Assembly: GCA_964436545.1 (NCBI GenBank)
Contig: CAYTCJ010000006.1
Location: 4,729 to 68,728 of the forward strand
Source of the DNA: an uncultured Candidatus Saccharibacteria bacterium
GTDB taxonomy: Bacteria > Patescibacteriota > Doudnabacteria > UBA920
DNA: 64,000 nt
Direction: 5' to 3'
Shown: piece by piece, positions 1 through 64,000 of the stretch
Position numbering within the stretch: the stretch's first letter is position 1
Layout of the letters: each line of letters opens with the position of its first letter
The notes under the pieces: generated by a model
What the model was told of the DNA's origin: nothing
Seen by the model: the letters and a program-made list of their open reading frames with translations, nothing else
The model's database searches: none
Made by a program: the position numbers and the translations under genes

Positions 1-240
1 CCCCCTCTTAATCTCCCCCATCAAGGGGGAGAAATAAAGCAGAGAAATTGATCTTCCCCATCAAGGGGGAGAAAACAAGCAAGAAAACCTTGCAATTTAT
101 CTCCCTCAGAGTGTATCTAATGTGCGGAAGGTTTAATTAGCTTATTCCCTCCTCTTTGTAGGGAGAGTTAGAGCTTGCCCCGTACTTGATACAGGGGGAG
201 GGGGATTTTGTAGTTTTCCTCCCATGGATATGGGGAGGAC
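1..240. repeat. cluster of short GC-rich hairpin repeats (TCCCCC-atcaa-GGGGGA type); near-identical 24-bp direct copies at 10-33 and 50-73; further hairpins ~217-239
   Basis: Inverted repeats of C-runs/G-runs read directly; GC-rich relative to AT-rich flanks; window edge may truncate. Confidence 0.6.
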
Positions 241-254
241 TAAGGAGGGGTTGA

Positions 255-581
255 CTATTTTAGATATCCCATTATTTTTAAAACTACACCCTCTCTATTT
301 TCTAACACTTCATTATTCCAAAACCTTAAAACTTTAAAACCTTGTTCTTCAAGCCATACATCCCTAACTTTATCATCCTCATTTTGATAATGCTGTCCGC
401 CGTCCAGTTCAATTATAAGCTTTTTTTCATAAGCTACAAAATCGACAATATAACTTCCTATTGGTTCCTGCCTTCGAAATTTATAACCTAAATTTTCCGC
501 CCGCAGTACATACCACAAATATTTTTCGGCATCTGTAAGATTATTTCTAAGCTTGCGTGATAAGATTGTTTTGTTATTCAT
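255..581 (-). CDS. DUF559 endonuclease-domain protein (Vsr-like fold)
   Basis: Motifs EKYLW..L....GYKFRRQ.PIG.YIVDF....KL.IELDGG.H.....D..R...L...G..VLRFWN.EV typical of DUF559. Confidence 0.8.
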   Translation of the reverse strand: MNNKTILSRKLRNNLTDAEKYLWYVLRAENLGYKFRRQEPIGSYIVDFVAYEKKLIIELDGGQHYQNEDDKVRDVWLEEQGFKVLRFWNNEVLENREGVVLKIMGYLK

Positions 582-586
582 TCTTA

Positions 587-618
587 CCCCTCCCTATCCC
601 TCCCCATAAAGGGGAGGG
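587..618. repeat. family-B GC hairpin element CCCTCCCTATCCCTCCCC-ataaa-GGGGAGGG (intergenic copy)
   Basis: Perfect 8-bp stem; same 33-bp motif recurs (rc) at 5838-5871 and 39834-39866. Confidence 0.7.
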
Positions 619-642
619 AACCAAGTAATAAAGATCTATTGA

Positions 643-1809
643 TTATTCAGACTTCACTTCTTCTTTTGCGACCTCCGATATTCCTTCTGACTGATCGGCT
701 GATTCGCTGATCGGCTGATTCGCTGATTCAATCTTCTCTCCATTAATATCTATTTTCCAGCCGGTAAGCCGAGCAGCGAGGCGGACATTTTGCCCCGCTT
801 TACCAATGGCTAAAGACAACTGATCTTCCATCACGCCCACTTTCGCTTCTTTGGTTTCTTCGTTTAATTGCACGTTTAAAATTTTTGCCGGAGACAAACT
901 ATTGGCAATAAATTTTACCGCATCGTCGCTATATTCAATAATATCAATTTTTTCCCCGCCCAATTCCGCCATAACCGTTTGCACGCGACTCCCTTTTTGC
1001 CCCACGCAAGCCCCAATGGGGTCTATGCCGTCTTGGTTGGCAATTACCGCAATCTTGCTTCGGCTACCGGCTTCCCGAGCAACAGATTTAATTTCCACAC
1101 TTCCGCTATAAATTTCCGGCACTTCAATTTCAAATAATTTTCGGACCATATCCGGATGGCAACGAGACAGAGTAATCTTTGGACCTTTTGCCGCCGGTTC
1201 CACATGCAAAATTAAAACTTTAAGTCTTTGTCCAATAGTATATCTTTCGCCTCGAATTTGTTCGGAAGGAAACAAAACTCCCACCGACTTACCCAAATCC
1301 ACCAGCACGGTATCGCCCTCAATTCTTTGAATAATGCCGTTTTGCAAAGTGCGTTCTTTGGCTTTAAAATCGGAAAATTGCATATTGCGTTCCGCTTCTC
1401 TTAATTTCTGAATAATTACTTGTTTAGCGGTTTGCGCGGCAATGCGACCAAAATTGGTGCCACTCTTGGGTGTAATGTCGGTTTTAATAACCTCGCCCAC
1501 TTTATAGCTTTTTTTAATTTTTCTGGCTTCTTCCAAAGCAATTTGCTTCTGCGGATCGAATACCACTTCTGCGTCCGGATTTTCCAAACTTGCTTGCACA
1601 AACTCATCACTTACCACTTCTTTGACATCAAAAACTTTAACCGATAAATTTTCCGGACTAAATTCTACCTGCACGTTTTGTTCTTTAGTGCCATAATCTT
1701 TTCTAAAGGCTGCGGCTAAAGAAATTTCTATCATACCTAAAATTTCGGCGCGGGAAATACCTTTTTCTTCTTCAATTTGTCTTAAGGCTTGTTCTAATTG
1801 ATCGTTCAT
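643..1809 (-). CDS. nusA: transcription termination/antitermination factor NusA
   Basis: N-terminal NusA domain, S1 and KH regions recognisable (e.g. QIALEEARKIK, GACVGQKGSRVQ); acidic C-tail with 16-bp tandem repeat at 695-730. Confidence 0.9.
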   Translation of the reverse strand: MNDQLEQALRQIEEEKGISRAEILGMIEISLAAAFRKDYGTKEQNVQVEFSPENLSVKVFDVKEVVSDEFVQASLENPDAEVVFDPQKQIALEEARKIKKSYKVGEVIKTDITPKSGTNFGRIAAQTAKQVIIQKLREAERNMQFSDFKAKERTLQNGIIQRIEGDTVLVDLGKSVGVLFPSEQIRGERYTIGQRLKVLILHVEPAAKGPKITLSRCHPDMVRKLFEIEVPEIYSGSVEIKSVAREAGSRSKIAVIANQDGIDPIGACVGQKGSRVQTVMAELGGEKIDIIEYSDDAVKFIANSLSPAKILNVQLNEETKEAKVGVMEDQLSLAIGKAGQNVRLAARLTGWKIDINGEKIESANQPISESADQSEGISEVAKEEVKSE

Positions 1810-1982
1810 AAGTTTAGTGATTAGTGCTTAGTAGTTAGTAAAATCTTATTTGTCGTATTAGATTTATTTGTCCTATCTGACCGATTGGTCTTATTATTTT
1901 TGTTTTCCCCTTTTCTCTCCCGCCTGCCATCGCCTACGGCTCAGGCCAATGGCGGGCAGGCTTTAATCCCATTCAACCTATT

Positions 1983-3056
1983 TTAATTAGTGAGTTTAAA
2001 TGTTGAGAGAATTTTTAAAACATCTCCAGAGTTATGTTCAGCGCCCCAAACTAAAACTGCAAAATAAACCCTATTATTATTGCCTGGAGCATAATAAATT
2101 TCAAATTGTCCGCCTGGGCCAGATAAAACTTTATTATAGTGGGTAAAATTTACAATTTTTTTACTTTCAATTTTTGTCTCCATCGCACCTTCCCAATTTA
2201 GCTGACCTTCAACAATACTCGCATTTAAATTCGTAATTTCTTTCTCATAAGTTACCGCAGTCAAGTTTCTTTTCTGAATCTGTATTTTAATACCTAACGG
2301 ATTACCTCGTTCATACTTGGCATCGTCAGCATTATAATTTACCAGATTATGTTCTCCCCAAACCCTAAAGTTTGTTGGGTATTTTATTTCATACCCATCC
2401 TTCATATTGGTATAAGTCTTCCAATTAGATGCTTCAGCTTGATCTGTAAATTTAAAAGTAGAAAGAATTTTGGGAATCTCAAAATTTATTTTACTTACAT
2501 CCTCAGGTAAAGCATTAAAATGAGTGTAAGTGCTGTAATAGTAAACCCTATCTTTATCTTCAGTAATTTTTCCATCAACTGTGCTGACATTACTTTTATC
2601 CTTATTTACCACCATAATGGAAAAGGGTGCCACGTACCCACAAACTTCATCGGTTACTTGCATAACACACTTAGTTTTATCAACCGTTGGCACCGCAAAC
2701 TGTAAAAACGTTGCCGAACCCACACCTTGACTGCCTTCAGAAGAAAAAACTTTATACCCTTTCCACGCATCGGTTAAAGTCAACTCAAAACCAAATTTCT
2801 CGTTTTGGTAAGTCTGCCAACTTTTAACAACATTCCGGTCACTCTCTTCTAAGCTTTCCGGTTTGGGTAATAATGGCTTGTTTTCTACCACCGGACTCAC
2901 CACCGGTTTGGCGGTTAATAAATACACAATTGCCACCAATAACATAACAATTACTCCCAAAAGGCTAATGATGATTGGTTTATTAATTGTAGCTTGGGCC
3001 TTAACTAAATTTTGCTCAACAGGATTTTGATTATCCATAAATTTTTTTAACTCCAA
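1983..3056 (-). CDS. hypothetical membrane-anchored secreted protein with internal domain duplication
   Basis: N-terminal TM helix; two homologous halves ending ILSTFKFT / ILSTFKLTN. Confidence 0.5.
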   Translation of the reverse strand: MELKKFMDNQNPVEQNLVKAQATINKPIIISLLGVIVMLLVAIVYLLTAKPVVSPVVENKPLLPKPESLEESDRNVVKSWQTYQNEKFGFELTLTDAWKGYKVFSSEGSQGVGSATFLQFAVPTVDKTKCVMQVTDEVCGYVAPFSIMVVNKDKSNVSTVDGKITEDKDRVYYYSTYTHFNALPEDVSKINFEIPKILSTFKFTDQAEASNWKTYTNMKDGYEIKYPTNFRVWGEHNLVNYNADDAKYERGNPLGIKIQIQKRNLTAVTYEKEITNLNASIVEGQLNWEGAMETKIESKKIVNFTHYNKVLSGPGGQFEIYYAPGNNNRVYFAVLVWGAEHNSGDVLKILSTFKLTN

Positions 3057-3202
3057 ATCTATCTAATCTTTCCAAATTTTTCCCTTCGGATTATTCGGAT
3101 ATAATTTTTCGGATTAGGATCGGTTAATTTAATAAAAAAGATGAGCACGCGCTCATCATTATACTCTTCAATCATCTGTGCTGTCTGTATAACCCTTCAA
3201 AC

Positions 3203-3703
3203 TCAATTCCAGTCCTCTACCACACTTGAGTAAATTTTAACAGATTCAAGAATCTTGTCAACCCCGTTAGAGGCAGGTTGCCCTAGAGCAACCGTAGACA
3301 TGCCAGAGACATGTCGGCCTCTAACGGGGTCAATACCCCTCATAATTACTACGCACACATCTATTTGAGGATTAAGCTCTTTATATTGCTGATTTTGGAT
3401 TAAAAATATTTTAACCGCTTTGAGTATTTTTCTTTGCTTATAAATATCTACGGCATCTAAAGCGTTGCCAAAAAAACCTTTTTCTTCCGCTCTTGTTTTT
3501 ACCTCAACAAATATTATCTTGTTTCCCTGCGTTGCAATAAAATCTATTTCACCTAACCGTTTACCTTTCTTATTATACTCGTTCTGTGCAATAATTTTAT
3601 ATCCTAATTTTTTATATTCTGCCTGAGCCAACTCTTCACCCAGTTGTCCTAAAGTTTTAGGCTTAGCTATGCCCTGAGGAGACTTTTTAAACCAATTTAA
3701 CAT
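3203..3703 (-). CDS. YraN family (UPF0102) endonuclease carrying an in-frame 77-bp palindromic insertion
   Basis: GEIDFIA..G..IIFVEVKTR motif; about 25 extra residues DPVRGRHVSGMSTVALGQPASNGVD encoded by the palindromic element. Confidence 0.75.
   Translation of the reverse strand: MLNWFKKSPQGIAKPKTLGQLGEELAQAEYKKLGYKIIAQNEYNKKGKRLGEIDFIATQGNKIIFVEVKTRAEEKGFFGNALDAVDIYKQRKILKAVKIFLIQNQQYKELNPQIDVCVVIMRGIDPVRGRHVSGMSTVALGQPASNGVDKILESVKIYSSVVEDWN
3257..3333. repeat. family-A palindromic element (GTCAACCCCGTTAGAGG...CCTCTAACGGGGTCAA), in-frame inside yraN-like gene
   Basis: 17-bp terminal inverted repeats plus internal GACATG..CATGTC hairpin; second copy at 10194-10271. Confidence 0.8.
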
Positions 3704-3712
3704 AAGAACAGC

Positions 3713-3790
3713 GTTTAGGCTTTAGCGTTTAGTAAGTAGCCAAAACTGTATAATATTCCGGCTAAACGCTACTTACTACTTACTAAATGC
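3713..3790. repeat. intergenic imperfect inverted repeat built from TAGTAAGTAG / CTACTTACTA and GCGTTTAG / CTAAACGC blocks
   Basis: Read directly; related GTAAGT/ACTTAC low-complexity blocks recur in other intergenic spacers. Confidence 0.5.
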
Positions 3791-4194
3791 TATTTTGGTA
3801 AGTACTTTATTTTTACCTGCTCTTTTTCCCACTGAAGTTTGTCTGTTTGGTAAGTTTTTATTCCTCTAAAAATTAAGGCCCCTAACCAAACTAAAAATAT
3901 TAAGAGTAATAAAATTGCCAAAAAATGCGAACCAAAAAATCTTACTAGCTGTACTCGCGCGCCATACCACACAATTTGCGCTAAACCTAAAAACAAAAAT
4001 GGACCAAACAACTTACCCCGCAATTTGGCATCAATGGGGCTTAGAGCAAATTTTTGGGCTAACTTTAAAATGCCGGCAATAATTAAAGCCACCAAACCTA
4101 AAAATAAAAATAATTTATCTATAGGCTCCACTTGAACTCGGTTAATTTGAAACAAAAATTGTGAAGTAAAAATTGTTTTTAACATAGTTTTCAA
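3790..4194 (-). CDS. hypothetical integral membrane protein (4 predicted TM helices)
   Basis: Hydrophobic segments in translation; no recognisable family. Confidence 0.4.
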   Translation of the reverse strand: MKTMLKTIFTSQFLFQINRVQVEPIDKLFLFLGLVALIIAGILKLAQKFALSPIDAKLRGKLFGPFLFLGLAQIVWYGARVQLVRFFGSHFLAILLLLIFLVWLGALIFRGIKTYQTDKLQWEKEQVKIKYLPK

Positions 4195-4299
4195 CTATAC
4201 AAATTAGTCAAATCAACAAATGTTTACAAATAAATTAAACAAAAACATTTGGTATCCGTAAGTATTTGTAAATTTGTTTTCATTCGCGGATTTGAAAAA

Positions 4300-4833
4300 T
4301 TATTTTAAAAATAACACAGCGTAATGATACCCATCGGCTTCTAAATCTTTCCCTTTTCTAAAGCCTGCTTTCATTAATACCATTTCCGCCATAGTTTGGT
4401 CAAGTCGGTTTTGCATAGGCGGACCAATGGGAGAAAGTTCCTTTTTCCATTCAATTACCACAATTTTCCCCCCGGTTTTAAGGATTCTATACGCATTCTT
4501 TAACAACATTTCTCTGCCTTGGCCAATTTCGTGCATAATATTACTTAACACCACCATATTAACGCTATCGGCTTCTATATCTAAAAGCGGTTTGGCTAAA
4601 TCCGCTCTTACCACTTTAATGTTTCTGTAACCATATTGGTTAGCAATAGAAATGGTGGCAGCGAGTTTACTCTCTTGCACATCTACAGCAATTACCGCAC
4701 CTTCCGGACCGGCTAATTGAGCCGAAGGCAAAACATAAAAGCCATTACCACAGCCGAGGTCAGCCACCACTTCCCCGCGCATGAGTCCGGTTTGGGCAAT
4801 GATTGAAGATGGGTTAATAAATTTTGTTAACAT
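4300..4833 (-). CDS. class I SAM-dependent methyltransferase
   Basis: Motif I VADLGCGNGFY and downstream methyltransferase fold motifs. Confidence 0.75.
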   Translation of the reverse strand: MLTKFINPSSIIAQTGLMRGEVVADLGCGNGFYVLPSAQLAGPEGAVIAVDVQESKLAATISIANQYGYRNIKVVRADLAKPLLDIEADSVNMVVLSNIMHEIGQGREMLLKNAYRILKTGGKIVVIEWKKELSPIGPPMQNRLDQTMAEMVLMKAGFRKGKDLEADGYHYAVLFLK

Positions 4834-4906
4834 TTTGATTTTATCTAAGTCTTATGAGCTCTATCCGACTTATTAGTCTTCAATTTAATTTGAACATATT
4901 GTGAAA

Positions 4907-5197
4907 TTATGTTTCTATATCTTCCTGAGCAGAAACTGCCATGTCAACAGCTAAACTTTCTAATCTACCATACTCGGACATAAGAGCTTGTTGTCTTTCT
5001 TCGAGACTGGCTTTAATAGATTTTCTTTTATATTCAGCTTCAGTTAAATCCTTAAAACTTGGCGCTACGCTCTGTCCAGAAAAAGCTAATTCACTTGCCA
5101 TCCTGGATTCACTAAACCGGCTAGCCAAAGGCATTGTGGAAATTTCGCCAATCAACTCACTAATTTTTTGAATAGCTTCCTGCAGAGGCCTTCCCAC
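4907..5197 (-). CDS. hypothetical small protein (GTG start); possibly 5'-truncated by a frameshift at a T9/A9 homopolymer 5215-5223
   Basis: ORF track; upstream ATG at 5288 in the -1 frame terminates within the homopolymer region. Confidence 0.35.
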   Translation of the reverse strand: MGRPLQEAIQKISELIGEISTMPLASRFSESRMASELAFSGQSVAPSFKDLTEAEYKRKSIKASLEERQQALMSEYGRLESLAVDMAVSAQEDIET

Positions 5198-5308
5198 AGG
5201 TCCTTCTTCAAATCTTTTTTTTTGCTTCTATAACATAAGGAGGTTCAATTTCCCTTACTCCTACTCCTATTTCTATTTTTGGAGTCATGTGATTTTTTAT
5301 TAATCAAA

Positions 5309-6199
5309 CTAATTTATTTCTTGATACAGTTTTTGTATAGCAATAGCCTTGCTGTCATTTCCAATTTCCACTAGCACCCCATTAATACCCATAGCCCCAG
5401 TCTCTTCCAGTTCATTCACAAATTTGGCATTAGGATCTAAAAATTTTACTAAAGCGTTTTCAAATTTTACACCCAAAGCGCTGTCCCGACTGCCAGTCAT
5501 GCCCACATCACTAACATAAGCAGTGCCGTTCTTCATTATATGCGCATCGGCAGTAGCCACATGCGTATGCGTCCCTACCACCACCGACACTCTACCATCT
5601 ACATAAAAACCCAGAGTCTTTTTTTCACTGGTAGCTTCGGCGTGGAAATCTATAAATATTATATCACCTTTTTGCGCTTCGTTCTTAAGTAACTTATCCA
5701 CTTCCCAAAACGGATTACCCAGCTTCCCATCAAAAAACTTTTCACAAAATACCTGCCCGTGAAGGTTAATAACTAGGAATTGTTGATTTTTCATCCTCCC
5801 CTCGCCCTGCTCATCAAGGAAGGGGGAAGATTTTTTTCCCTCCCCTTGGTGGGGAGGGATAGGGAGGGGGGTCAAATTTTTACTAAACCTATAGTACCCA
5901 AACCCGGGAAAACTACCTTCCAAATTAGCCGGACGAATCAGTTTTGGGTATTGTTCAAAACTGACTTTGGCTAATTCCGCTTTATCGAAAATATGATTGC
6001 CGGAAGTAAAACAATCTACTCCTAAGCTGTCAATTTCCGCTAAGGTGGAAGGCGTAACCCCTTTCCCGTGCGCAAGATTTTCTACGTTGATAATGGTGAC
6101 GTCTGGCTGATATTTTTCTTTCCACATAGGCAAAACCTGGGCGAGAATGTTTCGTCCAGGTTTACCCACCACATCACCGATGAATAAGATTTTTGCCAT
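5309..6199 (-). CDS. TIGR00282/YmdB-like metallophosphoesterase with in-frame GC-hairpin insertion
   Basis: MAKILFIGDVVG...GNH...THTHV motifs; extra segment PLPIPPHQGEGKKSSPFLDEQGEG encoded by 5795-5871. Confidence 0.8.
   Translation of the reverse strand: MAKILFIGDVVGKPGRNILAQVLPMWKEKYQPDVTIINVENLAHGKGVTPSTLAEIDSLGVDCFTSGNHIFDKAELAKVSFEQYPKLIRPANLEGSFPGFGYYRFSKNLTPLPIPPHQGEGKKSSPFLDEQGEGRMKNQQFLVINLHGQVFCEKFFDGKLGNPFWEVDKLLKNEAQKGDIIFIDFHAEATSEKKTLGFYVDGRVSVVVGTHTHVATADAHIMKNGTAYVSDVGMTGSRDSALGVKFENALVKFLDPNAKFVNELEETGAMGINGVLVEIGNDSKAIAIQKLYQEIN
5795..5871. repeat. composite family-B GC hairpin element inside ymdB-like CDS (core CCCTCCCC-ttggt-GGGGAGGG at 5838-5858)
   Basis: rc of 5838-5871 is near-identical to intergenic element 587-618. 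Confidence 0.75.
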
Positions 6200-6236
6200 T
6201 TATATTCCACTAATTCACCAATAATTACGAATCACA

Positions 6237-6617
6237 CTAATTTACTACCCTTTTCGTTAATACACCTTTTTTTGAAAAAATTAACAATATTCCTAATTTT
6301 ACACTATTTGACTTCAGATACCCGTAAACCTGCCTAATGTGTTGCGGATATATTTCATTAGCCACCTTAAGCTCTACAACTATTTTTGCATCATCCTTTA
6401 CTAACAAAAAATCTAAATAATATCTACCAATGGATTTTCCTCCTACTTCTAAAGGAGTCAAAAGTTGCTCAGTAACTTTAAACCCCAAATCGACAAAAGC
6501 ATTCTTTAATCCACGATAGTAATATTTCTCCTGATATCCATAACCTAATTCATTAAAAACTTTTATGGCAGCACCTACTATCTCATAACTTTTTTCTTTA
6601 TAAATAAGCTCTGCCAT
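6237..6617 (-). CDS. GxxExxY protein (PD-(D/E)XK-like)
   Basis: YEIVGAAIKVFNELG ... ELKVANEI...Y signature. Confidence 0.75.
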   Translation of the reverse strand: MAELIYKEKSYEIVGAAIKVFNELGYGYQEKYYYRGLKNAFVDLGFKVTEQLLTPLEVGGKSIGRYYLDFLLVKDDAKIVVELKVANEIYPQHIRQVYGYLKSNSVKLGILLIFSKKGVLTKRVVN

Positions 6618-6661
6618 TTTTCGTGTTATTAGTGTTAATTCGTGAATTAGTGGATTATCAA

Positions 6662-8239
6662 TTACCTCGCATATTCTATTACTCTAGTTTCCCTAATCAC
6701 ATGCACTTTAATTTCCCCAGGGAATTTGAGTTCGTTCTGAATTTGATTGGCAATATCTCTAGCCATTTTTTGTGCACCAAAATCATCAACTCTTTCCGGA
6801 AACACAAACACACGAAGCTCTCGCCCGCCTTGAATGGCATAAGTTTTTTGCACACCTTCGTAACCGTTGGCAATATTTTCCAAGTCCGTAAGCCGTTTAA
6901 TATAGTTTTCCAAACTGTCTTTACGAGCCCCCGGACGACTTCCGGAAATATTATCGCACACGTCCACAATTACCGCTTCAATACTGGTAGCTCTCTGGGC
7001 CTTCCCCGATACATCGGTATCGTGGTGATGGCTGGCAATGGCCTCTTTGATTCTTTCGTCTAAACTGAATTTCTCCGCAATCTTCACGCCTAATTCCACA
7101 TGACTACCTTCCAAATCTTGGTCCAAAGCTTTGCCAATATCGTGAAGGAGCGCGCCTTGTTTAACAATATTTACATCCGCGCCTAATTCTTCGGCGAGCA
7201 ATGCGCCAATTTTGGCCATTTCCACACTGTGCCTTAAAATATTTTGCCCATAAGAGGTTCTAAACAACATCCTCCCCACCAAATGCACTAATTTTGGAGG
7301 GAAATTGGTAATACCCAATTCGTAAACGGCTTGTTCGCCGGCTTGTTTAATTTGCTCATTAATTTCCGCCTTGCTCTTCTCATAAGCCTCTTCTATTCTG
7401 GCCGGATGAATTCTGCCATCTACTAATAACTTTTCTAAAGTTAATTTGGCAATATGCCTTCTAATGGCATTAAAGCCCGAGAGCACCACGGTGTCCGGCG
7501 AATCATCTATTAAAATCTCCACGCCCATCATTTGTTCAAAAGCGCGAATATTTCTGCCTTCTTTACCAATAATTCTCCCTTTCATTTCTTCGCTGGGAAT
7601 TTGCACTACCGTGGTAGTAACTTCATTCGTCACTTCGCTCGATACTCTTTCCAAAGCTTGAGCGACTAAATCCCTCGCTTCTTTGTCTGCGGTTTCATAA
7701 GCTTCATTGAGTAATTTCTTTTGCAGATCCGCCATTTCCTCTCTCACCAATTTTTCCGCATTTTCCAAAAGTACTTTTTTGGCGTCTTCTCTGGAAAGTC
7801 CGGCAATTTTTTCCAAATTTTCCAACTGTTTTTGCTTGACCTGTTTGATTTCTTCTTGCAAAACTTTAATTTCTTCTTGCTTGTGTTCAATGTCTTGCTT
7901 GGCTTTGTCCAAATTTAAAGATTTGGTTTCCAAATCTTTTTCTTTTCTATCGACTCTTTCTTCAAACCTTACCATTTGCGCTCGAAAATCCATTTCTTGC
8001 TTTTTGGCACTCTCCACCATTTCCAAAGACTTGGCTTTGGCCTCTAACAGCATTTCTTTTTCTTTATTTTTTGCCTCATCTAAAATTCTTTCAGCCTTGG
8101 CTTCCGCGCTTCCAATTTTTTTGCCTGCCAAATGCTGACGAATGGCATAGCCTATCCCAATCCCTAACACAGTACCAACCACTAAATACATAAGCATTAA
8201 CATAAAAAATACCTTACATCGGCAATGTAAAGCTGGCAA
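6662..8239 (-). CDS. rny: ribonuclease Y (alternative start at 8203)
   Basis: N-terminal TM, long coiled coil, KH domain (GRIIGKEGRNIR), HD domain (LLHDIGK...HH). Confidence 0.9.
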   Translation of the reverse strand: MPALHCRCKVFFMLMLMYLVVGTVLGIGIGYAIRQHLAGKKIGSAEAKAERILDEAKNKEKEMLLEAKAKSLEMVESAKKQEMDFRAQMVRFEERVDRKEKDLETKSLNLDKAKQDIEHKQEEIKVLQEEIKQVKQKQLENLEKIAGLSREDAKKVLLENAEKLVREEMADLQKKLLNEAYETADKEARDLVAQALERVSSEVTNEVTTTVVQIPSEEMKGRIIGKEGRNIRAFEQMMGVEILIDDSPDTVVLSGFNAIRRHIAKLTLEKLLVDGRIHPARIEEAYEKSKAEINEQIKQAGEQAVYELGITNFPPKLVHLVGRMLFRTSYGQNILRHSVEMAKIGALLAEELGADVNIVKQGALLHDIGKALDQDLEGSHVELGVKIAEKFSLDERIKEAIASHHHDTDVSGKAQRATSIEAVIVDVCDNISGSRPGARKDSLENYIKRLTDLENIANGYEGVQKTYAIQGGRELRVFVFPERVDDFGAQKMARDIANQIQNELKFPGEIKVHVIRETRVIEYAR

Positions 8240-8478
8240 TACAAAATTTAACTGAGAACCTCAGTTTAAATAATCTTTTTGAGAACTGGCTCGATTCGGA
8301 AAAATAAAGTTTTCACGGAACTAATCAATAAAAGATAAATTTTGTCTGCTTAAGCCTACCATTGCGGAATTAATCAATAATTACTACTAAAAATAGTATA
8401 CCTAAATTTGTGATTTTCGTCAAACCGGATTATAATAAAAATACTTTGATTCTTTATTCTTAATCTTAAATCTAGCTT

Positions 8479-9063
8479 ATGAAACATATCCTTCCCAAGC
8501 TCAACTACGCTTACTCTGACTTAGAGCCATACATCGATGCCAAAACTATGGAACTGCACCACACCAAACACCACCAAACTTATGTAGATAAATTAAATAC
8601 TGTTTTGGAAAAATATCCGGAACTACAAGGCAAGCCGGTTGAAGAGCTTTTGATGAACATTACCGGTTTAGATGTCCAAGAAGCGGACAAAATCCAGATT
8701 ATAAACCATGGCGGAGGGCACCACAATCACACACTTTTTTGGCAATACTTAAACCCTCAAAATAAAAAAGACGATATGCTTGTGAAAGAAATATCATCTC
8801 TTTTTGGATCTATTGAAGATTTTAAAAAACAATTTTCAGATTCTGCTCTAAAAGTTTTCGGCTCAGGCTGGACTTGGCTGGTTCGAAATGGTTCAAATTC
8901 CAAACTTGAGATTAAAAATTTTCCTAACCAAGACTCGCCTTTGATGTCGGGTTTTCAACCGATACTTGGACTAGATGTTTGGGAACACGCCTATTATTTA
9001 AAATATCAAAACAAAAGAGCGGAATATATTGAAAACTGGTGGAAGGTAATTAAGGCGCTCTGA
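8479..9063 (+). CDS. sodA: Fe/Mn superoxide dismutase
   Basis: LPKLNYAYSDLEPYIDAKTMELHHTKHHQTYV, DVWEHAYY motifs. Confidence 0.9.
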   Translation: MKHILPKLNYAYSDLEPYIDAKTMELHHTKHHQTYVDKLNTVLEKYPELQGKPVEELLMNITGLDVQEADKIQIINHGGGHHNHTLFWQYLNPQNKKDDMLVKEISSLFGSIEDFKKQFSDSALKVFGSGWTWLVRNGSNSKLEIKNFPNQDSPLMSGFQPILGLDVWEHAYYLKYQNKRAEYIENWWKVIKAL

Positions 9064-9104
9064 TATCAATGAATGTTTTATAAGTAAAAAAACTATTTAC
9101 TCAA

Positions 9105-9368
9105 TTAGATGTTAGGATTTGTGTGATTACCTGCTGTATATAGCCATTCACCCATATCAACTGTGACGTTGCTTAGTACATCTTTTTTCATTAAATGCTT
9201 AGTTTTACCATTGACCCAAAACTGAAAATCTCTTCCACTAATGTTGTGGTTAATAACCACGCCAAACAGACATCGCCTAAGAGCTGTCATTACTGATTCT
9301 GGGACTGTTTCTATACCTATTTCCAGAGAAGCAGGTATTGACTTAAATTCATCCGGATTTCTGTTCAT
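9105..9368 (-). CDS. hypothetical small protein
   Basis: ORF only; no recognisable domain. Confidence 0.3.
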   Translation of the reverse strand: MNRNPDEFKSIPASLEIGIETVPESVMTALRRCLFGVVINHNISGRDFQFWVNGKTKHLMKKDVLSNVTVDMGEWLYTAGNHTNPNI

Positions 9369-9432
9369 AAATTTTTTAATATTTTTTTTAACATACCTAA
9401 TTCTTTAACGCTTGTCAAAAACCTCACAATAT

Positions 9433-9472
9433 AAAACACCCTACTTAGTGTAAGTTTAAGCAGGGTGTTTTT
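9433..9472 (-). terminator. rho-independent terminator hairpin downstream of rplS
   Basis: AAAACACCCT...AGGGTGTTTT 10-bp stem flanked by T/A runs. Confidence 0.6.
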
Positions 9473-9499
9473 ATATTATTGAAACTATTAATCGCTCTA

Positions 9500-9853
9500 C
9501 TATTTTTTCACTACTTTAGTTTTTCTGATTCTCGGATTATTATCTTTTCTTTCTCGGACGTAATACAACTTGGCCTTCCGGACATTGTCTGCCTTTACCA
9601 CTTCTAATTTAGAAATATTAGGTGAATGCAGAGGAAAAATTCTTTCCACCCCCACTCCATGCGAGATTTTTCGCACCATAAAACTGGCGTTGGCACCACT
9701 ACCCCCTTTACGGGCAATTACTAAACCTTCAAAAATTTGAGTTCTCTCTTTACCCCCTTCTTTAATGAGTTGGTGAATTTTTACAGTATTACCCACTCGA
9801 AAATCGGGTAAAGTTTTAAGCTGAGCAGTATCTAAATGTTTTATATAAGGCAT
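9500..9853 (-). CDS. rplS: 50S ribosomal protein L19
   Basis: Full-length similarity to bL19 ([23 protein letters not shown]). Confidence 0.95.
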
Positions 9854-9923
9854 TGGATTATGAAGTATGAATTAAGAAGCAAGAATTATGAATAAGCAAA
9901 ACTTAATTCATAACTCACCCACT

Positions 9924-10961
9924 TTATAATTGATTAACTATTTTAGAATTTAAAGTTATTAGCACCTGTCGTAAATCTTCCGGTACTTGGCTTTCCGCTT
10001 CTATCCATGTGCCATCGGGCAACTGCACTTCAATTTTTTTAGCGTGGAGGAATTGGCGGTCCAGCCCGACTAATTTGGACAATTTTCCGCCATATAACTC
10101 ATCGCCCATTAACGGATGGCCTACAGATGCCATATGTACACGAATTTGGTGCGTTCTACCTGTGTGCAATTTTACCATAAGCAGAGTGCAAGTGTCAACC
10201 CCGTTAGAAGTATGGCGCGTTAACGCGCCAGCAGTCCCGACTCGACAGGACTGACTTCTAACGGGGTCAACCACCTCCAAATATTCCAAAACCTGATATT
10301 CGGTTAACGCTTCCTTGGGTTCCAAAATATTTTTAGTATCCTGCTTTCTAAAATCGGTTTGGCTCTTACCCAAGGGCTTGTCTATAAATCCATGCTGTTT
10401 TTCCACCTTACCTTTTACTAAAGCCAAATATTCTTTTTTAATTTTTCTCTCCGCAAAAGCATTTTTTAAAAACTCATACATAGCCTGCGAAGTAGCCACT
10501 AAAATTACCCCACTGGTGTCTTTGTCCAAACGGTGCACAATACCCGGCCTATGTTCTTCTCCAACCAAATGGATATTTTGAAATTGATAGAGCAACGCAC
10601 TCGCCAAAGTCTCGCCTTTAAACCCCGCCCCCGGGTGCACCACTAATCCGGGTGGTTTATCTATAATTAATAAATTATGATTATGGTATAAAACCTTAAG
10701 TGGAGTATTGGTTGGCTTAATGGCCGAAGATTGCTTAGAATGTTCAGACGCCTGATACTCAATGACATCTCCCAACCGCACCACATGCTTAGATTCCCAG
10801 ACCGGCTTACCGTTCACCATAACCAAACCAGCTTCAATTTCGCGTTGAATTTGTGACCGGCTCAGATTTTTGATGCTTTCCACCAAATATTTATCCAACC
10901 GAATTTTAAATTGTTCAACTGTAAATTTGTGGCTCATATTATCAACATACCACCCGAACAC
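9924..10961 (-). CDS. rluD: RluA-family 23S rRNA pseudouridine synthase (RluD-like, N-terminal S4 domain) with in-frame 78-bp palindromic insertion
   Basis: S4 domain, HRLDKDTSGVILVA and TGRTHQIRVH motifs; extra VDPVRSQSCRVGTAGALTRHTSNGVDT segment encoded by 10194-10271. Confidence 0.85.
   Translation of the reverse strand: MFGWYVDNMSHKFTVEQFKIRLDKYLVESIKNLSRSQIQREIEAGLVMVNGKPVWESKHVVRLGDVIEYQASEHSKQSSAIKPTNTPLKVLYHNHNLLIIDKPPGLVVHPGAGFKGETLASALLYQFQNIHLVGEEHRPGIVHRLDKDTSGVILVATSQAMYEFLKNAFAERKIKKEYLALVKGKVEKQHGFIDKPLGKSQTDFRKQDTKNILEPKEALTEYQVLEYLEVVDPVRSQSCRVGTAGALTRHTSNGVDTCTLLMVKLHTGRTHQIRVHMASVGHPLMGDELYGGKLSKLVGLDRQFLHAKKIEVQLPDGTWIEAESQVPEDLRQVLITLNSKIVNQL
10194..10271. repeat. family-A palindromic element (GTCAACCCCGTTAGAAG...CTTCTAACGGGGTCAAC) with internal perfect palindrome GGCGCGTTAACGCGCC, in-frame inside rluD-like gene
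   Basis: Terminal 17-bp inverted repeats are the same as in 3257-3333; both copies translate to DPVR...SNGVD. Confidence 0.85.
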
Positions 10962-11007
10962 TTTAATAAGCTAAATTATCCGTTAATAGAATGCTGTTAT
11001 GATAAAT

Positions 11008-11769
11008 TTAAAAATTATTTTTTATTAAATCCGGACGTCTTTTTGCCGTTCGCTTTACCGATTCTGCCTTTCGCCAAGCTTCAATGTTTTTGTGATGCCC
11101 GGTAAGCAAAACCTTTGGTACCGGTAAAATTTTATAATTTTTAATTTTTAATTTTTTCTCTGATCCTGCCTTGCCAACAGGCACTGTCCACTTCTCTGGC
11201 TTGGTATACTGTGGGTATTCTAATCCGCCGTCAGAAAAAGATTCCTTAACCGCTGACTCATCTTTTCCTAAAATTCCTTTACGAAGTCTCATGACCGCTT
11301 CGCTAATGACCAAAGCCGGCAATTCTCCCCCCATGAGCACATAATCACCAATACTGATTTCTTCATCCACAAATTTTCTAATTCTTTCATCGAACCCCTC
11401 ATACCGGCCACAAACCAAAACTAACTCATCATATTTTGCCAGTCTGTGAGCATCTTTTTGATGAAACTTTTTCCCTTGCGGAGTTAATAAAATAATTCTT
11501 TGTTTCTTTCTGTTTACTGACTGCTGTTTACTGACTGCTGATGTAACTGCTTTCAAAAGGACATCGGCCCTCAGCACCATTCCCACCCCGCCACCATAGG
11601 GCCTGCCATCTACTGTGCCTCTGGTATCCAAACCGAATTTTCTTAAATTAATCGCTTGGACGCCTAACAGCTTCAGTTGGATAGCTCGGCGCACAATGCC
11701 AAAATTTTCCACAAAATCTTCTACAAACTTGGGAAATAAGGTGATTATTTTTATAGAAAGTTTTTTCAT
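11008..11769 (-). CDS. trmD: tRNA (guanine37-N1)-methyltransferase TrmD
   Basis: SPOUT/TrmD motifs (GRYEG.DER, GGELPA); contains an exact 14-bp tandem duplication at 11514-11541. Confidence 0.9.
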   Translation of the reverse strand: MKKLSIKIITLFPKFVEDFVENFGIVRRAIQLKLLGVQAINLRKFGLDTRGTVDGRPYGGGVGMVLRADVLLKAVTSAVSKQQSVNRKKQRIILLTPQGKKFHQKDAHRLAKYDELVLVCGRYEGFDERIRKFVDEEISIGDYVLMGGELPALVISEAVMRLRKGILGKDESAVKESFSDGGLEYPQYTKPEKWTVPVGKAGSEKKLKIKNYKILPVPKVLLTGHHKNIEAWRKAESVKRTAKRRPDLIKNNF

Positions 11770-11770
11770 A

Positions 11771-11860
11771 AAAATTTTCTACTAAATACTAAAATCACGA
11801 AAATACGAAACAAGACAGATCTCAAATTTAGTAATTTAGCACTTTTCGTATTTAGTAGAG
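11771..11860. repeat. intergenic inverted repeat CTACTAAATAC...GTATTTAGTAG plus CGAAAATACGAAA/TTTCGTATTT
   Basis: Read directly in the trmD upstream spacer. Confidence 0.45.
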
Positions 11861-11975
11861 ACATTAGTATTCTAACAAAATAACCTCACTCTTCGCATAT
11901 TTAACGAATAAATGAGGTTATCTTTTGTAAATCTGTATTTATATCCGCGTAATAATCTGCGTGCAGATCCGCGTT

Positions 11976-12416
11976 CTAAAGCTTAAAGTCATCAATCGCA
12001 TCGGTGCTGGAAGTGGCAGGAGCCGAAGAATGACCCATACCGCCCATATACCCACCGGTTCTCGGGGCATATTCTCTTCTAGGACCGCGATGAGAACCTT
12101 CCGGTTCATAGATTTTTAAATTGACTCTGGCTTTGTGTTTAGCACCAACTACTCGCAAAAGAGTTCTTATAGATTTAGCAGTTTGACCGCTTCGACCAAT
12201 CACTTGGCCCATATCTTGAGGATTCAAATGCAAAGTAATGAGTACACCCATTTCGTCAACTGTTCTTTCGGTTTTTACATCATCAGGATGATCAACCAAA
12301 GCTTTGACGACAAATTCCACAAATTGCTGATCTTGTTCCATATATTCTAATATTTCTGATAGCTGATTTTCACTTCGACCTTTTGACCGACCTCTGTCTA
12401 ATTTTATAGAGGTCAT
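11976..12416 (-). CDS. KH-domain RNA-binding protein (KhpA/YlqC-like, extended C-terminus)
   Basis: VIGRSGQTAKSIRTLL KH motif; conserved position between rpsP and trmD. Confidence 0.75.
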   Translation of the reverse strand: MTSIKLDRGRSKGRSENQLSEILEYMEQDQQFVEFVVKALVDHPDDVKTERTVDEMGVLITLHLNPQDMGQVIGRSGQTAKSIRTLLRVVGAKHKARVNLKIYEPEGSHRGPRREYAPRTGGYMGGMGHSSAPATSSTDAIDDFKL

Positions 12417-12497
12417 CCCCGAAGCTTTAGCAAAGGGGGAGTATGAGATAGTGCTATCTTTACGTAATTATAACTTATTAATGTCCAATGTCAATTA

Positions 12498-12851
12498 TTA
12501 TTCGGCTTTTGGTGCTTCGGCTGGAGTTTCCGCTGGAGCTACGGCCTCGGTTTTAGCTTCAACTTTTTCTGCTTCCACAGGTTTTTTGGGTGTATTAAAC
12601 GCTTTCACTTTCTTCGCATCCAACAAACCTTTACTCACCAACAAATTATGAACTGTGGGGCTCATTTCCACTCTTTGCGAAATCCAATACTTAATTCTTT
12701 CTTCCACGGCTTTAAAAGTTTTTTTACGTGGGCTGTAAGCACCCAGCACTTCTAAATGCTTTTTTTTCACAGGCGCTTCTTTTTCGGCTAACACAATTTT
12801 AAAATCCGCCTGATTCTTTTTCCCGGCTCTTTGTAATCTTATTGTTAACAT
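12498..12851 (-). CDS. rpsP: 30S ribosomal protein S16 with Ala/Glu/Lys-rich C-terminal tail
   Basis: MLTIRLQRAGKKNQADFKIV... bS16 N-terminus. Confidence 0.9.
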   Translation of the reverse strand: MLTIRLQRAGKKNQADFKIVLAEKEAPVKKKHLEVLGAYSPRKKTFKAVEERIKYWISQRVEMSPTVHNLLVSKGLLDAKKVKAFNTPKKPVEAEKVEAKTEAVAPAETPAEAPKAE

Positions 12852-13122
12852 GAAATATGTATTCTAATATACAAATGCATCCGAAGCTACAGATGTCTAC
12901 AGATAAAAGATATCTGCGGTACTCGGTAAACTCTTTGCATTAATATATCTGGATAAGTTAATTTATCTTTTTTTGAGCGTGCAAATATTTTACCAGAATT
13001 TAATCTTTCCGTCAACGGCTCTTTTATCCCATTAGACCTAACAGAAATCTATGCTTTTTTTAAAAATCCTTAATTAGGGAACCATAGATACTCATAAAAA
13101 TTAATCCTTTTCATAATTCATA

Positions 13123-15738
13123 CTACTTGGCAAATTGTTTAGCCTGTTCCAATTTAACAGATAATAACTTACTGACTCCGTCATCGCCCATGGTTACTCC
13201 ATACAAAATATTGGCATGCGCCATGGTTTCTCGGTTGTGGGTAATGGTGACAAATTGGGTAGAATGCGACAAAGAAGACAAAATTTGGGCAAACCGAATA
13301 GTATTTGCATCATCCAAAGCGGCATCCACTTCGTCCAATACCACAAAAGGTGAAGGAAAACACGTTAACAGACTGCAGAGCAAAGCAATTGACGTTAAAG
13401 ATCTTTCCCCCCCGGAAAGCGCTTGAATGTTGGCTAATTTTTTACCCGGTGGCGTAGCCTTAATATCCACCCCAATAATTTTATGCGACGACTGCTCATA
13501 CTTTTTTACCATTTTTTCTTCCGGCCTGAGTTCGCCGGAAATTTCCCCTTCACCTTCGGTTATTTCCTGTGGCTCAAGATCTGTTTTATCGTCGGACTTT
13601 TGCAAACTCAAATAAGCTCTTCCGCCATTAAATAAGATTCTAAAGTAGTGTTCAAATTTTTCATTAATTTTGTCAAAGGCTTGGCTGAATTTTACTTTAA
13701 TTTGTCCGTCCAATTCGTCTAAAATATTTCTTAAATCTTGGGCGCTCTTTTTTAAATCTTCCACTTGCTCACCTAAAGCGGTGTATCTGGTTTCGGTCTC
13801 TTGATATTCTTTTAACGTCAAATCATCCATCCCGCCAATGGTATCCAATTGTTGTTTTAATCTTAAAATTTTGGCTTCCAAATCCTGAGTGGCGGAAGCT
13901 ACCGGTTTTTCTAACAATAAAGCATAAAGGGCTTCTCCTAATATCCCCACCACTTCTTGCTTTAAAACTTCGGCTTGAGTATCAAGTTTGGCTTTTTCAA
14001 TTTGCAAATTGGCAATTTTATCTTTGAGCTTAGAAACTTCCTCTTGAGCGCGTCTTAAGTGGCTCTCTAATTCGTGCAAATGTTTTTGTTTGGCTTCTTG
14101 CTCTGCGCTTTGTGTCTTATACACAGATTCCAACTTGGCAATTTCTTGACTTAAAGCTTCCACTTCTTGGTTGATTTTCTCTTCGTCCACAATTAACCCT
14201 TGAACAAACTCATCAAAACTCCCACTGGCCGTCTTCTTTAACTCTAAATCCAATTGTAATTGCTCTTGATGTAATTTTTGTTTCTCCTTTTCCAAAAATT
14301 CCAAAGTAATTTTATGTTTAGAGGCCGATAATTCTAAATTTTGAATTTTGGCGGTAAGCGTTTCTTTGTCTTTTAAGACTTGTTTTAATTCCGCCTGTAA
14401 GTGCCCGGCTGTGTGAGGATCATGAAAAGCCTTGCCGACAAAATTTTTAAAATTACCAAACCTGCCTCGGAAATGTTCAATAGCCGACCTAACCTCTTCC
14501 CAAGGTTTGCCCGAAGCTATCTTGCCATAAAAATCATTTACCGAATTTTCTAACAAATTCAATTCTCGGTTAAAACCTTCCCAGTCTACGGTATTGGGAT
14601 TCTGTAATAATTCATAGAGTTTATTCAACTGTTGGTTAAACTGGTCCAACACGCCAAGCGCTTGCTGTAAATCTTGCGATTCCGCTTGTTGTTCGCCAAT
14701 AACCGAAGCGATTTTTTTATTTACTTCCTCAAGTTTAATTTTCAGTTGATGCGCCTCCAATTGTAAAGTTTGGGCATCTACCAACCCAGTTTGCTTCTGA
14801 CTCTGCATTTTCCCCCGAATTAAACTTAAATCCTCCAATAACCGATTCTTTTTACTTTGGAAAACATTCAGTTCGCTTTGTAAAGTTTTAAACTGTGAAA
14901 AAATTCCACTCTTGTTTAATTCTTCTGTTTCCGCTTGTGCCTCTAAAACCTTCACCGCTTTAACTTGAGTTTCTTTGGTTACTTCCAATTCCGCAATCTC
15001 TCCGGCCAATTTGTCTATCCCTTGTTTTAAGTGCCACAACGTTTTACCAAAATATTCTTGTTGATAAATTTTTAATTCTTGCTCAAGCACCGCGCGTTCT
15101 TCCAACTTTTTGGCTTGTCTTCTTAAAGACCGAAGCCGAGGGGCGATTTCGGCAATTAAGTCTTCGGCCCGCATTAAATTTTGTGCGGTTTGCTCTAAAC
15201 GCCTTAAAGTTTTATCTCTCCGAATATAATAAGTTTTGACTCCACTGGCTTCGTCTAATAAATTTTTTACCTCACTCGGGCCCGCTAAAATCATTTGGTC
15301 AATGGTGCCTTGGCCAATTACCGTATAACGCGAAGTGCCAATATTGCTTTTTAACACCAAATCAATAATATCCAATAACCTTACGCTGGCCCCGTTAAGT
15401 AAGTACTCGCTATTCCCTGTCCGGTCCACCCGTCTGCCAATCGCCACTTCCGCCACATCTAAAGGAATTCGTTTATCGGTGTTATCAAATGTCGCCACCA
15501 CTTCACAAAACCCGAGTTTGGATTTTTTCTCACTCCCGGCAAAAATTACATCATCGGCTTTCTTTCCCCGAATCATTTTGGCAGACTGCTCCCCGAGCAC
15601 CCACCTTAAACTATCCGCCACATTACTTTTGCCACTCCCGTTAGGTCCTACAACGGCAATCATTCCTTGCGAAAACTCCATTACGGTTCGATTGGCAAAA
15701 GATTTAAAGCCTTGAATTTCTAAACGTTTTAAAAACAT
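13123..15738 (-). CDS. smc: chromosome segregation protein SMC (short, 871 aa)
   Basis: Walker A GPNGSGKSN, long coiled coils, signature LSGGE, Walker B VLDEVDAALD. Confidence 0.85.
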   Translation of the reverse strand: MFLKRLEIQGFKSFANRTVMEFSQGMIAVVGPNGSGKSNVADSLRWVLGEQSAKMIRGKKADDVIFAGSEKKSKLGFCEVVATFDNTDKRIPLDVAEVAIGRRVDRTGNSEYLLNGASVRLLDIIDLVLKSNIGTSRYTVIGQGTIDQMILAGPSEVKNLLDEASGVKTYYIRRDKTLRRLEQTAQNLMRAEDLIAEIAPRLRSLRRQAKKLEERAVLEQELKIYQQEYFGKTLWHLKQGIDKLAGEIAELEVTKETQVKAVKVLEAQAETEELNKSGIFSQFKTLQSELNVFQSKKNRLLEDLSLIRGKMQSQKQTGLVDAQTLQLEAHQLKIKLEEVNKKIASVIGEQQAESQDLQQALGVLDQFNQQLNKLYELLQNPNTVDWEGFNRELNLLENSVNDFYGKIASGKPWEEVRSAIEHFRGRFGNFKNFVGKAFHDPHTAGHLQAELKQVLKDKETLTAKIQNLELSASKHKITLEFLEKEKQKLHQEQLQLDLELKKTASGSFDEFVQGLIVDEEKINQEVEALSQEIAKLESVYKTQSAEQEAKQKHLHELESHLRRAQEEVSKLKDKIANLQIEKAKLDTQAEVLKQEVVGILGEALYALLLEKPVASATQDLEAKILRLKQQLDTIGGMDDLTLKEYQETETRYTALGEQVEDLKKSAQDLRNILDELDGQIKVKFSQAFDKINEKFEHYFRILFNGGRAYLSLQKSDDKTDLEPQEITEGEGEISGELRPEEKMVKKYEQSSHKIIGVDIKATPPGKKLANIQALSGGERSLTSIALLCSLLTCFPSPFVVLDEVDAALDDANTIRFAQILSSLSHSTQFVTITHNRETMAHANILYGVTMGDDGVSKLLSVKLEQAKQFAK

Positions 15739-15816
15739 AAATATTTAAACCTCTAAATTCTAAACCTTTAAAAACTAAACCAAAAAAAATCAAACCCGAA
15801 TAGTTTTAAGCAAAAA

Positions 15817-16185
15817 CTACTTACACTTTTGAATAATCGCTCCAAAAATTTTCATTAACTGCTCTGATTCCTGAATTAAACTTTGTTGTTCACTAATCTG
15901 TTTTTCAAGTGGTTGAGTTAAAATTAACCAATATCTACTTTCTTTTGTTTCTTTTTTGGAAATCTTAACTCTCATTATAAAATCTTTTTTACTTAATCCT
16001 TCATTTGCTTCTATATAATTTGCACCCACTGACCCAGATGACCTAACCAACTGTTTCCCATTTTCAAGATTACACAAATCTCTAGGTAATAATCTAACAT
16101 AATTTTGGCACCGATGAGCAAAACTTAAACACCTATTTTCTAATTCAAAAAATGGTTTTATATTTAATTTTGGTGTTTGTGTCAT
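15817..16185 (-). CDS. four-helix-bundle protein (23S rRNA intervening-sequence protein family, TIGR02436-like)
   Basis: SSGSVGANYIEA motif. Confidence 0.7.
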   Translation of the reverse strand: MTQTPKLNIKPFFELENRCLSFAHRCQNYVRLLPRDLCNLENGKQLVRSSGSVGANYIEANEGLSKKDFIMRVKISKKETKESRYWLILTQPLEKQISEQQSLIQESEQLMKIFGAIIQKCK

Positions 16186-16225
16186 TTATATTTTTTGATT
16201 TGTTTAGTAGTTTAGTCTTTAGAGT

Positions 16226-16918
16226 TTAGATATTAAGCTTCGTGAGTGCATCTTCCGCAGCGGAAATTTCCGCCTCTTGTTTTGAAGGCCCACTACCCCG
16301 CCCAACTTCCGTATTGCCCACAAACGCGGCTAACACAAAAGTTTTATTATGGTCCGGACCGGTTTCACTAATTACCCCATAATGGGGAGTAATTCCGCTT
16401 TTTTCTTGCACTAATTCTTGCAAACGGGATTTCGGGTCCATATATTTTCCATCTTCAATAATATTATCCAATTCCACTAAAATTTCTCTGGCAATAAAAT
16501 TAGTGCAGGTTTGATATCCGCTATCCAAATACATTGCCCCAATTACCGCTTCAATGCAATTGGCTAAAATTACTTGTCTCGCACGGCCCACATCTTTGGC
16601 TTCACCTCTGGACATTTGTAAAAATTTTTCAAACCCCAAACGACTGGCAATTAAAGACAACATTTTATAGTTTACCAAAGCACTTCTAAAATTGGTCAGC
16701 TCGCCTTCGGGGTGACTGTAATTTTTATACAAATACTCGGTGGCACACAATTCCAAAACCGCATCCCCTAAAAATTCCAGTCGCTCATTATGAGGCAAAT
16801 GAAAACTTCGGTTCTCGTTCAAATAAGACCGATGAGTAAACGCGGAAATAAAAAAGTCCAAGTTATTGATTTTAGTTTGAAGAATGGTTTCTAATTCTTC
16901 TTTATTGATTTTAGGCAC
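16226..16918 (-). CDS. rnc: ribonuclease III
   Basis: ERLEFLGDAVLEL RNase III signature plus C-terminal dsRBD. Confidence 0.9.
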   Translation of the reverse strand: MPKINKEELETILQTKINNLDFFISAFTHRSYLNENRSFHLPHNERLEFLGDAVLELCATEYLYKNYSHPEGELTNFRSALVNYKMLSLIASRLGFEKFLQMSRGEAKDVGRARQVILANCIEAVIGAMYLDSGYQTCTNFIAREILVELDNIIEDGKYMDPKSRLQELVQEKSGITPHYGVISETGPDHNKTFVLAAFVGNTEVGRGSGPSKQEAEISAAEDALTKLNI

Positions 16919-17075
16919 GGATTAGAGTTAGGAATATAGAATTATGAGTTATGAGTATTTGTTCTACTTTGCCAAGGCTTCGTAGGACATTTCTTCGCTC
17001 TATAAATTTAAGCCTCAAATGTCTGTAAGAATAAGATTTATTTGATGCTTGCACTTCGTAGCTTCCGCGAAGAAG

Positions 17076-17150
17076 TGGTGGGCAGTGAAGGGATTGAACC
17101 TTCGACCCTCTCTACGTCAAAGAGATGCTCTACCACTGAGCTAACTGCCC
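17076..17150 (-). tRNA. tRNA-Val (anticodon GAC)
   Basis: Manual cloverleaf: acceptor GGGCAGT, D arm GCTCAGTGGTAGAGC, anticodon loop TTGACGT, T arm GAAGGTTCAATCCCTTC, encoded CCA. Confidence 0.8.
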
Positions 17151-17279
17151 AATATTGCAATCTTATATTTTATAATCCATTCAACCAATGGTGCGGGCCA
17201 AACTAAGCTACGTTCCCTCTAACTTCGTCAAAACTTCTTAGGATAAGAGGAGACTATAAACATAATAGTTATCTTCTTG

Positions 17280-17316
17280 TCCTCCGTAGCCTTGACGGAG
17301 GAGGAAGCTAACTGCC
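17280..17316. other. hairpin TCCTCCGTAGCCTTGACGGAGGA followed by a 12-nt duplicate (AGCTAACTGCCC) of the tRNA-Val 5' end
   Basis: Exact 12-mer also at 17139-17150 inside tRNA-Val. Confidence 0.4.
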
Positions 17317-17404
17317 CTTAGGTATTTTAAAAAACAAAGAAATTGCCTTCTGATTGTATCAAAAATCGCGATTCTCTTCAAACCGCGATTTTTGCTCCTG
17401 TAAT

Positions 17405-19273
17405 TTATACCCCTTTCGGGTCACCAAACAAAATATGTTGTTGTAATTTTTCTTGGGGAATAATGTCTTTCACGAGCTCATGAAACTCTTCTTGTTCTAT
17501 AGTTTCTTTATCGATTAACTGCTGGGCGATTTTATTTAAATAATCTCGATATTTGGTTAAAATCTCCGTGGCTCGGTTAAAGCCTTCTGTCATAATCCGA
17601 TTAATTTCCGAATCGATCTTTCGGGCGATTTCCTCACTATAGTTTCTTTGTTCGTGCAAATCTTTACCTAAAAATACCATTTCTTGGTTATTACCTAAAG
17701 CCACCGGTCCCAATTCTTCGCTCATGCCATAAGCCATAATTAATTTTCTTGCCATACCGGTAGCCACTTTTAAATCATTACTGGCGCCGGTGGTGAGTTC
17801 GTTAAAAACCAATTTCTCCGCTGCATAACCACCCATTAAAGCTGCGATTTCATCCAAAAAACTGGATCGGGTATGCAAATGTTTATCTTCAAACGGCAAT
17901 TTCATAGTATAGCCCGCAGCTCTCCCTCGGGAAATTATCGACACTTTATGGACCGGATCGGAAAAAGCCAGCGCGCTACCCACTAAAGCATGCCCGCCTT
18001 CATGGAAAGCGGTAACTTCCTTTTCTTTCGGTGATAAAATATGACTCTTTCTTTCCGGTCCCAGCATCACTTTTTCCACGGCTTCCTTTAAATTTAGTTG
18101 GCTAATTTCTTTTTTATCTGCCCGAGCGGCTAAAATGGCCGCCTCATTCAAGATATTGGCTAAATCGGCGCCGGAAAAACCAGGCGTTCGCTCGGCGATT
18201 TTGCGCAAATTGGCATCTGTGGCCAAAGGTTTATTTTTGGCGTGAATTTGTAAAATCGCCTCTCTGTCCTTAATGTCCGGCAAATCCAAAACCACTTGTC
18301 TATCAAACCTACCCGGTCTAAGTAAAGCCGGATCTAACACATCGGGCCGGTTGGTGGCAGCCATCACAATCACATTGGTATCGTTCTCAAATCCATCCAT
18401 CTCCACTAAAATTTGGTTTAAGGTTTGTTCTCTTTCGTCATGCCCACCGCCTAAACCCGCCCCTCTTTGTCTGCCCACAGCGTCAATTTCATCTACAAAT
18501 ACAATGCAAGGCGCATTCTTTTTAGCTTTTTTAAATAAATCTCTCACTCTCGCAGCTCCCACCCCCACAAACATTTCTACAAATTCACTGCCGGAAATAT
18601 GAAAGAAGGGCACATTTGCCTCACCGGCTACGGCTCTCGCCAACAAAGTTTTACCCACGCCCGGACTACCCAACAACAACACGCCTTTGGGAATTTTAGC
18701 TCCCAGAGCTAAAAATTTTTGTGGGAATCTTAAAAAATCCACGACTTCTTTTAATTCTTCCTTAGCTTCCTTTACTCCGGCCACTTCGGAAAATTTTACT
18801 TTTATTTTATTCTCCTCGGTTAACCGAGCGCTAGATTGGCCAAAAGTTAACGCTCGATTATTGGCACCTTGCACGTTGCGCATTAAAAAATAAATAAATA
18901 AAGAAATTAATACAAAGGGCACTAAAAACGGCACAATGGAATCTAAAAATACCGCCCAACCGCTTTTATTAACATACCCGATTTGCAAATTTTTTAACTT
19001 TTCCGGTTCTACTCCGGTATTTTTAAAAAAATCCGTAATTTCCGTATATTTGCCCAAAATACTTACATACTTCACTTCCGTGTCTTTAATTTTTGCAGTG
19101 ACTTGGCTTTCACTTACTTCCACATACTCCACTTTACCTTGGTTAATTAGCTGACTTATTTCCGACATCTTCACATTTTTCACTTCATTTTTAGGCGAAA
19201 AAGCCTCAAACACAAAGGAGAGCAATAAAAATGCCAATAAAATATACAATAAATTTTTTATAATTTTACTCAT
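17405..19273 (-). CDS. ftsH: ATP-dependent zinc metalloprotease FtsH
   Basis: TM-periplasmic-TM N-term, AAA+ Walker A GPPGTGKT, SRH, HEGGHA zinc motif. Confidence 0.95.
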
Positions 19274-19439
19274 ACTTTAAATAAATTATGTGTCTGATGA
19301 TTATATAAAACTTCTTGTTTTTAATCAATAGCAATTAAACTGAGTTGTAAGTAGTAAGTGAGTAAGTTGTAAGTTTAAAAAATACCCTTGTCTGTTCTCC
19401 AACTTCAAGTAAAAAACAATCTTATACTTCAACTCCCAA

Positions 19440-19526
19440 TGGTGCCGGAGAGAGGATTTGAACCTCCAAGGGATTGCTCCCACTAGCTCCTAAGGCTAGC
19501 GCGTATGCCAATTCCGCCACTCCGGC
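19440..19526 (-). tRNA. tRNA-Leu (anticodon TAG), long variable arm
   Basis: Manual cloverleaf: anticodon loop CTTAGGA, variable arm TGGGAGCAATCCCTTG, T arm GAGGTTCAAATCCTC, encoded CCA. Confidence 0.8.
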
Positions 19527-19578
19527 AAGAAGCCTCCCTAATCTTACAGACTTTTAGGAGTTTTATCAATCTGAATAA

Positions 19579-19617
19579 CAAAGATGATCTTCGTAAGAAG
19601 AACGAAGATCATCTTTG
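19579..19617. terminator. perfect 16-bp-stem hairpin (bidirectional terminator) between tRNA-Leu and the pilin array
   Basis: CAAAGATGATCTTCGT-loop-ACGAAGATCATCTTTG with flanking A/T runs. Confidence 0.7.
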
Positions 19618-19640
19618 TTTCAAAAATATATAAGCAATGT

Positions 19641-20243
19641 TTACCCCAAAGGTCCGGTGGAACTTAACGTGTTGGTTACTATAGTTATTATTGTCATGGA
19701 CAGTAAAACAATTACTATGCCAATGACTGCATTAATTAAGGTTTGTTTGCCTTTCTCGCTTTGCTCTTCATTGCCTCCGGCAGTGATGTATTGGTAACCA
19801 CCTAAAATTAGAAATACCGTAGCAATCACCCCGGCTAAAGTTAACAGCCACTTAAGGACAATGGCAATTACTTCAAAAATAGACCCGGCGCCTCTTAAAC
19901 TTCCCTCTTTGGCTTCAGCTTCAGGAGCCGGCACGCACAAACCATTTATGTAGCAAAATTTAGGAGCCGGACAAAATTCATCTCCGGGCTTATCGCATTT
20001 ACTCTGATTACTTCCGGAATTAGAGCTTTCACCTCTACCACTGGCGCTATTAACCGAAGGGGCTGGGGGGTTTGGATCTTTTTTACACAAACTAGTTTCA
20101 GGATCACAAACTAACCCAGTATCACACTGATTAGAGGCATTTGTTATACAAGTACCACCTTCACTTATAGCTAAAACAGTTTTGACAGAAACAGAACAAA
20201 TAATCGTTATGAACAATATAAAAATAATAACTCTTTTGTACAT
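19641..20243 (-). CDS. secreted pilin-like protein 1: signal peptide, Cys-rich (about 10 Cys) ectodomain, conserved C-terminal VirB2/TrbC-like two-helix pilin module
   Basis: C-terminal LILGGYQYITAGGNEEQSEKGKQTLINAVIGIVIVLL shared with the next five genes. Confidence 0.7.
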   Translation of the reverse strand: MYKRVIIFILFITIICSVSVKTVLAISEGGTCITNASNQCDTGLVCDPETSLCKKDPNPPAPSVNSASGRGESSNSGSNQSKCDKPGDEFCPAPKFCYINGLCVPAPEAEAKEGSLRGAGSIFEVIAIVLKWLLTLAGVIATVFLILGGYQYITAGGNEEQSEKGKQTLINAVIGIVIVLLSMTIITIVTNTLSSTGPLG

Positions 20244-20246
20244 AAA

Positions 20247-20654
20247 TTAAAACCCAAAAGTACTTCCACTACCGGAAACGGTGTTTACCACGACATTAAT
20301 AATTACATAAGACATAATAATAACTACCACTCCAATTACCGCGTTAATTAAGGTAGTTTTACCTTTCTCGCTTTGTTCTTCGTTACCCGCCGCGGTGATG
20401 TATTGGTAACCGCCTAAAATTACAAAAAATACTGCCAAAGCTCCGGCAATAAACAAGAGTAAACTAATTACCCTGTAAATTAAACCGCTGGGGCCGGTTA
20501 AAGTTTGGGCTCCGCTTAAACCTCCCACCGGAAATAACAACCTAATGCTATTTAACCCTCGGTTAACATCCCCTTGTGCTAAAGCCAAAAAAGGAAAGCC
20601 GGTTAATAACCCCAGTATGGATAACTTAAGGAAAAAAAATATTTTTTTTAGCAT
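20247..20654 (-). CDS. secreted pilin-like protein 2 (short ectodomain)
   Basis: Signal peptide plus VILGGYQYITAAGNEEQSEKGKTTLINAVIGVVVIIMS module, near-identical to gene 1 module. Confidence 0.7.
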   Translation of the reverse strand: MLKKIFFFLKLSILGLLTGFPFLALAQGDVNRGLNSIRLLFPVGGLSGAQTLTGPSGLIYRVISLLLFIAGALAVFFVILGGYQYITAAGNEEQSEKGKTTLINAVIGVVVIIMSYVIINVVVNTVSGSGSTFGF

Positions 20655-20741
20655 TGTTTTATTTTAAATAAAATATTCAAACCTCAATAGAAAATTTTGA
20701 CTTCAAAAAATTAAAAATTATATAATTTTAAATTTTCTATT

Positions 20742-20770
20742 AAGGTTTGACCCCCAAAAAATAGTGGGGG
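20742..20770. repeat. GC hairpin TGACCCCC-aaaaaatagt-GGGGGTCA immediately downstream of pilin gene 3
   Basis: 8-bp perfect stem; same C-run/G-run class as family B. Confidence 0.55.
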
Positions 20771-20779
20771 TCAAAAATA

Positions 20780-21193
20780 TTACGGACCGGCACCAGTACC
20801 GGCGCTAGAAACGAAATTGGAAACCACATTGACAATTACGTAAGATAAAATAATTATCACAATACCAATTAACGCGTTGACGGCTGTGCCTTTGCCTTTT
20901 TCCGCTGCTTCTTCGTTACCGGCAGAAGTAATGTATTGGAACCCGCCAATAATTAAGAACAAAACCGCTACGGCAAAAGCTATGCCCAATAGCCAATTAA
21001 TTACTGTTCTAATTAAAGAATTCACATTAGTTCCGGCGTTACAGTTAAGACCACTGGAAGGATCGCATTGTAGTCCTCGGTTTAACTGAGCGTCAGCCAC
21101 TAACAACGGAGCAAATAGTAGCAAACTTACCAAAGCGATTTGCGCTACGGATAACCAATTAATCTTTTTTAATGTTTGTATCACTTGTGTCAC
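20780..21193 (-). CDS. secreted pilin-like protein 3
   Basis: Signal peptide, CDPSSGLNCNAG, then LIIGGFQYITSAGNEEAAEKGKGTAVNALIGIVIIILSY module. Confidence 0.7.
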   Translation of the reverse strand: MTQVIQTLKKINWLSVAQIALVSLLLFAPLLVADAQLNRGLQCDPSSGLNCNAGTNVNSLIRTVINWLLGIAFAVAVLFLIIGGFQYITSAGNEEAAEKGKGTAVNALIGIVIIILSYVIVNVVSNFVSSAGTGAGP

Positions 21194-21267
21194 CCCCTCT
21201 CTTATGCCCTCTTATGTCCTTCTCTTCCCTTTCTCTTCCATTAAGAGTTAGGAAAGAGGGGGTAAGA
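21192..21267. repeat. inverted repeat ACCCCCTCTCTT...AAGAGGGGGT flanking a CT-rich spacer between pilin genes 3 and 4
   Basis: Read directly; family-B-like. Confidence 0.5.
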
Positions 21268-21439
21268 AGACCAAAGAGTTTAATTTTAACTATTATACTA
21301 TATTTTTACTTTTTATGGAAATTAACTATGTTATACCATTCTCGCCTGCCTACGGTAGACAGGCGGAAGCGGAAATCCAGAACTAATCAGACATTCTTTC
21401 TTAAGAAACAGATGTTAATAGTGTATTTATTCTTTCTGT

Positions 21440-21988
21440 TTATCTCGGTGTTGACCTATTTTCCAAAGGAGGATTATTTACTGGTTCTGATTCTCCACCC
21501 TCACTCGGATTACTAGGGGCCTGCTTTGGAGTAGCCTGACCTTGATTAGGTTTACTCTTCCCAATACTCAAGGTATTGGCCACAATCCTTACCATTGCTC
21601 CGGCCAAAATAATTACTGCCAAACCTAACACCGCATTAACTAAAATCTTTTTGGCTTGTTCACTGGCCTCTTCTTGCCCGGCGGAAGTGACATATTTAAA
21701 TCCACCATAAGTAATGGTAATTAATGCCACGCTACCGGCCAAAGCCAAAAGTGCATTAATAATCCACAGTCCAATTTGTTGAACACTGCAAAACCTAGGC
21801 AAATCTTCCACAGCATTAATGGTGCCTTTTTCAGTTTTAATAGTAAACCATTTATAAAACTTATCGCACCGGCTTTCTTGTATGGTGGTTAAGCCTTCTT
21901 TTGGCTGAGCCAAAACCGGTTTAACCAAAAAGCCAAAAATTATAACTAAACTAAATAATCCAATCTTTAAAAAAAACTGTTTAGACAT
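21440..21988 (-). CDS. secreted pilin-like protein 4 with Pro-rich disordered C-terminal tail
   Basis: Signal peptide; TYGGFKYVTSAGQEEASEQAKKILVNAVLGLAVIILAG module; tail ...TPKQAPSNPSEGGESEPVNNPP. Confidence 0.65.
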   Translation of the reverse strand: MSKQFFLKIGLFSLVIIFGFLVKPVLAQPKEGLTTIQESRCDKFYKWFTIKTEKGTINAVEDLPRFCSVQQIGLWIINALLALAGSVALITITYGGFKYVTSAGQEEASEQAKKILVNAVLGLAVIILAGAMVRIVANTLSIGKSKPNQGQATPKQAPSNPSEGGESEPVNNPPLENRSTPR

Positions 21989-23357
21989 GTTTATTGGGTT
22001 TAATAATATTTATTGCTTCAGGCTCAGGGATATTTGCCCCTAACAAATTTTGCACAATCGCAATTATACTAAAAGATAGCAAAGCCACCACCACACCCAA
22101 AACTGCCCAAGTAATGGTTTTTTTGGCTGCGGTAATGGCTTCCTCGTTTCCATTGGCAATGACCATTTTAAATCCGCCAATCATGACAAACACCACACCC
22201 CATAGCCCTACTACAGCCAAAAACCCCTTCGCAATACCTAAAAGCGTACCGGTTAAACTATCTGAAGGCAAAGGGTTAAATAAAGTTTCTTTTAAACTGG
22301 TATCTACTGTGCCAGCTCCCGCACCGGAATTACCCGCCCCTGTATTTGCACCCACATTACCCCCAGCCCCTGCACCGGTTCCTGTGCTACCCCCACCGCC
22401 TGACTTCAACCCCTCTATATTTACTTTAGCATTTCCTTCCGCATATTTAACGGTTATATTATTTTTATTTAAGACCACAACTTTTACATCATTGAGCCCA
22501 TTTTTAAAATAACCATTTTCTTCCACATTAATTTTTTGAATTTGTCTGTAAGCTAATTCAGCTTTTGTTTTTTCCATCGAACCAACTTCTCTGCTACCCA
22601 CATAAGTCTTAACTAATAAATTTGGGGATAAATTATTCGTATTTTCTAATTTTATACCAACTTCTACAATACTCAAATTTATATTTGAAGCTGTTTCAGC
22701 AGATACATCACCACGAGATCCAGTTGGATTTAAATTATTTAAATAGGCTGGCGGATAATAAGTAGAAGCATTGAAATCAATTTTTACATTCGTTACTCCT
22801 GATAAAATAGTGGGCCCTGATGTACCTGAAATATTAATATTTTCTGTTGCTGAAACTGTTAAAATATTACTTGAAACAATCCGCCCAGCCAAGGCATTGG
22901 TTCCCACAACCTTCACAAATACTGGAAATTGGTTTGAGTTCTCCAAATCACCAAAAATAAAATTACTTAAATTAAACTGAAAATTATCACTCGCCAATTC
23001 TTCACTGCGTGCTCCAGAAGAAGTAAATCTTGCAAAATTGTTAAATTCTCCATTTAGTCTTTTTTCTCCAGTCCCTGGGGTATTTACCATCCCGTATTGG
23101 CTTGGGGTGGCAACATTTTTTACTTTTACAAAATATTGTAAATAAACACCTTCTTTACATTCTGTTCCACTTCTACTAACTTGTGTAAATAATGAAATTG
23201 AGTCTGTGCTTGTAATATTTTTAGGTTGTGCTTGAAATCTTACTATATAATTACAAGACGCCTGTGCCACATTCAAAAACCCAAGTCCCACATACGAACT
23301 GAGTATAAACACCAAACAAACTATGGAAAAATATTTTTTCATAAACTTATAAGTCAC
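21981..23357 (-). CDS. secreted pilin-like protein 5 (458 aa): large beta-rich N-terminal domain, Gly-rich linker, C-terminal pilin module
   Basis: Signal peptide; GGGGSTGTGAGAGGNVGANTGAGNSGAGAG linker; MIGGFKMVIANGNEEAITAAKKTITWAVLGVVVALLSF module; overlaps neighbours by 8 and 11 bp. Confidence 0.65.
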   Translation of the reverse strand: MTYKFMKKYFSIVCLVFILSSYVGLGFLNVAQASCNYIVRFQAQPKNITSTDSISLFTQVSRSGTECKEGVYLQYFVKVKNVATPSQYGMVNTPGTGEKRLNGEFNNFARFTSSGARSEELASDNFQFNLSNFIFGDLENSNQFPVFVKVVGTNALAGRIVSSNILTVSATENINISGTSGPTILSGVTNVKIDFNASTYYPPAYLNNLNPTGSRGDVSAETASNINLSIVEVGIKLENTNNLSPNLLVKTYVGSREVGSMEKTKAELAYRQIQKINVEENGYFKNGLNDVKVVVLNKNNITVKYAEGNAKVNIEGLKSGGGGSTGTGAGAGGNVGANTGAGNSGAGAGTVDTSLKETLFNPLPSDSLTGTLLGIAKGFLAVVGLWGVVFVMIGGFKMVIANGNEEAITAAKKTITWAVLGVVVALLSFSIIAIVQNLLGANIPEPEAINIIKPNKHV

Positions 23358-23832
23358 ACTTAGCGTGGTCTTTCGGATTGGAATGAATAATTAAATAATT
23401 TAACGGGTCGGTTAAATCTAACTTGCACTCTACTTCTTTACCATTTTCCAATTTTATTTTCTTGCCGGCTCCCCCGAGTAAAATATAATTGACTGCGGTA
23501 TTTACAAACATATAAGCAAATAAGACCATTACAAACCCCACGACTGCCTGACTAATTTGCTTTTTGTAATTAGTAATTTTTTCTTCATTTCCCATAGTTA
23601 CCACTAACCAAAAGCCAGCTCCAATAATTACGTATACCGCATAAATCCCTGCTAGTCCTATAAGTGTATTGGTAACTCTGGCCACCATCACAAAAATATC
23701 TTTTAACGTGCAGGCACTTTGCCCACTACCCCCGCAAGGCACCAACCCGCCTTTGGCTTGAGCCAAAACCAAATCCGGAAAAACCAAAAAGATTCCTATC
23801 ACCAAACTGAAAATTAAAATTTTTTGTTTCAT
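23347..23832 (-). CDS. secreted pilin-like protein 6 with Cys-containing C-terminal extension
   Basis: Signal peptide; IIGAGFWLVVTMGNEEKITNYKKQISQAVVGFVMVLFAY module. Confidence 0.65.
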   Translation of the reverse strand: MKQKILIFSLVIGIFLVFPDLVLAQAKGGLVPCGGSGQSACTLKDIFVMVARVTNTLIGLAGIYAVYVIIGAGFWLVVTMGNEEKITNYKKQISQAVVGFVMVLFAYMFVNTAVNYILLGGAGKKIKLENGKEVECKLDLTDPLNYLIIHSNPKDHAKCDL

Positions 23833-23922
23833 CTATATATTATTGCTAAATAATTATAGCATTTTTTCCCAACTTTAACACCTACTCCGCAATTTACCTG
23901 CCTTTTTAAAAAAATTACCGCC

Positions 23923-25221
23923 CTACTCTCTTACTAAAGTATTAATTTGCGCCTCAGCTTCATAAACCGCTTCGGTAAAATCTTTGCCTTTCAAATTTAC
24001 ATTGTCCAGCATATTCCCTACGATATTGTCATACTTAGCTTGCTCGGGGCGTTTAAAACTTCTGGCGGTTAAATTGGCTGTGGCAAAAACTCCCAAATCC
24101 ACATCTTGGGCTTGCAGTTCCACCAAATCTTTACGAGCAGATGGCACTTTATGGTTAGCGTAATATTTTTCCAAAGCATCTTTACTGGAAATAAACTTTA
24201 AAAAATCCCAAGCCGCCACTTTATTTTTACTCTGAATAGACACACCCTCTGCCCAATAATTGGCAAAATTGACGCTCGGCTCGTTTAAGTTAAATTGCGG
24301 GACAAAAGTCACATCAAATCTTAAATTGGGTGCTTTTTGCCTAAGGGTATCGGCTAAATAACTATATCCAAACACATACGCACTGCGACCATTTACAAAC
24401 GCATCTATGGAATAATCACTCCTGGCATTCCAAGTATAATTCTGACTTTTAGGATCGGCAAAAGAGCTGTAAAAATCCAAAGCCTCCACAGCCGGTTCTA
24501 AATTTTTATTATCTTTTTGAATATTTTGACCTAATTGCGCAAACCCCTCCTCATTACTCCCAATATTTTTAAAGCCTAATTGGAGCATAAATAAATAGTA
24601 AATATCCACGGCACGGTTAACATTCTTGGCTAACCCCAAAGCCACACCGCTATTCTGAAAATAACCTCGGCTATCTTGCTTGGTTAAAATTCTGGTGTGC
24701 TCAGCCAATTCCTGCCAACTTCTCGCCGGTACGGCAATCCCCGCACTGCCCAATAAATCTTTATTATAATAGAGAGCCAAAGAATCTACAGACAAGGGCA
24801 CGGCATACAGTTTATTTTTATTTACTAAATCTTCTTTGACTACCTCTACAAAATTATCATTAATATATTTCAGATTAATAACTTTTTCCGAAGCCGGTTC
24901 TAATTTGTCTATATACTTAGGCAACCACGTATTGTGAATGGAAAAAATATCCGGCCCCTTCCCCGAAGCTAAAGCGTTTAACAAATCGGTTTCGTAATTT
25001 TCTATATTCTTTTTTACGTAATTAATTTGCGCTCCGGGATGTTTGGCTATATACGCATCAATTAACGGCCTTATATTTTCGCTGTCTTCAAAAGTTTTCC
25101 AAATGGTTAAAGTCACCGGACCGGTGGGTCCGGCCGGATTACCATTCCCCCCACAACCCGCGGACACCAATACCAAGAGCCCGACTACCAACCATGTTTT
25201 GATTTTGCTTTTTATTTTCAT
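23923..25221 (-). CDS. extracellular solute-binding lipoprotein (ABC transporter family-1 SBP, sugar-type), orphan (no permease nearby)
   Basis: Lipobox LVSAGC; SBP_bac_1-like fold motifs. Confidence 0.75.
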   Translation of the reverse strand: MKIKSKIKTWLVVGLLVLVSAGCGGNGNPAGPTGPVTLTIWKTFEDSENIRPLIDAYIAKHPGAQINYVKKNIENYETDLLNALASGKGPDIFSIHNTWLPKYIDKLEPASEKVINLKYINDNFVEVVKEDLVNKNKLYAVPLSVDSLALYYNKDLLGSAGIAVPARSWQELAEHTRILTKQDSRGYFQNSGVALGLAKNVNRAVDIYYLFMLQLGFKNIGSNEEGFAQLGQNIQKDNKNLEPAVEALDFYSSFADPKSQNYTWNARSDYSIDAFVNGRSAYVFGYSYLADTLRQKAPNLRFDVTFVPQFNLNEPSVNFANYWAEGVSIQSKNKVAAWDFLKFISSKDALEKYYANHKVPSARKDLVELQAQDVDLGVFATANLTARSFKRPEQAKYDNIVGNMLDNVNLKGKDFTEAVYEAEAQINTLVRE

Positions 25222-25326
25222 AAGTTTAAACTTAGTTTAAACACGGCTATTTTTTTCTTGCTAAAAATTGATTGTAAAAAAATTTGTTTAAATTATTTGG
25301 AAATTTAAGTTCGGTTTACCCCTTTA

Positions 25327-26199
25327 CTATAACTGGATATTTTTTAAATATTCCCCAAAGTCCTTTTTGAGCTCCTCGTGCATTAAGCCAAACTCCACAA
25401 CTGCTTTTAAATATTCCAGTTTATTGCCGGTATCGTAATATTTTCCTTTTTGAATTTCCACGGCATAGACATCTTGCTCTTTGGCTAATTGAGAAATTGC
25501 CTCCGGAAGCCAAATTTCCCCGCCTTTGCCCGGCTTAGCCTCGGCTAAAATGTCAAAAATTCGGGGGGTTAATATATATGCTCCATGGGTGGCTAAATCC
25601 GAGGGCGCCTCGTTTAACTGGGGTTTTTCTACAATCTGGTTAATTTTATAAATGCCCGTTTCCACATTTGTCACTTCCGCAATGCCGTATTTAGACACCT
25701 CGGTTTTGGGCACTCTTACAGCCGAAACATTTGGCACGCCATACTTTTCCCATACCTGAATCATTTGTTTTAATCTGGGCGGGTTAGAATAAATAAATTC
25801 ATCTCCCCACAAAACCGCAAACGGTTCATCGCCAATTACTCGCCGGGCATTTAATACCGGCGTACCGTTGCCATAAGTACCTTTTTGACGAACGTAAATA
25901 AAATTGGCCATATCTGCAATCTTCCTTACTGCTTCGGCCTGTTCTTCTTTCCCGGCTTCCAAGAGTCGCTTTTCCAATTCAAACGGATAATCAAAATGGT
26001 CTTCAATCGTGCGTTTATGCCAACCGGTCACAATAATAATATCTTCAATCCCCGAAGCCACTGCTTCTTCCACCACATACTGAATAATGGGTTTATCCAC
26101 TATGGGGAGCATTTCTTTGGGCATGGCTTTGGTCGCAGGTAAAAACCTGGTTCCAAACCCGGCTGCGGGAATAATGGCTTTTCTAATTTTTTGGCTCAT
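25327..26199 (-). CDS. galU: UTP--glucose-1-phosphate uridylyltransferase
   Basis: KAIIPAAGFGTRFLPATKAMPKEMLPIVDKP N-terminus. Confidence 0.9.
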   Translation of the reverse strand: MSQKIRKAIIPAAGFGTRFLPATKAMPKEMLPIVDKPIIQYVVEEAVASGIEDIIIVTGWHKRTIEDHFDYPFELEKRLLEAGKEEQAEAVRKIADMANFIYVRQKGTYGNGTPVLNARRVIGDEPFAVLWGDEFIYSNPPRLKQMIQVWEKYGVPNVSAVRVPKTEVSKYGIAEVTNVETGIYKINQIVEKPQLNEAPSDLATHGAYILTPRIFDILAEAKPGKGGEIWLPEAISQLAKEQDVYAVEIQKGKYYDTGNKLEYLKAVVEFGLMHEELKKDFGEYLKNIQL

Positions 26200-26326
26200 A
26201 AAAATATTATAACAGAATTTTAAACTTTCTTAAATTGGTTAACTGTGATTTGGATATAGCTTATTTTCTCTTTCCCTGTTCTCTTAATCTCTATTGCACT
26301 AATTCTCTATTTCCCCGACTCTCTAT

Positions 26327-27832
26327 TTATTCTGCCTTAGGCCTATACTGAATGGCTTCGCTTAAATGCCTGGCGGTAATTTGCTCTACCCCGGCTAAAT
26401 CGGCAATGGTTTTCGCCACTTTTAAAATACGGTGCAAAGACCGTCCGGAAAAATTATAAATTTTAGAAGCTTGCTTAAGCATAGCCTCGCCTTCCGCATC
26501 TAATTTGCAAAAGACTTTTAATTCCAATAAATTCATTTCGCTGTTGGTTTTTGGGTTCCCAAATCTGACTTGTTGAATTTGTCTGGCGGTTTCCACTCGG
26601 TGCTTAATGTCCGCGGAAGTCTCCGCTCCGGTTTCGGAGGCGATTTTTTCATAAGGGAGCCGGGGCACTTCCACGTGTAAATCAATTCTATCCAACAAAG
26701 GTCCGGAAATTTTCTTTTGATATTTAAAAATTTGTCCGGGTAAGCATTGGCACTTCTTGCTCGCATCGCCATAATACCCACACGGACAAGGATTTTGAGC
26801 GGCCACTAAAGTAAATTTGGCGGGGAACGTCCAGCTACCACTGGCCCGCGCCACCGTGACTATGCCATCTTCCAAGGGTTGCCTTAAGGCTTCCAGCACA
26901 TTTCTGGGGAACTCGGGAAACTCATCTAAAAATAAAATCCCTCTGTGCGATAAAGTAATTTCTCCGGGTCTGGGGTTTGCACCCCCACCTACCAAAGCCA
27001 CATTGGAAGTCGTATGATGTGGACTTCTTACCGGCCGACTGGAAATAAAACTTTCTTTTAATTTTCCCGCAATGCTATAAATTTTGGTTAATTCTAAAAC
27101 TTCTTCCAGTTTTAAATCGGGCAGAATGCCGGCCATTGCTCTGGCTAATAAAGTTTTCCCGCTTCCCGGCGGACCGGATAATAACACATTGTGGCCACCG
27201 GCTGCTGCAATTTCCAAAGCCCGTTTCGCCAATTCTTGCCCGGCCACATCTTTCATGTCCAATATGCTCTGCGGATTTTTAAATAACTGGTCTTGGGACT
27301 GGGGCTTAAGCGGGGAAATCGGGTTTAGCATTAACAAATGCTCGACTAACTGTTTTAAATTTTTTACCGGAAAAATTTTTACTCCGGCCACCAACCCCGC
27401 TTCTTGCGCATTAGCTTCGGGAATGAATAATTCTGCAATCCCTTGCTTTTGGGCTTTAATTGCTACCGCCAAGACCCCCGGCACAGCTCTTAGTTGACCA
27501 TCTAAAGACAACTCCCCCAAAAATAATTTAGCTTGAGTGTCAAAACTTACTTGCTCATAAGCCAAGAGAATTGCCAAGGCAATAGGCAAATCAAAATGCG
27601 TGCCCAATTTAGGCAAATCTGCCGGTGCCAAATTTACCGAGACCCGAGTTACCGGATATTCAGCCCCGGAATTTTTTATGGCATTTTTCACTCTCTCCTT
27701 ACTTTCCTGAACTGCGGTGTCGGGCAAGCCGACAATAATCGTATTGGTTAAACCATTACTCACCCCGGCTTCCACTTCTATTATTTCCGCATCCAAACCC
27801 ACAATTGTCGCAGAGAAAATTTTTGCAATCAC
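26327..27832 (-). CDS. YifB/ComM family Mg-chelatase-like AAA+ ATPase
   Basis: Lon-protease-like N domain, Walker A GPPGSGKT, C-terminal Mg-chelatase domain. Confidence 0.9.
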   Translation of the reverse strand: MIAKIFSATIVGLDAEIIEVEAGVSNGLTNTIIVGLPDTAVQESKERVKNAIKNSGAEYPVTRVSVNLAPADLPKLGTHFDLPIALAILLAYEQVSFDTQAKLFLGELSLDGQLRAVPGVLAVAIKAQKQGIAELFIPEANAQEAGLVAGVKIFPVKNLKQLVEHLLMLNPISPLKPQSQDQLFKNPQSILDMKDVAGQELAKRALEIAAAGGHNVLLSGPPGSGKTLLARAMAGILPDLKLEEVLELTKIYSIAGKLKESFISSRPVRSPHHTTSNVALVGGGANPRPGEITLSHRGILFLDEFPEFPRNVLEALRQPLEDGIVTVARASGSWTFPAKFTLVAAQNPCPCGYYGDASKKCQCLPGQIFKYQKKISGPLLDRIDLHVEVPRLPYEKIASETGAETSADIKHRVETARQIQQVRFGNPKTNSEMNLLELKVFCKLDAEGEAMLKQASKIYNFSGRSLHRILKVAKTIADLAGVEQITARHLSEAIQYRPKAE

Positions 27833-27884
27833 AAAATTAATTTACAAAAATGACAGAATTTAATAAATAACAAAAATAAAATAT

Positions 27885-28319
27885 TTATGTCGATTTTGTC
27901 ATTTCCGTCGTTTTTGTCATTAATGAATAAACTAACAAAATTAAAATTCCTAAAATAATGTATCCATCGGCTAAATTAAAAACCCCATTAAAAAGATAAA
28001 TCCAATCTCTAACATAACCCAAAAATAATCTTTCCCCTACGTTAGACAGTCCGCCGGCCAAAATCAAACCCCATGCAATTGTTTCGCCAATGCGAAACTT
28101 AAAATAATTTTGCAAGATATAAACCGTCATAACACTCATTACCAAAAAATAAATTACATACATTAAACTTGTCGGCACCGGCAAACTAAAAGCAAACTGA
28201 TAATTTTTAAACTGATCGGGTGTCCAATGTTTGGTAATTTGATCCAATAAAATTAAACTAAAAAAAACACCCAACCCAGTTAAAAAAACTTTGGGTTTAG
28301 GTATTTGATTATTTCTCAT
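27885..28319 (-). CDS. lspA: lipoprotein signal peptidase II
   Basis: 4 TM helices; VRDWIYLFNG..FNLAD signature. Confidence 0.8.
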   Translation of the reverse strand: MRNNQIPKPKVFLTGLGVFFSLILLDQITKHWTPDQFKNYQFAFSLPVPTSLMYVIYFLVMSVMTVYILQNYFKFRIGETIAWGLILAGGLSNVGERLFLGYVRDWIYLFNGVFNLADGYIILGILILLVYSLMTKTTEMTKST

Positions 28320-28320
28320 T

Positions 28321-28378
28321 AGAAATTAGAAATTACTTGTCCCCCAAAGCCTTGGCGAAGGGGGAGAAATTAGAAATT
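28321..28378. repeat. GC hairpin TCCCCC-aaagccttggcgaa-GGGGGA (28340-28366) flanked by 14-bp direct repeats AGAAATTAGAAATT
   Basis: Direct repeats at 28321-28334 and 28365-28378 read directly; looks like a target-site duplication around a small inserted hairpin. Confidence 0.55.
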
Positions 28379-28391
28379 CATTTAGCCTTGG

Positions 28392-28709
28392 CTAAATGCT
28401 CCTATCTGCCCAAGGTAAAACTTCCAGTCTCTCTTTGGCAATTGGCTGTCCATCATCATCTGTGCCATAAGTTCCTTGCTCCATCTTTCGCAGTGCTTTA
28501 GCGATTTTTTCCAAATCTTGAGACACTTTGCTTTTTATGCTCAAATGTAATTCATCTTCTTCGGCTTCTTTGGCATTGTCATCATCCCGACTCCCCAGTT
28601 CGGTGTGTTCCGGTAACAACTCCAATTCCTGCGTTAATCGAGCTTGTTCACTTAACAAGTGAACTTTCATTTTTTCTAAAAATGTTTTGTCTAAATGTGT
28701 ATTTGTCAT
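28392..28709 (-). CDS. DksA/TraR-family protein lacking the C4 zinc-finger cysteines
   Basis: C-terminal region matches the DksA family pattern but has Asp in place of the zinc-finger Cys (GTYGTDDDGQPIAKERLEVLPWADRS). Confidence 0.5.
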   Translation of the reverse strand: MTNTHLDKTFLEKMKVHLLSEQARLTQELELLPEHTELGSRDDDNAKEAEEDELHLSIKSKVSQDLEKIAKALRKMEQGTYGTDDDGQPIAKERLEVLPWADRSI

Positions 28710-28740
28710 AAAAATATTATATGCTTTTCTCTTATAAAAT

Positions 28741-28990
28741 GCAAAAGCGCCCGGGTCACGGGCGTTCCAATAAAAAAATTATATGAACGGTGACACAGGG
28801 CGCTAAACCCGAAACCTCGGATCTTTCACCGCTCTACATTTTAAAGCTTAACTTTTAAGCGCTAAAACGTAGAGCAGTAAACGACACTTCACAGATTTCA
28901 GGCCTTCTCGATATAACATCGAGAGAAGCGTCTGAAGTCCAATCTGGTTTTCAAACAACACTCTAGGCTTTCCTTAAGGTCTTTCGACCA
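28741..28990 (-). ncRNA. candidate structured leader RNA or small RNA ending in an intrinsic terminator (28745-28765) about 35 nt upstream of the dksA-like start
   Basis: 250-nt non-coding stretch with several internal hairpins; terminator GCGCCCGTGACCCGGGCGC+TTTTGC on minus strand; identity not established. Confidence 0.25.
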
Positions 28991-29139
28991 TAAACATTAG
29001 TATTTTATTGTTTTGCTCCATAAATACTCAAAATGGAATTGATTTTTGTTTTTGTTTTTTCATACAGCTTTGGATTGGGCAAAGCTTTGACGGAAAGTCT
29101 AAAGGAAAAAATGGCTCAAACAAAGGCTTTTAAGCGAAA

Positions 29140-29420
29140 TTTTCCCAAGGTGTGGATAACTATGAATTTTTAAGGTGCTTACTTCTTTAACTTGTATATT
29201 TATTATATTAGGTATTTTTATTCTTGTCAACTCTATTCCATAATTTAGGCTAAATATGCTTTATTTATGCGGTTTACCTCTGCTTGAATCTACAAAAACC
29301 TGTTTTTAAGTAATAATAATAAACTGTGGATAAGTCAACTATATTTTATTTAAACCCCTTATACTGCTTGCCCCGTAGCCTGCCAATTTATTGGCTGTGC
29401 TACTGGGGTGGATAAGTCAG
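29140..29420. promoter_or_regulatory. cluster of DnaA-box-like 9-mers (TGTGGATAA x2 perfect, GTGGATAAG x1) in AT-rich non-coding DNA
   Basis: Perfect matches to the TTATCCACA consensus (rc) at 29148-29156 and 29326-29334; near match at 29409-29417. Confidence 0.35.
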
Positions 29421-31783
29421 GGATTTTGAACTATTTTCTCCAAATACCTAAGAAAAGGTTGCGCATAAGCTTTATTGAGCTTTTCTTCAAATACAATGAT
29501 GTGTTTTAGATTATCTGTCATAAACAGGCTTAAAATCTTATGTAAATTAAATAAAGCCTTCGGTACACTATATTGCTCAAAGGAATTACTAAAGCTTTTT
29601 GATACTGCCTCTAAATAGGGGTGAGTAAACTGCTCAAAGGGCAAATGGCCAATTATTAAAGTTTTAACCGCCAGTTTACCAATCACGCTGGGCGCATTGG
29701 GCATTGCGGTAGCCTTTAACACAAATTTATCTGATGCTAACAATAAACTATGCTGATGAATGGAAAAATTTCTTAAAATCTTATTACCGGAACTGCCTAA
29801 TTGCGGATGCAAAAAAGCAAAAGTTTGGAGATTGGAAAAATTATTGAAATAAAAATTTTTCACTTCCAAAGCATTCCCAAACAACACCGCTCCCGGCAAG
29901 GCTTTGGCGGAAATTAATGTCAAAATTTTACTTTCAGTTAGCGCTTGCGGATTGATTTCAACCTTAAACTTGGCTTTAGGTTTAAGAAAACTAAATAAGT
30001 CCTTCTGATTGGGAGTAAAGTTTTCTTGGTAACCATAGCCGGCCAAGCCTAACCGAGTTTGGTATAAATCCCAAACTGATTTGGCCGGTATGCTATCTAC
30101 CAAACTAACCGATTTAAAAACGTTAAAAATTTCCGCGGTCAATTGACTAATTTCAATTGGGCTTTTAATAAACACGCAAGCGGTGGCGGACATTTCCAAC
30201 CACTTGACCATATTCTCTTCGGGCAAAAAATAAGTGAGTAATTCCTCGGCTAAAGTGGCTAACTCCGAATGCTTAACTACTTCAGCTAAGTGTTTTAGTT
30301 TTTCGCTATAATTTTTGGCAGCCAAATGTATCTTGTCCCATTTCTCGGTTTCAATGTCGGAAATTTTTAAAGACAAAAAACCCGGCGGATTACTTTGCAA
30401 TAGCGCGTTAGTTAAACCAAAAAACAAATCGGCATCCGACAAACCGGCAATTACGACTTCCTTAAACTGAGCTTCTCCCACTGCGGTCTCGGGATTATAT
30501 ATATTTTTTAACAAGTAATTAATTTTACCCCAACTGATCTTCCGCCCAATACGAGCGGAAATGGCTTGCTCTAACTCATTTAAACCGCAAAAAATCACAT
30601 GAAATTTATGTTTCTCCGGATCTTTACTTAAGCTGGTAAAAGTCTCGTAGTCGCAAACATATTTGTGGTTGGCTGTTAAGCCGGTTAATTTTGCCCCGTT
30701 AATCAGATGTTTGTATTGCCCGCCAAAAAAAGACAAATTTAAATCTGCCAAAGTCGCAGTTTGCCAATTCGTTGCTTGCCAAACTAAAATTTTTAATATA
30801 AATTTTACTTCTTCTTTGCTTAATTCGGACTTCTGTTTTAAAGCTGTAAAGTTTTCTTGATTAAAACTATTTTCCTCCAAATAGCGTAAAGACAAGTTAG
30901 TGGTTTGGCTAATTTCCAAAGCGTGTAAATTGCCCGGCACCACTAAAATATAAGGCGGGTTTTGTTTGGACACGCTTTGGGCAACCCCCTGTATATACTG
31001 GGAAGATAACGGATAATTATTAAAAGTGTTGCGTTGGGGCAAATTTACTGTTCCAAAAGAAGTGGCTGGCTGTTTTTTGCTCTTAAGTTTACCTGCACCT
31101 CTCCCTGCAAAATTTTTTAAACTTTCTGTCCAAAAAAAATTTTGCTTTTCCGACCACTTAATAATTTCCTGCTTTAAACCTGCCGGAAAACTGGCAAACC
31201 TGTCCAGTAACCCCGCCAAAACTTTAACCGTGGCTTTGGCATCTGCCAAAGCTCGGTGAGCTTCGGTATGAGGCACACCAAAATAGTGCATTAAATTTTC
31301 CAAATTGTATGACTGGTGAGTGGGTAAAATAAATTGAGCTAAATCCAAAGTATCAATTTCGCCCGGCTCAAATTGCAGTCCTAAACTTTTTAAAAATCCT
31401 AAATCAAAATTAATGTTATGCCCAACGATTATGGCATTTTTAAGTAAGGCCTGAATTTCGGGTAAACACTCTTGGAGGTTGGCTCCGGTATCCAATTCGG
31501 TTTGCGTAATGCCTGTTAATCCTAAAATAATTTGTGTAACCGCTTGTTGGGGTTTAAACAACCAAGTGTATTCTTTGCCTAACTTAATTTTATTTTTTTC
31601 CAAAGTAAAAAACACAAAACCGATTTCTAAAATTTCGTCTTTTTGCGGATCAAACCCCGTCGTCTCAATATCTAAACTGCAATAAACCCGCCCAGCCTTA
31701 CCCAATGACAATTTGGGGTCTTTTAAAACCGATTGTGGGTTAGATGGCAACGCGGAAGCGGAAATTTTTTCTTTTTTAGGCAT
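29417..31783 (-). CDS. DnaQ-like DEDDh 3'-5' exonuclease domain fused to a ~580-aa uncharacterized C-terminal region
   Basis: Exo I DIETTG, Exo II HNINFDLGFL, Exo III HRALADA; C-terminal region without recognisable helicase Walker motifs. Confidence 0.7.
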   Translation of the reverse strand: MPKKEKISASALPSNPQSVLKDPKLSLGKAGRVYCSLDIETTGFDPQKDEILEIGFVFFTLEKNKIKLGKEYTWLFKPQQAVTQIILGLTGITQTELDTGANLQECLPEIQALLKNAIIVGHNINFDLGFLKSLGLQFEPGEIDTLDLAQFILPTHQSYNLENLMHYFGVPHTEAHRALADAKATVKVLAGLLDRFASFPAGLKQEIIKWSEKQNFFWTESLKNFAGRGAGKLKSKKQPATSFGTVNLPQRNTFNNYPLSSQYIQGVAQSVSKQNPPYILVVPGNLHALEISQTTNLSLRYLEENSFNQENFTALKQKSELSKEEVKFILKILVWQATNWQTATLADLNLSFFGGQYKHLINGAKLTGLTANHKYVCDYETFTSLSKDPEKHKFHVIFCGLNELEQAISARIGRKISWGKINYLLKNIYNPETAVGEAQFKEVVIAGLSDADLFFGLTNALLQSNPPGFLSLKISDIETEKWDKIHLAAKNYSEKLKHLAEVVKHSELATLAEELLTYFLPEENMVKWLEMSATACVFIKSPIEISQLTAEIFNVFKSVSLVDSIPAKSVWDLYQTRLGLAGYGYQENFTPNQKDLFSFLKPKAKFKVEINPQALTESKILTLISAKALPGAVLFGNALEVKNFYFNNFSNLQTFAFLHPQLGSSGNKILRNFSIHQHSLLLASDKFVLKATAMPNAPSVIGKLAVKTLIIGHLPFEQFTHPYLEAVSKSFSNSFEQYSVPKALFNLHKILSLFMTDNLKHIIVFEEKLNKAYAQPFLRYLEKIVQNP

Positions 31784-31855
31784 ACACCCATATTACACTA
31801 AAATTTACAAAATAAAAACGCCCTCATAATGAGGACGTTTTTATTTTGTAAAAAA

Positions 31856-32929
31856 CTATTCAGTTTTCTCTTCGCTTTCCGTAATACTTACCGGCACTGT
31901 ATCGCCGGCTTTGACTTTGGCCCTTACTGCTACATCTATCTCCTTAAATACCTCTCCGTTATCTTTTAAAAAGGCCTTGGCATTTTCTCTACCCACCCCC
32001 AATTTTACTTGTCCAAACATATGCGTATTACCCGATTTTTCTATAACTCCGAGCAGTAAACCCGTATCTAACAAATCCCCCACCGCCGAAATACCTTCGT
32101 TATACATAATATCAAACTCTGTGGTTCGAAACGGAGGCGCGACTTTATTTTTAACCACTTTAATTTTTACCCGATTGCCAACAATTTTTTCTCCATTTTT
32201 GATTTGAGCCGTTCGCCTCACTTCAATTCTTACGCTGGCATAAAACTTTAAAGCATTACCTCCGGTAGTCGTTTCGGGGTTGCCAAACATTACCCCAATC
32301 TTCATTCTAATCTGGTTAATAAAGATTACTGTGGTTTGGCTCTTGGAAATAATCCCGGTGAGTTTTCTTAAAGCCTGAGACATTAACCGAGCCTGCAGTC
32401 CCATATGACTATCACCCATTTCCCCTTCAATTTCATTTCTCGGAGTCAAGGCTGCCACAGAATCAATCACAATTAAATCTAACGCATTACTTCTTACCAA
32501 AGTCTCACAAATATCTAACGCCTGTTCTCCGTTATCGGGTTGAGAAATTAATAAATCTTCCAACTTAACCCCGATTTTTTTTGCATACTCAGGGTCCAAA
32601 GCGTGCTCGGCATCTATAAAGGCCGCAAGTCCGCCCTTTTTCTGAGCTTCCGCAATCATATGCAAAGTTAAAGTGGTTTTACCCGAACTTTCCGGACCAT
32701 AAATTTCAATAATTCTACCTTTAGGAATCCCTCCCACACCTAAAGCCAAATCTAAACTAATGCTCCCCGTGGGAATCGCCTCAATATTTAAAGCTTTGGA
32801 ATCAGACAACTTCATAATACTGCCATCACCAAACTTGTCTTTAATTTGGTCCAAAGCCGACTCCACAGCTTTCCACCTGCCCGGATTAACCTTGTCAGTG
32901 CCGGTAATTTTTAAATTGGTTTTTGCCAT
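31856..32929 (-). CDS. recA: recombinase RecA (start at MAKTNLKI; C-terminal extension)
   Basis: Walker [10 protein letters not shown], full-length RecA similarity. Confidence 0.95.
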
Positions 32930-33057
32930 ATTTTTATAGTTACAGAACTTACACACTGAGCCGATATATAGGTTGGGCTGGGCTCAACCTAACAGGGACG
33001 GTATGAAAATTCCGATTTAATATTCAACCCAAATTCTAAAGTCATCATAACACATTT

Positions 33058-33996
33058 TCACTGTTTGCTAAAAATTAAATTTTCAATTTTTTCGCCTTCT
33101 CTACCTAAAATCCCCAAATTTTTGCCATTAAAACTAGCCTTCACCATTCCGGCGTTACTCACCGACAAGGTCAGCTGATTAAACTGTTCAAACATAGCCG
33201 TTTGTCCCGCTGAGTAAACTTTCTTTACTTGAGCTTGACCCTCTAAGCTATAACCCAACTCCACATTGCCTAAAAATTCCAAATCCAATACGGTGCGATT
33301 AGTCTCCGCTCCCGATTCGCTATGCTTGCCTTGACCAATTACTGTAAGCTGTTTGGTCAAACTTCGCCTAAACCGATTGGTGGCCACAATCACCAATTCT
33401 TTGGGCCCGGCCGATAACCCCACATTGGTAAAAAATTTACCTTCGCTGTTTACAAACACCGGTTCATTATTTACCGTGACAGTCGCGCTCGGATCGGTTC
33501 GGCCTTCCACGGCAATAAAAGTTTTATCGGTGGCGGTAAGATTTTGTGGAGAGATAATTTCCAATAAAGGGGTTTGGGCGATCGCAAAAACTTGCCAAAT
33601 AATATAGATTAAAGTAAACGCAATAAACAACACGCTTACCCCAAGGGTAATAACTTTCGGCGTTAAAGTGAAATTTTCCCAAAATAAAAAACGTTTTTGA
33701 GCATGTTTATTTTTTGCTTGAATTATTTGCTGGCTAACGGTTTGTTCCAATTCATACTGATCAATTAACACTTGACTGTCTAACCCATAGACTTTGGCTA
33801 ATTTTTGCAAAAATCCTTTTACATAAACTTTGGCCGGCAAATGACCGTAATCGCCCTTTTCCAATAACATCAATGCCTTGGCCGGAATTCCGGTTTGTTT
33901 TACCAAATCCGAAATAGACAATTTAAAACTTTGCCGAACATTACATAAATATTCAGATAAAGTTTCTACTTTAATTTTTTGTTGTAGAAAAGCCAC
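33058..33996 (-). CDS. RodZ-like cytoskeleton protein (N-terminal HTH, single TM, C-terminal domain)
   Basis: HTH near the N-terminus, TM helix ~110-135. Confidence 0.6.
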   Translation of the reverse strand: MAFLQQKIKVETLSEYLCNVRQSFKLSISDLVKQTGIPAKALMLLEKGDYGHLPAKVYVKGFLQKLAKVYGLDSQVLIDQYELEQTVSQQIIQAKNKHAQKRFLFWENFTLTPKVITLGVSVLFIAFTLIYIIWQVFAIAQTPLLEIISPQNLTATDKTFIAVEGRTDPSATVTVNNEPVFVNSEGKFFTNVGLSAGPKELVIVATNRFRRSLTKQLTVIGQGKHSESGAETNRTVLDLEFLGNVELGYSLEGQAQVKKVYSAGQTAMFEQFNQLTLSVSNAGMVKASFNGKNLGILGREGEKIENLIFSKQ

Positions 33997-34060
33997 GTTA
34001 CAAATTCCTCATAGCTCGTAAACTCTAAAAAAAACCCTTGCCTAAAAATTGTTAAAATTA

Positions 34061-36298
34061 TTAAACCGTTTCCTGAGAATTTTCTGCAGTGTCGTCTGTA
34101 CTTTCGGCGCCATACTCCTCTCTCTCTTCATTCGATACCCCAAAAACTTCTCTGGGTTTGGCACCTTCTCCCGGACCAATAATCCCTTTGGCTTCCAAAA
34201 TGTCCAACAGCCTTGCAGCCCGAGCATAACCGACTCTTAAACGTCTTTGTAATAAACTGGCGGAAGCCTTGCCCGCCCGCCTCACTTCTTCTGTAGCTTC
34301 TAATAACAAAGGGTCATCCTCGCCTTCATCTTCAAAACCCGGCACTCCTAGAGCCCTTTTTGGTTTTTCGATAATAGTGTCATCGTAAATTGGCGAACCG
34401 GCTTGTTGCTTAAAGAAGTCCACAACTTTTTTAACTTCTTTTTCATTTATATAGGCGCCTTGAACGCGTTTGGGTTTATTAAATTCCGCGGAAGTATATA
34501 GCATATCGCCATTACCTAAAAGCTTTTCCGCTCCCGAGGAATCTAAAATGGTTCGGCTATCTACCTGACTGGCAACCGCAAAAGCAATGCGGGAAGTAAT
34601 ATTCGCTTTAATTAAACCGGTAATAATATCCACGCTCGGTCTTTGCGTCGCGACTACCAAGTGAATCCCTACGGCCCTAGCCATTTGCGCTAACCTGACA
34701 ATAGCGGCTTCTACATCGGCCTGAGCCACTGCCATTAAATCCGCAAGCTCATCAACCAAAATGACAATGTAAGGCATTGAGAGTTCTGTGGACTCGTTAT
34801 ATTCCAAAAGATTTCTCTTCCCCACTTCAGCCAATAACTTATATCGTCTATCCATTTCCGCCACCGCCCACTTTAAAGAATTCACAGCCTTTTCGTGGTC
34901 AGTAATGACCGGCGTCAATAAATGCGGAATACCATTATATAAATTTAGCTCCACTCTTTTCGGATCAATCACAATAAATTTTACATCTTGAGGCGTATTT
35001 CTATATAACAAAGAAATAAACAAACTATTAATTGCCACGCTTTTTCCGGTTCCGGTGGCTCCGGCAATTAATAAGTGGGGCATTTTTGCCAAATCCGCCA
35101 CCATGGGCAGACCAGCCACATCTCGGCCAATCGATAAAGCCAACTTAGATTTATGATCCACAAACTGAGTGGTCTGCATAACATCTCTAATTCGCACAAT
35201 GGCCGTAGATTTATTCGGCACCTCAATACCAACCAAAGCTTTCCCCGGAATCGGCAATTCCATACGTAACGAATGCGCCGATAACGCTAAAGCCAAGTTG
35301 TCTTGTAAAGCGGCAATCTGCGAAAGTCGTATGCCGGCAGCGGGCCTTAAAGTATATTGGGTAACCGTCGGGCCCACGTTCACTTCTCCCATATCCACTT
35401 CTAAACCAAAATCAGCCAAAGTTTTTTTAATAATCGCCACATTGGCTTCTATATTGCCACTATCCACGCTAGCCTCAGCACTGTCTAATAAATCAAAGGG
35501 AGGCAATTTCCAATCTTTTCTATCTTTAATGGTAATGGCTTCCAATTGAATTTGAGCGGTTTTACCCAAACTGTTAACCGCGATAGTGGTTTTGGTGTTT
35601 GGGGTATTTGGGGTATCGGTTTCATCATCTTCGTCCGAAGTTTTCAGTTTAACATTACTACTCGGCACCTTATCTTTACTAAACCCCAAACTTCCCAAAC
35701 TGTTAATTTTTAATTTCTCCTTATCGGCTTTGGGGGTTTCCACTTCTTTGGCAGTACTCGGCCACAATAAATGTAGCGCAATATCAAAAGCCACTAAAAT
35801 GCCAATTACACATAAAGCCACGAGCACAATCTCACTCGCAATAAAACCCAAAAACCGAAAAGCCAAACCGCCAAAAATTGCCCCCAAAAAACCGCCGGCT
35901 TGGCCGGCTTTGGCTAAAGCAAAAGCATTATAACCATTATTCAAATAAAACGCGTGAATAATTCCGGCCAAAGCTCCGACAAACAATAAAGCGCCAAAAT
36001 AAATTCTAAAATAAAAAGTGGTTTCTTTATTTTCCGGCATTTGTTGCTTATTCAGCAAGACTGCCACCACTAAAAAAAATAGAGGTACGGCATAAGCCAA
36101 CACGCCACTAATCCAAGACAGCCCTTGCATAAAACCCCGGCCAAAACTTCCGGCCAAGTTAAATACCGCCAAACAGGCAATTAATGCCATCACACCAAAA
36201 ATTACTACGGCGACTCCTCGTTTGGTATCGGCTGACAAGTTTAATTTAGGAGTTTCAAATTTTATTTCTTCTTTATCGATTTTTTTTCTTCTCCCCAT
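34061..36298 (-). CDS. ftsK: DNA translocase FtsK/SpoIIIE
   Basis: 4-5 N-terminal TM helices, linker, motor domain Walker A GATGTGKS, C-terminal winged-helix gamma domain. Confidence 0.9.
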   Translation of the reverse strand: MGRRKKIDKEEIKFETPKLNLSADTKRGVAVVIFGVMALIACLAVFNLAGSFGRGFMQGLSWISGVLAYAVPLFFLVVAVLLNKQQMPENKETTFYFRIYFGALLFVGALAGIIHAFYLNNGYNAFALAKAGQAGGFLGAIFGGLAFRFLGFIASEIVLVALCVIGILVAFDIALHLLWPSTAKEVETPKADKEKLKINSLGSLGFSKDKVPSSNVKLKTSDEDDETDTPNTPNTKTTIAVNSLGKTAQIQLEAITIKDRKDWKLPPFDLLDSAEASVDSGNIEANVAIIKKTLADFGLEVDMGEVNVGPTVTQYTLRPAAGIRLSQIAALQDNLALALSAHSLRMELPIPGKALVGIEVPNKSTAIVRIRDVMQTTQFVDHKSKLALSIGRDVAGLPMVADLAKMPHLLIAGATGTGKSVAINSLFISLLYRNTPQDVKFIVIDPKRVELNLYNGIPHLLTPVITDHEKAVNSLKWAVAEMDRRYKLLAEVGKRNLLEYNESTELSMPYIVILVDELADLMAVAQADVEAAIVRLAQMARAVGIHLVVATQRPSVDIITGLIKANITSRIAFAVASQVDSRTILDSSGAEKLLGNGDMLYTSAEFNKPKRVQGAYINEKEVKKVVDFFKQQAGSPIYDDTIIEKPKRALGVPGFEDEGEDDPLLLEATEEVRRAGKASASLLQRRLRVGYARAARLLDILEAKGIIGPGEGAKPREVFGVSNEEREEYGAESTDDTAENSQETV

Positions 36299-36456
36299 AC
36301 AATTTTATATTGCTTTCGCTATTTACTACTTACTCAACGCTACTTACTAATATTATTCTACCATTTTTCAACCAAATTTAAAACCCCTCCAATCACGATT
36401 GGAGGGGTTTTGGATCAGCGTTATATCAGCGTATCCATCAGCGACGATCGGCTTTG

Positions 36457-37032
36457 CTACAAACCTTTAACCTTAACTTTTTTGGTTTTGGCTTTGGCCG
36501 CCTTGGGAATAATTACGGTTAAAATTCCATCTTTCAAATCCGCTTCAATTTCTTCGCTATCAATATCCACGGGAATTATGACACTTCTGGAAAAGTTTCC
36601 CCAATAACATTCCTGATAAAAATAATCGTCCTGGCTTATATTATCTTCTTTCTTTCTGGCTCCTTTAATAGTCAGCATGTCATTAGCCACCGTAATATCT
36701 ATATCTTCCGGTCTTACTCCCGCAATGGTGGATTTAATAATTACATTATCCTTAGTCTGAAACATGTCTATGTTTAACTGACCTTCGTAATCATTGAGCC
36801 AATCCTCGCCTTCTTTGGCTTTAGTAGGAGTTGCTACTTTGGCACTGGCCACAGCCACTTCTACCTCCGGTTCTTCCCCCCCCTCTTCGGTTTCTTCCAC
36901 TTCTTCCACAATTAACTCCTCAACTTCTTCCATATCTTCTACGGGTTGCTGTGAAACTGCCACCGGACTGGCGGATTCTTCGGTTACATTACCTCCCATG
37001 ATTTTTCCAAAAAATGAACTTTTTTTTGCCAT
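36457..37032 (-). CDS. Hsp20/alpha-crystallin family small heat-shock protein with acidic Glu/Val-rich N-terminal segment
   Basis: ACD motifs (IDMFQTKD, GILTVIIPKA). Confidence 0.8.
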   Translation of the reverse strand: MAKKSSFFGKIMGGNVTEESASPVAVSQQPVEDMEEVEELIVEEVEETEEGGEEPEVEVAVASAKVATPTKAKEGEDWLNDYEGQLNIDMFQTKDNVIIKSTIAGVRPEDIDITVANDMLTIKGARKKEDNISQDDYFYQECYWGNFSRSVIIPVDIDSEEIEADLKDGILTVIIPKAAKAKTKKVKVKGL

Positions 37033-37128
37033 ATATGTTATATCTTTTCACCCTCTAAATAATTGTCTAAAATCATCATAAACCATAAACTTAGACTCGT
37101 CAATTCCGTGAAGCACTTAAGTTGGCAG

Positions 37129-37833
37129 TCAAATTTTACCCGCTAAAAGCATTTTAAAATAACTCACTACATACTTATAGACAGTCTGAAACATGCCATA
37201 CTGCTGATATCGTCTCCCGCTGGTATAAACCCAAAGTTTGGGTGAAACAATTATTTTACCCCAAGCATACAATTTTTTTACCACACTGATTTCATCGCCA
37301 TAAAATTGTGTCTCGTTTCCAAAACCCCCAATGCGATTTAAAGCCGAATGTTTTATCGCCATCATCCCTCCCACCATATGAGAAGTTTTTTTAAAAACTT
37401 TATCCGCAAAAAATATCCACGGATAAATACAGAAATAAGTCCCAAAAGTCTGAATAACTTTAACGAGAAAACTCATTTCGTAATATTTGTAATGAGTGGA
37501 TACTGCCACCACTTGATGTGGCTGAATTATGCCTAATAGATTTTTCAGCCAAAACCGATGCGGTAAACGCACGTCAGCATCTAAAAAAATCAATAGCTCA
37601 CCTTGGGCATTTTTAAACCCGGCTTGTCTGGCACTTACCACCCCGGGCTCGGTTTCCACAATAATTTTGGCTTGGGGACACTGTGCTTTTGCCTTTAGCA
37701 CGGTTTTGTCTGTAGACTGATTATCTACCACTAAAATTTCTATAGGCTCTTCGGTTACCTGTGAAGCCACGGAAGCCAAACACTCCGCAATATACTCCGC
37801 TTCATTTTTGGCTGAAATAATAAAAGATATCAT
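37129..37833 (-). CDS. family-2 glycosyltransferase
   Basis: ISFIISAKNEAEYI...VVDNQSTD...DAD motifs. Confidence 0.75.
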   Translation of the reverse strand: MISFIISAKNEAEYIAECLASVASQVTEEPIEILVVDNQSTDKTVLKAKAQCPQAKIIVETEPGVVSARQAGFKNAQGELLIFLDADVRLPHRFWLKNLLGIIQPHQVVAVSTHYKYYEMSFLVKVIQTFGTYFCIYPWIFFADKVFKKTSHMVGGMMAIKHSALNRIGGFGNETQFYGDEISVVKKLYAWGKIIVSPKLWVYTSGRRYQQYGMFQTVYKYVVSYFKMLLAGKI

Positions 37834-38447
37834 AAAATTTTAGCCACCACTCGGCACAGACCGGCCTCTGCTTCCAGCTTAGCGGGTAAGGCAACAATTT
37901 CCCAATTTGGATAGGCGAATAGTGTTTCTAAATTGGTTAAATTTTCAATAATTAAAATATCTTGTTTCAATAAAATTTTATGCACGCCATAAGGTGCTTT
38001 GTCCGGACTGGGAGTATCCATACCCACCATAGCAACACCCAATTCCACTAACTTTTTGGCAAACCCTTCACTGATTACCGGATAATTTAAATAATACTCA
38101 TCGTTATGAAATACCTCAGACCAGCCAAAACAAATTAGCACAACATCTCCCGACTTAATATCCATACCGGATAATAATTCTGCCCCCACCGATGTTTTGC
38201 CCCGCGCGTCTATAACCACCCCTCGTCCAAAAAATTTTTCTACCGGATATTCGTTTAATAACTTGCCACCCATAAGCATATGACTGGGCGCGTCCATATG
38301 CGTGCCCACATGCAAACTGGTGTTTAAATGAAAATGACTAAAACCGTCTTTTTCTACAAAAGTCGTTTGTTTAAGCTCAGAGGCCGGATCCCCGGGGAAC
38401 ACCGGCATTTGTCCATTAAAAGTGTGAGTTAAATCTATATATCTCAT
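37830..38447 (-). CDS. cyclase-family protein (kynurenine formamidase-like)
   Basis: HVGTHMDAPSH metal-binding motif. Confidence 0.75.
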   Translation of the reverse strand: MRYIDLTHTFNGQMPVFPGDPASELKQTTFVEKDGFSHFHLNTSLHVGTHMDAPSHMLMGGKLLNEYPVEKFFGRGVVIDARGKTSVGAELLSGMDIKSGDVVLICFGWSEVFHNDEYYLNYPVISEGFAKKLVELGVAMVGMDTPSPDKAPYGVHKILLKQDILIIENLTNLETLFAYPNWEIVALPAKLEAEAGLCRVVAKIL

Positions 38448-39526
38448 TTGATTGCGATCCCAACTGCTTCCTTAATATTTTTAAACCCATCACGCGCTAA
38501 AAGCTTTACCAAACCCTGATTAATTTTTTTTACCACAGAGGGTCCTTCGTAAACCAGCCCGGTATAAATTTGCACTAAACTGGCTCCGGCCTGAATTTTT
38601 TCATAAGCACTTTCCGCGCTATCTACTCCACCCAGTCCAATTAGGCAAGGTCGCTTGAGTAATTTATAGGCATGACTAATCAGATCATTTGATTGGCTAT
38701 AAATTGGCTTACCCGAGAGCCCCCCTTTGCCAATCCGGTCTAATTCCTCTTGAGGAGTTTTAAGTCCTGCTCGATGTTTAGAGGTATTGGTTAACACATA
38801 CCCATTAACTTTATGAGCTTCGCATACTTCTAAAATTTTTTCCAGTTCCGCGAAACTTACATCGGGTGAAATTTTTACCAAAATGGGTTTATGTTCATGA
38901 AACTGAGCTTGCACTTTATTTATTTCTCCCAATAGCGTATTTAAGGCTACCGGATCTTCAAAAGTTTTACCTTCTAGGGTATTGGGACAACTGACATTTA
39001 TGGTAATGTATTGTCCAAACGGATACATTTTTTTAAAAGTATATAAAAAATCAGCTACTGCCTTGTCGCCTAAAATCTGCGGATCGTGGGTTTTGGCAAT
39101 ATTTATACCAAACGGCAAAGACGAAATAAAGTTTTGGAGTTTTTTTTCCATTGCATCGGCGCCAATATTTGCTAACCCCACTCGATTGATTACAGCTCTG
39201 TCTTTAGGCAGTCTAAAAATTCTCGGCTTAGGGTTGCCTGTGCTAAATTTGGCGGTAATGTTTCCACATTCCATAAAGCCAAACCCTAAAGCCTGCCAAA
39301 AACTTAATGCCTGAGCGCTTTTATCAAACCCGGCAGCCAGACCAATGGGGTTTAATAAATCCATACCTAAAAAGTTGGTGCGCAGAGCCTGGTGTTCAAA
39401 ATGAAAAAAAGTTTTAACTAAAAAAGACAGCCGGGCTTGGCTTAACCCAGTGGCCAACTGGAGGGTGGTCTCATGAACTTTTTCCGAATCAAATTGAAAT
39501 AAAACTGGCCGAATTAATTTATACAT
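38444..39526 (-). CDS. pyrD: dihydroorotate dehydrogenase (class 2-like)
   Basis: GLAAGFDK, GF.EVGT-like and FMN-binding motifs. Confidence 0.85.
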   Translation of the reverse strand: MYKLIRPVLFQFDSEKVHETTLQLATGLSQARLSFLVKTFFHFEHQALRTNFLGMDLLNPIGLAAGFDKSAQALSFWQALGFGFMECGNITAKFSTGNPKPRIFRLPKDRAVINRVGLANIGADAMEKKLQNFISSLPFGINIAKTHDPQILGDKAVADFLYTFKKMYPFGQYITINVSCPNTLEGKTFEDPVALNTLLGEINKVQAQFHEHKPILVKISPDVSFAELEKILEVCEAHKVNGYVLTNTSKHRAGLKTPQEELDRIGKGGLSGKPIYSQSNDLISHAYKLLKRPCLIGLGGVDSAESAYEKIQAGASLVQIYTGLVYEGPSVVKKINQGLVKLLARDGFKNIKEAVGIAIK

Positions 39527-40360
39527 TTATCGATATTGATTAATTTCATCTCGGAGTTTTTTTGCTTCTTCTTGAGGGTTATTTGCAAAAATTATCCCGC
39601 GGGAGGAGTTAATAATCATGCCTAATTTTTGTGAATTGATGCCCGCTTTAACCACCGCTTCTACATCTCCACCTTGGGCGCCCACTCCCGGCACTAACAA
39701 AGTCATATCACCCACTATTGCCCGAACCACCTTCATTTCCTCAGGGTAAGTGGCGCCCACCACCAGCATACAATTGTGGTTATAATTCCAGTCTTGGGAT
39801 ACTTTTTCTGCCACCATTTGCCAAATGGATTTCACCCCTCCCTTACCCTCCCCATCTAGGGGAGGGAACGGCACACAAAGATCTTGCAATTCTCCGGCTC
39901 CGGGATTAGAAGTCCGACAGAGAATAATCGATGCTTTATCTGCCCTGTCTAAAAATGGTTTTAAGGCTTCTTTGCCTAAGTACGGATGTAAAGTAATCGC
40001 ATCAAAACCCATTTCATCAAATACCGCTTTCACATAACCTAAATTAGTATTGCCAATATCCGCCCGTTTGGCATCACATATGGTTAAAACATCCGGATAT
40101 TTATTCTGCAAATAATTTATGGTCATTTTTAACTCTTTTAAACCCTGTTCACCTCTGGCTTCATAAAATGCCATGTTGGGCTTAAAGGCAGAAACAAATT
40201 CTACAGTCTCATCTATTATCCATTTATTAAACTCAAACTGAGGAAACTCTTTGGCTTTAAAATCGGCAGGAATTTTTTCAAACTCACTATCTAAACCCAC
40301 ACACACTAAAGAATTAACTTTTTTGGCTCTTAAATTATATTTTTCAATATTTTGATGCAT
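39527..40360 (-). CDS. pyrF: orotidine 5'-phosphate decarboxylase (long type) with in-frame GC-hairpin insertion
   Basis: LVCVGLDSE, MAFYEA motifs; inserted PFPPLDGEGKGG encoded by 39834-39866. Confidence 0.85.
   Translation of the reverse strand: MHQNIEKYNLRAKKVNSLVCVGLDSEFEKIPADFKAKEFPQFEFNKWIIDETVEFVSAFKPNMAFYEARGEQGLKELKMTINYLQNKYPDVLTICDAKRADIGNTNLGYVKAVFDEMGFDAITLHPYLGKEALKPFLDRADKASIILCRTSNPGAGELQDLCVPFPPLDGEGKGGVKSIWQMVAEKVSQDWNYNHNCMLVVGATYPEEMKVVRAIVGDMTLLVPGVGAQGGDVEAVVKAGINSQKLGMIINSSRGIIFANNPQEEAKKLRDEINQYR
39834..39866. repeat. family-B element CCCCTCCCTTACCCTCCCC-atcta-GGGGAGGG, 33 bp, in-frame in pyrF
   Basis: Near-identical to 587-618; length divisible by 3. Confidence 0.8.
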
Positions 40361-40365
40361 AAAAA

Positions 40366-40995
40366 TTATTTTAATCCTTTTGCTTCCAAATATTTTTTCC
40401 CATGGCCGACTTGAGTGTTAATGGGCACCCCGGCCTCACACAAGGGGCATTCGCCATCTTTAAAAGTGGGTACCTCAAACTCATCTAAAGGTAAAAATTT
40501 TGTCCCGAAGAATTCCGCATTCACAATTTTCGGACTGCGGTTAACCATCACCGACACCGCCACCACTTCCCCGCCGACTACCTTAACCGCTTCCACCACT
40601 TTTTTGGCTGACTCGCCGGTAGTAGTTAAATCTTCTACCACATAAACTTTCTTACCGGTGATGAATTTATCGTACCCTCTGGTAAAAGCCATACCCCCTT
40701 CTGCGGTTTTTTCCGTATACACTCCGAAAACTTCTCGATTGGTTAAAAGAGTTAAGTGATGCGCGGTCCAAGTAGAAAGAATAATTCCTCCCAAAGCTGG
40801 ACCCACAACAACTTCCACCCCTAAATCCTTGACCTTTTCTGCAAATAATTTACACACTTCTGAGGTGTCCTCAGTATGCGGGTAAAGCGCATCTTTATTT
40901 ATGTAAGTGGCAAAATGCGCGCCACTGGTGCCCACAAAATGACTGTCCGTTATCACTGCCCCACTTTTTTTTAACAAATCTAAGACTTTACTCAT
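40366..40995 (-). CDS. pyrE: orotate phosphoribosyltransferase-like PRTase
   Basis: PRPP-binding motif KVYVVEDLTTTGES; operon context pyrD-pyrF-pyrE. Confidence 0.75.
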   Translation of the reverse strand: MSKVLDLLKKSGAVITDSHFVGTSGAHFATYINKDALYPHTEDTSEVCKLFAEKVKDLGVEVVVGPALGGIILSTWTAHHLTLLTNREVFGVYTEKTAEGGMAFTRGYDKFITGKKVYVVEDLTTTGESAKKVVEAVKVVGGEVVAVSVMVNRSPKIVNAEFFGTKFLPLDEFEVPTFKDGECPLCEAGVPINTQVGHGKKYLEAKGLK

Positions 40996-41042
40996 AAATT
41001 TTTTATATTTAGGACTTACTGGTGCGTAAGTCCTAGTATTAA

Positions 41043-41438
41043 TTACTTTGCATTTTTATCATCTTGAATCATCCCAAAAATATTCCCCTCTATATCTTTA
41101 TAGTACCCGAGCCACGCCATGCCGGGAATGGGCATAATGGGCAGAGCTTCGCTCCCACCTAAACTTTTTACTTTTTCCGCCATAGCTTTAATGTCCGCCA
41201 CCGTGATAGTGCATACATAAGCATTCACGGCTTGACCCTCAGTTGGTTTCGCCCCCATCCTTTTTACCATCCCCCCGTTTATCCCCCCAGCTTCAGTTTG
41301 CGGTCCGGTCATTATTACCCAATAATCCATTTTATCACTTTCCCACTTTTTTATTTCCCAACCAAAAACTTCCCTATAAAACCCAGCTAACTTTTCTATA
41401 TCTTCGGCATGGATTTCGAAATGTGCAACTCTATTCAT
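41043..41438 (-). CDS. VOC (glyoxalase/bleomycin-resistance) family protein
   Basis: HFEIHAED...GG paired beta-alpha-beta-beta-beta pattern. Confidence 0.65.
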   Translation of the reverse strand: MNRVAHFEIHAEDIEKLAGFYREVFGWEIKKWESDKMDYWVIMTGPQTEAGGINGGMVKRMGAKPTEGQAVNAYVCTITVADIKAMAEKVKSLGGSEALPIMPIPGMAWLGYYKDIEGNIFGMIQDDKNAK

Positions 41439-41467
41439 AAATTAGTTAATCTTAATGATAAAAAACT

Positions 41468-42418
41468 TTATTTTAATTTCCAACTGTGCGATTTATAAAA
41501 AATAAAAATAATGGCGACCGCATAAATTAACAAATCTTCCACTTCCCACACTCCCGATTGAATCGCCATAGTGGTAACTGAGGTGGCAAAGAAACCGGCC
41601 ATCACCACTGTGTTAATTCTAATTATAAAACCCAAAACATACAACAGACCAAATATGGTTTCCATAAAACCGGCACTCAGCACAAAAAGCTGATTAGAAA
41701 AATTAAACCCCAACATTTTTACAAAATTCCAATTATGTTCGTTTAAAAACTGCAAAGCCAATTCCGGGTGTAACAATTTTTCGGTAAAGGCTAAAACCAC
41801 TAAAGACACCCCGGCGCCCGTGCGTAATATGGGCACTGCCCAAGCTTGGTAAACGAATAATTTATGAGTTTCGGACAACTCACTTAAATATATAAACAGG
41901 GCAATGGCTAAAAGCAATAAATTTTCCAAATAAAATTCTATACCTCCCAACCCACCGGCCACTAAATACAAACCACCTAGAGCCAGACCTGCCCATTTTG
42001 GGTAAACATTAACAATTAACATTACCCCAATTATGCCTTGTGCAACTTGCAAAACTTGTTGCCATAAACCACTCACGGGAATTTGTGGCACTAAAATAAT
42101 TTGCCAAAACCCACTGATTACCACTAAAAATATTCCCACTAAAATTTTAAAAATTCTATAAATGGCCTTTTGGTTTTTCTCCCCAAACTCTAAAATTTTT
42201 TTCGGTTCCTTTAACTTATGGTTCAAAACTTTCGCTAAGCCAATCAGCAATAACGTTACCACCACCCAAACTCCCACGGGCTTAGACCACCAACTAAAAA
42301 ACTCTATGGTCTGATTGGAGGCTTTGACTGCCTCTACATCCACAAACCATTTAATGTGTGCCAAAGCCACTTGCGGTAAACTGAAGGCGAGAACTAAACC
42401 TAAAAAAAACTTTTTCAT
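41468..42418 (-). CDS. hypothetical integral membrane protein (signal peptide plus about 7 TM)
   Basis: Hydrophobicity pattern only. Confidence 0.45.
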   Translation of the reverse strand: MKKFFLGLVLAFSLPQVALAHIKWFVDVEAVKASNQTIEFFSWWSKPVGVWVVVTLLLIGLAKVLNHKLKEPKKILEFGEKNQKAIYRIFKILVGIFLVVISGFWQIILVPQIPVSGLWQQVLQVAQGIIGVMLIVNVYPKWAGLALGGLYLVAGGLGGIEFYLENLLLLAIALFIYLSELSETHKLFVYQAWAVPILRTGAGVSLVVLAFTEKLLHPELALQFLNEHNWNFVKMLGFNFSNQLFVLSAGFMETIFGLLYVLGFIIRINTVVMAGFFATSVTTMAIQSGVWEVEDLLIYAVAIIFIFYKSHSWKLK

Positions 42419-42436
42419 ATTTTTATTTTAAAAAAT

Positions 42437-42482
<46 letters not shown>

Positions 42483-42523
42483 TACTGGTTTTTTCAACCC
42501 CGCACCAAAATCATATTATTAGA

Positions 42524-42616
42524 TGGCGGAAGGGGTGGGATTTGAACCCACGGTCCCGATAATCTCGGGACAGCGCGTTTCGAGTGCGCCGCACTAGACC
42601 ACTATGCGACCCTTCC
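42524..42616 (-). tRNA. tRNA-Ser (anticodon CGA), long variable arm
   Basis: Anticodon loop CTCGAAA; variable arm TGTCCCGAGATTATCGGGAC; T arm CGTGGGTTCAAATCCCACC; encoded CCA; one A-C mismatch in anticodon stem. Confidence 0.75.
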
Positions 42617-42770
42617 TATTTTACTAACATATAACTAACTTACTGTCAGCTGATTACTTATTATAGTATAAACAAAAACCCAAAGCTTGTCAGCTTTGGG
42701 GTGTTTAATAAAAAACACTCGCCCGCATTACTGTGTTTCACCTACAGAGTTATTAAAAATTAATGAAACA

Positions 42771-43961
42771 CTATAATTTATTAGATTTAAACTTAGATCC
42801 ATTTAAATTACTCAAAACGCTAGATTCAAAATACCGATTAGCTTGTCTGGTTTGTTGATGTTTTTCCTGAGCCAACTTAATTAAGCTATTCAACAATTCC
42901 GGTAAATCCACTCCGCTAGCTTGCCATAAATGATGATAAAGCGTACCGGGCAAAGGATTCACTTCGTTAGCAAAAAATTCTTGAGTTTGTCGGTTAATTA
43001 AAAAATCCACTCTGGCAATCCCGCTACACTCTAATAATTTATAAACCGCAATGGCTGTCTGTTTAATTTTTTCCGTCATTGCCTCACTTACCCTTGCAGG
43101 GATAACCACGCTCCTTTGGCTTTTGCCGGTTTGCGCCCCGCCATCGGTTAAATATTTATCTTCAAAGCTAAACAAATCCATACTATATAAAGACTCCTGA
43201 AGCTCCGAGGGTTTAACCTCCCTATTACCCATTAAACAACAAGTAACATCCATTAAATTTTCCACCACCTCCTCTACGACCACTTTTTCATCGTAATAAA
43301 AAGCTACTTCTAATTTTTGAACCAATTGCTGTTCGTCTTTCGCCTTACCAATCCCAATAGACGAACCCAAATGCGCCGGCTTCACCATAAGTGGAAACTT
43401 TAATGATTGGCTGATTTTCTGATGCACTGCTTGCTGATGTGTTTGCCAGTCATGTTTATTAAAATACACAAATTTAGTCGTGGGAATTCCGGCATCTCGC
43501 ATTAAAATTTTGGTCAAAGCTTTATCCATAGCAATGGCCGAGGCTGGCACCCCACAACCTACATACGGCACCCCTAACATTTCCAACATGCCTTGTATGG
43601 TGCCATCTTCCCCGTATGTTCCATGAAACGCCGGAAACGCCAAATCAATGGTAATGGTTTTTCCCAAGATGCCTTTTTTCTTAAACACCAACTTACCCAG
43701 AGACTCTTGCATATCCAAATAATATTCCGCGTATTGAGAATTTTCTTCAACTTTATTATTCGGATCCGCAAACATTTTTAAATTTCCCAATTCCTCCCCG
43801 AGCATCCATTTTCCGGCTTTGGAAATATACACCGGAACTACCGAATAGTTTAACCCCTTAAGGCCACCAATAATTAACTGGGCGGTAATTATGGAAATAT
43901 CATGTTCCACACTTCCGGAGCCAAAAAACACACCAATATTTTTGAATGAATTATGAGTCAT
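42771..43961 (-). CDS. ddl: D-alanine--D-alanine ligase
   Basis: ATP-grasp motifs; N-terminal GVFFGSGSVEHDISI... Confidence 0.85.
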   Translation of the reverse strand: MTHNSFKNIGVFFGSGSVEHDISIITAQLIIGGLKGLNYSVVPVYISKAGKWMLGEELGNLKMFADPNNKVEENSQYAEYYLDMQESLGKLVFKKKGILGKTITIDLAFPAFHGTYGEDGTIQGMLEMLGVPYVGCGVPASAIAMDKALTKILMRDAGIPTTKFVYFNKHDWQTHQQAVHQKISQSLKFPLMVKPAHLGSSIGIGKAKDEQQLVQKLEVAFYYDEKVVVEEVVENLMDVTCCLMGNREVKPSELQESLYSMDLFSFEDKYLTDGGAQTGKSQRSVVIPARVSEAMTEKIKQTAIAVYKLLECSGIARVDFLINRQTQEFFANEVNPLPGTLYHHLWQASGVDLPELLNSLIKLAQEKHQQTRQANRYFESSVLSNLNGSKFKSNKL

Positions 43962-44020
43962 AAATTTTGAATTTGGCTTTAAAAATTTTTGTCATTTTTA
44001 TTATTTTAAACTTTTGTCAT

Positions 44021-45835
44021 TTATATATACTGGTCGCCCCAATCGTTTTGAAACAAAATAACATCATTCGGCTGTAAAAGATTTTTTAATTCCGCATGAG
44101 CTTGTTCTGCACTATTAAACCATATAATAATTGGTAAGTTGTAAGTTGTAAGTTGTAAGTTCTCTCTCTTGCTTAATTCATAATTCTTAATTCCTAATTC
44201 TATGTATCCAGTTACGCTATTCCTAATAAGTATAACCACATCTGCCACCTTTGCCAACTGCTTGCCAATCTCTAAATGGACTGTTTTTACTTCACTCCCT
44301 GTTTCCACCAACCCCGGAGTAATATAAATTTTTCTTCGGTTAGGAAACTGAGCCAAAGTTTTTATGGCTTCTTTGACCCCAACTGAATTCCCATTATACG
44401 CATCATCAATCACCAAAATATTTCCCGGTCTTAAAATAGGTTCTAAACGATGCTTCACAGGTTGAATTTTTTCTATACCTTGTTTGATTGCTTCGTTACT
44501 CATACCCAACTCTCTCGCTATGCTTATAGCGCAGTCCACATCTCCAAGTGCATACTCTCCAAGTAATTTTACAAAAATTTTCACTCCCTTTCCTTCTTCT
44601 CCTGAATTAAAGTTTCCTCTTTCTCCTTCTTCTCCTGAATTAAAGTCTCCTCTTTCTCCTTCCCGCCGTGAATTAGAGCTTTCTCTTTCTCCTTCTTTTT
44701 CTGAATTAAAGTTTCCTCTTTCTCTTTCTTCTCCTGAATTAGAGCTTTCTCTTTCTCCTTCCCCTCCTATATTAGTGTTGCCCCTCGCTTCTTCCCCCCC
44801 TATATTAGGGGGGGTTAGGGGGGGTATTTCCAATTCCCAACCTAATCTCACTGCATCAAACTTTGCATGTTTGATATTTGATATTTGATATTTGATATTT
44901 TTTTGCTTGGGTAAAATATAATTTTGATAATTCTCCACAACATTTTCATCGTCCCCATTTAATAAACAGAGTGCATCCGCTTTGGCATTTTGCACAATTT
45001 CAAAAATGGTTTGCGTAACTGCTTTTATACTGCCCATTCTTTCCAAATGCGCTTCGCTAATCCCTGTCACTACCGCCATATCCGGTTTCACCAAACTGCA
45101 AATGGCTTTTATGTCGCCTTTGTAGTGCTCCCCCATTTCGATAATAGCAATTTCAATATTTTCTTCTCCCTTTAGGGGAGAAGGTGCCTGCGGGGCAGAT
45201 GAGGGGTTGGGGGCATTAAAATTTTTCAACACCCACCTCGCTATCCCGACCGGCGTATTCACACTCTCCGGTGTGGCAAACACCTGAAACCTCAAACCCA
45301 AAACCGCTTTCAAAACTTCCTTCATAGTCGTCTTACCATAACTTCCGGCAATCCCAATAATCGACAGCTCTTTACGGGCTGTCGCCCCGGGCGAGTGCAT
45401 CCGAGACCCGAGATCCGGTGCCACAGTCAAACTTTGAATTTTTGATTTAGCCTTATAAATAATTACCTGTTTTAATAACCAATCCACTGGCCATAAAATT
45501 ACTATCCCGATTAAATAAAAAATAAAAAATAAAAAATAAAAAATTAACAAATAAACAAACCCTAAAAACCATAATTCATAATTCTTAATTCCTAATTCTG
45601 GCAAGCGGTCTAAAAACTTCCAGAAAATTAACCATGGCAGAGTTAGATAAAGCCCGATTGCCAATAACAAAATTAGGGTCGCTTTTCCTGTCCAGACTAA
45701 ACTCTTTCTCATGGGCGCCTTGGGTGGAAAATACCCTTTTTGCCGGAGTAACTTTAAATACCGTCCCAGCTCGTAATTTTCCAGCTGTAAAAGATAAAGT
45801 TGATATTTAATGATTTTTATAAGATTTACTAACAT
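44021..45835 (-). CDS. Mur ligase family protein (MurF-like by ddl adjacency) with atypical N-terminal TM extension, internal 13-aa tandem repeats and GC-hairpin insertions
   Basis: GIAGSYGKTTMKE P-loop, Mur ligase middle and C domains; N-terminal 150 aa hydrophobic; true start uncertain. Confidence 0.65.
   Translation of the reverse strand: MLVNLIKIIKYQLYLLQLENYELGRYLKLLRQKGYFPPKAPMRKSLVWTGKATLILLLAIGLYLTLPWLIFWKFLDRLPELGIKNYELWFLGFVYLLIFYFLFFIFYLIGIVILWPVDWLLKQVIIYKAKSKIQSLTVAPDLGSRMHSPGATARKELSIIGIAGSYGKTTMKEVLKAVLGLRFQVFATPESVNTPVGIARWVLKNFNAPNPSSAPQAPSPLKGEENIEIAIIEMGEHYKGDIKAICSLVKPDMAVVTGISEAHLERMGSIKAVTQTIFEIVQNAKADALCLLNGDDENVVENYQNYILPKQKNIKYQISNIKHAKFDAVRLGWELEIPPLTPPNIGGEEARGNTNIGGEGERESSNSGEERERGNFNSEKEGERESSNSRREGERGDFNSGEEGERGNFNSGEEGKGVKIFVKLLGEYALGDVDCAISIARELGMSNEAIKQGIEKIQPVKHRLEPILRPGNILVIDDAYNGNSVGVKEAIKTLAQFPNRRKIYITPGLVETGSEVKTVHLEIGKQLAKVADVVILIRNSVTGYIELGIKNYELSKRENLQLTTYNLPIIIWFNSAEQAHAELKNLLQPNDVILFQNDWGDQYI
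44105..44132. repeat. GTAAGTT x4 tandem heptamer inside the Mur ligase 3' region
   Basis: Read directly. Confidence 0.7.
44172..44203. repeat. 28-bp direct repeat TAATTCATAATTCTTAATTCCTAATTCT, copy 1 (copy 2 at 45568-45598); both inside the Mur ligase ORF, both encode LGIKNYEL
   Basis: Exact 28-mer identity read directly. Confidence 0.85.
44581..44830. repeat. about five tandem ~39-bp repeats encoding 13-aa GE(E/R)G.R..(N/S)(F/S)NS units, followed by C7/G7 hairpin CCCCCCCTATATTAGGGGGGG
   Basis: Read directly; in-frame in Mur ligase. Confidence 0.8.
45163..45183. repeat. family-B-like hairpin CTTCTCCC-ttta-GGGGAGAAG in-frame in Mur ligase (encodes SPLKGEE)
   Basis: 8-bp stem. Confidence 0.6.
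45568..45598. repeat. 28-bp direct repeat copy 2 (see 44172-44203)
   Basis: Exact identity. Confidence 0.85.
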
Positions 45836-45871
45836 ATCTTTTTCGAGTGGACAATTCGCGCGAATTGTCCA

Positions 45872-46801
45872 CTAAATAAATTTAGCTAAAATTTTTACAA
45901 ACTCCTCAGGCTGATCCAAAAAACTATAATGTCCGGCATTCTTTAAAATTAGCAATTGGGAATTGGGAATTAAAAAATTCATTCGCTTCCCAAAAGCAAT
46001 TGGCGTATCCTTGTCGTCCTCGCCGGTAATTATCAAAGTTGGGATTGTAATATCCTTCATATCCTTACTTAAATCTTCGTTCACCACTTTTAAAAAAGTT
46101 TCCTTTAACGCGGGTAGAGCTAAATAATCTTCTGCCCCCAGGCTATGATAAATTTTTTTTCTCAAACCTTGCATGAATCCCGGTTTAAAAATCGGTTTAA
46201 TAATTTTAGCCACAACGCCCATTAAATTTTTTTTCCAGGCTGATGTAACAAACCCAGCGCTATCAACTAAAACCAATTTTAATATCACCCCCTGTCCCCC
46301 TCTTATTTTAAGAGGGGGGAACGGATTCGGGAGATTTGACATAGCGCACAGCTTAATTCCTACCCGCCCACCAAAACTGTGCCCCACTATAATGACATTT
46401 TTTAATGCCAACTTTTCTATAAACGCTTTGACAATTTCCGCGTAATCCCCCACACTCATTCCGTATTTTATTTCCTCTCCCTTGTGGGGAGGGTTAGAGC
46501 CTGCCCTGAGCGATAGCCGAATGGGGAGGGGGGAATCTCCAAACCCCGGCAAATCCAAAGCATAAATTGTGTACTGCTGATTTACTGACTGGCTAATTAA
46601 CTTACTAACTTCCCCCCACACTTCCTTACTACTCCCCCAACCATGCAAAAACAACAAACACTTATCGCCTGTCGATTGTGTGCCTACATAACTAATTAAT
46701 TGGTTATTGATAATTATTTGATTTTTTTCCATAAACATATAATACATTGCCCAATAGCTATTTACAATATATAATATCCAAGTAAAAATGGAATGTAGCA
46801 T
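45872..46801 (-). CDS. alpha/beta-hydrolase-fold protein with two in-frame GC-hairpin insertions
   Basis: HGWGSS, GHSFGG nucleophile elbow, C-terminal GHYSF; insertions at 46287-46324 and 46474-46540. Confidence 0.75.
   Translation of the reverse strand: MLHSIFTWILYIVNSYWAMYYMFMEKNQIIINNQLISYVGTQSTGDKCLLFLHGWGSSKEVWGEVSKLISQSVNQQYTIYALDLPGFGDSPLPIRLSLRAGSNPPHKGEEIKYGMSVGDYAEIVKAFIEKLALKNVIIVGHSFGGRVGIKLCAMSNLPNPFPPLKIRGGQGVILKLVLVDSAGFVTSAWKKNLMGVVAKIIKPIFKPGFMQGLRKKIYHSLGAEDYLALPALKETFLKVVNEDLSKDMKDITIPTLIITGEDDKDTPIAFGKRMNFLIPNSQLLILKNAGHYSFLDQPEEFVKILAKFI
46287..46324. repeat. GC hairpin CCCCCTCTT-atttt-AAGAGGGGGG in-frame in hydrolase (encodes NPFPPLKIRGGQG)
   Basis: 9-bp stem. Confidence 0.7.
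46474..46540. repeat. composite GC hairpins CCTCTCCC-ttgt-GGGGAGGG ... GGGGAGGGGGG in-frame in hydrolase (encodes ...NPPHKGEEI...)
   Basis: Read directly. Confidence 0.65.
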
Positions 46802-46824
46802 ACTGGGGGGTACACACGCCCTGT

Positions 46825-46970
46825 CCCATTAAATATTTTTCATTATTCATGATATTCTGCTGGTGCACTACGGGATGTAGTATACCGGTAGTACGCGCGC
46901 TTCGGGTGCGCGAAGACAGGGTTCAATTCCCTGCATCCCGACCAGCAGAATATAATGAATATTTAATGGG
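46825..46970. repeat. long imperfect inverted repeat (CCCATTAAATATT...ATTCTGCTGGT / ACCAGCAGAAT...AATATTTAATGGG) enclosing tRNA-Pro
   Basis: Outer 13-bp and inner 11-bp arms perfectly complementary. Confidence 0.7.
46871..46944 (+). tRNA. tRNA-Pro (anticodon CGG)
   Basis: Acceptor CGGGATG/CATCCCG, anticodon stem-loop CGCGC-TTCGGGT-GCGCG, T arm CAGGGTTCAATTCCCTG, encoded CCA. Confidence 0.8.
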
Positions 46971-47027
46971 ATATAGATGCGTGAAAACTTAGGGGTTTCC
47001 GCCAAAAGTGGATCCCGCTTTGCAGGA

Positions 47028-47048
47028 CAATTCCCTGCATCCCGACCA
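47028..47048 (+). other. 21-nt exact duplicate of the tRNA-Pro 3' end (T loop to CCA)
   Basis: Identical to 46924-46944. Confidence 0.8.
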
Positions 47049-47086
47049 AAGAAAAAGACCTTAAATTATTTAAGGTCTTTTTCTTT
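47048..47086. terminator. perfect 16-bp-stem hairpin AAAGAAAAAGACCTTA-loop-TAAGGTCTTTTTCTTT (bidirectional terminator)
   Basis: Read directly. Confidence 0.7.
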
Positions 47087-47112
47087 GCAATACTCAGTAT
47101 TGAATACATATG

Positions 47113-47186
47113 TGGTGGACCTGGGGGGAATCGAACCCCCGACTAATCCATGCCATGGATCCGTATTACCATTATACTACAGGCCC
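47113..47186 (-). tRNA. tRNA-Ala (anticodon GGC) with G3:U70
   Basis: Anticodon loop ATGGCAT, T arm GGGGGTTCGATTCCCCC, acceptor GGGCCTG/CAGGTCC, encoded CCA. Confidence 0.85.
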
Positions 47187-47241
47187 TTAATTAACTGGTA
47201 GCTACTTACAACTCACTAATCCCTAAATGCTATCCCCTATT

Positions 47242-47502
47242 TTACCTTACTTTTCTTACCTGTTCAAGTGTCTCTTGCCACATAGTTTGAAATTGCACAG
47301 CTTGTTTTTTAAAACCCGGAATCACTCCCATAGTGTTTAATAGCCACCCCACTAAGGCCACGGCAATTACCACTCCCAAAATACTGCCAATCCCATGGAG
47401 CACTCCCCTAACAAAAGCGCGCCACAAGCTTTCGGTTTTATGGAAAATGCCCACTAAACTGCGGTTAATTTTTTCTAATTCGGTTTTTAATTCAGGGTCC
47501 AT
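47242..47502 (-). CDS. hypothetical small protein with C-terminal TM helix
   Basis: ORF plus hydrophobic segment. Confidence 0.4.
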   Translation of the reverse strand: MDPELKTELEKINRSLVGIFHKTESLWRAFVRGVLHGIGSILGVVIAVALVGWLLNTMGVIPGFKKQAVQFQTMWQETLEQVRKVR

Positions 47503-47515
47503 TTTATTTTCTTTA

Positions 47516-47929
47516 TTAATTTTGTCTTTCTAAAATTTGTGAATATTTTGTTTTATGTTTCCACAATAAATACAAATTAATTAGCCAAAATACATTTCCC
47601 AACAAGGCACCAGAAGTAAAGGCTCCACCATCAATCACCCAATGAAACGCTACAATATTTACAGTAATTGGTAAAACTAAAATGGCAGACAAGGCTTCTC
47701 TACGAGTCCAAAGCGCCCACAACGCTAAAGCGTTTACTACTGCCATTATAACATTAATATATTGAATTTCAGCTAAAATCTTAATAAACTCAAACGCCTT
47801 TGGGGTGTTATACATATCCGGCGCAGGTGCTGGGACAAAGCCTAAATGACTACCCACAATCCCAACCAATGACATAAGTAAAATGAGACTAAAAACTATT
47901 TTTAAAGCCACGTATATTTTTTGATTCAT
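47516..47929 (-). CDS. hypothetical integral membrane protein (4 TM)
   Basis: Hydrophobicity. Confidence 0.45.
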   Translation of the reverse strand: MNQKIYVALKIVFSLILLMSLVGIVGSHLGFVPAPAPDMYNTPKAFEFIKILAEIQYINVIMAVVNALALWALWTRREALSAILVLPITVNIVAFHWVIDGGAFTSGALLGNVFWLINLYLLWKHKTKYSQILERQN

Positions 47930-47993
47930 AATATTACTACTATATTAGTTATTAATTCTGGTGCCCTCGGAGGGAATTTCACCTCGACACTTA

Positions 47994-48068
47994 TGGTATC
48001 CTCACCAGGAGTCGAACCTGGATCTAAACGTTAGGAGTGTTTTGTTCTATCCGTTGAACTATGAGGAC
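47994..48068 (-). tRNA. tRNA-Arg (anticodon CCT)
   Basis: D arm GTTCAACGGATAGAAC, anticodon loop CTCCTAA, T arm CAGGTTCGACTCCTG, encoded CCA. Confidence 0.8.
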
Positions 48069-48690
48069 AAATAATACTAGCAACTTGTTTATTTATAGCA
48101 AAGATAGTCTTTAATATCAAACCACTTTTTTTTACTCTAACTCTACACATACCATATTTTAACTTTCCTATTTTTTTGCCTTTTAAAATATTAATACTTA
48201 CCCTCTCTTTTAAATTTAATCCGGTAACTAATGACCAGAAATTTATGCAATTGTCTTGATTCAAATCCTCATAAACCCTAATTGATACTTTAAAATCACT
48301 GTTAGACACATTAAAATCTTTACGCAAAATTTGCATAAAAGTCTCAACCATCACCGGGTCTGTGTTAGTAAAACTTAAATCTTTCTTGTTGCCTTCCGCC
48401 CAATACAGCGCACAAGCGACCAAGATCCTATCTTTAGCATCTAGAGTGGAAATCAAACGCTTAGCCTTTTCATGTGCGATAACCCAAGCCTTTTCTGATA
48501 TAATCCTACTAGGTTTCCTTCGTTCCAGCCAACGATTTAAAAATTCAGGCAATATCTCAACCATTCTTGAATATCTTAATGCTGTTGATTTTGATATCCC
48601 TAAAATACGACTAATCTCCGGAATACTATGACCGGTCTTCCTTAATTCAAAAATTTTATCTTTTGTTTCTATCTTTAGTAGTCTTGGCAT
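48031..48690 (-). CDS. HTH-domain protein abutting tRNA-Arg, possibly a LAGLIDADG-like endonuclease fold
   Basis: N-terminal HTH GHSIPEISRILGISKSTALRY; weak LAGLIDADG-like ALYWAEGNK; last ~12 codons overlap the tRNA so the true stop is uncertain. Confidence 0.4.
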   Translation of the reverse strand: MPRLLKIETKDKIFELRKTGHSIPEISRILGISKSTALRYSRMVEILPEFLNRWLERRKPSRIISEKAWVIAHEKAKRLISTLDAKDRILVACALYWAEGNKKDLSFTNTDPVMVETFMQILRKDFNVSNSDFKVSIRVYEDLNQDNCINFWSLVTGLNLKERVSINILKGKKIGKLKYGMCRVRVKKSGLILKTIFAINKQVASIICPHSSTDRTKHS

Positions 48691-48732
48691 AAGTCAATCT
48701 TAACAAATAATTTAAAATCGTTCCGGTATTAT

Positions 48733-50214
48733 ATGATTATATCTAAAAGAATTAATCTAATTAATCTCTGCCGAATATTTTTTTTATTATTTCTATTCTC
48801 AATCTTTTTTCCTATTCGTTATGTCTTCCCTACCTCGGAAAGCTATATTACTGGGCTTTATTCAGACTTTACTACTTTTTCCTTATATTTAAGCGATATA
48901 TTCTTATTTATTGCTTTTTTCTTTATTTTGTGGTATAATTATAAATATTTTATTGAATTCATTGTTAATTGTAAATTGCTAGTTGCTTTATGGATTTGGC
49001 TTATATTAGCCATTTTTATTTTTAATCCGCATATCTCAGGTTTAAATTTTTGGTCATTTTTTAAGTTTTTTGAACTCATTGTTGTTGCATATGGAACAAT
49101 TAAGGCAATTTTCAATTATCAATTTTCAATTTCGAAATCTTGGTTTTTAGGCATGTTCATATTATTAGGCACGGTTCAATCAATAATTGGGCTAATGCAA
49201 TTTCTTAAACAAGCGCCAATTGGCCTAAGTAAATTAGGAGAGCAACAAATTTACCCTTATTTAAGCGGAGTAGCCAAAATAGTTTCAGGTGGAACAATCT
49301 ATATTCGTGCCTATGGCACCTTTCCTCATCCTAATATTTTGAGTGTTTTTTTGTTAGTTGCAATATTTTTGCTTATTCATCTTTCGTTAAATCAGCAAAA
49401 ACCTAATTTAACAAGCAACTTATTCTCTAAGCACTACTCTCTCATCACTAAAATTATCCTTAATTTAGCGCTTTTTATAAATATCCTTGGTTTGACTGTC
49501 ACTTTTTCACGTGGAGCATTCTTAGCTTTAGGGTTAGGATTATTGGTATTTTTTGGACTACTGGCTTATTGGCTCAAAAAGCCTGTCATTCTGAACTCGT
49601 TTCAGAACCTAGATTCCAGATCGGTCCGCCCACTGGCAGACAGCATGACAAAAAACCTAAAAGTAGTTGCCATTAATATACTTTTAGCTTTAGCTGTGGC
49701 ATTTTTAATTTTCAAACCTTTTCTCCTTTCACGTGCCACAATTTCCGATCAAGCTACAATAGAAAGAAAAATTTACAACCAAACAGCCAGAAACATGATT
49801 AAAGCTAATCCGGTTATTGGCAAGGGAGCAGGGGAGAGTCTGCTTCATATGGAACAATATAGCCCAGTTAAACTAAAACCGTGGCAAATTCAGCCGATTC
49901 ATAACTATTTTTTGCTATCTGCCTCAGAGATTGGAATATTTGGGTCTCTAATTTTAATTTTGGTATTTCTCTCTCATCTGTTTGGAATTTGGAATTTAAA
50001 AATTTGGGATTTATTTAAAAATTGGAAATTAGAAATTAGAAATTTAAAAACCAGCTTTTACCGCCTAACTCTTTTTACCATCTTAATATGTTTTATAATA
50101 TTAATGCTCTTTGACCATTACTTTTATACCATTCAATCTACCCAAATGCTCTTATGGATGACTTTGGGAATAATTGCATCCACAAAAGAAAATGAAATTA
50201 ATCAAAATCCTTGA
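48733..50214 (+). CDS. O-antigen ligase/polymerase-like (Wzy_C) polytopic membrane protein
   Basis: About 12 TM helices, periplasmic loop with SRGAF.ALGLG motif. Confidence 0.6.
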   Translation: MIISKRINLINLCRIFFLLFLFSIFFPIRYVFPTSESYITGLYSDFTTFSLYLSDIFLFIAFFFILWYNYKYFIEFIVNCKLLVALWIWLILAIFIFNPHISGLNFWSFFKFFELIVVAYGTIKAIFNYQFSISKSWFLGMFILLGTVQSIIGLMQFLKQAPIGLSKLGEQQIYPYLSGVAKIVSGGTIYIRAYGTFPHPNILSVFLLVAIFLLIHLSLNQQKPNLTSNLFSKHYSLITKIILNLALFINILGLTVTFSRGAFLALGLGLLVFFGLLAYWLKKPVILNSFQNLDSRSVRPLADSMTKNLKVVAINILLALAVAFLIFKPFLLSRATISDQATIERKIYNQTARNMIKANPVIGKGAGESLLHMEQYSPVKLKPWQIQPIHNYFLLSASEIGIFGSLILILVFLSHLFGIWNLKIWDLFKNWKLEIRNLKTSFYRLTLFTILICFIILMLFDHYFYTIQSTQMLLWMTLGIIASTKENEINQNP

Positions 50215-50617
50215 GGGCACACGAACAGACGCCCTCATAATAGCAATTTTAATATTTTATGGATTTTATTCGCATCCACATTTTAATTTGTGGACAATCT
50301 TAAGTATTTTTTGTTTTACCACAGGTGCTGGACTAGGTTTAATGGCTCGGCATCAATTAGGTAAAGCATTTTCCGTTAAACCAAAAGCCACCATATTGGT
50401 AAAACATGGGGTCTACGCCAAAATTAAGCATCCAATATATTTGGCCGGAATGATCATTAACTTGGGCTTTTGTTTTCTTTATCAACACTGGATTATTTAT
50501 ATAATTTCATTTTTCTTTTTAATTTTACAAATCTTTAGAGCAACGAAGGAAGAAAAAATCTTAACCAATACCTTTGGACAAGAGTATATAACTTACAAAA
50601 AATCAACTTGGTTTTAA
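50174..50617 (+). CDS. isoprenylcysteine carboxyl methyltransferase (ICMT)/PEMT-family membrane methyltransferase
   Basis: LVKHGVYAKIKHPIYLAG motif. Confidence 0.7.
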   Translation: MHPQKKMKLIKILEGTRTDALIIAILIFYGFYSHPHFNLWTILSIFCFTTGAGLGLMARHQLGKAFSVKPKATILVKHGVYAKIKHPIYLAGMIINLGFCFLYQHWIIYIISFFFLILQIFRATKEEKILTNTFGQEYITYKKSTWF

Positions 50618-50702
50618 AAATCCCCATCCGCCAACTGGCGGAAGGGGATTGAATTTTATAAAACATCCGTGTTATCTGTGATTGTCTGTGTATCTGTGAT
50701 AT

Positions 50703-51170
50703 TTACTTATGATACTGCTTCCCAGCTAAAATTGCACAAGCTCTATATATCTGTTCTTCCAATACTACTCTTGCCAAATTATGAGGAAAAGTAAGCGGGG
50801 AGAGAGAAACCGAATAATTACTGTATTGCTTTAAAGATTCGTGAAGTCCTACACCACTGCCAATTACAAACACCAGTTCTTTACCCAAACCTCCGGTGCG
50901 TTGTAAAAATTCCGCAAAAACCGAACTATCTCTTAAAGTGCCTTTTTCTTCCAAAAGAATTACCAGCGCATCGGCCGGTAAATTTTTTATAATACTTTCC
51001 GCTTCCTTTTCTTTTACTCTCTCAATGGAATCATTTTTCCGATACGGTTCTTCGGGCAATTCCACTATTTTAACCTTGGCAAAAGGGGAGAGACGTTTTA
51101 AAAATTCTTTTTCCAATTCCAAATACGCATTTTCTTTAAACTTCCCTAAACAAATAATTCTTATCTTGAG
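50703..51170 (-). CDS. rlmH: 23S rRNA (pseudouridine1915-N3)-methyltransferase RlmH
   Basis: SPOUT RlmH full-length similarity starting MLKIRIICLGK. Confidence 0.85.
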   Translation of the reverse strand, partial: LKIRIICLGKFKENAYLELEKEFLKRLSPFAKVKIVELPEEPYRKNDSIERVKEKEAESIIKNLPADALVILLEEKGTLRDSSVFAEFLQRTGGLGKELVFVIGSGVGLHESLKQYSNYSVSLSPLTFPHNLARVVLEEQIYRACAILAGKQYHK

Positions 51171-51180
51171 CATAAACCAA

Positions 51181-51229
51181 TTATACAAAAAATAAGGGGG
51201 TCGTCGCAAGCTATCTTGCAACGACCCCG
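51181..51229 (-). terminator. strong rho-independent terminator (GC stem plus T-run) for the 64-aa high-GC ORF
   Basis: Minus strand GGGTCGTTGCAAGATAGCTTGCGACGACCCCC followed by TTATTTTTTG. Confidence 0.75.
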
Positions 51230-51248
51230 ACGAATCCTCACCAGTTTA

Positions 51249-51443
51249 TCATCGCCTAAGATCAGATTTGAACAAAACTTCTTCATTCATGTCGTCGCCG
51301 ACATGAATGCTTTTTACGACACGCGCAGAGCGCGCATCTACGAGCTCCTTTGCACGTTTAGCATTTTCTGCCACGACGATGGCAGTACCGTGTGTGGTAA
51401 CCCACATGGCACCGCCCGTAATTTCCATAACAAACAGTTTCAT
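51249..51443 (-). CDS. small (64 aa) protein encoded with conspicuously high-GC codon usage; function unknown
   Basis: Local GC far above the window background; own terminator; AT-rich promoter region upstream. Confidence 0.5.
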   Translation of the reverse strand: MKLFVMEITGGAMWVTTHGTAIVVAENAKRAKELVDARSARVVKSIHVGDDMNEEVLFKSDLRR

Positions 51444-51581
51444 AAAACCTCCTTACTTTTAAAATTTACTTGTTTACCAAAATATGGTAAACTTATTTTG
51501 AATAATTATTTAATATATATTATTTTTCTTTTATTTAAGCCCAAATTTATGAAATTTTTCGTCAAAAATAATTGACAATTT

Positions 51582-52331
51582 ATGAAAAATAACATTTTAT
51601 CGTGGTTGAAATCTTCGGGACTGGACGAACAAAGGGCAAGTATTTTTTTAGCTCTTTTGAGTTTAGGAGAATCTACTGCCAAACAGATTTCTGAAAAAGT
51701 TAAGCTGGGTAGAACAGCGGTTTACGACAATTTAAGAATTTTAGAAGAAAAAGGTTATGTAAAATCTATAAGGCTTGGTAAAAGGCAAAAATTTGTTCCC
51801 ACACACCCCAACGAACTTTACAAACAATACGAAAGCAAAAAACAACAGTTAAAAGAACTGCTTCCGGATTTTTTGGCATTATACGCAGAAAAAAATTCTA
51901 AACCTTTTGCGCAATTATTTGAGGGCCCATACGCAGCAAGAGAAATTTACGAAGATATATTAAGAGTTGAAGAGAAAGAATATGTTTACTTTTCACCATC
52001 TGAATTAACTCTACAAGTGGTCAATCGTAAATTTATAGAAGACTGGATAAAACGTAGGGTAGCAACAGGCATACGCTCTCGTTCTTTACGAGTAAAATCT
52101 AAAACAGTGCCCAATGCCCCGATTTTTAACGAAGAAACTACATATCTTAGACAAATTCGATATTTAAACGGCTTTGTGGATTTAAAAGCAGCTATTTATA
52201 TTTACGGAAATAATATTGGGGTAATTTCCACCATAAGAGAAAACAGTGCGTTTATTATACACTCGCATGACTTAGCATTTAGTCTAAAACAAATTTTTGA
52301 ATTTATGTGGCAATTATCTTTAAAATCATAG
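51582..52331 (+). CDS. TrmB-family transcriptional regulator
   Basis: N-terminal TrmB HTH (ASIFLALLSLGESTAKQISEKVKLGRTAVYDNLRILEEKGYV). Confidence 0.75.
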   Translation: MKNNILSWLKSSGLDEQRASIFLALLSLGESTAKQISEKVKLGRTAVYDNLRILEEKGYVKSIRLGKRQKFVPTHPNELYKQYESKKQQLKELLPDFLALYAEKNSKPFAQLFEGPYAAREIYEDILRVEEKEYVYFSPSELTLQVVNRKFIEDWIKRRVATGIRSRSLRVKSKTVPNAPIFNEETTYLRQIRYLNGFVDLKAAIYIYGNNIGVISTIRENSAFIIHSHDLAFSLKQIFEFMWQLSLKS

Positions 52332-52382
52332 AGACTTTACACATAAAACTTATTTATATAAAATTATTCAGTGTAAACCTTT

Positions 52383-52433
52383 GGGCCTGTAGTAAAGTGG
52401 TCCACCAAAGGCGGATAAATATTACACGGCATT
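52383..52433 (+). pseudogene. scrambled tRNA-Ala remnants: internally deleted Ala(GGC) minihelix GGGCCTGTAGTAAAGTGGTCCACCA plus a 14-nt exact piece of Ala(CGC)
   Basis: Manual comparison with intact tRNAs at 47113-47186 and 52521-52594. Confidence 0.6.
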
Positions 52434-52520
52434 TTCACCCCGTTACTCAAAATTCAACTAGGGCTCATGGTCCAGTGGTAAGAAGTGGCATTTTTATCTC
52501 GTATTAAATTTTAATTTTCT

Positions 52521-52594
52521 GGGGGTATAGTAAAGTGGTATTACACGGCATTCGCATTGCCGGGGCTCGGGTTCGATTCCCGATACCTCCACCA
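52521..52594 (+). tRNA. tRNA-Ala (anticodon CGC) with G3:U70
   Basis: Anticodon stem-loop CGGCA-TTCGCAT-TGCCG, T arm TCGGGTTCGATTCCCGA, encoded CCA. Confidence 0.8.
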
Positions 52595-52691
52595 TAAAAA
52601 TTTTAATACTGGAATGCATTGCCGACTTGTCCGACGAAGCTTTAGCGAAGTCAGAGGCGGGGGTTCGACTGCAGTCCTCCGTAGCTTTCTT

Positions 52692-52773
52692 GTCCACCAT
52701 AGCTTTCTCGTCCGATGAAGTCACTTAGGTGACGAAGTTGGAAGCGAAGGATGGATTCCCCCCAGGTCCACCA
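52692..52773 (+). other. additional tRNA-Ala(GGC) 3'-end fragments (GTCCACCA at 52692-52699; GATTCCCCCCAGGTCCACCA at 52754-52773)
   Basis: GTCCACCA occurs three times within 400 bp; last copy matches 20 nt of the Ala(GGC) 3' end. Confidence 0.6.
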
Positions 52774-52783
52774 AATTTACTTA

Positions 52784-53494
52784 ATGAAAAATATTACTCA
52801 CCAAAAACAAAAAAAACTTTGGAACCTAGAACACCAAAAGCCTTTTATGCTTTTACCTATGGACTCACAGACACCCTCAAAAGGTGTCGTTTTTTTTTAT
52901 AACTGGTTAAAGAAAAACTATAAACAGAAAAGCCTCAAAGGCTTAGAAATGGGCTCGGGTAAAGGTAGGAACTCTATTTGGCTAACTCAGCAAGGGGTTA
53001 ATATGACTGGATTTGATTTTTCCAAAATTGCAATTAATCACGCAAAAAATAGAATGAAAACTTTAAACTTAAAACACCATATAAAATTTTTGGTTGGGGA
53101 TGCGACTAAAACTTGGCCGTTCAAAAATAATCAATTTGACTTTGGAATTGACTGCTTTGCTTCAACTGACATAGAAACATCTAAAGGCAGAGATTTTGCC
53201 AACAAAGAGTTTTGGCGGGTATTAAAACCACAGGGCGTATTATTTCTGTATTTACTTTCTACTGAAGACCAGTTTCATCGGCAAATGATCCAAACATCAC
53301 CCGCTAACGAACCCAATGCTTTTTTGCATCCCAAGACCGGTAAATATGAAAAGGTGTTTAACCAAAATGAAATAAAAAAACTCTATAAAGACTGGAAATT
53401 TATTCAAATCAAACGGATTACCAAAACCGCCACCTTTTTTGGCAAAAAGTATAACTGTAAACATTTTTGGATAATTCTTGAAAAAACAAAATAA
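52784..53494 (+). CDS. class I SAM-dependent methyltransferase (ORF-track start 52751 lies inside a tRNA fragment, so the 52784 ATG is preferred)
   Basis: Motif I LEMGSGKGRNSIWL, motif post-I GFDFS. Confidence 0.7.
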   Translation: MKNITHQKQKKLWNLEHQKPFMLLPMDSQTPSKGVVFFYNWLKKNYKQKSLKGLEMGSGKGRNSIWLTQQGVNMTGFDFSKIAINHAKNRMKTLNLKHHIKFLVGDATKTWPFKNNQFDFGIDCFASTDIETSKGRDFANKEFWRVLKPQGVLFLYLLSTEDQFHRQMIQTSPANEPNAFLHPKTGKYEKVFNQNEIKKLYKDWKFIQIKRITKTATFFGKKYNCKHFWIILEKTK

Positions 53495-53530
53495 AATAAC
53501 TTTTAAAGCCCTGTAACATTTCAGGGCTTT

Positions 53531-54082
53531 TTGCATTATACTTATGCTAGCAATAATTCATATATGAAAACCGACGAAAAATTACTTGTAAAACAAGCGC
53601 AAAGCGGGGACAGGGAAGCCTTAGGAAAACTTTGGGATCTTATTACCCCAAAACTTTTTGGCTACCTTATAAACACTCTGCGCAATAAACAATTAGCCGA
53701 AGATATTTTACAAACCACTTGGCTAAAAGCCATAAAAGCACTGCACACTTTTCAAAACAGGGAAGCGGGAATTAGTCCGTGGCTGTTTGCCATTGCCAAA
53801 AACGAATGCAAACAACATTGGCGAAAAAAAACTCCCAATACTGAACTTAACGATGAAACTATTAGCATAAATTCATCCAATATAGAAATAAATAAAAATA
53901 ACTTATTAGTTGAACAAATCTTAAATAAGTTAGAGGAAACAGACCGCGAACTTATCCGCCTTCGCTACATTGCCGATCTCTCACCCAACGACATTGCCAA
54001 AATTTTAAATATTAATTTTGTAGCTGTGCGCGTGAGGCTCCACCGAGCCATTAAACGCGCACAAATCATTGCCAATCAATAA
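53531..54082 (+). CDS. ECF-type sigma-70 family RNA polymerase sigma factor
   Basis: Region 2 and region 4 motifs (LSPNDIAKILNINFVAVRVRLHRA). Confidence 0.85.
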   Translation: MHYTYASNNSYMKTDEKLLVKQAQSGDREALGKLWDLITPKLFGYLINTLRNKQLAEDILQTTWLKAIKALHTFQNREAGISPWLFAIAKNECKQHWRKKTPNTELNDETISINSSNIEINKNNLLVEQILNKLEETDRELIRLRYIADLSPNDIAKILNINFVAVRVRLHRAIKRAQIIANQ

Positions 54083-55313
54083 CTTTATGAAAAATATTAA
54101 TACCTTGTTAACCACTTGGGGTAAAAGCCAAGAGCAAACACCACCTAATAATTTGGCTTTAAAAAACCAACTCTTAGCACACTGGGACACGCTACCCAAA
54201 CCGTATAACCAAAAAACTTTTACTTTCCCTTGGCTGTCTATGGCTTTTGCCAGTTTAGCCATTATTCTGGTTATTGCCCAAGCTTCTCCCATTAACCAGA
54301 CATCTAATTTTACTCAATCTGATAATCAATTTGGAAAGAGTCCAATGCCGAATGAGTTGATGCAAGAAGAAATAAAAACCAAAGCCATAAATGAACAAGA
54401 CAGTAGTCTTTCCAATTCCGCTCCAGCTCTTAACAATAATTTTGCTAAAGAAAAATTGGATACTTCAGAAACACTTGCAAGAAGATCCCATTCCACTTTT
54501 GCCCCAGATTTTTATTTACCAAATCCAGCCTCACCGCCAATTACCGATAACCGCCAATTCTTAAGAACCGCTTATAGCGCACTGGTAAAAACCAGACACA
54601 CCTCTAAACTTACCACGCAAATTCAAATGACCATAAAAGGCTTAGATGGCCGAGTAGATACGATTAATAACTTACCCACCAGCGGGTATATAAGCTTTGT
54701 CATTCCCAGCAGTCGGTTAGAAAATTTTAAACAAGCATTAATTAATTTGGTAGACAAAAAATTTGTTCTTGAAACTATTACAGCAGAAAATCTGCTTCCC
54801 GAAAAACAAAGTATAGAAAAACAACAAACCCAAACCAGTAATGCCATTAACTCGCTTAATTTAGATAGGGAAAATTTAACTAAAGCACACAACCAGAAAA
54901 CTGCCAACTTACAAGCTCAAATTAATAATCTTACCCAAGAGCTTAAAGCTTTAGACAGTCAATACCCTGCGTGGTCAGCAGAGTATCAGGAGCAACAAAA
55001 AACCTTGCTCAAGGCTCGCGCTTCACTTCAACAACAACTGAATGCGGAAAATTTTAATTATCAAAATAGTTTAAATAATTTAAACGAGCAAATAAAATAT
55101 AACGAAAACCAATTAACCAACTTAAGCGAACAAGACCAAACTTTACTAGACACCGTAGCTACCGTAAGAGGGGAGATTGCCATTCAAAGCATAAACTGGC
55201 TTCAAGCTCTACACACCTATTTTTCAGTTTATTGGCTAGCTTTGATCTTGCTTTGTCTTGCCGGACTTACTTTCTTCTTCCGCCAAAACAAAACCAATAT
55301 GGTTTTACCGTAA
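54069..55313 (+). CDS. putative anti-sigma factor: cytoplasmic N-term, single TM, large Q/N-rich coiled-coil extracytoplasmic domain, C-terminal TM
   Basis: Overlaps sigma gene by 14 bp; TM at ~60-80; heptad-like Q/N/L-rich region. Confidence 0.5.
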   Translation: MPINNFMKNINTLLTTWGKSQEQTPPNNLALKNQLLAHWDTLPKPYNQKTFTFPWLSMAFASLAIILVIAQASPINQTSNFTQSDNQFGKSPMPNELMQEEIKTKAINEQDSSLSNSAPALNNNFAKEKLDTSETLARRSHSTFAPDFYLPNPASPPITDNRQFLRTAYSALVKTRHTSKLTTQIQMTIKGLDGRVDTINNLPTSGYISFVIPSSRLENFKQALINLVDKKFVLETITAENLLPEKQSIEKQQTQTSNAINSLNLDRENLTKAHNQKTANLQAQINNLTQELKALDSQYPAWSAEYQEQQKTLLKARASLQQQLNAENFNYQNSLNNLNEQIKYNENQLTNLSEQDQTLLDTVATVRGEIAIQSINWLQALHTYFSVYWLALILLCLAGLTFFFRQNKTNMVLP

Positions 55314-55558
55314 TTTAAATCTTGCTGTTAAATCATTCTCATATTCTCAAGAATATGAGAATGATTTATTTTATTAAAACCAACCCAAACTCTCTATGGT
55401 CTTATTCGCGCGAATAATACCATAGAGGCTTCAACAATAATTTTTTACAACCCCGTCCTTTACTAAAGGCAGGATTATTTTTTTATTTGACTAAAAACAT
55501 AAAGGCTGGTAAGTTAGCAAAAGTCGGTAAATTTCAAAACGAAAAGGAGGCCAAAAAA

Positions 55559-56671
55559 ATGGCCATGAAAATTGACGGTTTGGAAATCGAATACACAAAT
55601 CACCGCATGGTTACCCCTTTACAAATCGGCGACAAGCCCCCGATGAAAGACATCACCCGTCTGGTGGTTAACGCCACCGTGGACGGAGTGCGAGGAGTCG
55701 GAGAAGCCACTCTTGCCGATGTCTGGGCAGGGGCAGACTTGGAGGAGATGAAGGCTTACGCCTCAGCTCTGCAAGCCCGAATGCGAGGAATGGATACGGA
55801 AAACCCCCTTGAATTATATAAGAAAATGGTGCCGACCATGCTAGCTGACTCGGACATCAACAAAGTTGCACAATTGATCGTCTGGGCGGGGTTCTACAAC
55901 GCACTGTGGGATGCGTACGGCAAAATGCACGAGAAGCATCCCTGCCTCATGCTGGGCGAAGTTGATAAGAGATACGCTGGCATTTTTCTCCCTATGCCTC
56001 GCAAGAAGGTGTACTTGGAGTACACCTATGGGGGCGCAAGCAAATTACTTGGTGAGAGGGGACTGCTTGCGGCAAAGCACCAACGAGGCTACCGGGTAGT
56101 CAAAGTGAAGTGCGGAGGGGACCCCGAAGAGGACTTCAAGAAAATGATGGCGATCTACGCAGCCACCGGCTGCCAACTGTGGCCGGACTTCAACGGATCG
56201 GGAACACCTGAGGGAGTCAAACAACTCTGCAACGCCCTCAAGGCGTGCCTCCGTCAGGGAGAATTGCTCGCCGTGGAGCAACCCTTCTCGGTGGCGGAGA
56301 CCTTCAAAATCGACATCCACGGCATGGGCCACGTTCCCTTTTTCTTAGACGAGTCCGCGGTCATGCCTGAGGACATCCTTGCCGCCAAAGCGCTGGGCTA
56401 CCTGGGAATAGTGGTGAAGGCAGACAAGGGCGGTCTGTCCCACGTGGCAGAGATGGTGCGGGTTGCCAAAGAGCACAGAATGTTGGTGTCGGTCCAGGAC
56501 CTGACCAGTGACCCCTGGCCGTCGCTCGGAATCGCCGCCTACCTCCGCGATCTCCACGGACACATAGCCGAGATGAACCAAATCGAGCTTCTGGTGACCC
56601 CGAAGCCCGTCGTTATCCAGAACGGGTGCGTTGACACAAGCCAGCTGACAGGTCCAGGGTTCTACCCGTAG
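55559..56671 (+). CDS. enolase-superfamily (MR/MLE-like) enzyme encoded with foreign high-GC codon usage; start at the ATG 8 nt after AAGGAGG
   Basis: KVKCG (KxK), metal ligands D..E(QP)..D(ES), capping domain; GC clearly above window background. Confidence 0.7.
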   Translation: MAMKIDGLEIEYTNHRMVTPLQIGDKPPMKDITRLVVNATVDGVRGVGEATLADVWAGADLEEMKAYASALQARMRGMDTENPLELYKKMVPTMLADSDINKVAQLIVWAGFYNALWDAYGKMHEKHPCLMLGEVDKRYAGIFLPMPRKKVYLEYTYGGASKLLGERGLLAAKHQRGYRVVKVKCGGDPEEDFKKMMAIYAATGCQLWPDFNGSGTPEGVKQLCNALKACLRQGELLAVEQPFSVAETFKIDIHGMGHVPFFLDESAVMPEDILAAKALGYLGIVVKADKGGLSHVAEMVRVAKEHRMLVSVQDLTSDPWPSLGIAAYLRDLHGHIAEMNQIELLVTPKPVVIQNGCVDTSQLTGPGFYP

Positions 56672-56774
56672 AATAGAAAACACCTTTGCCCTAAAATAAA
56701 AAAACAACAATCAAGGGGCAGGGTGTAAAATGGCCAGTGGCGGGCTGAAAGGAGGCAGTTTGCCACACAAACAA

Positions 56775-56817
56775 AACGGCGCTTGGAGTGCGAACTCTCG
56801 AGCGCCGTTATTTTTTT
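56775..56817 (+). terminator. rho-independent terminator closing the high-GC segment
   Basis: AACGGCGCT...AGCGCCGTT stem followed by T8. Confidence 0.7.
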
Positions 56818-56858
56818 AATCTCTTTCTCTATCTATCTCTTTCTCTAACTCTCTCCCC

Positions 56859-57428
56859 CTACAACCACCTCTGCAAATATTTACCCGCCACTCGCTCTAC
56901 GAGTAAAAAGAAAACTATCATAACAAAAGGCAAAACATCTACAAACCGAGAATAGTGCACAAATTTAAATAAATACTCACTAAACGAATAACTCAAAAGG
57001 CCAATAACGCTTAACCAAAACACGACGGAAATTATTGAGGCGCGAACAAATTTTTGCATAGGTAAATTTAACATTCCGGTGCGAATTAATATGGCTCTAT
57101 GCACGCCGTAGATAAATTTGGAAACTACAAAAATATGGGTAGTTTTATTTTGAATATGTGGGTCAAACCGACTGGCAATTTTATTTACCCAAGCATTAAT
57201 TTTGGGAAAGCGGGTCAAGCGCTTGCCCGTGTAATACAATAACCACTGTTCAAGCATGGCACCAAACAGCACGCAGAGCAGAGAGGGCACAGCCGGCACC
57301 GAACCCACGGAAATTAAAAAAATCACCGTTAAAGCAAACAACAAACCTTCCACTAACATTCCGAGCACAAAAAAAGTGTAAACTAAGACGTCTAAATTGT
57401 GAGCTAATAAATAATTAAAAATTTCCAT
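56859..57428 (-). CDS. DedA/VTT-family membrane protein
   Basis: TM pattern and conserved G..R motifs. Confidence 0.6.
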   Translation of the reverse strand: MEIFNYLLAHNLDVLVYTFFVLGMLVEGLLFALTVIFLISVGSVPAVPSLLCVLFGAMLEQWLLYYTGKRLTRFPKINAWVNKIASRFDPHIQNKTTHIFVVSKFIYGVHRAILIRTGMLNLPMQKFVRASIISVVFWLSVIGLLSYSFSEYLFKFVHYSRFVDVLPFVMIVFFLLVERVAGKYLQRWL

Positions 57429-57441
57429 TGATCAAAATAAT

Positions 57442-58965
57442 TTAATTAACATCTACCACTAATTCAATTTCCGCGCCTAACTGTTTTAACCGGCTGGCTA
57501 AATCTTCGTAACCTCGGTTAATGGAATAAACATTTCTTAAAATCGATTCACCCTGAGCCGAAAGCATACCAATGAGAATTATAGCCGCTGGCCTTAAAGC
57601 CGGAGGACACACCATATCTGCTCCTTTTAGTTCAGTTTTACCGTCTACATACACTCGGTGAGGATCGGCTAAAATAATTTTCGCTCTCAACTTATTTAAT
57701 TCCGTATAGTAGATAGCTCGGTTTTCATACACCCAATCGTGAATCAAAGTTTGGCCTTGGCTTTGCGTGGCTATGGGCACAAAAAATGGCAAGTTATCTA
57801 TATTAATACCCAAATTAGAGGGTAGAGGATGAAGTTTCTCTTCTAAAGCCACAAGCTTAGAGGGCAAAGTTTGTATATCCACTAAATTCATCCAACCATT
57901 GGTGGATTTATAGGTCTTTAACACTTTATATTTAAAGCCCATTTTTTCCAGTTTGAGTAATTCTAAACGTAAAAAATCTATGGGACATCCTTCTATAACC
58001 ATACCGGAATGAGTGGTAATGGCAATCGATAAAAACATCATGGCTTCAATGGGATCTTCGCCAATATTATATTCCACTCGCTTATTTATTTCCCTGACTC
58101 CTCTAATTTTTAGCGTTTGACTGCCCAATCCTTCTATTTTTACACCCAATTTTATTAAGAACTGGCATAAATCTTGGACCATATAATTAGCCGAGGCTAA
58201 TTGAATGGTAGTTTCGCCCACAATTTTGGAGGCCGTAATTAATGCGTTCTCCGTAACCGTATCGCCGGTTTCATAAAGCACTATGTCTGCAGGGTGTAAC
58301 TCCTTAGCCGTAATTTTATACTCATCATGAATGGTTTGAATCTTTACACCTAATTTTTCCAAAGCAAACATATGGGGCCTAACTGTTCTCGCTCCCAATT
58401 TACAACCACCGCTTAACGGCCAAGAAAAAGTTTTAAATAAATGCGCCAAAGGCCCAATCATCATTAAGGCAGCTCTGGTTTTAGTGACGGCTAATCGGTC
58501 AACTTTTTTTGGATCTAAAGTTTCGCATTTAATTTCCAAATCATTCGGCCCGAGCCAATTAACCTCTGCTCCCAAACTGGTTAACACCTCTATCATTCTA
58601 AACACTTCTTCAATTTTGGGCACACCCCGCAAAATGGTTTTGCCCGCATTTAACAAACTCGCGGACATAATGGCAATCGCGGAATTTTTTGAAGCATTGA
58701 CCTTAATATTACCGTGTAATTTTTTACCCCCCTGGATTTTAAAATTCAGTGCTTGCCCGCCTAAGGTGATGATTTCACGGTTTAAAACTTTACTCAGCTT
58801 TAACAGTAAGGCCGTAGAAAAATTTTGTTCGCCCTTTTCCATTCTAGCCACGGCCGATTGGCTGGTTTTTAGTCGTTTGGCAAATTCTTGTTGTGTCCAA
58901 GCCTTTTGTTCCCGCAAACTACTAATTAATTGGGCTAACTTCAAGTTTTTAGTCTTTATTTCCAT
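57442..58965 (-). CDS. murA: UDP-N-acetylglucosamine 1-carboxyvinyltransferase MurA with N-terminal XRE-type HTH domain fusion
   Basis: HTH LAQLISSLREQKAWTQQEFAKRLKTSQSAVARMEKGE; MurA body NIKVNASKNSAIAIMSASLL with active-site Cys in SGGCKLGARTV. Confidence 0.85.
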   Translation of the reverse strand: MEIKTKNLKLAQLISSLREQKAWTQQEFAKRLKTSQSAVARMEKGEQNFSTALLLKLSKVLNREIITLGGQALNFKIQGGKKLHGNIKVNASKNSAIAIMSASLLNAGKTILRGVPKIEEVFRMIEVLTSLGAEVNWLGPNDLEIKCETLDPKKVDRLAVTKTRAALMMIGPLAHLFKTFSWPLSGGCKLGARTVRPHMFALEKLGVKIQTIHDEYKITAKELHPADIVLYETGDTVTENALITASKIVGETTIQLASANYMVQDLCQFLIKLGVKIEGLGSQTLKIRGVREINKRVEYNIGEDPIEAMMFLSIAITTHSGMVIEGCPIDFLRLELLKLEKMGFKYKVLKTYKSTNGWMNLVDIQTLPSKLVALEEKLHPLPSNLGINIDNLPFFVPIATQSQGQTLIHDWVYENRAIYYTELNKLRAKIILADPHRVYVDGKTELKGADMVCPPALRPAAIILIGMLSAQGESILRNVYSINRGYEDLASRLKQLGAEIELVVDVN

Positions 58966-59269
58966 AAATTTATATCAAATATGATATAAAAAGTGTATCA
59001 TATTTGCTAAGGCAAGTCAAAACTTACTTAAAATATGGAAGTAAACCACTGTTCTAAAAACTGGGTTTGGCGATTATAAAAAAATAATCCGAGCAATAAA
59101 CCCAAAATTACCGTATTCACAAACAACAAGTGCCATAAGTCGCTTTTGGTATGTGTTTTGTTAGCTTCGTTGATTTCCATAATTCAAATTAGTGCTTAAT
59201 AATTTTGTTCAGTATACCATAATTTTTTGGTTTGTGCATAACCATAAACAGTGCTAAAATATTTCAGCT

Positions 59270-59758
59270 ATGCACACTTTTAACCTCACAACTTGGTTAA
59301 TTTTAACCGGTCTCATTAGCGGTTTATGCCTGCTGGGTTTAGGTTATATGTTTTGGAAATTTCAAAGCACCCAGAGAAAACTTAACTCCTTTTTACTGGG
59401 CAAAAGCGGAGCAGACTTAGAAAGTCTCATTCTGGCCATTCAAGAAAATCTCAAAAGTATTGAAGCCGAAAATCTTACCGCTTCCAATGAAATCAAAGAG
59501 CTCCAACAACTAAGCCGATTGGCAATTCAGAAAATCGGTCTGGTAAGATACAGTCCCTTTGCCGACGGGGGAGGCAACTATAGTTTTTCCTTAGCTTTGT
59601 TAAACCATACGCAATCGGGCATTCTAATTACCAACATGTATGGTCGGCAACAAAGTCGAGTCTATGTAAAAGAAATCTTGCAGGGCAAAAGCGATATCGT
59701 TTTAACCCAAGAAGAACAAACTGCCATTCATAACGCACAATATTATATCAATCATTAA
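59270..59758 (+). CDS. DUF4446-family membrane protein
   Basis: N-terminal TM; GLVRYSPFADGGGNYSFSLALLN motif typical of DUF4446. Confidence 0.65.
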   Translation: MHTFNLTTWLILTGLISGLCLLGLGYMFWKFQSTQRKLNSFLLGKSGADLESLILAIQENLKSIEAENLTASNEIKELQQLSRLAIQKIGLVRYSPFADGGGNYSFSLALLNHTQSGILITNMYGRQQSRVYVKEILQGKSDIVLTQEEQTAIHNAQYYINH

Positions 59759-59770
59759 GTATAAAAATTT

Positions 59771-60178
59771 ATGGAAAAAGATCTCTCCAACTTTGAAGGT
59801 CCGGCAGAAACCATTGTCGGACCCAGCGTAAAAATTCAAGGCGATTTAAACAGCGAAGGCAACATTAACATAGAAGGCCAAGTTGCCGGTAAAGTGGCCA
59901 CCAGCCAAAGCGTGTTTGTTAAAGCCGGAGCTAAAATTACCGCAGATATTTTGGCGGTTAATGCCATTATTGGGGGCGAAGTCTTGGGCAATATTAAAAT
60001 TTCCGGCCACTTAATTATGCAATCTTCCGCCAAAATTAACGGCGATATTTCTTGCAGTATTTTAAGAGTGGAAGATGGCGCCCAATTTACCGGCAAGTGC
60101 AATATGAAAGGCGCTACAAACGGCAATGGTAAAAAAACTTCTGCCCATAACGGCGTTGAACTGGAAACCGAAGAATAA
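59771..60178 (+). CDS. bactofilin (polymer-forming cytoskeletal protein)
   Basis: Beta-helical repeat pattern I.G.V.G.V...V......A.I.GEV.G.I. Confidence 0.8.
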   Translation: MEKDLSNFEGPAETIVGPSVKIQGDLNSEGNINIEGQVAGKVATSQSVFVKAGAKITADILAVNAIIGGEVLGNIKISGHLIMQSSAKINGDISCSILRVEDGAQFTGKCNMKGATNGNGKKTSAHNGVELETEE

Positions 60179-60280
60179 AATAATTGAGCAAAATTGACAT
60201 AAATGACAAAAGTGAACAAAAACTGATGCACTTAAATTTTTGGCATTTTTATTTATTTATTAATTTTTGTCATTACTATT

Positions 60281-61123
60281 GTGTATTATTATATTTTTGA
60301 CCAAGGGAATTTACCCGCAGACAAATACGAAGCTCTCCAAACCCAAACCACTGGTCTATTAGCTGAATTTAAAATTGCCGGCGAAACCGGTCGTGTCACG
60401 CCCTTAAGGTCCATAGCCGACCTAATTGACACTGCCAGCCAAAGAGGCGCCAAAACTTTAATCGCCTGTGGCTCCGACGACACTTTTAACCAAATGCTGG
60501 TGGCCTTAAAGGGTAGAGATTTTGTATTGGGTTTTATTCCGTTTGATCCGCAATCATTTTTAGCCAAAATTTTAGGCTTGGATTCCGTCTTTACCGGAGT
60601 AAAAACCATTGCCGGCCGAAGAATTGAAAAAATTGATTTGGCTAAAATCGCCGACAACTACTTTTTAAGTTTTTTAGAGTTTGGCGTCATGAGTAAAGAC
60701 ATTAAAACCGCGGGGTTTTTTTCCGGCTTAAAACTGCTTTCCGGAGAAGTTAAAAATATTCAAATTAAAATCGATAACGCCTATGTGCTCAAACTGGAAG
60801 CCTTGGGAGGTATGTTAATTAATGCTCGGGCCACCACCTCCAAGAACCGAGCAATTGCCAACCCCACAGACAGCCATTTAGATTTGCTGATTTTAGAAAA
60901 ACTTTCTAAAACTGAAATCCTCAGATATCGCAATCTCATTGCTCAGGGCTTTTTAGAACAAGTGCCCAAAACCACGGTTATTAAGTGTAGAAAAGTGGAA
61001 TTTTTAGAACCCCGAGGTATGAACTTAACCATCTTAGGCCGGATTGTAGCTAAATTACCCAGCACAGTAGAAATTATTCCCCAGCGCCTAAGACTTATTG
61101 TCGGAAAAAACCGAACCTTTTAA
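60281..61123 (+). CDS. diacylglycerol-kinase-catalytic-domain (YegS/DAGK_cat-like) lipid kinase homolog with degenerate GGDG motif (GSDD)
   Basis: LIACGSDDTFNQML. Confidence 0.55.
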   Translation: MYYYIFDQGNLPADKYEALQTQTTGLLAEFKIAGETGRVTPLRSIADLIDTASQRGAKTLIACGSDDTFNQMLVALKGRDFVLGFIPFDPQSFLAKILGLDSVFTGVKTIAGRRIEKIDLAKIADNYFLSFLEFGVMSKDIKTAGFFSGLKLLSGEVKNIQIKIDNAYVLKLEALGGMLINARATTSKNRAIANPTDSHLDLLILEKLSKTEILRYRNLIAQGFLEQVPKTTVIKCRKVEFLEPRGMNLTILGRIVAKLPSTVEIIPQRLRLIVGKNRTF

Positions 61124-61164
61124 GTTTAGTATAAAACTATTACTAATTATTAAAAATAAAATTT

Positions 61165-61377
61165 ATGTCAGAAAATCCATCGGGGTTAGATTCGACTACC
61201 GAAGAGTTAGACCCAATTACTAAACACAATGCTTACCTTGAGCTTTTAGAAAAACGACTTGAAGACGCCCAAGCTTTACCACCCACACCAACAAATCAAA
61301 AACTAATTGAAGATCTCAGAAAAAAAATTGCCGATGCAGAATACAACCGGCCAACACTGCCCCCCAGTAGCTGTTAA
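61165..61377 (+). CDS. hypothetical small protein
   Basis: ORF only. Confidence 0.3.
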   Translation: MSENPSGLDSTTEELDPITKHNAYLELLEKRLEDAQALPPTPTNQKLIEDLRKKIADAEYNRPTLPPSSC

Positions 61378-61607
61378 TTAAATTTACCCATAAAATTAAG
61401 GCGTAAATAACGCCACTGGTTTAAATCTTCTAACTTTACCCGGCTTTTAGGTTTGGTCTATAACCATAAACAATGAATTGATTTTTCTCTGCAAATCAAG
61501 TATAATCAATCAATCCCGTTAGAAGTTTATTCTAAAAAATTAGATACTACGGGGTAAATAAAAAAGGACGAGAATTTTAATAACATTGATAAATAACCTC
61601 TAACAGG

Positions 61608-63539
61608 ATGGATATTTCCAGCTTATCATCGCAATTAAATATTTCCACTCAAGATCTCCGCGCCAAAGCTAAAGAGAAGGGTTTTTTTATATCCCCGAGA
61701 GCCAATAAAATTGACAACCAGTTGGCTAAACAAATTTTAGAAGCTTTACAAACCGCGGTGGTAGCAAAAGTTCAAGCTCCGGCGGACACAGTGACCAAAA
61801 AACAAATTAAACTACCCGCTTATATTAAAGTTAGAGATTTTGCCACCTTAATTAATTTACCGGTTACGGACATCATCAAAAACTTAATCCATAACGGGAT
61901 TATGGCAACGCTTAACGAAGAGATTGATTTTGAAACGGCGTCCATCGTGGCATCGGATTTGGGTTTTGAAGCCGAAACTCAAGTGGATAACACCGAAGCG
62001 GAATTTGGGATGGCGTTTTTACAAAAAGTGATTACCAACGAAAAACCGGAAACTTTAAAAACCCGGCCTCCGATTGTCGCCATTATGGGACACGTGGACC
62101 ATGGCAAAACCACTTTGCTTGATACTCTCAGAAAAACCAAAATCGCCGAAGGCGAAAGCGGAGGCATTACTCAGCACATTGGCGCTTACCGAGTTAAACA
62201 TAACGGCAAATGGATTACTTTTTTAGATACTCCGGGTCATGAAGCCTTTAGCGAAATGCGCGCCAGAGGTGCTAACGTAACCGACATTATTGTTTTAGTC
62301 GTCTCGGCCGATGACGGCGTTAAACCTCAGACCTTGGAAGTAATTAACCGAGCTAAATTTACCGACACGCCTTTAATAGTGGCCATAAATAAAATCGATA
62401 AACCCGAAGCGAACATTTTGCGCGTTAAACAAGAATTGGCCAGCGCCAATGTCTTAACCGAAGAATGGGGCGGTAAAACCATTGCTTGCGAAATCAGCGC
62501 CAAACAAAATATTGGCTTAGATAATTTATTGGAAATGATTTTGCTCACTGCGGAATTAGAAACCTTTAAAGCCAACCCCGAAGGTCAAACCGTGGGCACT
62601 GTGATTGAATCTAAAGTTATGCAAGGTAAAGGCCCTACCGCGACTATTCTTATTCAGAACGGCACCCTTAAATTAGGCGATATTGTTTCAGCCGGACCGG
62701 CGTTTGGCCGAATTCGTTCCTTGGAAGACGAACATGGTAAAAAATTAAAAGAAGTTTTACCCAGTATGCCGGCACAAGTTTCCGGCCTCTCCGAACTTCC
62801 GCATGCCGGAGACGTCATTCAGGTTTTTACTGACTTAGACAAAGCCAAACAAGTCGCCATTATTACTCAAAAGAAATTAAAAACTCATAAACTCTCGGCG
62901 CGCAAACTCAGTGGCGATTTAACCAGCAAAACTTTAAACCTGATTATTAAAGCCGATGTGGCCGGCTCACTGGAAGCCATTAAACAATCGATTGCCAAAT
63001 TAAAAAACGACGAGGTAAAAATTAACATTTTATCGGAAGGCATTGGCGAGGTGAACGAGTCCGATTGTTTGCTGGCCTCCAGCAGTAAAGCTACTGTGAT
63101 AGCTTTTCGAACCAAAGTAAACCCCAAAGCCGTTAGTCTGGCTAAACTCAAACAAGTTACCATAGATTCCTACGATGTCATCTACGAATTAATTGAAGCG
63201 GTAACCAAAGCAGTAATTGAAATGTTTACTCCGGAAACGGAAAAATTTATTTTAGGCAAAGCCAAAGTTTTAGCGGTCTTTATGACCGAAAAAAACCATA
63301 TGATTGTCGGAGGCCGAGTGGAAGAAGGGGAGCTAAAAAAAATCAGTCATATTAATATCATCCGAGAAGATAAAGAATTGGGTCGGGGGGATATCATGGA
63401 ATTACAACAAAATAAAGTTGCCAGCAAGGGCGTACTGGCTGGCAGTGAATTTGGCATTAAACTTAAAACTCCGGTGAAAATTAAAGTGGGCGATGTGCTG
63501 GAAAGTTTTGAAGAAAAAATTAAAACCAAAACCTTATAA
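61608..63539 (+). CDS. infB: translation initiation factor IF-2
   Basis: G domain GHVDHGKTTLLD, DTPGHEAF, NKID; C-terminal IF2 domains. Confidence 0.95.
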   Translation: MDISSLSSQLNISTQDLRAKAKEKGFFISPRANKIDNQLAKQILEALQTAVVAKVQAPADTVTKKQIKLPAYIKVRDFATLINLPVTDIIKNLIHNGIMATLNEEIDFETASIVASDLGFEAETQVDNTEAEFGMAFLQKVITNEKPETLKTRPPIVAIMGHVDHGKTTLLDTLRKTKIAEGESGGITQHIGAYRVKHNGKWITFLDTPGHEAFSEMRARGANVTDIIVLVVSADDGVKPQTLEVINRAKFTDTPLIVAINKIDKPEANILRVKQELASANVLTEEWGGKTIACEISAKQNIGLDNLLEMILLTAELETFKANPEGQTVGTVIESKVMQGKGPTATILIQNGTLKLGDIVSAGPAFGRIRSLEDEHGKKLKEVLPSMPAQVSGLSELPHAGDVIQVFTDLDKAKQVAIITQKKLKTHKLSARKLSGDLTSKTLNLIIKADVAGSLEAIKQSIAKLKNDEVKINILSEGIGEVNESDCLLASSSKATVIAFRTKVNPKAVSLAKLKQVTIDSYDVIYELIEAVTKAVIEMFTPETEKFILGKAKVLAVFMTEKNHMIVGGRVEEGELKKISHINIIREDKELGRGDIMELQQNKVASKGVLAGSEFGIKLKTPVKIKVGDVLESFEEKIKTKTL

Positions 63540-63560
63540 CGGAAATTTCTCCTTACGCGT

Positions 63561-63590
63561 AAAACCCTGTAAATCCTTACAGGGTTTTAC
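63561..63590 (+). terminator. rho-independent terminator after infB
   Basis: AAAACCCTGTAA-atcc-TTACAGGGTTTT. Confidence 0.7.
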
Positions 63591-63688
63591 TATTGCTTAA
63601 AACTCACAATCTCAGTATAATGTTTAGCTGGTATAATCATATCAGAGCTTCCGCACGGCGTAGCTCCTTGACTATTAAATCGATATTT

Positions 63689-64000
63689 ATGAAAACCATA
63701 AAAAAAGCTACCAATCGAATCGCTAAAGTTAATTCACTCATTCAAACAGAGCTAGGCCCAATTTTGCATAATTTTTTAGATTGGCAAACCGGTTTGGTAA
63801 CCATTACTAAAGTGGAAACCAGCAAAGATATGAAGTGGGCCAAAGTGTGGTTATCGATTTTTAATGGTGATGATGATAAAATTTTAAATTTTCTCAACAA
63901 ACACATTTACCAAATTCAAGGGGAATTAAACGAGCACTTTGCTACCAAAATTATTCCACGCATCAGTTTTCACTTGGACACGAGTCCGCGGTATGTGGAA
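63689..64000 (+). CDS. rbfA: ribosome-binding factor A (3'-partial at window edge)
   Basis: MKTIKKATNRIAKVNSLIQTELGPIL... KH-like RbfA N-terminus; no stop before window end. Confidence 0.8.
   Translation, partial: MKTIKKATNRIAKVNSLIQTELGPILHNFLDWQTGLVTITKVETSKDMKWAKVWLSIFNGDDDKILNFLNKHIYQIQGELNEHFATKIIPRISFHLDTSPRYVE

Follow-up and report, generated by a model that had tools for sequence, protein, structure and literature searches.

Triplex-motif repeats read in frame within housekeeping genes of a Candidatus Saccharibacteria bacterium and their association with a DUF559 nuclease gene

BoxC, PIT and TMECO elements are intrastrand-triplex motif repeats (Bachellier, 1990s; Hoyne & Maher 2000; Holder et al. 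2015, PMC4666352), of which TMECO has been reported to be always intergenic and to lack an associated gene (PMC4666352); in E. coli, both mobility genes in the vicinity of the TMECOs and an in vivo triplex footprint were found to be absent (Holder et al., PMC4666352). Another type of repeat, RPE, as summarized in PMC10969869 after Ogata et al. 2000, is restricted to Rickettsia, measures ~100-150 bp and encodes conserved peptides of some 30-50 residues. The units analyzed here, which come from a 64-kb stretch of the genome of an uncultured Candidatus Saccharibacteria bacterium (the whole stretch is hereafter called the window), share with the BoxC/PIT/TMECO repeats the G/C-rich composition, the succession of pyrimidine arm, loop, purine arm, short loop and mirror purine block, and the TTA second loop, as well as the dispersed multicopy occurrence, inverted pairs, small local indels between close relatives and wide phylogenetic spread. 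They differ from these repeats in having stems of 8 nt (CCCTCCCC) as opposed to the 9 nt of TMECO (CCCTCNCCC), in that about half of the copies lie in frame within genes, and in that the family brackets a DUF559 gene. The exact TMECO pattern, CCCTCNCCC-N3-6-GGGNGAGGG-N3-GGGNGAGGG, has 0 matches in the window and, given the stem types present (CCCTCCCC, CCCCCCC or CCCCCTCT), the units represent a variant subfamily rather than TMECO proper. What a preliminary description of this DNA had taken for a second hairpin family peculiar to the genome is therefore an 8-nt-stem variant of widespread repeats (PMC4666352). With RPEs, as far as these are portrayed in the above summary, the units have in common that they are palindromic and selfish, lie in frame in housekeeping genes that are unrelated to one another and are translated, are missing from orthologues and, apparently, occupy loop positions that tolerate insertions, which is shown here for YmdB only. 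They are shorter (21-36 bp, with a double insert of 84 nt), occur in many phyla, carry a triplex-type third block and are linked to a nuclease gene; with sequence similarity absent, their behaviour is RPE-like but they are not RPEs.

REP/REPIN sequences are short palindromes, either single or paired in inverted doublets around a spacer of variable length; REPs lie outside genes and are specific to a species, and two inverted copies flank one small gene, RAYT, which encodes an HUH Y1 (IS200/IS605-like) transposase. The work on the REP/REPIN-RAYT systems is said to include that of Nunvar in 2010, Bertels & Rainey in 2011 and Ton-Hoang in 2012. The present units are likewise single or arranged in inverted doublets, and two inverted copies flank one gene, but this gene is a PD-(D/E)XK Vsr-like DUF559 rather than a Y1 transposase, and the motif is nearly identical across phyla and enters coding regions. 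Vsr-like/EDxHD homing endonucleases and inteins have reportedly been covered by Dassa et al. in 2009 and by Taylor et al. in 2011 (I-Bth0305I). DUF559 belongs to the Vsr-like nuclease fold family and similarly interrupts conserved genes, ileS and tsaB, although it is seemingly translated as an internal domain via Pro/Gly linkers encoded by the repeats, and homing by it would be conjectural. Finally, the GC clusters of yeast mitochondrial DNA are mobile, palindromic and GC-rich islands of an organellar genome that is AT-rich, and they can lie in frame in a protein gene (var1); the likeness extends to GC-rich palindromic islands, the AT-rich genome and possible in-frame placement, whereas the sequences are different and neither a triplex block nor a nuclease cassette is present in the yeast elements.

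The window contains three near-identical 34-nt units (587-620 and 39835-39868 on the + strand, and 5836-5869 as the reverse complement) with a mutual identity of 88-94%, linker and flanks included. The core CCCTCCCC-N3-8-GGGGAGGG has 3 matches in the 64 kb, all with an N5 loop, compared with 0.00 in 100 dinucleotide shuffles, and 8 perfect hairpins have pyrimidines in the 5' arm and purines in the 3' arm, compared with 0.42 +/- 0.57 (maximum 2) in 100 shuffles; there are 0 purine-first perfect hairpins in the window vs 0.35 in 100 shuffles. The units thus form a dispersed, over-represented family in this AT-rich, Doudnabacteria-like genome, and on both points, the three near-identical copies and the excess, the preliminary description was right. 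Enrichment in coding DNA, for which it had suggested a check, is not found: about 6 of the about 13 units lie within coding sequence and 88% of the window is coding, so that the per-base enrichment is intergenic (~7-fold over coding, by our estimate from unit counts). The related units that it placed in the Mur ligase gene (44794-44828 and 45163-45183) and in the hydrolase gene (46287-46318 and 46474-46540) are likewise there. Its list of copies at gene boundaries holds for 1-86, 145-250, 12417-12445 and 28337-28368 and is weaker for 20750-20773, a plain hairpin without homopyrimidine arms, and for 21192-21267, only a degenerate pyrimidine/purine-rich stretch. The coordinates of all features are collected in the table.

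Table. Repeat units, in-frame insertions and the DUF559 gene in the 64-kb window
Feature	Position	Strand	Details
Three-block unit	1..32	+	CCCCCTCT (mirror block), TAA, TCTCCCCC-ATCAA-GGGGGAGA; reaches window edge
Second hairpin copy	52..72	+	TCTTCCCC-ATCAA-GGGGGAGA; 1 mismatch, clear third block absent
Composite unit	145..204	+	TTCCCTCCTC-TTTGT-AGGGAGAG-TTAG-(22-nt insert)-GGGGGAGGGGG
Downstream inverted repeat, degenerate	217..250	-	Gene sense CCCCTCC-TTAG-TCCTCCC-CATATCCAT-GGGAGGA
DUF559 gene, 108 aa, predicted Vsr-like PD-(D/E)XK nuclease	255..581	-	PF04480 E 3e-40
Upstream inverted repeat	587..620	-	Gene sense TTCCCTCCCC-TTTAT-GGGGAGGG-AT-AGGGAGGGG, then TAAGA, ATG
ymdB in-frame insertion, 84 nt (28 codons)	5792..5875	-	Encodes LTPLPIPPHQGEGKKSSPFLDEQGEGRMK; intact three-block unit 5836-5871 and degenerate hairpin 5793-5829
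Nested hairpin, intergenic	12417..12445	.	TCCCC-GAAGCTTTAGCAAA-GGGGGA
Nested hairpin, intergenic	28337..28368	.	TTGTCCCCC-AAAGCCTTGGCGAA-GGGGGAGAA
pyrF in-frame element, net +30 nt	39829..39878	-	Unit 39835-39868, gene sense TTCCCTCCCC-TAGAT-GGGGAGGG-TA-AGGGAGGGG; encodes (C)VPFPPLDGEGKGG
Mur ligase window-only block, ~76 codons	44579..44828	-	Three-block unit 44794-44828, CCCCCCCTA-TAT-TAGGGGGGG-TTA-GGGGGGG, and 33-bp tandem array
Mur ligase in-frame unit, common to sister genome	45163..45215	-	CTTCTCCC-TTTAG-GGGAGAAG, then G-rich tail; encodes PSSAPQAPSPLKGEEN
Alpha/beta hydrolase window-only in-frame insertion, ~36 nt	46279..46318	-	Encodes NPFPPLKIRGGQG; unit 46287-46318, CCCCCT-GT-CCCCCTCTTA-TTT-TAAGAGGGGG, mirror score 1.0
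Alpha/beta hydrolase window-only in-frame composite	46454..46540	-	Encodes ..SNPPHKGEEIKY..; composite 46474-46540, TTCCTCTCCC-TTGT-GGGGAGGG-TTAG-(25-nt insert)-GGGGAGGGGGG

A three-block layout, namely, a pyrimidine arm, a loop of 3-6 nt, a purine arm, a short second loop and a second purine block, is found at 587-620, 5836-5871, 39835-39868, 44794-44828, 46287-46318, 217-250 and 1-32. The third block lies 2-4 nt past the purine arm and is a mirror copy of it; read on the opposite strand, the order is pyrimidine-pyrimidine-loop-purine. All five window copies that were scored match the mirror perfectly (1.0, vs 0.86-0.875 for a direct copy) and, among 130 informative hairpins flanking DUF559 genes, the mirror fits better in 72 and the direct copy in 6 (Wilcoxon p 1.6e-12), so that reading the third block as a direct repeat or as part of an alternative hairpin was rejected. 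By its sequence layout, a mirror (antiparallel) third block would permit G.G-C and A/T.A-T triplets. In a permutation test, the covariation of the third block with its own arms was marginal (0.708 vs 0.689 +/- 0.006), the motif variants being too similar to one another for this test; the comparison of mirror and direct copies is the more informative one. TMECO type A has a TTA second loop, and so do the units at 44794-44828, 145-204 and 46474-46540. In DNA folding, which counts Watson-Crick hairpin energies only, the hairpins have energies of -9 to -11 kcal/mol (z -2.1 to -3.7) and so are stable, including unit 1-32 (-9.3 kcal/mol, z -3.7), which belongs to a 40-nt tandem duplication spanning 11-86. 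The two nested hairpins are related to each other, both consisting of a C-run, an inner small hairpin and a G-run, and the one at 28337-28368 folds weakly (-6.4 kcal/mol, z -1.5). The intergenic composite 145-204 is homologous to the hydrolase composite 46474-46540, and 139-171 is 76-82% identical to 5830-5862 and 46465-46497.

All six intragenic units of the window sit within intact ORFs. Because stop codons are impossible in pyrimidine-only and purine-only blocks, the arms are read as Pro/Leu/Ser and then as Gly/Glu/Arg/Lys, and the translations are those given in the preliminary description (PLPIPPHQGEGKK, PFPPLDGEGKGG, SPLKGEE, NPFPPLKIRGGQG and NPPHKGEEI). In a syntenic sister genome (~87% DNA identity), ymdB, pyrF and the hydrolase gene are free of these copies, as is part of the Mur ligase gene, and one copy is present that is absent from the window; the in-gene copies are also missing from the closest orthologues and correspond to gaps relative to solved structures. 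The intragenic copies therefore are not conserved residues but lineage-specific insertions, in frame and apparently at loops, in enzymes that are otherwise intact, and close relatives differ by gains as well as losses of units.

The insertion in ymdB is missing in a 92%-identical orthologue (P0001) and in its DNA (contigs L002 and L004), and is a gap against 4B2O; in the AF2 model, it forms a loop between two strands with pLDDT of 46-55, the mean for the model being 84.9. AAAAAT flanks the insert on both sides, in an AT-rich, low-complexity context. The pyrF element, a gap against 3QW3, is missing in the sister contig L006, where pyrF is 88.7% identical in DNA and holds an apparent deletion remnant, GATGG..TAAGG, and is kept at the same site in L211 (31/34 identical) although pyrF there is only 74.8% identical; judging from these alignments, the element seems to be ancestral and subsequently lost, rather than a recent insertion. 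The 33-bp tandem array in the Mur ligase gene is made of repeated loop-plus-purine-arm units and encodes (GEEGERGNFNS)n. Directly beside the Mur ligase unit at 45163-45215, there is a 57-nt unit that is found in the sister genome only (CCCTCTCC..CCTCCCCC-ACAA-GGGGGGAGG..); it starts with CCCTC, and the same 5 nt follow the insert, the sequence being of low complexity. As candidate target-site duplications, only these two short direct repeats, AAAAAT and CCCTC, were found, both of them ambiguous, and no parent IS was identified for the units. In gene sense, the ymdB unit runs pyrimidine-pyrimidine-loop-purine and the pyrF unit pyrimidine-loop-purine-purine, and the YmdB and PyrF loops bear different motif variants in different lineages. 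The earlier suggestion that the genome tolerates, or even exploits, such elements stands in its first half, as selfish, unstable DNA tolerated in coding loops fits these observations; there was no sign of exploitation.

The DUF559 gene is the sole ORF between two inverted triplex-motif units (217-620). Its product matches the NCBIfam DUF559 model and shows weak similarity to Vsr and a match to PDB 3HRL, an N. gonorrhoeae protein (E 4e-25); the conserved residues are D47, E58, D60 and H64. The downstream repeat begins 5 nt past the stop codon (mirror 1.0, direct 0.86), and the sister contigs L002 and L005 contain an intact repeat in the same place (TAG-CCCCTCCCCAGCCCTCCCC-ACAAG-GGGGAGGG). The upstream repeat is 33/34 identical in the sister genome and folds at -11.1 kcal/mol (z -3.3; mirror 1.0); its third block occupies the Shine-Dalgarno position before the DUF559 ATG, and such a gene-facing block may serve as the ribosome-binding site of the gene. 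An apparently empty DUF559 site in the near-identical contig L004 turned out to be an assembly N-gap, so that no pair of empty and filled alleles was obtained. Neither the mirror-repeat third block nor the DUF559 gene at 217-620 between two inverted copies had been noticed in the preliminary description.

A scan across phyla with a pattern of 23 specified bases matched at least 120 loci, and the element is present in bacteria of the candidate phyla radiation, Bacteroidota and Planctomycetota. In other phyla, solitary units occur in frame in genes for DNA ligase, a P-type ATPase, a UvrA-like protein and others; the peptide FPPLDGEGKGG recurs identically in a Planctomycetales protein, and, of 24 elements in low-GC loci, 11 are located within open frames that are 200 aa or longer. 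DUF559 is adjacent in 4 of the 120 element loci among the matches listed, so most copies are solitary. Conversely, across 80 metagenomic DUF559 loci, a unit is found upstream in 52, downstream in 52 and on both sides in 43, and the density of units near DUF559 is 4.04 per kb vs 0.069 per kb at distances above 300 nt, a 59-fold difference. The third block lies on the DUF559-proximal side (identity 0.71 vs 0.48). The gene is also bracketed in 6 of 6 finished isolate sequences (Deinococcus, Neisseria, Synechocystis, Azospirillum, Sphingomonas and Photobacterium), with the third blocks pointing away from it in Deinococcus and Synechocystis; in E. coli, a degenerate BoxC encloses the end of the DUF559 gene ycjD, with a perfect TMECO ~190 nt downstream. 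Thus, bracketing of DUF559 recurs in diverse metagenomic contigs and isolates, with the third block usually facing the gene. Moreover, whole repeat-DUF559-repeat units are found in frame within IleRS, TsaB and N6/N4 DNA methylases; no Hint/intein (Pfam) or intron signature was found in these DUF559-bearing proteins and genes, and one DUF559 relative (L083) sits in an apparent intein. In the literature that we searched, the coverage of which was incomplete so that a prior description is possible, no link between DUF559 and the repeats and no in-frame copies are described; relative to that literature, the spread across many phyla, the in-frame copies in proteins and the inverted flanks of DUF559 seem to be new.

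On balance, these triplex-motif repeats are probably selfish and unstable, are linked to a DUF559 cassette and, where they are translated, are tolerated as Pro/Gly loop insertions. The repeats would be the terminal inverted repeats of a miniature cassette, and its DUF559 nuclease would set off the copying of the cassette through a nick or break that leads to homing or gene conversion. Solitary units could be remnants left after deletion of the nuclease ORF between repeated blocks or, alternatively, REP/MITE-like units acted on in trans. The two-unit insert of ymdB did not arise by simple internal deletion of a cassette, because its third blocks face outward. A non-B DNA structure, a hairpin and possibly a triplex, might promote slippage, which would account for the many small deletions, for the nested insertions and for the expansion of the 33-bp tandem array in the Mur ligase gene, and the encoded peptides would be neutral flexible loops rather than functional motifs. 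More tentatively, we propose that a hitherto unrecognized, bacteria-wide miniature mobile element with DUF559 as its sole gene is the source of BoxC, PIT and other triplex-motif repeats, which would be its terminal inverted repeats or derive from these as solitary copies, with its stop-free pyrimidine/purine ends doubling as a ribosome-binding site and as Pro/Gly linkers, with repeats and cassette residing in frame in YmdB, PyrF, IleRS and TsaB without an intron or intein. DUF559 genes could also land preferentially in the repeats, which would then be a target rather than the ends of an element.

It appears unlikely that the units are non-autonomous REP/MITE-type repeats moved by another enzyme, a RAYT or an IS transposase encoded elsewhere, with DUF559 as mere cargo or a neighbour. 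Such an origin would account for the prevalence of solitary copies, for inverted pairs with unique 25-40-nt spacers that recall REPIN doublets, for the insertion of elements beside one another and for the non-uniform polarity of the third block around DUF559, but it is at odds with the 59-fold enrichment at the DUF559 borders and the flanking on both sides in more than half of the metagenomic loci, with the consistent gene-proximal polarity of the third block, and with the complete repeat-DUF559-repeat units in frame in unrelated host genes. Furthermore, a transposase gene beside the elements is seen neither here nor in E. coli (Holder et al., PMC4666352).

We also consider it improbable that no mobility is involved and that the units emerge and change locally, by way of replication slippage, switches of template and error-prone repair where the DNA is non-B, their similarity at different sites reflecting convergence towards a stable hairpin or triplex design or occasional gene conversion. 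The identity of the 34-nt copies at three unlinked sites, which extends to the linker and flanks, the recurrence of identical units in unrelated genes and phyla, such as that encoding FPPLDGEGKGG in Planctomycetales, and the discrete nature of the sister-only 57-nt insert all speak against this possibility, which also leaves the DUF559 association unexplained. The tandem expansion by the Mur ligase motif, the apparent deletion remnant in the sister pyrF, the differing motif variants in one YmdB or PyrF loop depending on the lineage, and the link of TMECO to small local deletions (Holder et al., PMC4666352) are compatible with it.

Very little weight is assigned to the view that the intergenic copies are host-selected RNA or DNA signals (terminators, mRNA stabilizers or sequesterers of the Shine-Dalgarno sequence), with the coding copies as by-products. 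The third block GGGAGGGG located 5 nt before the DUF559 ATG could switch between the free and paired states, and the stability of the hairpins agrees with a signal; the block is a mirror and not a direct copy, however, and hence is not designed for alternative Watson-Crick pairing. The main units are without T-runs and are not intrinsic terminators, a terminator scan flagging just the unit at 51-76 (- strand), weakly; an Rfam scan of nine element-bearing loci (E<=1) yielded no plausible family but only chance microRNA-like matches on palindromes; and, with respect to the host gene, copies point in both directions (ymdB vs pyrF). PIT elements, in the earlier experiments as cited in PMC4666352, were without promoter or terminator activity. 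That the Pro...Gly-Glu-Gly peptides are conserved functional motifs, with the DNA similarity being secondary, is effectively refuted by the orthologue alignments, the presence of Pro/Gly-rich peptides in the same loop of several orthologues being its sole support, as the peptides are missing from the closest orthologues and solved homologues, the same DNA unit is also found intergenically and in both orientations, and AF2 shows low-confidence coil.

The DUF559-linked repeats bear on a long-standing problem. Hundreds of bacterial genomes are rich in BoxC/PIT/TMECO repeats, which are tied to local genome instability yet have been unexplained since the 1990s, with neither a mechanism of spread nor an associated gene reported; the 2015 survey found none (PMC4666352). 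That these repeats are strongly associated with the gene for a small nuclease, and in a polar manner, provides a testable lead on how these repeats spread. The element can bring a whole nuclease domain into genes for a tRNA synthetase and for tRNA modification (ileS and tsaB). Such repeats may often be what lies behind Pro/Gly-rich loop insertions and differences in length among orthologues that genome annotation leaves unexplained.

The short GC-rich units in the window consist of a pyrimidine arm, a loop, a purine arm, a short second loop and a third block, which lies 2-4 nt from the hairpin in every intact unit (for example, GGGGAGGG-AT-AGGGAGGGG or GGGGGGG-TTA-GGGGGGG). In all 5 testable window copies, the third block mirrors the purine arm instead of repeating it directly (mirror identity 1.0, direct 0.86-0.875). 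The 'potential intrastrand triplex' (PIT) elements, originally described in E. coli as BoxC, have this same design. The TMECO survey of Holder et al. (2015) delineated the consensus CCCTCNCCC-N3-6-GGGNGAGGG-N3-GGGNGAGGG, with 3610 copies across 262 proteobacterial genomes, and found related G/C-rich motifs to be abundant in cyanobacteria, Thermus and Neisseria (PMC4666352). According to that survey, inverted pairs combine one TTA type with one CCG type, the elements are linked to small local indels and are 'always intergenic', and neither promoter or terminator activity nor a nearby transposase or integrase was found (PMC4666352). Unlike TMECO, the window units have 8-nt stems; the exact TMECO pattern has 0 matches in the window, and an Rfam search yielded no family matching the units. 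Their architecture makes the window copies members of the BoxC/PIT/TMECO family, within which they form a variant subfamily; the kind of element is known yet unexplained, and the variant and its setting seem to be new.

Three copies of a 34-nt unit, CCCCTCCC-TAT-CCCTCCCC-N5-GGGGAGGG-AA, are 88-94% identical to one another, and the core hairpin pattern has 3 matches in the window compared with 0.00 expected. Perfect hairpins (stems of at least 6 bp) whose 5' arm is homopyrimidine and whose 3' arm is homopurine occur 8 times, against 0.42 +/- 0.57 in 100 dinucleotide shuffles of the window, and those of the opposite polarity 0 times, against 0.35 expected. Thus, the polarity of the family is fixed, which makes it more than a set of 'GC hairpins'. 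When one mismatch is tolerated, there are ~10 members, 6 of them within ORFs; given that 88% of the window is coding, the per-base enrichment is in spacers, not in genes. Folded as DNA, six units reach -9 to -11 kcal/mol (z -2.1 to -3.7), and a nested hairpin is weaker (Table). The GC-rich hairpin family of the preliminary description is real and over-represented; of the units listed there, the three near-identical copies stand, but two gene-boundary sites are unconvincing as members.

Coordinates of repeat units and associated features (window positions unless a contig or locus is named)
Location	Feature	Remarks
255-581 (-)	DUF559 ORF	108 aa; Pfam E 3e-40; weak Vsr similarity; closest structure 3HRL
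587-620	34-nt unit	
5836-5869	34-nt unit, reverse complement	
6198-6662	Insertion in rny-ymdB spacer	~465 nt; rny-ymdB gap is 67 nt in the sister genome; a second cassette of a small nuclease-fold gene, bounded by inverted repeats of its own
6237-6617 (-)	GxxExxY / PDDEXK_3 gene	126 aa; between 43-nt AT-rich inverted repeats (6198-6662)
20750-20773; 21192-21267	Gene-boundary sites	Unconvincing as members
28337-28368	Nested hairpin	-6.4 kcal/mol, z -1.5
39835-39868	34-nt unit	
41012-41033	22-nt perfect intergenic hairpin GGACTTACGCACCAGTAAGTCC	Window-only, missing in sister; another small palindrome of the indel type, from a different family
44551-44790	33-bp tandem array in Mur ligase gene	~5.4-6 copies, encoding (GEEGERGNFNS)n; missing in sister
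45376-45432	GC-rich 57-nt in-frame Mur ligase insertion (..LTVAPDLGSRMHSPGATARKE..)	Window-only; not pyrimidine/purine blocks; may belong to 'family A' of the preliminary description
L006 4147-4185, 3139-3201, 6070-6095	Sister-only GC-rich short insertions	Two intergenic, one in ddl (26 nt, net +18 nt)
L083 285-2423	DNA methylase ORF with DUF559 domain	Nitrospira MAG; C-terminal ...VHNC
L121 1482-5342 (-)	Isoleucyl-tRNA synthetase	Catalytic domain split by DUF559, in frame
L199 1102-2187	TsaB	DUF559 within, in frame; also in L207
L210, NC_000913.3 1351039-1351850	E. coli K-12 ycjD (DUF559)	End lies within degenerate BoxC

The window has a G+C content of ~38%, and its best protein matches carry the name Candidatus Doudnabacteria (candidate phyla radiation / Patescibacteria). 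Nearly all long ORFs are minus-strand until ~48.7 kb and plus-strand from there on (1-48700 vs 48700-64000), and GC skew is negative across the whole window (cumulative value -5.3), which may reflect a strong gene bias by replication strand or a point of divergence close to 48.7 kb.

The nearest YmdB orthologue (P0001; 268 aa, 92% identical outside the insert), like all 265-268-aa orthologues, lacks 28 residues, LTPLPIPPHQGEGKKSSPFLDEQGEGRMK, that are present in the window protein (peptide across the insert, for example, PLPIPPHQGEGK); in many other Doudnabacteria orthologues, the same loop carries different Pro...Gly-Glu-Gly inserts. At this site, a sister genome ~87% identical in DNA (contigs L002, L004) reads TCTAAAAAT|AATCAACAA, and at the bar the window carries an 84-nt insert with AAAAAT on either side. 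The insert falls in a gap of the alignment with B. subtilis YmdB (4B2O), and an AlphaFold2 model (mean pLDDT 84.9) places it in a loop, as a coil between two strands (pLDDT 46-55). PyrF reads QDLCVPFPPLDGEGKGGVKSIWQ in the window and QDLTSADGKALWQ in an 89%-identical orthologue (P0122), and the insert is a gap against 3QW3. The pyrF element is missing from the sister gene (contig L006; 88.7% identical in DNA) and is found at the same site in a more distant relative (L211), where 31 of its 34 positions are identical although the gene is only 74.8% identical in DNA; the element is more conserved than its host gene. The sister gene retains GATGG..TAAGG, which looks like a remnant of the element, and the simplest reading is an old insertion subsequently lost in the sister lineage.

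A region-wide comparison with the syntenic sister contig, L006, extends this pattern to two more genes. The hydrolase has 309 aa in the window and 259 aa in the sister, SNPPHKGEEIKY and NPFPPLKIRGGQGV being window-only, and the Mur ligase 604 and 525 aa, respectively, with window-only blocks of ~76 and 19-21 residues. One Mur ligase unit (..SPLKGEEN) is common to both genomes, and directly beside it the sister carries a 57-nt unit of its own (PSPVLRTSSPTRGEEKNNT). Such window-only and sister-only units indicate that gain and loss run both ways. Each repeat of the Mur ligase tandem array resembles the 'loop + purine arm' part of the triplex motif next to it. The sister genome has further GC-rich insertions (Table), so that small GC-rich indels are general in this lineage.

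Together, these alignments identify the coding copies in ymdB, pyrF, the hydrolase and the Mur ligase as lineage-specific in-frame insertions and losses. The core idea of the preliminary description, selfish hairpin DNA tolerated in frame within genes, holds: the in-gene copies are not conserved residues, being missing from the closest orthologues and aligned to gaps in 4B2O and 3QW3, and the units are polymorphic between relatives. The same YmdB and PyrF proteins are also encoded in a Logan assembly made independently and on a 70,472-nt NCBI contig.

A scan of one genome per GTDB species with the pattern CCCTCCC-NNN-CCCTCCCC-N3-6-GGGGAGGG (23 specified bases) matched at least 120 loci, where we estimate a chance expectation of ~0.1 at even base composition and at most ~10 if all genomes had 70% G+C. 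Among the matches listed, the loci span 33 to 77% G+C and come from Planctomycetota, Alpha-, Beta-, Gamma- and Deltaproteobacteria, Bacteroidota, Chloroflexota, Nitrospirota, Cyanobacteria and others; their flanks are unconserved, the elements commonly occur as inverted pairs whose 25-40-nt spacers are unique, and of the 24 elements in loci with a G+C content under 50%, 11 are contained in open frames of 200 aa or more. From the translations, we take the hosts to include a Cnuella ATP-dependent DNA ligase, a Flavobacterium P-type ATPase (two copies), a UvrA-like protein (two copies) and a dihydrouridine synthase. The peptide FPPLDGEGKGG of the window PyrF recurs identically in a 1111-aa Planctomycetales protein. 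Residence in frame is thus a general trait, in contrast to the intergenic picture from E. coli TMECO. Blocks made of pyrimidines or purines only are stop-free, so that a frame can be broken only by the loop and linker, and by sequence logic, whatever the frame and orientation, the arms encode Pro/Leu/Ser followed by Gly/Glu/Arg/Lys. On average, 5.25 of the 6 frames are open in the exact elements from other phyla, compared with 4.77 for control pieces of the same length.

Two inverted units bracket the window ORF of the DUF559 family of small Vsr-like nucleases. Upstream, in the sense of the gene, the arrangement is hairpin-AT-AGGGAGGGG-TAAGA-ATG; a degenerate unit lies directly past the stop codon, and its sister form is intact (TAG-CCCCTCCCCAGCCCTCCCC-ACAAG-GGGGAGGG). 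In 80 metagenomic loci with relatives of this protein (45-78% identity, G+C 31-69%), a hairpin with no more than 1 mismatch per arm occurs upstream of DUF559, at a distance of up to 200 nt, in 52 loci; 52 have one downstream within the same distance, and 43 carry hairpins on both sides. Hairpin density is 4.04 per kb in these flanks vs 0.069 per kb at distances above 300 nt. The bracketing is polar: in this set, the third block is on the gene side of the hairpin (identity 0.71 proximal vs 0.48 distal), often 5-10 nt ahead of the start codon, a Shine-Dalgarno-like position. The same layout recurs with the motif variants CCCTCCCC, CCTCCCCC with GGTGGGGG, and CCCTCTCCC with GGGTGAGGGG. Units lie beside DUF559 in the finished sequences of 6 of 6 cultured isolates (Deinococcus, Neisseria, Synechocystis, Azospirillum, Sphingomonas and Photobacterium), with third blocks facing outward in 2. 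Starting from the elements, DUF559 is immediately adjacent at 4 of the 120 loci among the matches listed. In E. coli K-12, a perfect TMECO, CCCTCGCCCCTCTGGGGAGAGGGTTAGGGTGAGGGG, lies ~190 nt downstream of ycjD. Between the gene and this TMECO lies a partial duplicate of the ycjD 3' end. A literature search for DUF559/YcjD tied to these repeats found no connecting paper; this strong association is apparently unreported.

DUF559 also resides inside other genes. In loci from other phyla, it interrupts isoleucyl-tRNA synthetase and TsaB (Table) and, in frame at the same position, two N6/N4 DNA methylases (L180, L197), with repeat-encoded Pro/Gly linkers joining the domain to each host (for example, FPLPFGERVAGEG, PHPNPLPKGERE). 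No intein domain was detected in these hosts; the interruption resembles that by homing endonucleases, but without an intron or intein. In the Nitrospira methylase (L083), DUF559 apparently lies inside an intein, and the translated sequence a short way upstream includes two triplex-motif units (PLPARGEGWGG...).

We propose that a DUF559 cassette has these units as its inverted ends and that its nuclease would start copying via break- or nick-induced recombination. Solitary units might be remnants, for example, of deletion between near-identical blocks of both ends, or, alternatively, might be substrates in trans, in the way that RAYTs act on REPs. Non-B structure may promote slippage, which could yield the Mur ligase array, the nested insertions and the deletions. 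The weak points of the cassette mechanism are that no mobility event came to light, that most copies are solitary, that the polarity of the third block is not universal, and that the target duplications are ambiguous. The repeats could instead be the target of the DUF559 nuclease gene and not its ends. A role of the units as terminators was ruled out by a terminator scan. The link between the DUF559 cassette and these repeats is worth testing.

Follow-up and report, generated by a model that had tools for sequence, protein, structure and literature searches.

Palindromic DNA elements lie in frame inside a YraN-like and an RluD-like gene of a Doudnabacteria genome, and a third, degenerate copy abuts the start codon of infB. 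With a probability of roughly 0.8, we consider them to be copies of a non-autonomous MITE-like DNA transposon, which behaves like the Rickettsia palindromic elements (RPEs) and is translated where it lies in frame. The window analyzed here is a 64,000-nt stretch from an uncultured Candidatus Saccharibacteria bacterium (Patescibacteriota; Doudnabacteria; UBA920), namely the forward strand of contig CAYTCJ010000006.1 (assembly GCA_964436545.1) from 4,729 to 68,728. Selfish palindromic DNA turned into a part of proteins had already been proposed in a sequence-only reading of this window, and the insert-free orthologues, the multiple copies, the flanking duplications, the nested copies and the loop position reported below all support this proposal.

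Anatomy of the copies in the window

The coordinates of the elements and of their host genes are given in Table 1. The terminal inverted repeats of copy 1 (3262-3274 / 3317-3329) read C-CCCGTTAGAGG-C ... G-CCTCTAACGGG-G, and those of copy 2 are located at 10199-10211 / 10254-10266. Perfect complementarity of the arms extends over 14 bp in both copies (3261-3274/3317-3330 and 10198-10211/10254-10267) and not over 17 bp, as was claimed earlier; the latter value is reached on the minus strand only, by means of two G-U pairs. The arm sequences reported at that time were right for the minus (gene-sense) strand, whereas on the plus strand the right ends are CCTCTAACGGGGTCAAT and CTTCTAACGGGGTCAAC. 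The outer GTCAAC is outside the inverted repeat and holds the 4-bp direct repeat TCAA. The element, previously given as 78 bp and about 25 residues, is indeed palindromic, with a true size of 68 bp; together with the duplication exactly 72 bp are added, i.e. 24 codons.

Between the arms, the interior of both genic copies is made of two GC-rich hairpins, which results in a Y-shaped fold. The hairpins are GGTTGC..GCAACC (3276-3293) and GACATG..CATGTC (3297-3315) in copy 1, and TGGCGCG..CGCGCCA (10213-10230) and CAGTCC..GGACTG (10232-10253) in copy 2, in agreement with the GC-rich internal palindromes noticed before. Folding, which had been recommended as a check, yielded stable structures with z-scores of -6.6 and -8.0. 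Since the window contains three arm pairs, as compared to 0.18 in shuffled sequences, and since the GC content of the elements is 57% versus 38.7% for the window, these fold scores included, the copies cannot be attributed to chance.

Table 1. Elements, flanking repeats and host genes in the window (window coordinates).
Feature	Position	Strand	Remark
Element copy 1, 68 bp	3262..3329	.	CM E=3e-11
Copy 1 flanking 4-bp direct repeat TCAA	left 3258..3261, right 3330-3333	.	
Element copy 2, 68 bp	10199..10266	.	CM E=1e-16
Copy 2 flanking 4-bp direct repeat TCAA	left 10195..10198, right 10267-10270	.	
Element copy 3, degenerate, start-codon class	61514..61608	.	
Host gene 1, YraN/UPF0102-like, 166 aa	3203..3703	-	PF02021/UPF0102 carried by relatives
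Host gene 2, RluA/RluD-type pseudouridine synthase, 345 aa	9924..10961	-	PF00849+PF01479
infB (IF-2), start codon immediately 3' of copy 3	61608..63539	+	

Both genic copies leave the host frame intact and both proteins read ..(V/I)DPVR..SNGVD.., so the positions, the frame and the peptides are as the sequence-only reading described them. Conservation of the frame suggests that the inserts are translated. In the YraN-like window ORF, copy 1 corresponds to GIDPVRGRHVSGMSTVALGQPASNGVDK. In the RluD-like protein the insert comprises residues ~231-256 (VVDPVRSQSCRVGTAGALTRHTSNGVD), between strands 220-229 and 257-265; in the predicted structure it forms a loop with pLDDT<50 between two beta strands, in line with the surface loop expected earlier. 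The Doudnabacteria host has a tiny genome, and both genic insertions are in essential-looking genes.

A segment at 61513-61524, listed before as a possible remnant, is element-derived as supposed; it belongs to a third copy as its left arm, and the corresponding right arm had been overlooked. The left arm is CCCGTTAGAAG (61515-61525), the right arm is CCTCTAACAGG (61597-61607), and the interior is AT-rich and unstructured. The right arm adjoins the infB ATG (61608), and the terminal base of the element is the A of this ATG. Copy 3 is decaying in a 93%-identical relative and absent in relatives at 73-77% identity; from this comparison it appears to be lineage-specific and in decay.

Insertion sites, flanking duplications and distribution of the family

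The orthologue alignment proposed earlier identified the extra segment as an insertion. RluD orthologues without the insert have 312-316 aa and read ..LEELS-SGVDKYTL.., and YraN orthologues without it have 137-142 aa and read ..VILKA-VDK... In both proteins, presence or absence of the insert is observed at the same codon. The empty RluD site, TCC GGG GTT GAC AAA, has a single GTT GAC, in comparison to GTT GAC[..]GTT GAC in the filled site. The sequence-only reading had named two outcomes that would speak against it, namely orthologues from distant lineages with a matching peptide in this place, or just two copies in the genome and no other sign of mobility; instead, the insert is lacking in most orthologues and there are more than two copies, among them nested ones (loci L006, L029, L046 and L103) and near-identical ones at two loci (L066, L082) of one Elusimicrobia MAG.

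The family has the consensus Y-CCCGTTAGARG ... CYTCTAACGGG-R, with terminal inverted repeats of 12-13 bp and a variable interior. Its members range from 53 to ~144 bp (the element is 55-80 bp, with some copies of up to 135 bp), and no ORF fits inside. In scans with exact-end patterns, species-representative genomes yielded at least 119 loci and metagenomes at least 120. The family is multi-copy, with three copies in 64 kb and at least 240 loci elsewhere. The same 12-base ends occur across many unrelated bacterial phyla in these exact-end scans, with Patescibacteria, Planctomycetota, Omnitrophota, Elusimicrobiota, Nitrospirota and Proteobacteria among the matches listed. The sequence-only reading had noticed neither this far broader range of hosts nor the third copy as such. 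Ends of 11 nt that are identical across phyla are atypical of a MITE family and in part reflect ascertainment, since the scans looked for exact patterns. Only the end peptides PVRS and SNG are conserved.

A target-site duplication was evident in two independent sets. In the genome set (n=125 copies), positions -1/+1 were complementary in 94%, and positions -5..-2 compared with +2..+5 showed direct identity of 0.70-0.78 (~0.27 expected), whereas -6/+1 and -1/+6 reached only 0.50 and 0.45. The corresponding values in the metagenome set (n=124 with usable flanks) were 0.98 and 0.81-0.87, with 0.47 and 0.44 for -6/+1 and -1/+6. The -1/+1 pair covaries as C-G or T-A. A perfect 4/4 flanking repeat was present in 152 of 247 copies, versus 13.9 (maximum 23) expected with shuffled partners; 122 of these 152 duplications are of the T..A type, TGAA (39), TAAA (36), TCAA (28) and TTAA (5) among them. 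Of the features tested for a MITE, small size, terminal inverted repeats, target-site duplication and dispersed copies with insertion polymorphism were found. A feature typical of RPEs was found as well: the elements lie in frame in conserved genes that are unrelated to each other, where the protein structure permits an insertion.

The elements are also distributed precisely with respect to codons. Every copy found inside a gene lacks stop codons and has a length that is a multiple of 3. ORFs began directly at the right end of the element (distance 0) in 15 cases in the genome set and 14 in the replicate, and insertions exactly on start codons are in ~30-fold excess, which may result from selection or from targeting. 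ORFs ended at a TAG inside the arm in 8 cases in each of the two sets, and in some copies the stop codon is located within the 4-bp duplication. No gene interruption by the element was found: six of the seven first-listed candidates were re-tested by virtual excision and turned out to be intergenic or junk. To our knowledge, a sharp preference for the exact start or stop codon has not been described for Correia/NEMIS, ERIC, QMITE or cyanobacterial MITEs.

Candidate mechanism and alternative explanations

We propose that integration is of the cut-and-paste type, into T-N-N-A sites with duplication of 4 bp, by a putative transposase supplied in trans, and that only harmless insertions would persist, so that selection may be the source of the site spectrum. 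One harmless class would be in-frame, stop-free copies in permissive surface loops, transcribed and translated as ~24 extra residues, mostly in the ..PVRS...SNG.. frame. Others would be copies placed precisely at a start codon, with ATG or GTG rebuilt from the terminal R and the duplicated TGNA, copies on or beside stop codons, and copies in intergenic spacers. Horizontal spread probably takes place among co-habiting groundwater and sediment bacteria.

Neither a transposase nor a long element with the same ends was found in ~240 loci (~1.5 Mb of flanking DNA) or in the window, and for this reason the mechanism of mobility is given here conditionally. Likewise, no autonomous IS that shares these ends was found in the window or in the ~1.5 Mb of flanks, which is a limited search space. 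Far-apart arm pairs in this flanking DNA enclose only housekeeping genes. In piggyBac/IS1380 elements, the duplication is 4 bp and T..A-centred (TTAA, with variants TCAA and TAAA), and the terminal inverted repeats have a 5' CCC motif (PMC10813416). The TGAA, TAAA, TCAA and TTAA duplications and the (Y)CCCG ends of the present family resemble these. However, our elements have an extra Y/R pair beyond the CCC, they target T-N-N-A and not strictly TTAA, and no DDD/DDE transposase of this type bounded by element ends was found in the loci examined. We regard the similarity as a resemblance that offers a lead only. It is possible, although we hold it only tentatively, that a single pan-phylum mini-transposon spreads horizontally in CPR, Omnitrophota, Planctomycetota, Elusimicrobiota, Nitrospirota and Proteobacteria of shared subsurface habitats, mobilised by an unrecognised trans-acting enzyme (piggyBac/IS1380-like or of a new type), whose T-N-N-A targeting would lead to preferential landing on start codons (A|TGAA), stop codons (TAAA/TGAA) and xTN-NAY codon pairs. 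If so, it would serve streamlined genomes as a general source of novel protein loops and novel 5' leaders.

Alternatively, the elements may be functional structured RNAs that act in cis-regulation or processing (for instance as RNase III sites, leader structures or sRNAs), with the Y-shaped fold under selection and frame compatibility secondary. The very stable folds and the many copies immediately 5' of start codons are in agreement with this, and for both genic copies of the window G-U pairs give the gene-sense strand the better fold. In addition, the two inner hairpins of orthologous RluD copies have stayed paired by way of compensatory double substitutions, which could mean selection on structure and not pure selfishness; in DNA palindromes, compensatory change can also arise via templated correction within the hairpin (quasi-palindrome mutagenesis). 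However, there was no general sense-strand advantage: the antisense strand was more stable in 17 of 22 in-frame copies (p=0.02), the start-codon class was split 13 to 15 between strands, and the interior occurs in both orientations relative to the host gene. Interiors were significantly structured in only 37 of 126 cases, those of start-codon copies are mostly AT-rich (mean inner GC 0.39), and the infB copy decays or is absent in relatives, as described above. No Rfam family matched, even at E<=10: in the window only tRNAs passed the gathering score, and the best sub-threshold matches on the elements (E>=1.2) were microRNA/sRNA noise. Overall, we find a functional RNA improbable.

An origin as a REP/REPIN or IS200/IS605-derived palindrome (PATE), which a Y1 (RAYT/TnpA) transposase would move in the form of a single-stranded DNA hairpin, is similarly unlikely. 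The elements are hairpin-rich and devoid of coding capacity, no classical transposase was found nearby, and GTAG/CTAC is found at the inner-hairpin junction of copy 1 and its sub-family. This GTAG, however, is away from the 5' end of the element and missing in copy 2. Y1 transposition (IS200/IS605) is not known to leave a target duplication, whereas the present elements have true terminal inverted repeats and a 4-bp duplication. They are intragenic where REPs are extragenic, their ends are identical across phyla where REPINs co-evolve with a genome-specific RAYT, and no recurrent Y1 gene was found in the loci examined. Membership in REP/REPIN was rejected on the YCCCG ends, the lack of a conserved 5' GTAG/CGTC tag, the intragenic copies and the fact that no cognate RAYT was found in these loci. 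An integron attC site was also rejected: the order of GTTAGA/TCTAAC is reversed, with GTT.. coming first, both motifs lie inward of CCC/GGG and within genes, and the outer order R'' RYYYAAC ... R' GTTRRRY is missing.

The segment could also be removed or skipped, as a mini-intron or by a bypass "hop" in which the direct repeat provides take-off and landing codons. Known bypass elements (the T4 gene 60 gap and the byps of Magnusiomyces mitochondria) are short GC-rich hairpin insertions in coding sequence flanked by matching codons; in them the frame need not be kept and a stop after the take-off codon is usual. The codon-aligned GTT GAC ... GTT GAC repeat, the strong hairpin which begins at the putative take-off site and, at gene starts, an upstream repeat that is often ATG NAY followed by a short ORF ending inside the element would fit such a mechanism. 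Removal, however, would free the element from frame constraints, contrary to the intragenic copies, which all keep the frame and are stop-free; the window copies have no stop codon after the putative take-off codon. Lengths are multiples of 3 in 64 of 124 copies of the genome set and 82 of 125 of the metagenome set, third-frame copies terminate the ORF at the arm TAG, and the six re-tested candidates proved to be intergenic or junk on virtual excision. We therefore consider skipping or removal very unlikely. A native lineage-specific protein loop with incidentally palindromic DNA, suggested by the homologous peptide at the same position in several Doudnabacteria orthologues, is practically untenable and was already refuted by the distribution data, since the peptide, predicted to be disordered, is absent in most orthologues, while two proteins unrelated to each other, a gene start and hundreds of further unrelated contexts have this DNA element in common.

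Relation to known elements and implications

According to the summary in PMC10969869, RPEs (Ogata et al. 2000 and 2002) are short palindromes of ~100-150 bp, in frame in unrelated housekeeping genes, limited to Rickettsia and with a conserved peptide for each family. By the same account, RPEs share with the present elements an added peptide at fold-compatible positions, intergenic copies and the lack of a known autonomous parent. Unlike RPEs as described there, the present family has elements of 55-80 bp (some up to 135 bp), conserves the end peptides only, has a clear 4-bp duplication and is found in many phyla. The likeness to RPEs is a functional analogy. With bacterial MITEs (Correia/NEMIS, ERIC, Coxiella QMITE, cyanobacterial MITEs) the family shares its small, non-coding, multi-copy and hairpin-forming nature, with terminal inverted repeats and target-site duplication, and in-frame fusion with host ORFs or a leader position is possible for MITEs as well (PMC10969869). 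Known MITE families, however, are genus- or family-restricted and their parent IS is usually identifiable (PMC10969869), whereas here no parent was found in the loci searched and the same ends extend from Patescibacteria to Planctomycetota and Proteobacteria. This is a new family, the unusual parts of which are the cross-phylum spread and the start-codon precision; our literature search found no paper linking MITEs with CPR, or with these end sequences in a relevant context.

The phenomenon of coding palindromes, best known from Rickettsia, thereby comes to include the Candidate Phyla Radiation and reaches far outside it. The signature ..PVRS...SNG.. between a repeated codon pair can be used in annotation to recognise non-native segments in proteins and structure models, and the identical ends in distant phyla of the same habitats may serve as a sensitive marker of subsurface DNA exchange. 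The missing transposase is a concrete discovery target. Specific loops of the conserved enzymes RluD and YraN are recurrent landing pads for several element families, which explains in large part why CPR orthologues differ in length.

In-frame copies in the RluD and YraN loops

Both genic copies, which the sequence-only reading had placed in a YraN-like and an RluD-like gene, are present at those positions, and both lie inside minus-strand ORFs. As it had also claimed, they translate as ..(V/I)DPVR...SNGVD.. with the frame kept. The proposed 17-bp terminal inverted repeat is perfect over 14 bp, and reaches 17 bp only on the gene-sense strand, through two G-U pairs. On the gene strand both copies take the form GTTGAC-CCCGTTAGARG-(44 nt)-CYTCTAACGGG-GTTGAC, and the end sequence of the element is YCCCGTTAGARG. 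Their interiors show no sequence relationship; each contains two hairpins, so that a Y-shaped three-way junction is predicted for both (-48.7 and -57.9 kcal/mol, z = -6.6 and -8.0 for copies 1 and 2). Their GC content is 57%, in comparison to 38.7% in the window. A scan allowing two mismatches per arm revealed three arm pairs in the window versus 0.18 in shuffles, and window matches to the covariance model R1 were limited to the two Y-shaped copies. The model-fitted alignment A3 was left out of the covariation statistics, since it contains each palindromic copy twice, once per strand. The closest named relatives are Candidatus Doudnabacteria (Patescibacteria/CPR).

The comparison with relatives bore out the claim that both segments have been inserted. 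Of 120 proteins related to RluD, the shortest (312-316 aa) have ..YKVLEELS-SGVDKYTL..; DPVRS...SNGVD stands at exactly that point in the window protein and in a few further ones, and many other relatives carry inserts of unrelated sequence there, so that this loop is an insertion hotspot. In the DNA, an RluD orthologue without the insert reads TCC GGG GTT GAC AAA, with a single GTTGAC, whereas the window has GTT GAC, the element and again GTT GAC. The predicted RluD insert peptides include ..EVVDPVR, SQSCR.. and HTSNGVDTCTLLMVK, and the bordering DNA reads ..GTGGTTGAC before and ACTTGC.. after the insert. For YraN, proteins of 137-142 aa without insert read ..VILKA-VDK..; at the same site, some relatives have the DPVR..SNGVD element, others a degraded copy or the variant DPVKS..LFNRVD, and still others two tandem elements or a different family (DFSRL..KY..DGVDK). 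Structure prediction agreed with an insertion: when the window RluD is modelled with AlphaFold2 (mean pLDDT 82), the insert lies between strands 220-229 and 257-265, and pLDDT below 50 at residues 238-254 marks a floppy connecting loop. In various Doudnabacteria the insert families of the two loops include SD..S.KSE.. repeats, ..HPxxxGHLLPQGEKG.., ..SPSPQSSPLKGEEG.. and DFSRL..KY..DGVDK; both loops are insertion hotspots for many unrelated families, sometimes two in tandem.

Features of the window discussed in the text
Feature	Position	Strand	Remarks
Copy 1	3262-3329		68 bp
YraN/UPF0102-like host ORF	3203..3703	-	166 aa; relatives YraN/UPF0102, PF02021
Copy 2	10199-10266		68 bp
RluA/RluD-type pseudouridine synthase host ORF	9924..10961	-	345 aa; PF00849 + S4
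Third arm pair (copy 3)	61515-61607		interior AT-rich, unstructured; right arm directly abuts infB ATG at 61608
TATAAT upstream of copy 3	about 61495-61514		just upstream of left arm
Second-family palindrome	145-206
Second-family palindrome	5792-5877
Second-family palindrome	39830-39870
Second-family palindrome	44760-44830
Second-family palindrome	45160-45215
Second-family palindrome	46470-46540
Second-family host ORF	5312-6199	-	YmdB-like
Second-family host ORF	39530-40417	-
Second-family host ORF	44024-45871	-	two copies
Second-family host ORF	45875-46828	-
tRNA-like fragment	42440-42507	-	GC-rich; T-arm-like GGGTTCAAATCCCTC
tRNA-Ser	42524-42616		adjoins the fragment
tRNA-Pro 3' end	about 46916-46941		..TTCAATTCCCTGCATCCCGACCA
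Repeat of tRNA-Pro 3' end	about 47027-47051		~100 nt downstream
26-nt inverted repeat	46839-46864 / 46941-46966		on either side of tRNA-Pro
GC-rich island	55487-56671 (and 55.6-57.3 kb)		GC 0.67-0.72 vs 0.39 in window; 394-aa ORF

Limits, spread and positions of the element

The exact pattern CCCGTTAGARG-N30-60-CYTCTAACGGG was found at no fewer than 119 loci on one-genome-per-species contigs, where chance would give about 4 (a rough estimate assuming uniform base composition), and at 120 or more further loci in a second scan of metagenome contigs. The hosts among the matches listed comprise many Patescibacteria classes, Planctomycetota (Pirellulales, Phycisphaerae), Omnitrophota, Elusimicrobiota, Ratteibacteria, Nitrospirota, Nitrospinota, Delta- and Gammaproteobacteria, and one contig binned as Nanoarchaeota. 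JAZDMB01, CAYHEP01 and CBDUMF01 are examples of the MAGs richest in copies. Interior sub-families are common to several phyla, and the hairpin CAGWCGCC-nnn-GGCGWCT beside one arm is conserved in Patescibacteria, Omnitrophota, Elusimicrobia and Ratteibacteria. The family further includes mini-hairpins, forms of greater length (100-144 bp) and variants of the ends (CCCGTTAGAGAC, CCCGTTAGAAAT). The cross-phylum spread is consistent with the documented finding that Patescibacteria, Omnitrophota and other groups exchange genes in aquifers (PMC12455944). Carriage by phages or plasmids was rejected: annotated plasmids gave chance-level matches only, annotated phages none, and only two IMG/VR contigs matched. 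A pilB/gspE-like ATPase gene occurs in 10 of the 119 genome loci listed (L030, L038, L039, L059, L061, L068, L096, L107, L114, L115), with an adjacent pilC/gspF-like gene in seven of these; this may reflect either old insertions that are orthologous or a neighbourhood that the element favours.

To define the limits of the element we used two independent sets from the matches listed, 125 genome and 124 metagenome copies with flanks. Positions -1 and +1 were complementary (C..G or T..A) in 94% and 98%, respectively, and positions -5..-2 were identical to +2..+5 at 0.70-0.78 (about 0.27 expected from composition) and 0.81-0.87, whereas the identity was 0.50 and 0.47 for -6/+1 and 0.45 and 0.44 for -1/+6. 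Thus, the element is Y-CCCG...CGGG-R, with a TIR of 12-13 bp, bordered by a 4-bp direct repeat. A 6-bp RTNNAY duplication was rejected, because its outer positions agree in only 44-50% and -1/+1 are complementary in 94-98%. The 4-bp repeat was perfect in 152 of the 247 copies listed, compared to 13.9 (maximum 23) with shuffled partners; 122 of these 152 were T-N-N-A (TGAA/TTCA 39, TAAA/TTTA 36, TCAA/TTGA 28, TTAA 5).

Among the matches listed, 22-24 copies per set lie inside long ORFs in the PVR..SNG frame and a few in the PLE..LLTG frame, and the length is divisible by three in 64/124 genome and 82/125 metagenome copies. In 28 genome and 30 metagenome copies listed, the right end is directly followed by the ATG/GTG of a real gene, so that the element borders the N-terminus of, for example, MreB, TyrRS, L4, AhcY, a response regulator or RelA. 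When ORF starts were counted by their distance from the right end, 15 (and 14) of the copies listed fell at exactly 0, almost every other distance had a single copy and none had more than 3; the start codon is rebuilt by the terminal R and the duplicated TGNA, and the left repeat is often also ATGNAY. The host ORF ends at the internal TAG of the arm, in the third frame, in 8 + 8 copies among the matches listed; other copies provide the stop codon through the duplicated TAAA/TGAA, which contains it, and some copies sit in spacers. No gene-breaking copies were found among the matches listed; all six candidates re-examined after virtual excision (in silico removal of the element) turned out to be intergenic or junk. 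Splicing or ribosome hopping was rejected: the candidates for a broken gene healed by such excision (L004, L013, L025, L032, L034, L065, L066, L116) were intergenic, gene start or junk.

Mobility and the mobilising enzyme

Copies nested in other copies (L006, L029, L046, L103) and a pair in one Elusimicrobia MAG differing by a single base (L066 and L082) are signs of transposition. We consider it probable, at about 0.8, that the element is a non-autonomous cut-and-paste-type transposon (MITE), translated where it lands in frame. The spectrum of sites would be set by T-N-N-A targeting together with purifying selection. What the element does matches the Rickettsia palindromic elements and other MITEs found inside genes, as reviewed in PMC10969869; the likeness is one of behaviour. 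The attC, REP/RAYT and IS200/IS605 readings were rejected on anatomy.

The autonomous parent was not found in any of the searches. Near the roughly 240 loci listed there was no recurring transposase and no long element with these ends. All-against-all clustering of 709 ORFs from the 119 loci listed gave housekeeping families only (pilB/pilC, FtsI, aaRS, EF-G, ABC transporter). Arms without a partner and arm pairs lying far apart either proved to be nested or decayed copies or enclosed P-type ATPase, FAD-dependent oxidoreductase or ribosomal protein genes, and the window ORFs at 50-60 kb included no transposase. With its 4-bp T..A duplication and CCC-containing ends the element resembles piggyBac and the prokaryotic relative of the latter, IS1380 (PMC10813416); a piggyBac/IS1380-like enzyme is only a lead for the mobiliser. 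Full-text searches brought up no pertinent paper with the end sequences, nor any that links MITEs with CPR. Unusual points are that such a breadth of hosts has the same ends, that start and stop codons are hit so precisely, that identical loops of proteins are used recurrently, and that a parent element is missing.

RNA folding, the infB copy and other palindromes

In both genic window copies the fold of the gene-sense strand is the better one, a result that the wider set of copies does not share: the antisense strand was more stable in 17 of 22 in-frame copies (p = 0.02, paired folding energies), the start-codon class was divided 13 to 15, and both interior orientations relative to host genes occur. 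With no sense preference in the folding energies and no Rfam match, at gathering threshold or E<=10, a sense-strand RNA function was rejected. In orthologous RluD copies, compensatory double changes keep both hairpins paired (TGGCGCG/CGCGCCA to TGGTGCG/CGCACCA to TGATGCG/CGCATCA, and CAGTCC/GGACTG to CAGACG/CGTCTG), and show a pressure to stay palindromic. Paired changes can also result when hairpins undergo templated correction at the DNA level or when other copies replace the sequence, and thus an RNA function is not established by them.

Copy 3, whose left arm the sequence-only reading had noted as a possible remnant, lies between a TATAAT box and the infB ATG. In a relative with 93% identical IF-2 the left arm is kept, the right arm has decayed and the interior cannot be aligned, and relatives at 73-77% IF-2 identity have no element upstream of infB, which argues against a conserved leader function. 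At least one relative of the 73-77% class, L130, has a -10-like TATAGT ~9 nt before the infB ATG, matching the TATAAT of the window; this suggests that the infB mRNA is very short or leaderless in the clade of the window, L128 and L130. In L127 (77% identical IF-2; about 440-600), a second copy of ~50 nt from the N-terminal coding region of infB (ATGGATTTATCATCCCTCTCC...) lies upstream of the real start, with a ~80-nt GC-rich insert in between; here the same start codon has an insertion of another kind.

A second GC-rich palindrome family, of the form CCCTCCCC...GGGGAGGG, gives ..PLPxPPxxGEG.. motifs on translation and has at least five copies in frame inside long minus-strand ORFs, and thus the genome carries more than one family of coding palindromes, indeed several. 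The tRNA-like fragment was called by neither ARAGORN nor Rfam. The GC-rich island looks horizontally acquired, and the tRNA-Pro repeat (46871-47051) could be an integration-site remnant.

Follow-up and report, generated by a model that had tools for sequence, protein, structure and literature searches.

Six consecutive minus-strand open reading frames (ORFs), all coding for VirB2-like proteins of the "T4SS pilin" type, occupy positions 19641–23832 of the 64,000-nucleotide stretch of DNA analyzed here (the window), which stems from a member of the Patescibacteria with Ca. Doudnabacteria as its closest named relatives. The genes (public protein P0001 being identical to g5) and the features around them are collected in Table 1. 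Each of the six proteins begins with K/R residues and a hydrophobic, signal-like segment that closes with an (L/V)xAQ-type motif; two hydrophobic helices come after it, as seen in a Kyte–Doolittle scan. All six pass the gathering score (26.6 bits) of Pfam family PF18895 (T4SS_pilin) with scores between 32.6 and 51.5 bits (g6, 34.2; g5, 36.8; g4, 32.6; g3, 51.5; g2, 45.7; g1, 47.3), so the similarity is not due to chance, and g3 also exceeds the threshold of PF04956 (TrbC/VirB2; 28.8 against 27.9 bits), which the other five miss. ORFs, signal-like N-termini and profile scores thus bear out what a preliminary description of this DNA had proposed, namely six secreted paralogs with one shared module, belonging to pilin families that were named beforehand and differing strongly in their ectodomains.

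The shared module comprises two helices in approximately 75 residues. The six copies align readily, with invariant G31, G39, E41, E42, K48, A54, G57 and N73, and a search of the 64 kb window with an HMM built from them returned no further copy. AlphaFold2 models of g5 and g3 feature helical hairpins, formed in g3 by helices 57–89 and 94–133, and the predicted extracellular parts, the C-terminal tail of g6 included, always contain an even number of cysteines, which fits an N-out/C-out topology.

Table 1. Features of the array and its flanks (window coordinates; positions within the array in brackets)
Feature	Coordinates	Strand	Description
tRNA-Leu(tag)	19440–19526	minus	ARAGORN; downstream boundary of array
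Perfect inverted repeat, 17 bp	19578–19618	unstranded	between g1 stop codon and tRNA-Leu
g1 (6)	19641–20243	minus	200 aa; signal peptide, ectodomain of two 4-Cys units with Pro/Ser/Gly-rich spacer between, pilin module
g2 (5)	20247–20654	minus	135 aa; signal peptide, ~30-aa Cys-free N-terminal piece, pilin module
GC-rich hairpin, 11 bp	20746–20775	minus	directly 3' of g3 stop codon
g3 (4)	20780–21193	minus	137 aa; GTG start; signal peptide, ~20-aa N-terminal piece with 2 Cys, pilin module
Promoter-like site TTTCCA-18-TATAAT	21292–21321	minus	g4/g3 gap; consensus match only
g4 (3)	21440–21988	minus	182 aa; signal peptide, ~40-aa N-terminal piece with 2 Cys, module, 33-aa Pro/Ser/Glu-rich C-terminal tail
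g5 (2)	21981–23342	minus	453 aa from ATG 23342 (public gene call P0001); signal peptide, beta-sandwich aa 31–172 and 184–309, Gly-rich linker 316–359, pilin hairpin 362–395 and 400–433
g5, alternative start	21981–23357	minus	458 aa from GTG 23357
Hypervariable segment of g5	22430–23270	minus	ectodomain-coding; identity drop vs close relatives
g6 (1)	23347–23832	minus	161 aa; signal peptide, short N-terminal piece with 2 Cys, module aa ~45–124, 35-aa C-terminal tail with 2 Cys
Lipoprotein solute-binding protein (SBP)	23923–25221	minus	SBP_bac_8 98 bits, SBP_bac_1 89 bits

Gene spacing and putative transcription units

The genes had been thought to overlap by 8–11 bp and to form one operon. The only firm overlap is that of g5 and g4 (8 bp); g6 and g5 overlap only when the GTG start of g5 is used, the public ATG start leaving a 4-nt spacer, and the remaining genes are separated by gaps of 3 nt (g2/g1), 125 nt (g3/g2) and 246 nt (g4/g3). 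Between them, the two long gaps hold hairpins and one promoter-like site, so that transcription probably proceeds in as many as three units and a single operon is doubtful. The promoter-like site matches at 10 of 12 positions in a consensus scan and is followed by a purine-rich AGAGGGGGTGA motif, read from the sequence 6 nt ahead of the g3 GTG start, and the hairpin behind g3 has a calculated stability of −18.7 kcal/mol (z = −3.7). The inverted repeat beyond g1, previously taken for a strong bidirectional terminator, is indeed a stable hairpin (−28.8 kcal/mol, z = −7.8, with none of 200 shuffles as stable), but neither strand shows a U-tract, and a consensus terminator scan does not call it.

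Conserved gene order and a variable ectodomain

When 37 window ORFs were scanned against Pfam, all matches outside the array were to housekeeping families and none was to VirB4, VirD4 or an ABC permease; neither a VirB6-type gene nor an ABC permease or ATPase partner for the SBP is found within the 64 kb window, so that the reported lack of VirB4, VirB6 and VirD4 holds. The SBP gene, said to follow the array, lies directly upstream in the direction of transcription and therefore precedes it. At the same site 14 Doudnabacteria-like relatives carry four to six pilin genes each, within a syntenic block ComM–GalU–SBP–(pilin genes)–tRNA-Leu–FtsH–RNase III. The tRNA-Leu gene, confirmed next to the array by ARAGORN, marks its downstream edge in all 14 relatives, and the SBP gene adjoins the array in 13; the combination of SBP, array, tRNA-Leu and FtsH is present in these 13 of 14, L019 being cut upstream of its array. 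FtsH of the array-bearing relatives is only 64–79% identical, and the GC content of the array is that of its surroundings. Comparison of related genomes thus contradicts the variable-island position that had been read from the tRNA gene. The SBP is a conserved neighbor, but the entire housekeeping neighborhood is syntenic. Higher-GC insertions are seen at the tRNA-Leu flank in L003, L014, L018 and L006.

Module identity among the six paralogs is 43–64% at the DNA level and 27–62% at the amino acid level. The modules of g1 and g2, described as nearly identical in DNA, share 62.6% of their nucleotides over 222 nt (59.5% of amino acids); over 172 nt the value is 70%. Between any two paralog modules, this pair included, identical runs reach 17 nt at most. 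In a bootstrapped neighbor-joining tree of pilin modules from the array and other genomes, modules cluster by array position and not by genome, each window paralog being nearest to its positional counterparts elsewhere and never to another window paralog. Positions 1, 2, 5 and 6 (four of the six) are directly sister to their L003 counterparts with 80–87% bootstrap, g2 pairing with L003 position 5 in 87% of replicates. The clade of position 1 reaches 90% bootstrap, that of position 4 69% and that of position 2 47%, with low support for positions 3, 5 and 6. Both the identity values and the grouping by position argue against the homologous recombination between copies that had been suggested. 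Conserved order and synteny identify the six copies as old paralogs in fixed order, and this age and order are new findings.

The most conserved of the six is g3. Its module is 66–87% identical to those of its positional orthologs, and the best 120 of 711 database clusters (E ≤ 0.001) show 61–100% identity to it. Being short, highly conserved and preceded by a promoter-like site of its own, g3 is the likely core subunit; as the major subunit it is a candidate on the strength of conservation patterns. In g1, described as bearing a ~10-Cys ectodomain, the Cys-rich character stands but the mature part counts eight cysteines, arranged as two 4-Cys units with a conserved CP..NG(L/I)C(V/L)P motif. 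Over the C-terminal 121 residues g1 has 98% identity to its counterpart in L002, a relative with 87% nucleotide identity, and g1 orthologs of L004, L005, L009 and L010 contain PG_binding_1 above threshold, the presence of peptidoglycan-binding domains on these orthologs being new as well.

The ectodomain of g5 is predicted to consist of two Ig-like beta-sandwich domains on a Gly-rich, disordered linker, a further new feature. The AlphaFold2 model, calculated from a 25-sequence alignment, has a mean pLDDT of 75, and Foldseek searches against the PDB gave generic tandem Ig/FnIII-like matches (PECAM-1 IgL1-2, RbmA) with low TM-scores. Between close strains this ectodomain is swapped or rapidly changed. 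The hypervariable segment begins at the boundary of signal peptide and mature protein and ends at ~22570 against L083 and at ~22430 against L084, with sharp breakpoints that differ between the two; identity per 100 nt to these relatives is 88–96% before the segment, 40–62% inside and 82–98% beyond, and blastn finds no match inside. At the protein level g5 is 98–99% identical to P0002 and P0004 in the module, as against 36% and 26% in domain 1 and 65% and 34% in domain 2. This replacement between close relatives, with different 3' breakpoints in two of them, is new. The flanks stay 83–98% identical, and the finding lends support to the proposal that the array has diversified to serve contact or adhesion.

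Reading of the array and its rivals

Taken together, the data describe a chromosomal array of six VirB2-like genes that diverged long ago, carried by a Doudnabacteria-like member of the Patescibacteria. We consider it probable that their products are separate subunits of a surface structure dependent on a type IV secretion system (T4SS), with g3 as its core and g5 and g1 as bearers of contact domains. Each product would be exported by Sec and lose its signal peptide, after which the mature protein would form a helical hairpin within the membrane, with both termini outside and the conserved G-N-E-E...K loop in the cytoplasm. The six would be subunits fixed in order and identity, not interchangeable cassettes, and would most likely be assembled into a pilus-like or stalk-like structure by a type IV secretion machine whose genes lie at another place in the genome. 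In this structure g3 would likely serve as the core, g5 would present its two Ig-like domains on the flexible Gly-rich linker and g1 its Cys-rich units, to which a peptidoglycan-binding domain is added in some relatives; g5 and g1 are thus the likely contact subunits for a host cell or cell wall, core and contact roles being suggested by conservation patterns. Exchange or quick diversification of the g5 ectodomain between strains would be expected of a host-recognition determinant.

Several observations weigh against a T4SS-built structure or suit a second explanation, which we regard as unlikely though worth serious consideration: that the hairpin is a mere two-helix membrane anchor or oligomerization unit, by which a fixed hetero-oligomeric complex, such as a ring or pore, exposes domains of Ig-like, Cys-rich and peptidoglycan-binding type on the cell surface with neither T4SS nor filament. 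The absence of VirB4, VirB6 and VirD4 within 64 kb speaks for it, as do the fixed copy number and order, which suggest a fixed stoichiometry, and PG_binding_1 on position-6 orthologs, which suggests attachment to the wall of the same cell. The hairpin has no sequence match to solved VirB2 or TraA pilins and no significant fold match among solved pilins (best pilin 8dfu, E = 2), and a helical filament of the canonical VirB2 kind would have difficulty accommodating an ectodomain of ~280 residues (g5 residues ~31–309) on each of its subunits. The family also includes single polypeptides with 2–17 modules, and such natural fusions behind one signal peptide imply modules side by side in one membrane; they agree better with a hetero-oligomer embedded in the membrane than with a filament assembled from free subunits. 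None of the Patescibacteria has been seen to produce a pilus of this family, which reviews call a possibility (PMC12857230). Against the anchor stand the Pfam membership, which ties the module to VirB2/TrbC; the invariant GNEE...K loop, which points to a conserved contact at the cytoplasmic face or within the lumen of a pilus; the pilin genes located near virB4 in 1,135 of 1,948 Patescibacteria assemblies (PMC12102498); and the pilin array within an essential T4SS cluster of Ca. Southlakia epibionticum (PMC10633639, PMC12857230).

A cassette system as first envisaged, in which recombination between neighboring modules on a variable island by the tRNA gene shuffles ectodomains for antigenic or phase variation, is largely refuted and we deem it very improbable. 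In its favor are the module common to six copies, the 172-nt direct repeat (70% identical) joining g1 and g2, the higher-GC insertions at the tRNA-Leu flank of four relatives and the between-strain variation of the g5 ectodomain. However, the module copies share only 43–64% of their DNA with identical runs of at most 17 nt, silent cassettes are absent, all copies having a start codon and signal peptide of their own, and array GC matches the surroundings; order and position are kept in 14 relatives, and the nearest kin of each paralog are those at the matching position of other genomes, concerted evolution leaving no trace. The g5 breakpoints, moreover, fall in its own signal-peptide and domain-2/linker sequence and not in sequence shared between paralogs. 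Diversity-generating retroelements are reported in Patescibacteria, and a secreted surface protein with a localized hypervariable region such as g5 could be their target; their typical variable repeats measure about 100–150 bp. The variable segment of g5 is far larger (700–840 bp) and contains indels, its predicted fold is Ig-like and not C-type lectin, and neither a template-repeat/variable-repeat pair in or around the array nor a reverse transcriptase among the window ORFs scanned was found, which disfavors this origin to the point of making it scarcely credible.

Comparison with known systems

A six-gene pilin array in Patescibacteria is already known in kind, and its novelty had been overstated. 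Quinonero-Coronel et al. (2025, Microb Genom; PMC12102498) report 441 VirB2 arrays of 2–11 genes in 383 Patescibacteria assemblies, detected with PF04956 and PF18895; such arrays are common in the phylum, and 1,948 assemblies have a pilin together with VirB4. The present array shares their Pfam families, phylum and tandem layout, its six copies lie within the published range, and inter-copy identity is likewise low, the values given above being for the module and the published ones (mean 25%, maximum 54%) for whole proteins. It differs in its housekeeping neighborhood, with virB4 absent within 64 kb. That study does not mention large ectodomains, class-wide positional orthology or strain-level ectodomain replacement, and Doudnabacteria, a GTDB class of which one genome in its dataset has VirB4, do not figure in its main-text discussion. 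In the monoderm epibiont Ca. Southlakia epibionticum ML1 (Wang et al. 2023, Cell, PMC10633639; review PMC12857230), of the same phylum, six adjacent, sequence-divergent VirB2-like pilins are proposed to form a pilus-like structure; that array is essential and lies inside a T4SS cluster, whereas the present one has no T4SS gene in the window and is known from sequence.

With the VirB2/TrbC/TraA conjugative pilins of diderms (PF04956) the array proteins share a signal peptide, two hydrophobic helices and a short charged loop, g3 alone scoring above the family threshold. Unlike these pilins, the array proteins have an acidic loop motif (GNEE) and belong to a monoderm host, and two of them bear ectodomains of about 90 and 280 residues; solved pilin structures do not significantly match the hairpin. 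The pilin-like family NF045849 of Mycoplasma integrative elements (ICE; Mbov_0395, MMCAP2_0565), likewise from a monoderm conjugation-type system, shows weak profile similarity over the whole module (20–35 bits); all six proteins fall below its 40-bit cut-off and hence are not members. Several divergent tandem pilin paralogs also occur as VirB2 copies in the T4SS loci of Bartonella and Anaplasma. The work cited in PMC12102498 proposes for them a role in varying surface properties or host interaction and regards them as recent amplifications for antigenic variation, whereas the present paralogs are old, conserved in order and matched by positional orthologs.

The pilin array and its transcription

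Six consecutive open reading frames (ORFs), all on the minus strand, occupy positions 19641-23832 in the order g6-g5-g4-g3-g2-g1, corresponding to array positions 1 to 6 in transcription order (see the table). The guess that these are pilins proved correct: all six exceed the PF18895 T4SS_pilin gathering threshold of 26.6 bits, with scores of 47.3 (g1), 45.7 (g2), 51.5 (g3), 32.6 (g4), 36.8 (g5) and 34.2 bits (g6). PF04956 (TrbC/VirB2, threshold 27.9 bits) is passed by g3 at 28.8 bits, with g1 below it at 21.3 bits and g2, g4, g5 and g6 returning no match, and in NCBIfam every match to the six proteins fell short of its cut-off, including NF045849, the Mbov_0395 pilin-like conjugal transfer protein of a Mycoplasma ICE (19.7-34.7 bits, cut-off 40 bits). 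Each protein opens with a K/R-containing hydrophobic segment closing with an (L/V)xAQ-type motif and followed by two hydrophobic helices in Kyte-Doolittle profiles, that is, a Sec-type signal peptide with predicted cleavage site and a pair of hydrophobic helices with a short polar loop between them, and the AlphaFold2 models of g3 and g5 contain helical hairpins. This shared module of about 75 aa is alignable in 6/6 proteins, with G31, G39, E41, E42, K48, A54, G57 and N73 invariant, and an HMM built from the six modules finds no seventh copy anywhere in the 64 kb window. The six independent above-threshold PF18895 matches rule out chance or an artefact of gene calling; from the Pfam scores and the module alignment we therefore conclude that the six-gene pilin array is real, far beyond chance.

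The module profile retrieved no PDB sequence, and Foldseek comparison of the g3 model to the PDB gave no match at E < 0.9 and none of significance, the conjugation pilus of Aeropyrum pernix (8dfu) ranking fifth with a nonsignificant E = 2 and a target-normalised TM-score of 0.59. Type IV pilus (T4P) pilins were considered and rejected: the prepilin-peptidase site (G↓F/M-T-L-x-E) is absent, each protein begins with an ordinary Sec signal peptide and not a class III one, there is a C-terminal hydrophobic hairpin in place of a single N-terminal helix, and no T4P Pfam family was matched.

The preliminary description took the six genes for a single overlapping operon. The 8-bp overlap of g5 and g4 is firm, but that of 11 bp between g6 and g5 needs the GTG start at 23357, the ATG start leaving a 4-nt spacer instead. 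The g3/g2 and g4/g3 pairs are separated by 125 and 246 nt, respectively. The shorter gap holds an 11-bp GC-rich hairpin immediately 3' of the g3 stop (-18.7 kcal/mol, z = -3.7 by folding), and the longer one a promoter-like site, retrieved by consensus scan and followed by a purine-rich motif and the g3 start. Because of these gaps and what they contain, three transcription units (g6-g5-g4, g3 and g2-g1) appear more likely than one operon. A supposed bidirectional terminator between g1 and tRNA-Leu held up in part: its 17-bp perfect hairpin (-28.8 kcal/mol, z = -7.8 by folding) is real, but a U-tract is absent on both strands and the consensus terminator scan made no call, having missed both this hairpin and that in the g3/g2 gap.

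Coordinates of features in the window and in related loci (L-numbers, loci or contigs of relatives; P-numbers, database proteins)
Feature	Location	Strand	Remark
g6	23347-23832	-	161 aa
g5	21981-23357	-	458 aa with GTG start; public P0001, identical, from ATG 23342, 453 aa
g4	21440-21988	-	182 aa
g3	20780-21193	-	137 aa
g2	20247-20654	-	135 aa
g1	19641-20243	-	200 aa
Hairpin beside g1	19578-19618
Promoter-like site, g4/g3 gap	21321-21292		TTTCCA-18-TATAAT
Divergent g5 segment, against L083	~23270 to ~22570
Divergent g5 segment, against L084	~23270 to ~22430
LspA gene	27885-28319	-	signal peptidase II (Peptidase_A8)
Pyrimidine genes	38444-40995	-
ORF, 316 aa	41468-42418	-	no Pfam match at thresholds used
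ORF, 219 aa	48031-48690	-	no Pfam match at thresholds used
ORF, 414 aa	54069-55313	+	no Pfam match at thresholds used
MurA-like gene	57442-58965	-	HTH_3 (XRE-type) residues 16-65; EPSP_synthase residues 77-491
Higher-GC insert	L003:7600-9600
Higher-GC insert	L014:4760-8380
Higher-GC insert	L018:2900-9850
Higher-GC DNA	L006:1-3300
Position-6 gene with PG_binding_1	L004:7775-8731
Position-6 gene with PG_binding_1	L005:8289-9083
Position-6 gene with PG_binding_1	L009:8308-9210
Position-6 gene with PG_binding_1	L010:8124-9413
P0174, six modules	L082:1777-3435		verified ORF
Two-module ORF, 519 aa	L020:3097-4653	-	Andersenbacteria-labelled
Weak module match	L070:6950-7342		Gracilibacteria locus; one match

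Orthology and neighbourhood

In a neighbour-joining tree of 81 modules, clustering follows array position and not genome. The position-1 clade is recovered in 90% of bootstrap replicates, the position-4 clade in 69% and that of position 2 in 47%, and values are low for the exact clade memberships at positions 3, 5 and 6. Window paralogues at positions 1, 2, 5 and 6 are each sister to their counterpart in the related locus L003 in 80-87% of replicates, and no pair of window paralogues groups together. Since modules cluster by position and window paralogues never with one another, the tree excludes recent duplication and concerted evolution. Nearest-identity assignment is noisy for positions 3, 5 and 6, where bootstrap values are also low, and firm claims are therefore confined to positions 1, 2 and 4 and to the window/L003 pairs. 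The most conserved paralogue is g3 (position 4), the modules of its positional orthologues being 66-87% identical and the best 120 of 711 database clusters 61-100% identical, and over its C-terminal 121 aa g1 is 98% identical in L002, a relative at 87% nucleotide identity.

These data bear directly on the idea of a recombining cassette or antigenic-variation locus; nearly identical module DNA in g1 and g2 had earlier been cited for recombination between copies. In fact the two modules share 62.6% identity across 222 nt (70% across 172 nt) and no identical stretch longer than 17 nt, and between-copy identity in the array does not exceed 64% at the nucleotide level. All copies are complete genes, and their order and position are conserved among relatives. 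Recombination between cassettes within the array is thus not supported, the copies being fixed positional paralogues free of concerted evolution, an outcome that the preliminary description itself had named as refuting the cassette idea.

Relatives were found by using the adjacent FtsH to scan genomes, one for each species. The nearest named relatives by this marker are MAGs labelled Ca. Doudnabacteria (70-73% identity), as are the named g3 and g5 homologues, and closer ones (96% and 79% identity) carry generic 'uncultured Ca. Saccharibacteria' labels. The module HMM places 4-6 pilin genes immediately upstream of FtsH in the 14 relatives with sufficient upstream sequence, the conserved order being ComM-GalU-SBP-[array]-tRNA-Leu(tag)-FtsH-tRNA-Val-RNase III (SBP, lipoprotein solute-binding protein), and the GC content of the array is that of the surrounding DNA. 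Because order is conserved and GC content matches the surroundings, the array is, judged by synteny and composition, a stable chromosomal feature of the lineage and no island, and the 'variable island' suspected beside the tRNA has to be abandoned. The tRNA-Leu flank does accept inserts: 2-7 kb of higher-GC DNA (0.51-0.58 versus 0.42-0.46) lies between array and tRNA in L003, L014 and L018, and L006 has similar DNA upstream of FtsH; inserts of this kind are absent from the window. ORFs in this DNA are Ala/Pro/Arg-rich and on the opposite strand, and the inserts could be a tRNA-integrated element or chimeric assembly. A functional link between SBP and array was not adopted, as the entire neighbourhood is syntenic and adjacency therefore carries no extra weight. 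LspA lies three genes upstream of SBP (window order LspA, ComM, GalU, SBP, pilin array), and an LspA-like ORF is so placed in only five relatives. Near FtsH in L020 lies the two-module ORF, encoded on the opposite strand.

The Pfam scan of the window took in 37 ORFs, among them every non-nested one of about 200 aa or more. It detected no VirB4-type ATPase or other T4SS core gene, which for this set bears out the preliminary description, and no ABC permease partner for SBP. Besides pilins and SBP the scanned ORFs are housekeeping genes (SMC, DnaQ-like exonuclease, FtsK, IF-2, Mur ligase, RNase Y, MurA, Ddl, RecA, NusA and LspA among them) or have no Pfam match. The MurA-like protein is an unusual fusion with an N-terminal helix-turn-helix domain. 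Consecutive genes for dihydroorotate dehydrogenase, OMP decarboxylase and a phosphoribosyltransferase suggest late steps of pyrimidine synthesis, and are notable because Patescibacteria are generally described as being without de novo nucleotide synthesis (PMC10633639).

Ectodomains of g5 and g1

The AlphaFold2 model of g5 (25-sequence alignment, mean pLDDT 75) comprises a signal helix, two beta-sandwich domains (residues 31-172 and 184-309, mostly pLDDT 85-94), a disordered Gly-rich linker (316-359) and a helical hairpin (362-395 and 400-433). Foldseek comparison to the PDB returned generic tandem Ig/FnIII-like matches only, all at low TM-scores and including PECAM-1 IgL1-2, Vibrio RbmA, factor XIII barrels and Cpe0147 repeats; the predicted fold class, an Ig-like beta-sandwich, is clear, but the matches point to no particular adhesin family. 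Across g5 homologues, C30 and C62 do not vary. Comparison with close homologues P0002 and P0004 reveals a mosaic: the g5 module is 97.6% and 98.8% identical, respectively, whereas the first ectodomain domain is just 36% and 26% identical. At the DNA level the contigs that encode them (L083 and L084) are 83-98% identical to the window in g6, the g5 signal-peptide region, the g5 linker and module, and g4, with identity dropping to 40-62%, with indels, in the ectodomain. The 5' breakpoint falls exactly where the signal peptide gives way to the mature protein, and the 3' breakpoints of L083 and L084 are not the same. Because these 3' breakpoints differ, the comparison speaks more for recombinational replacement of this part of the ectodomain than for uniformly fast evolution. 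The variation may also be due to diversifying selection on old alleles, and the mosaics may be assembly chimeras, since both contigs are short (2.0 and 2.2 kb). A diversity-generating retroelement was looked for and rejected, with no template/variable repeat pair in 17000-28500 and no reverse transcriptase among the 37 scanned ORFs.

The ectodomain of g1, described earlier as holding about 10 Cys in a knot-like fold, is indeed Cys-rich, but the mature part has eight, in two 4-Cys units. Position-6 orthologues all have Cys-rich ectodomains with 4-Cys units in variable number and a conserved CP..NG(L/I)C(V/L)P motif directly N-terminal to the module. In four of them (L004, L005, L009 and L010) PG_binding_1 (PF01471) scores above threshold, N-terminal to the pilin module; window g1 has no such domain, having lost it or never possessed it. 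Predicted extracellular Cys are even in number throughout, including two in the C-terminal tail of g6, and for this reason a topology with both protein ends outside the cell fits the sequences.

Interpretation and comparison with published pilin arrays

With 72,799 cluster representatives matched by the module profile at E ≤ 0.001 (12,411 at E ≤ 1e-10), the family is very large. Its top-scoring members carry 2-17 modules in one chain behind one signal peptide: P0174 has 6 and lies inside an array of four single-module pilin genes, P0173 has 8, and P0186 has 17 in 1,775 aa. These poly-pilins argue for modules sitting side by side in one membrane. Among JGI records of close g3 homologues (P0088, P0097 and P0143), some bear the name 'amino acid transporter', probably an annotation error arising from the hydrophobic hairpin; one is correctly named 'Type IV secretion system pilin'.

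The age of the paralogues and their conserved positions argue for different components of a single structure and against spare copies. The best-supported reading is that g1-g6 would be six distinct subunits of one T4SS-associated surface structure, with g3 as conserved core subunit and g5 and g1 as bearers of contact domains; T4SS dependence and filament formation we infer from family membership and the literature. No T4SS gene lies nearby (64 kb window), and Foldseek gave no significant match to solved pilins. Its main rival is a T4SS-independent hetero-oligomeric membrane complex, to which the poly-pilin fusions and the peptidoglycan-binding domains of position-6 orthologues also point, as does the difficulty of packing an ectodomain of about 280 aa on each subunit of a VirB2-type filament. 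Two positions of the array have extracellular domains: those of g5 are Ig-like, and those of g1 and its orthologues Cys-rich or peptidoglycan-binding. Since the Ig-like ectodomain of g5 is swapped between close strains, it is a candidate host-specificity determinant.

A more specific form of the six-subunit reading is tentative and, its parts taken jointly, rather unlikely. The six paralogues would form one heteromeric surface organelle of fixed stoichiometry on an epibiotic ultrasmall bacterium, in which a conserved VirB2-like core, g3, would be decorated by subunits whose N-terminal domains set contact specificity, g5 would provide a tandem Ig-like host-recognition module exchanged between strains by recombination in its conserved signal-peptide and linker flanks, and the Cys-rich and peptidoglycan-binding units of g1 would engage a cell wall. 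If true, the array would be a modular host-range determinant, and the poly-pilin fusions, with up to 17 modules per chain, would show VirB2-like hairpins acting as side-by-side protomers and not as a homopolymer.

Few gene sets are proven essential for the epibiont lifestyle, and VirB2-like pilin arrays belong to them, in one cultivated species: the pilin genes of Ca. Southlakia epibionticum, inside a T4SS cluster, are essential (Wang et al. 2023, PMC10633639), and a 2025 review (PMC12857230) describes them as six VirB2-like pilins, structurally conserved and sequence-divergent, that may form a monoderm pilus. Using PF04956 and PF18895 on 3,035 Patescibacteria genomes, Quinonero-Coronel et al. 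(2025, PMC12102498) reported VirB2-like pilins together with VirB4 in 1,948 assemblies, pilins near virB4 in 1,135, and 441 arrays of 2-11 pilin genes with a mean identity of 25%; pilin variety was proposed to aid adaptation to different hosts, and Table S1 lists one GTDB-class Doudnabacteria genome with VirB4. The novelty attached to the present locus in the preliminary description was accordingly overstated, as pilin arrays of this kind in Patescibacteria were already published there. The portions of that paper drawn on here make no mention of large ectodomains, positional orthology or strain-level ectodomain replacement; new here are an architecture of six conserved positions, the domains identified at two of them and the swapping of the Ig-like g5 ectodomain. 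The locus adds no new type of system and bears on host recognition and attachment in Patescibacteria. With six genes it fits the published definition of an array (at least two tandem pilin genes, or with one non-pilin gene between, in a Patescibacteria genome), and it shares with the published arrays the phylum, the tandem arrangement and low between-copy identity, which here is 27-62% for the module only, the rest of the proteins being mutually unalignable, against a published maximum of 54%.
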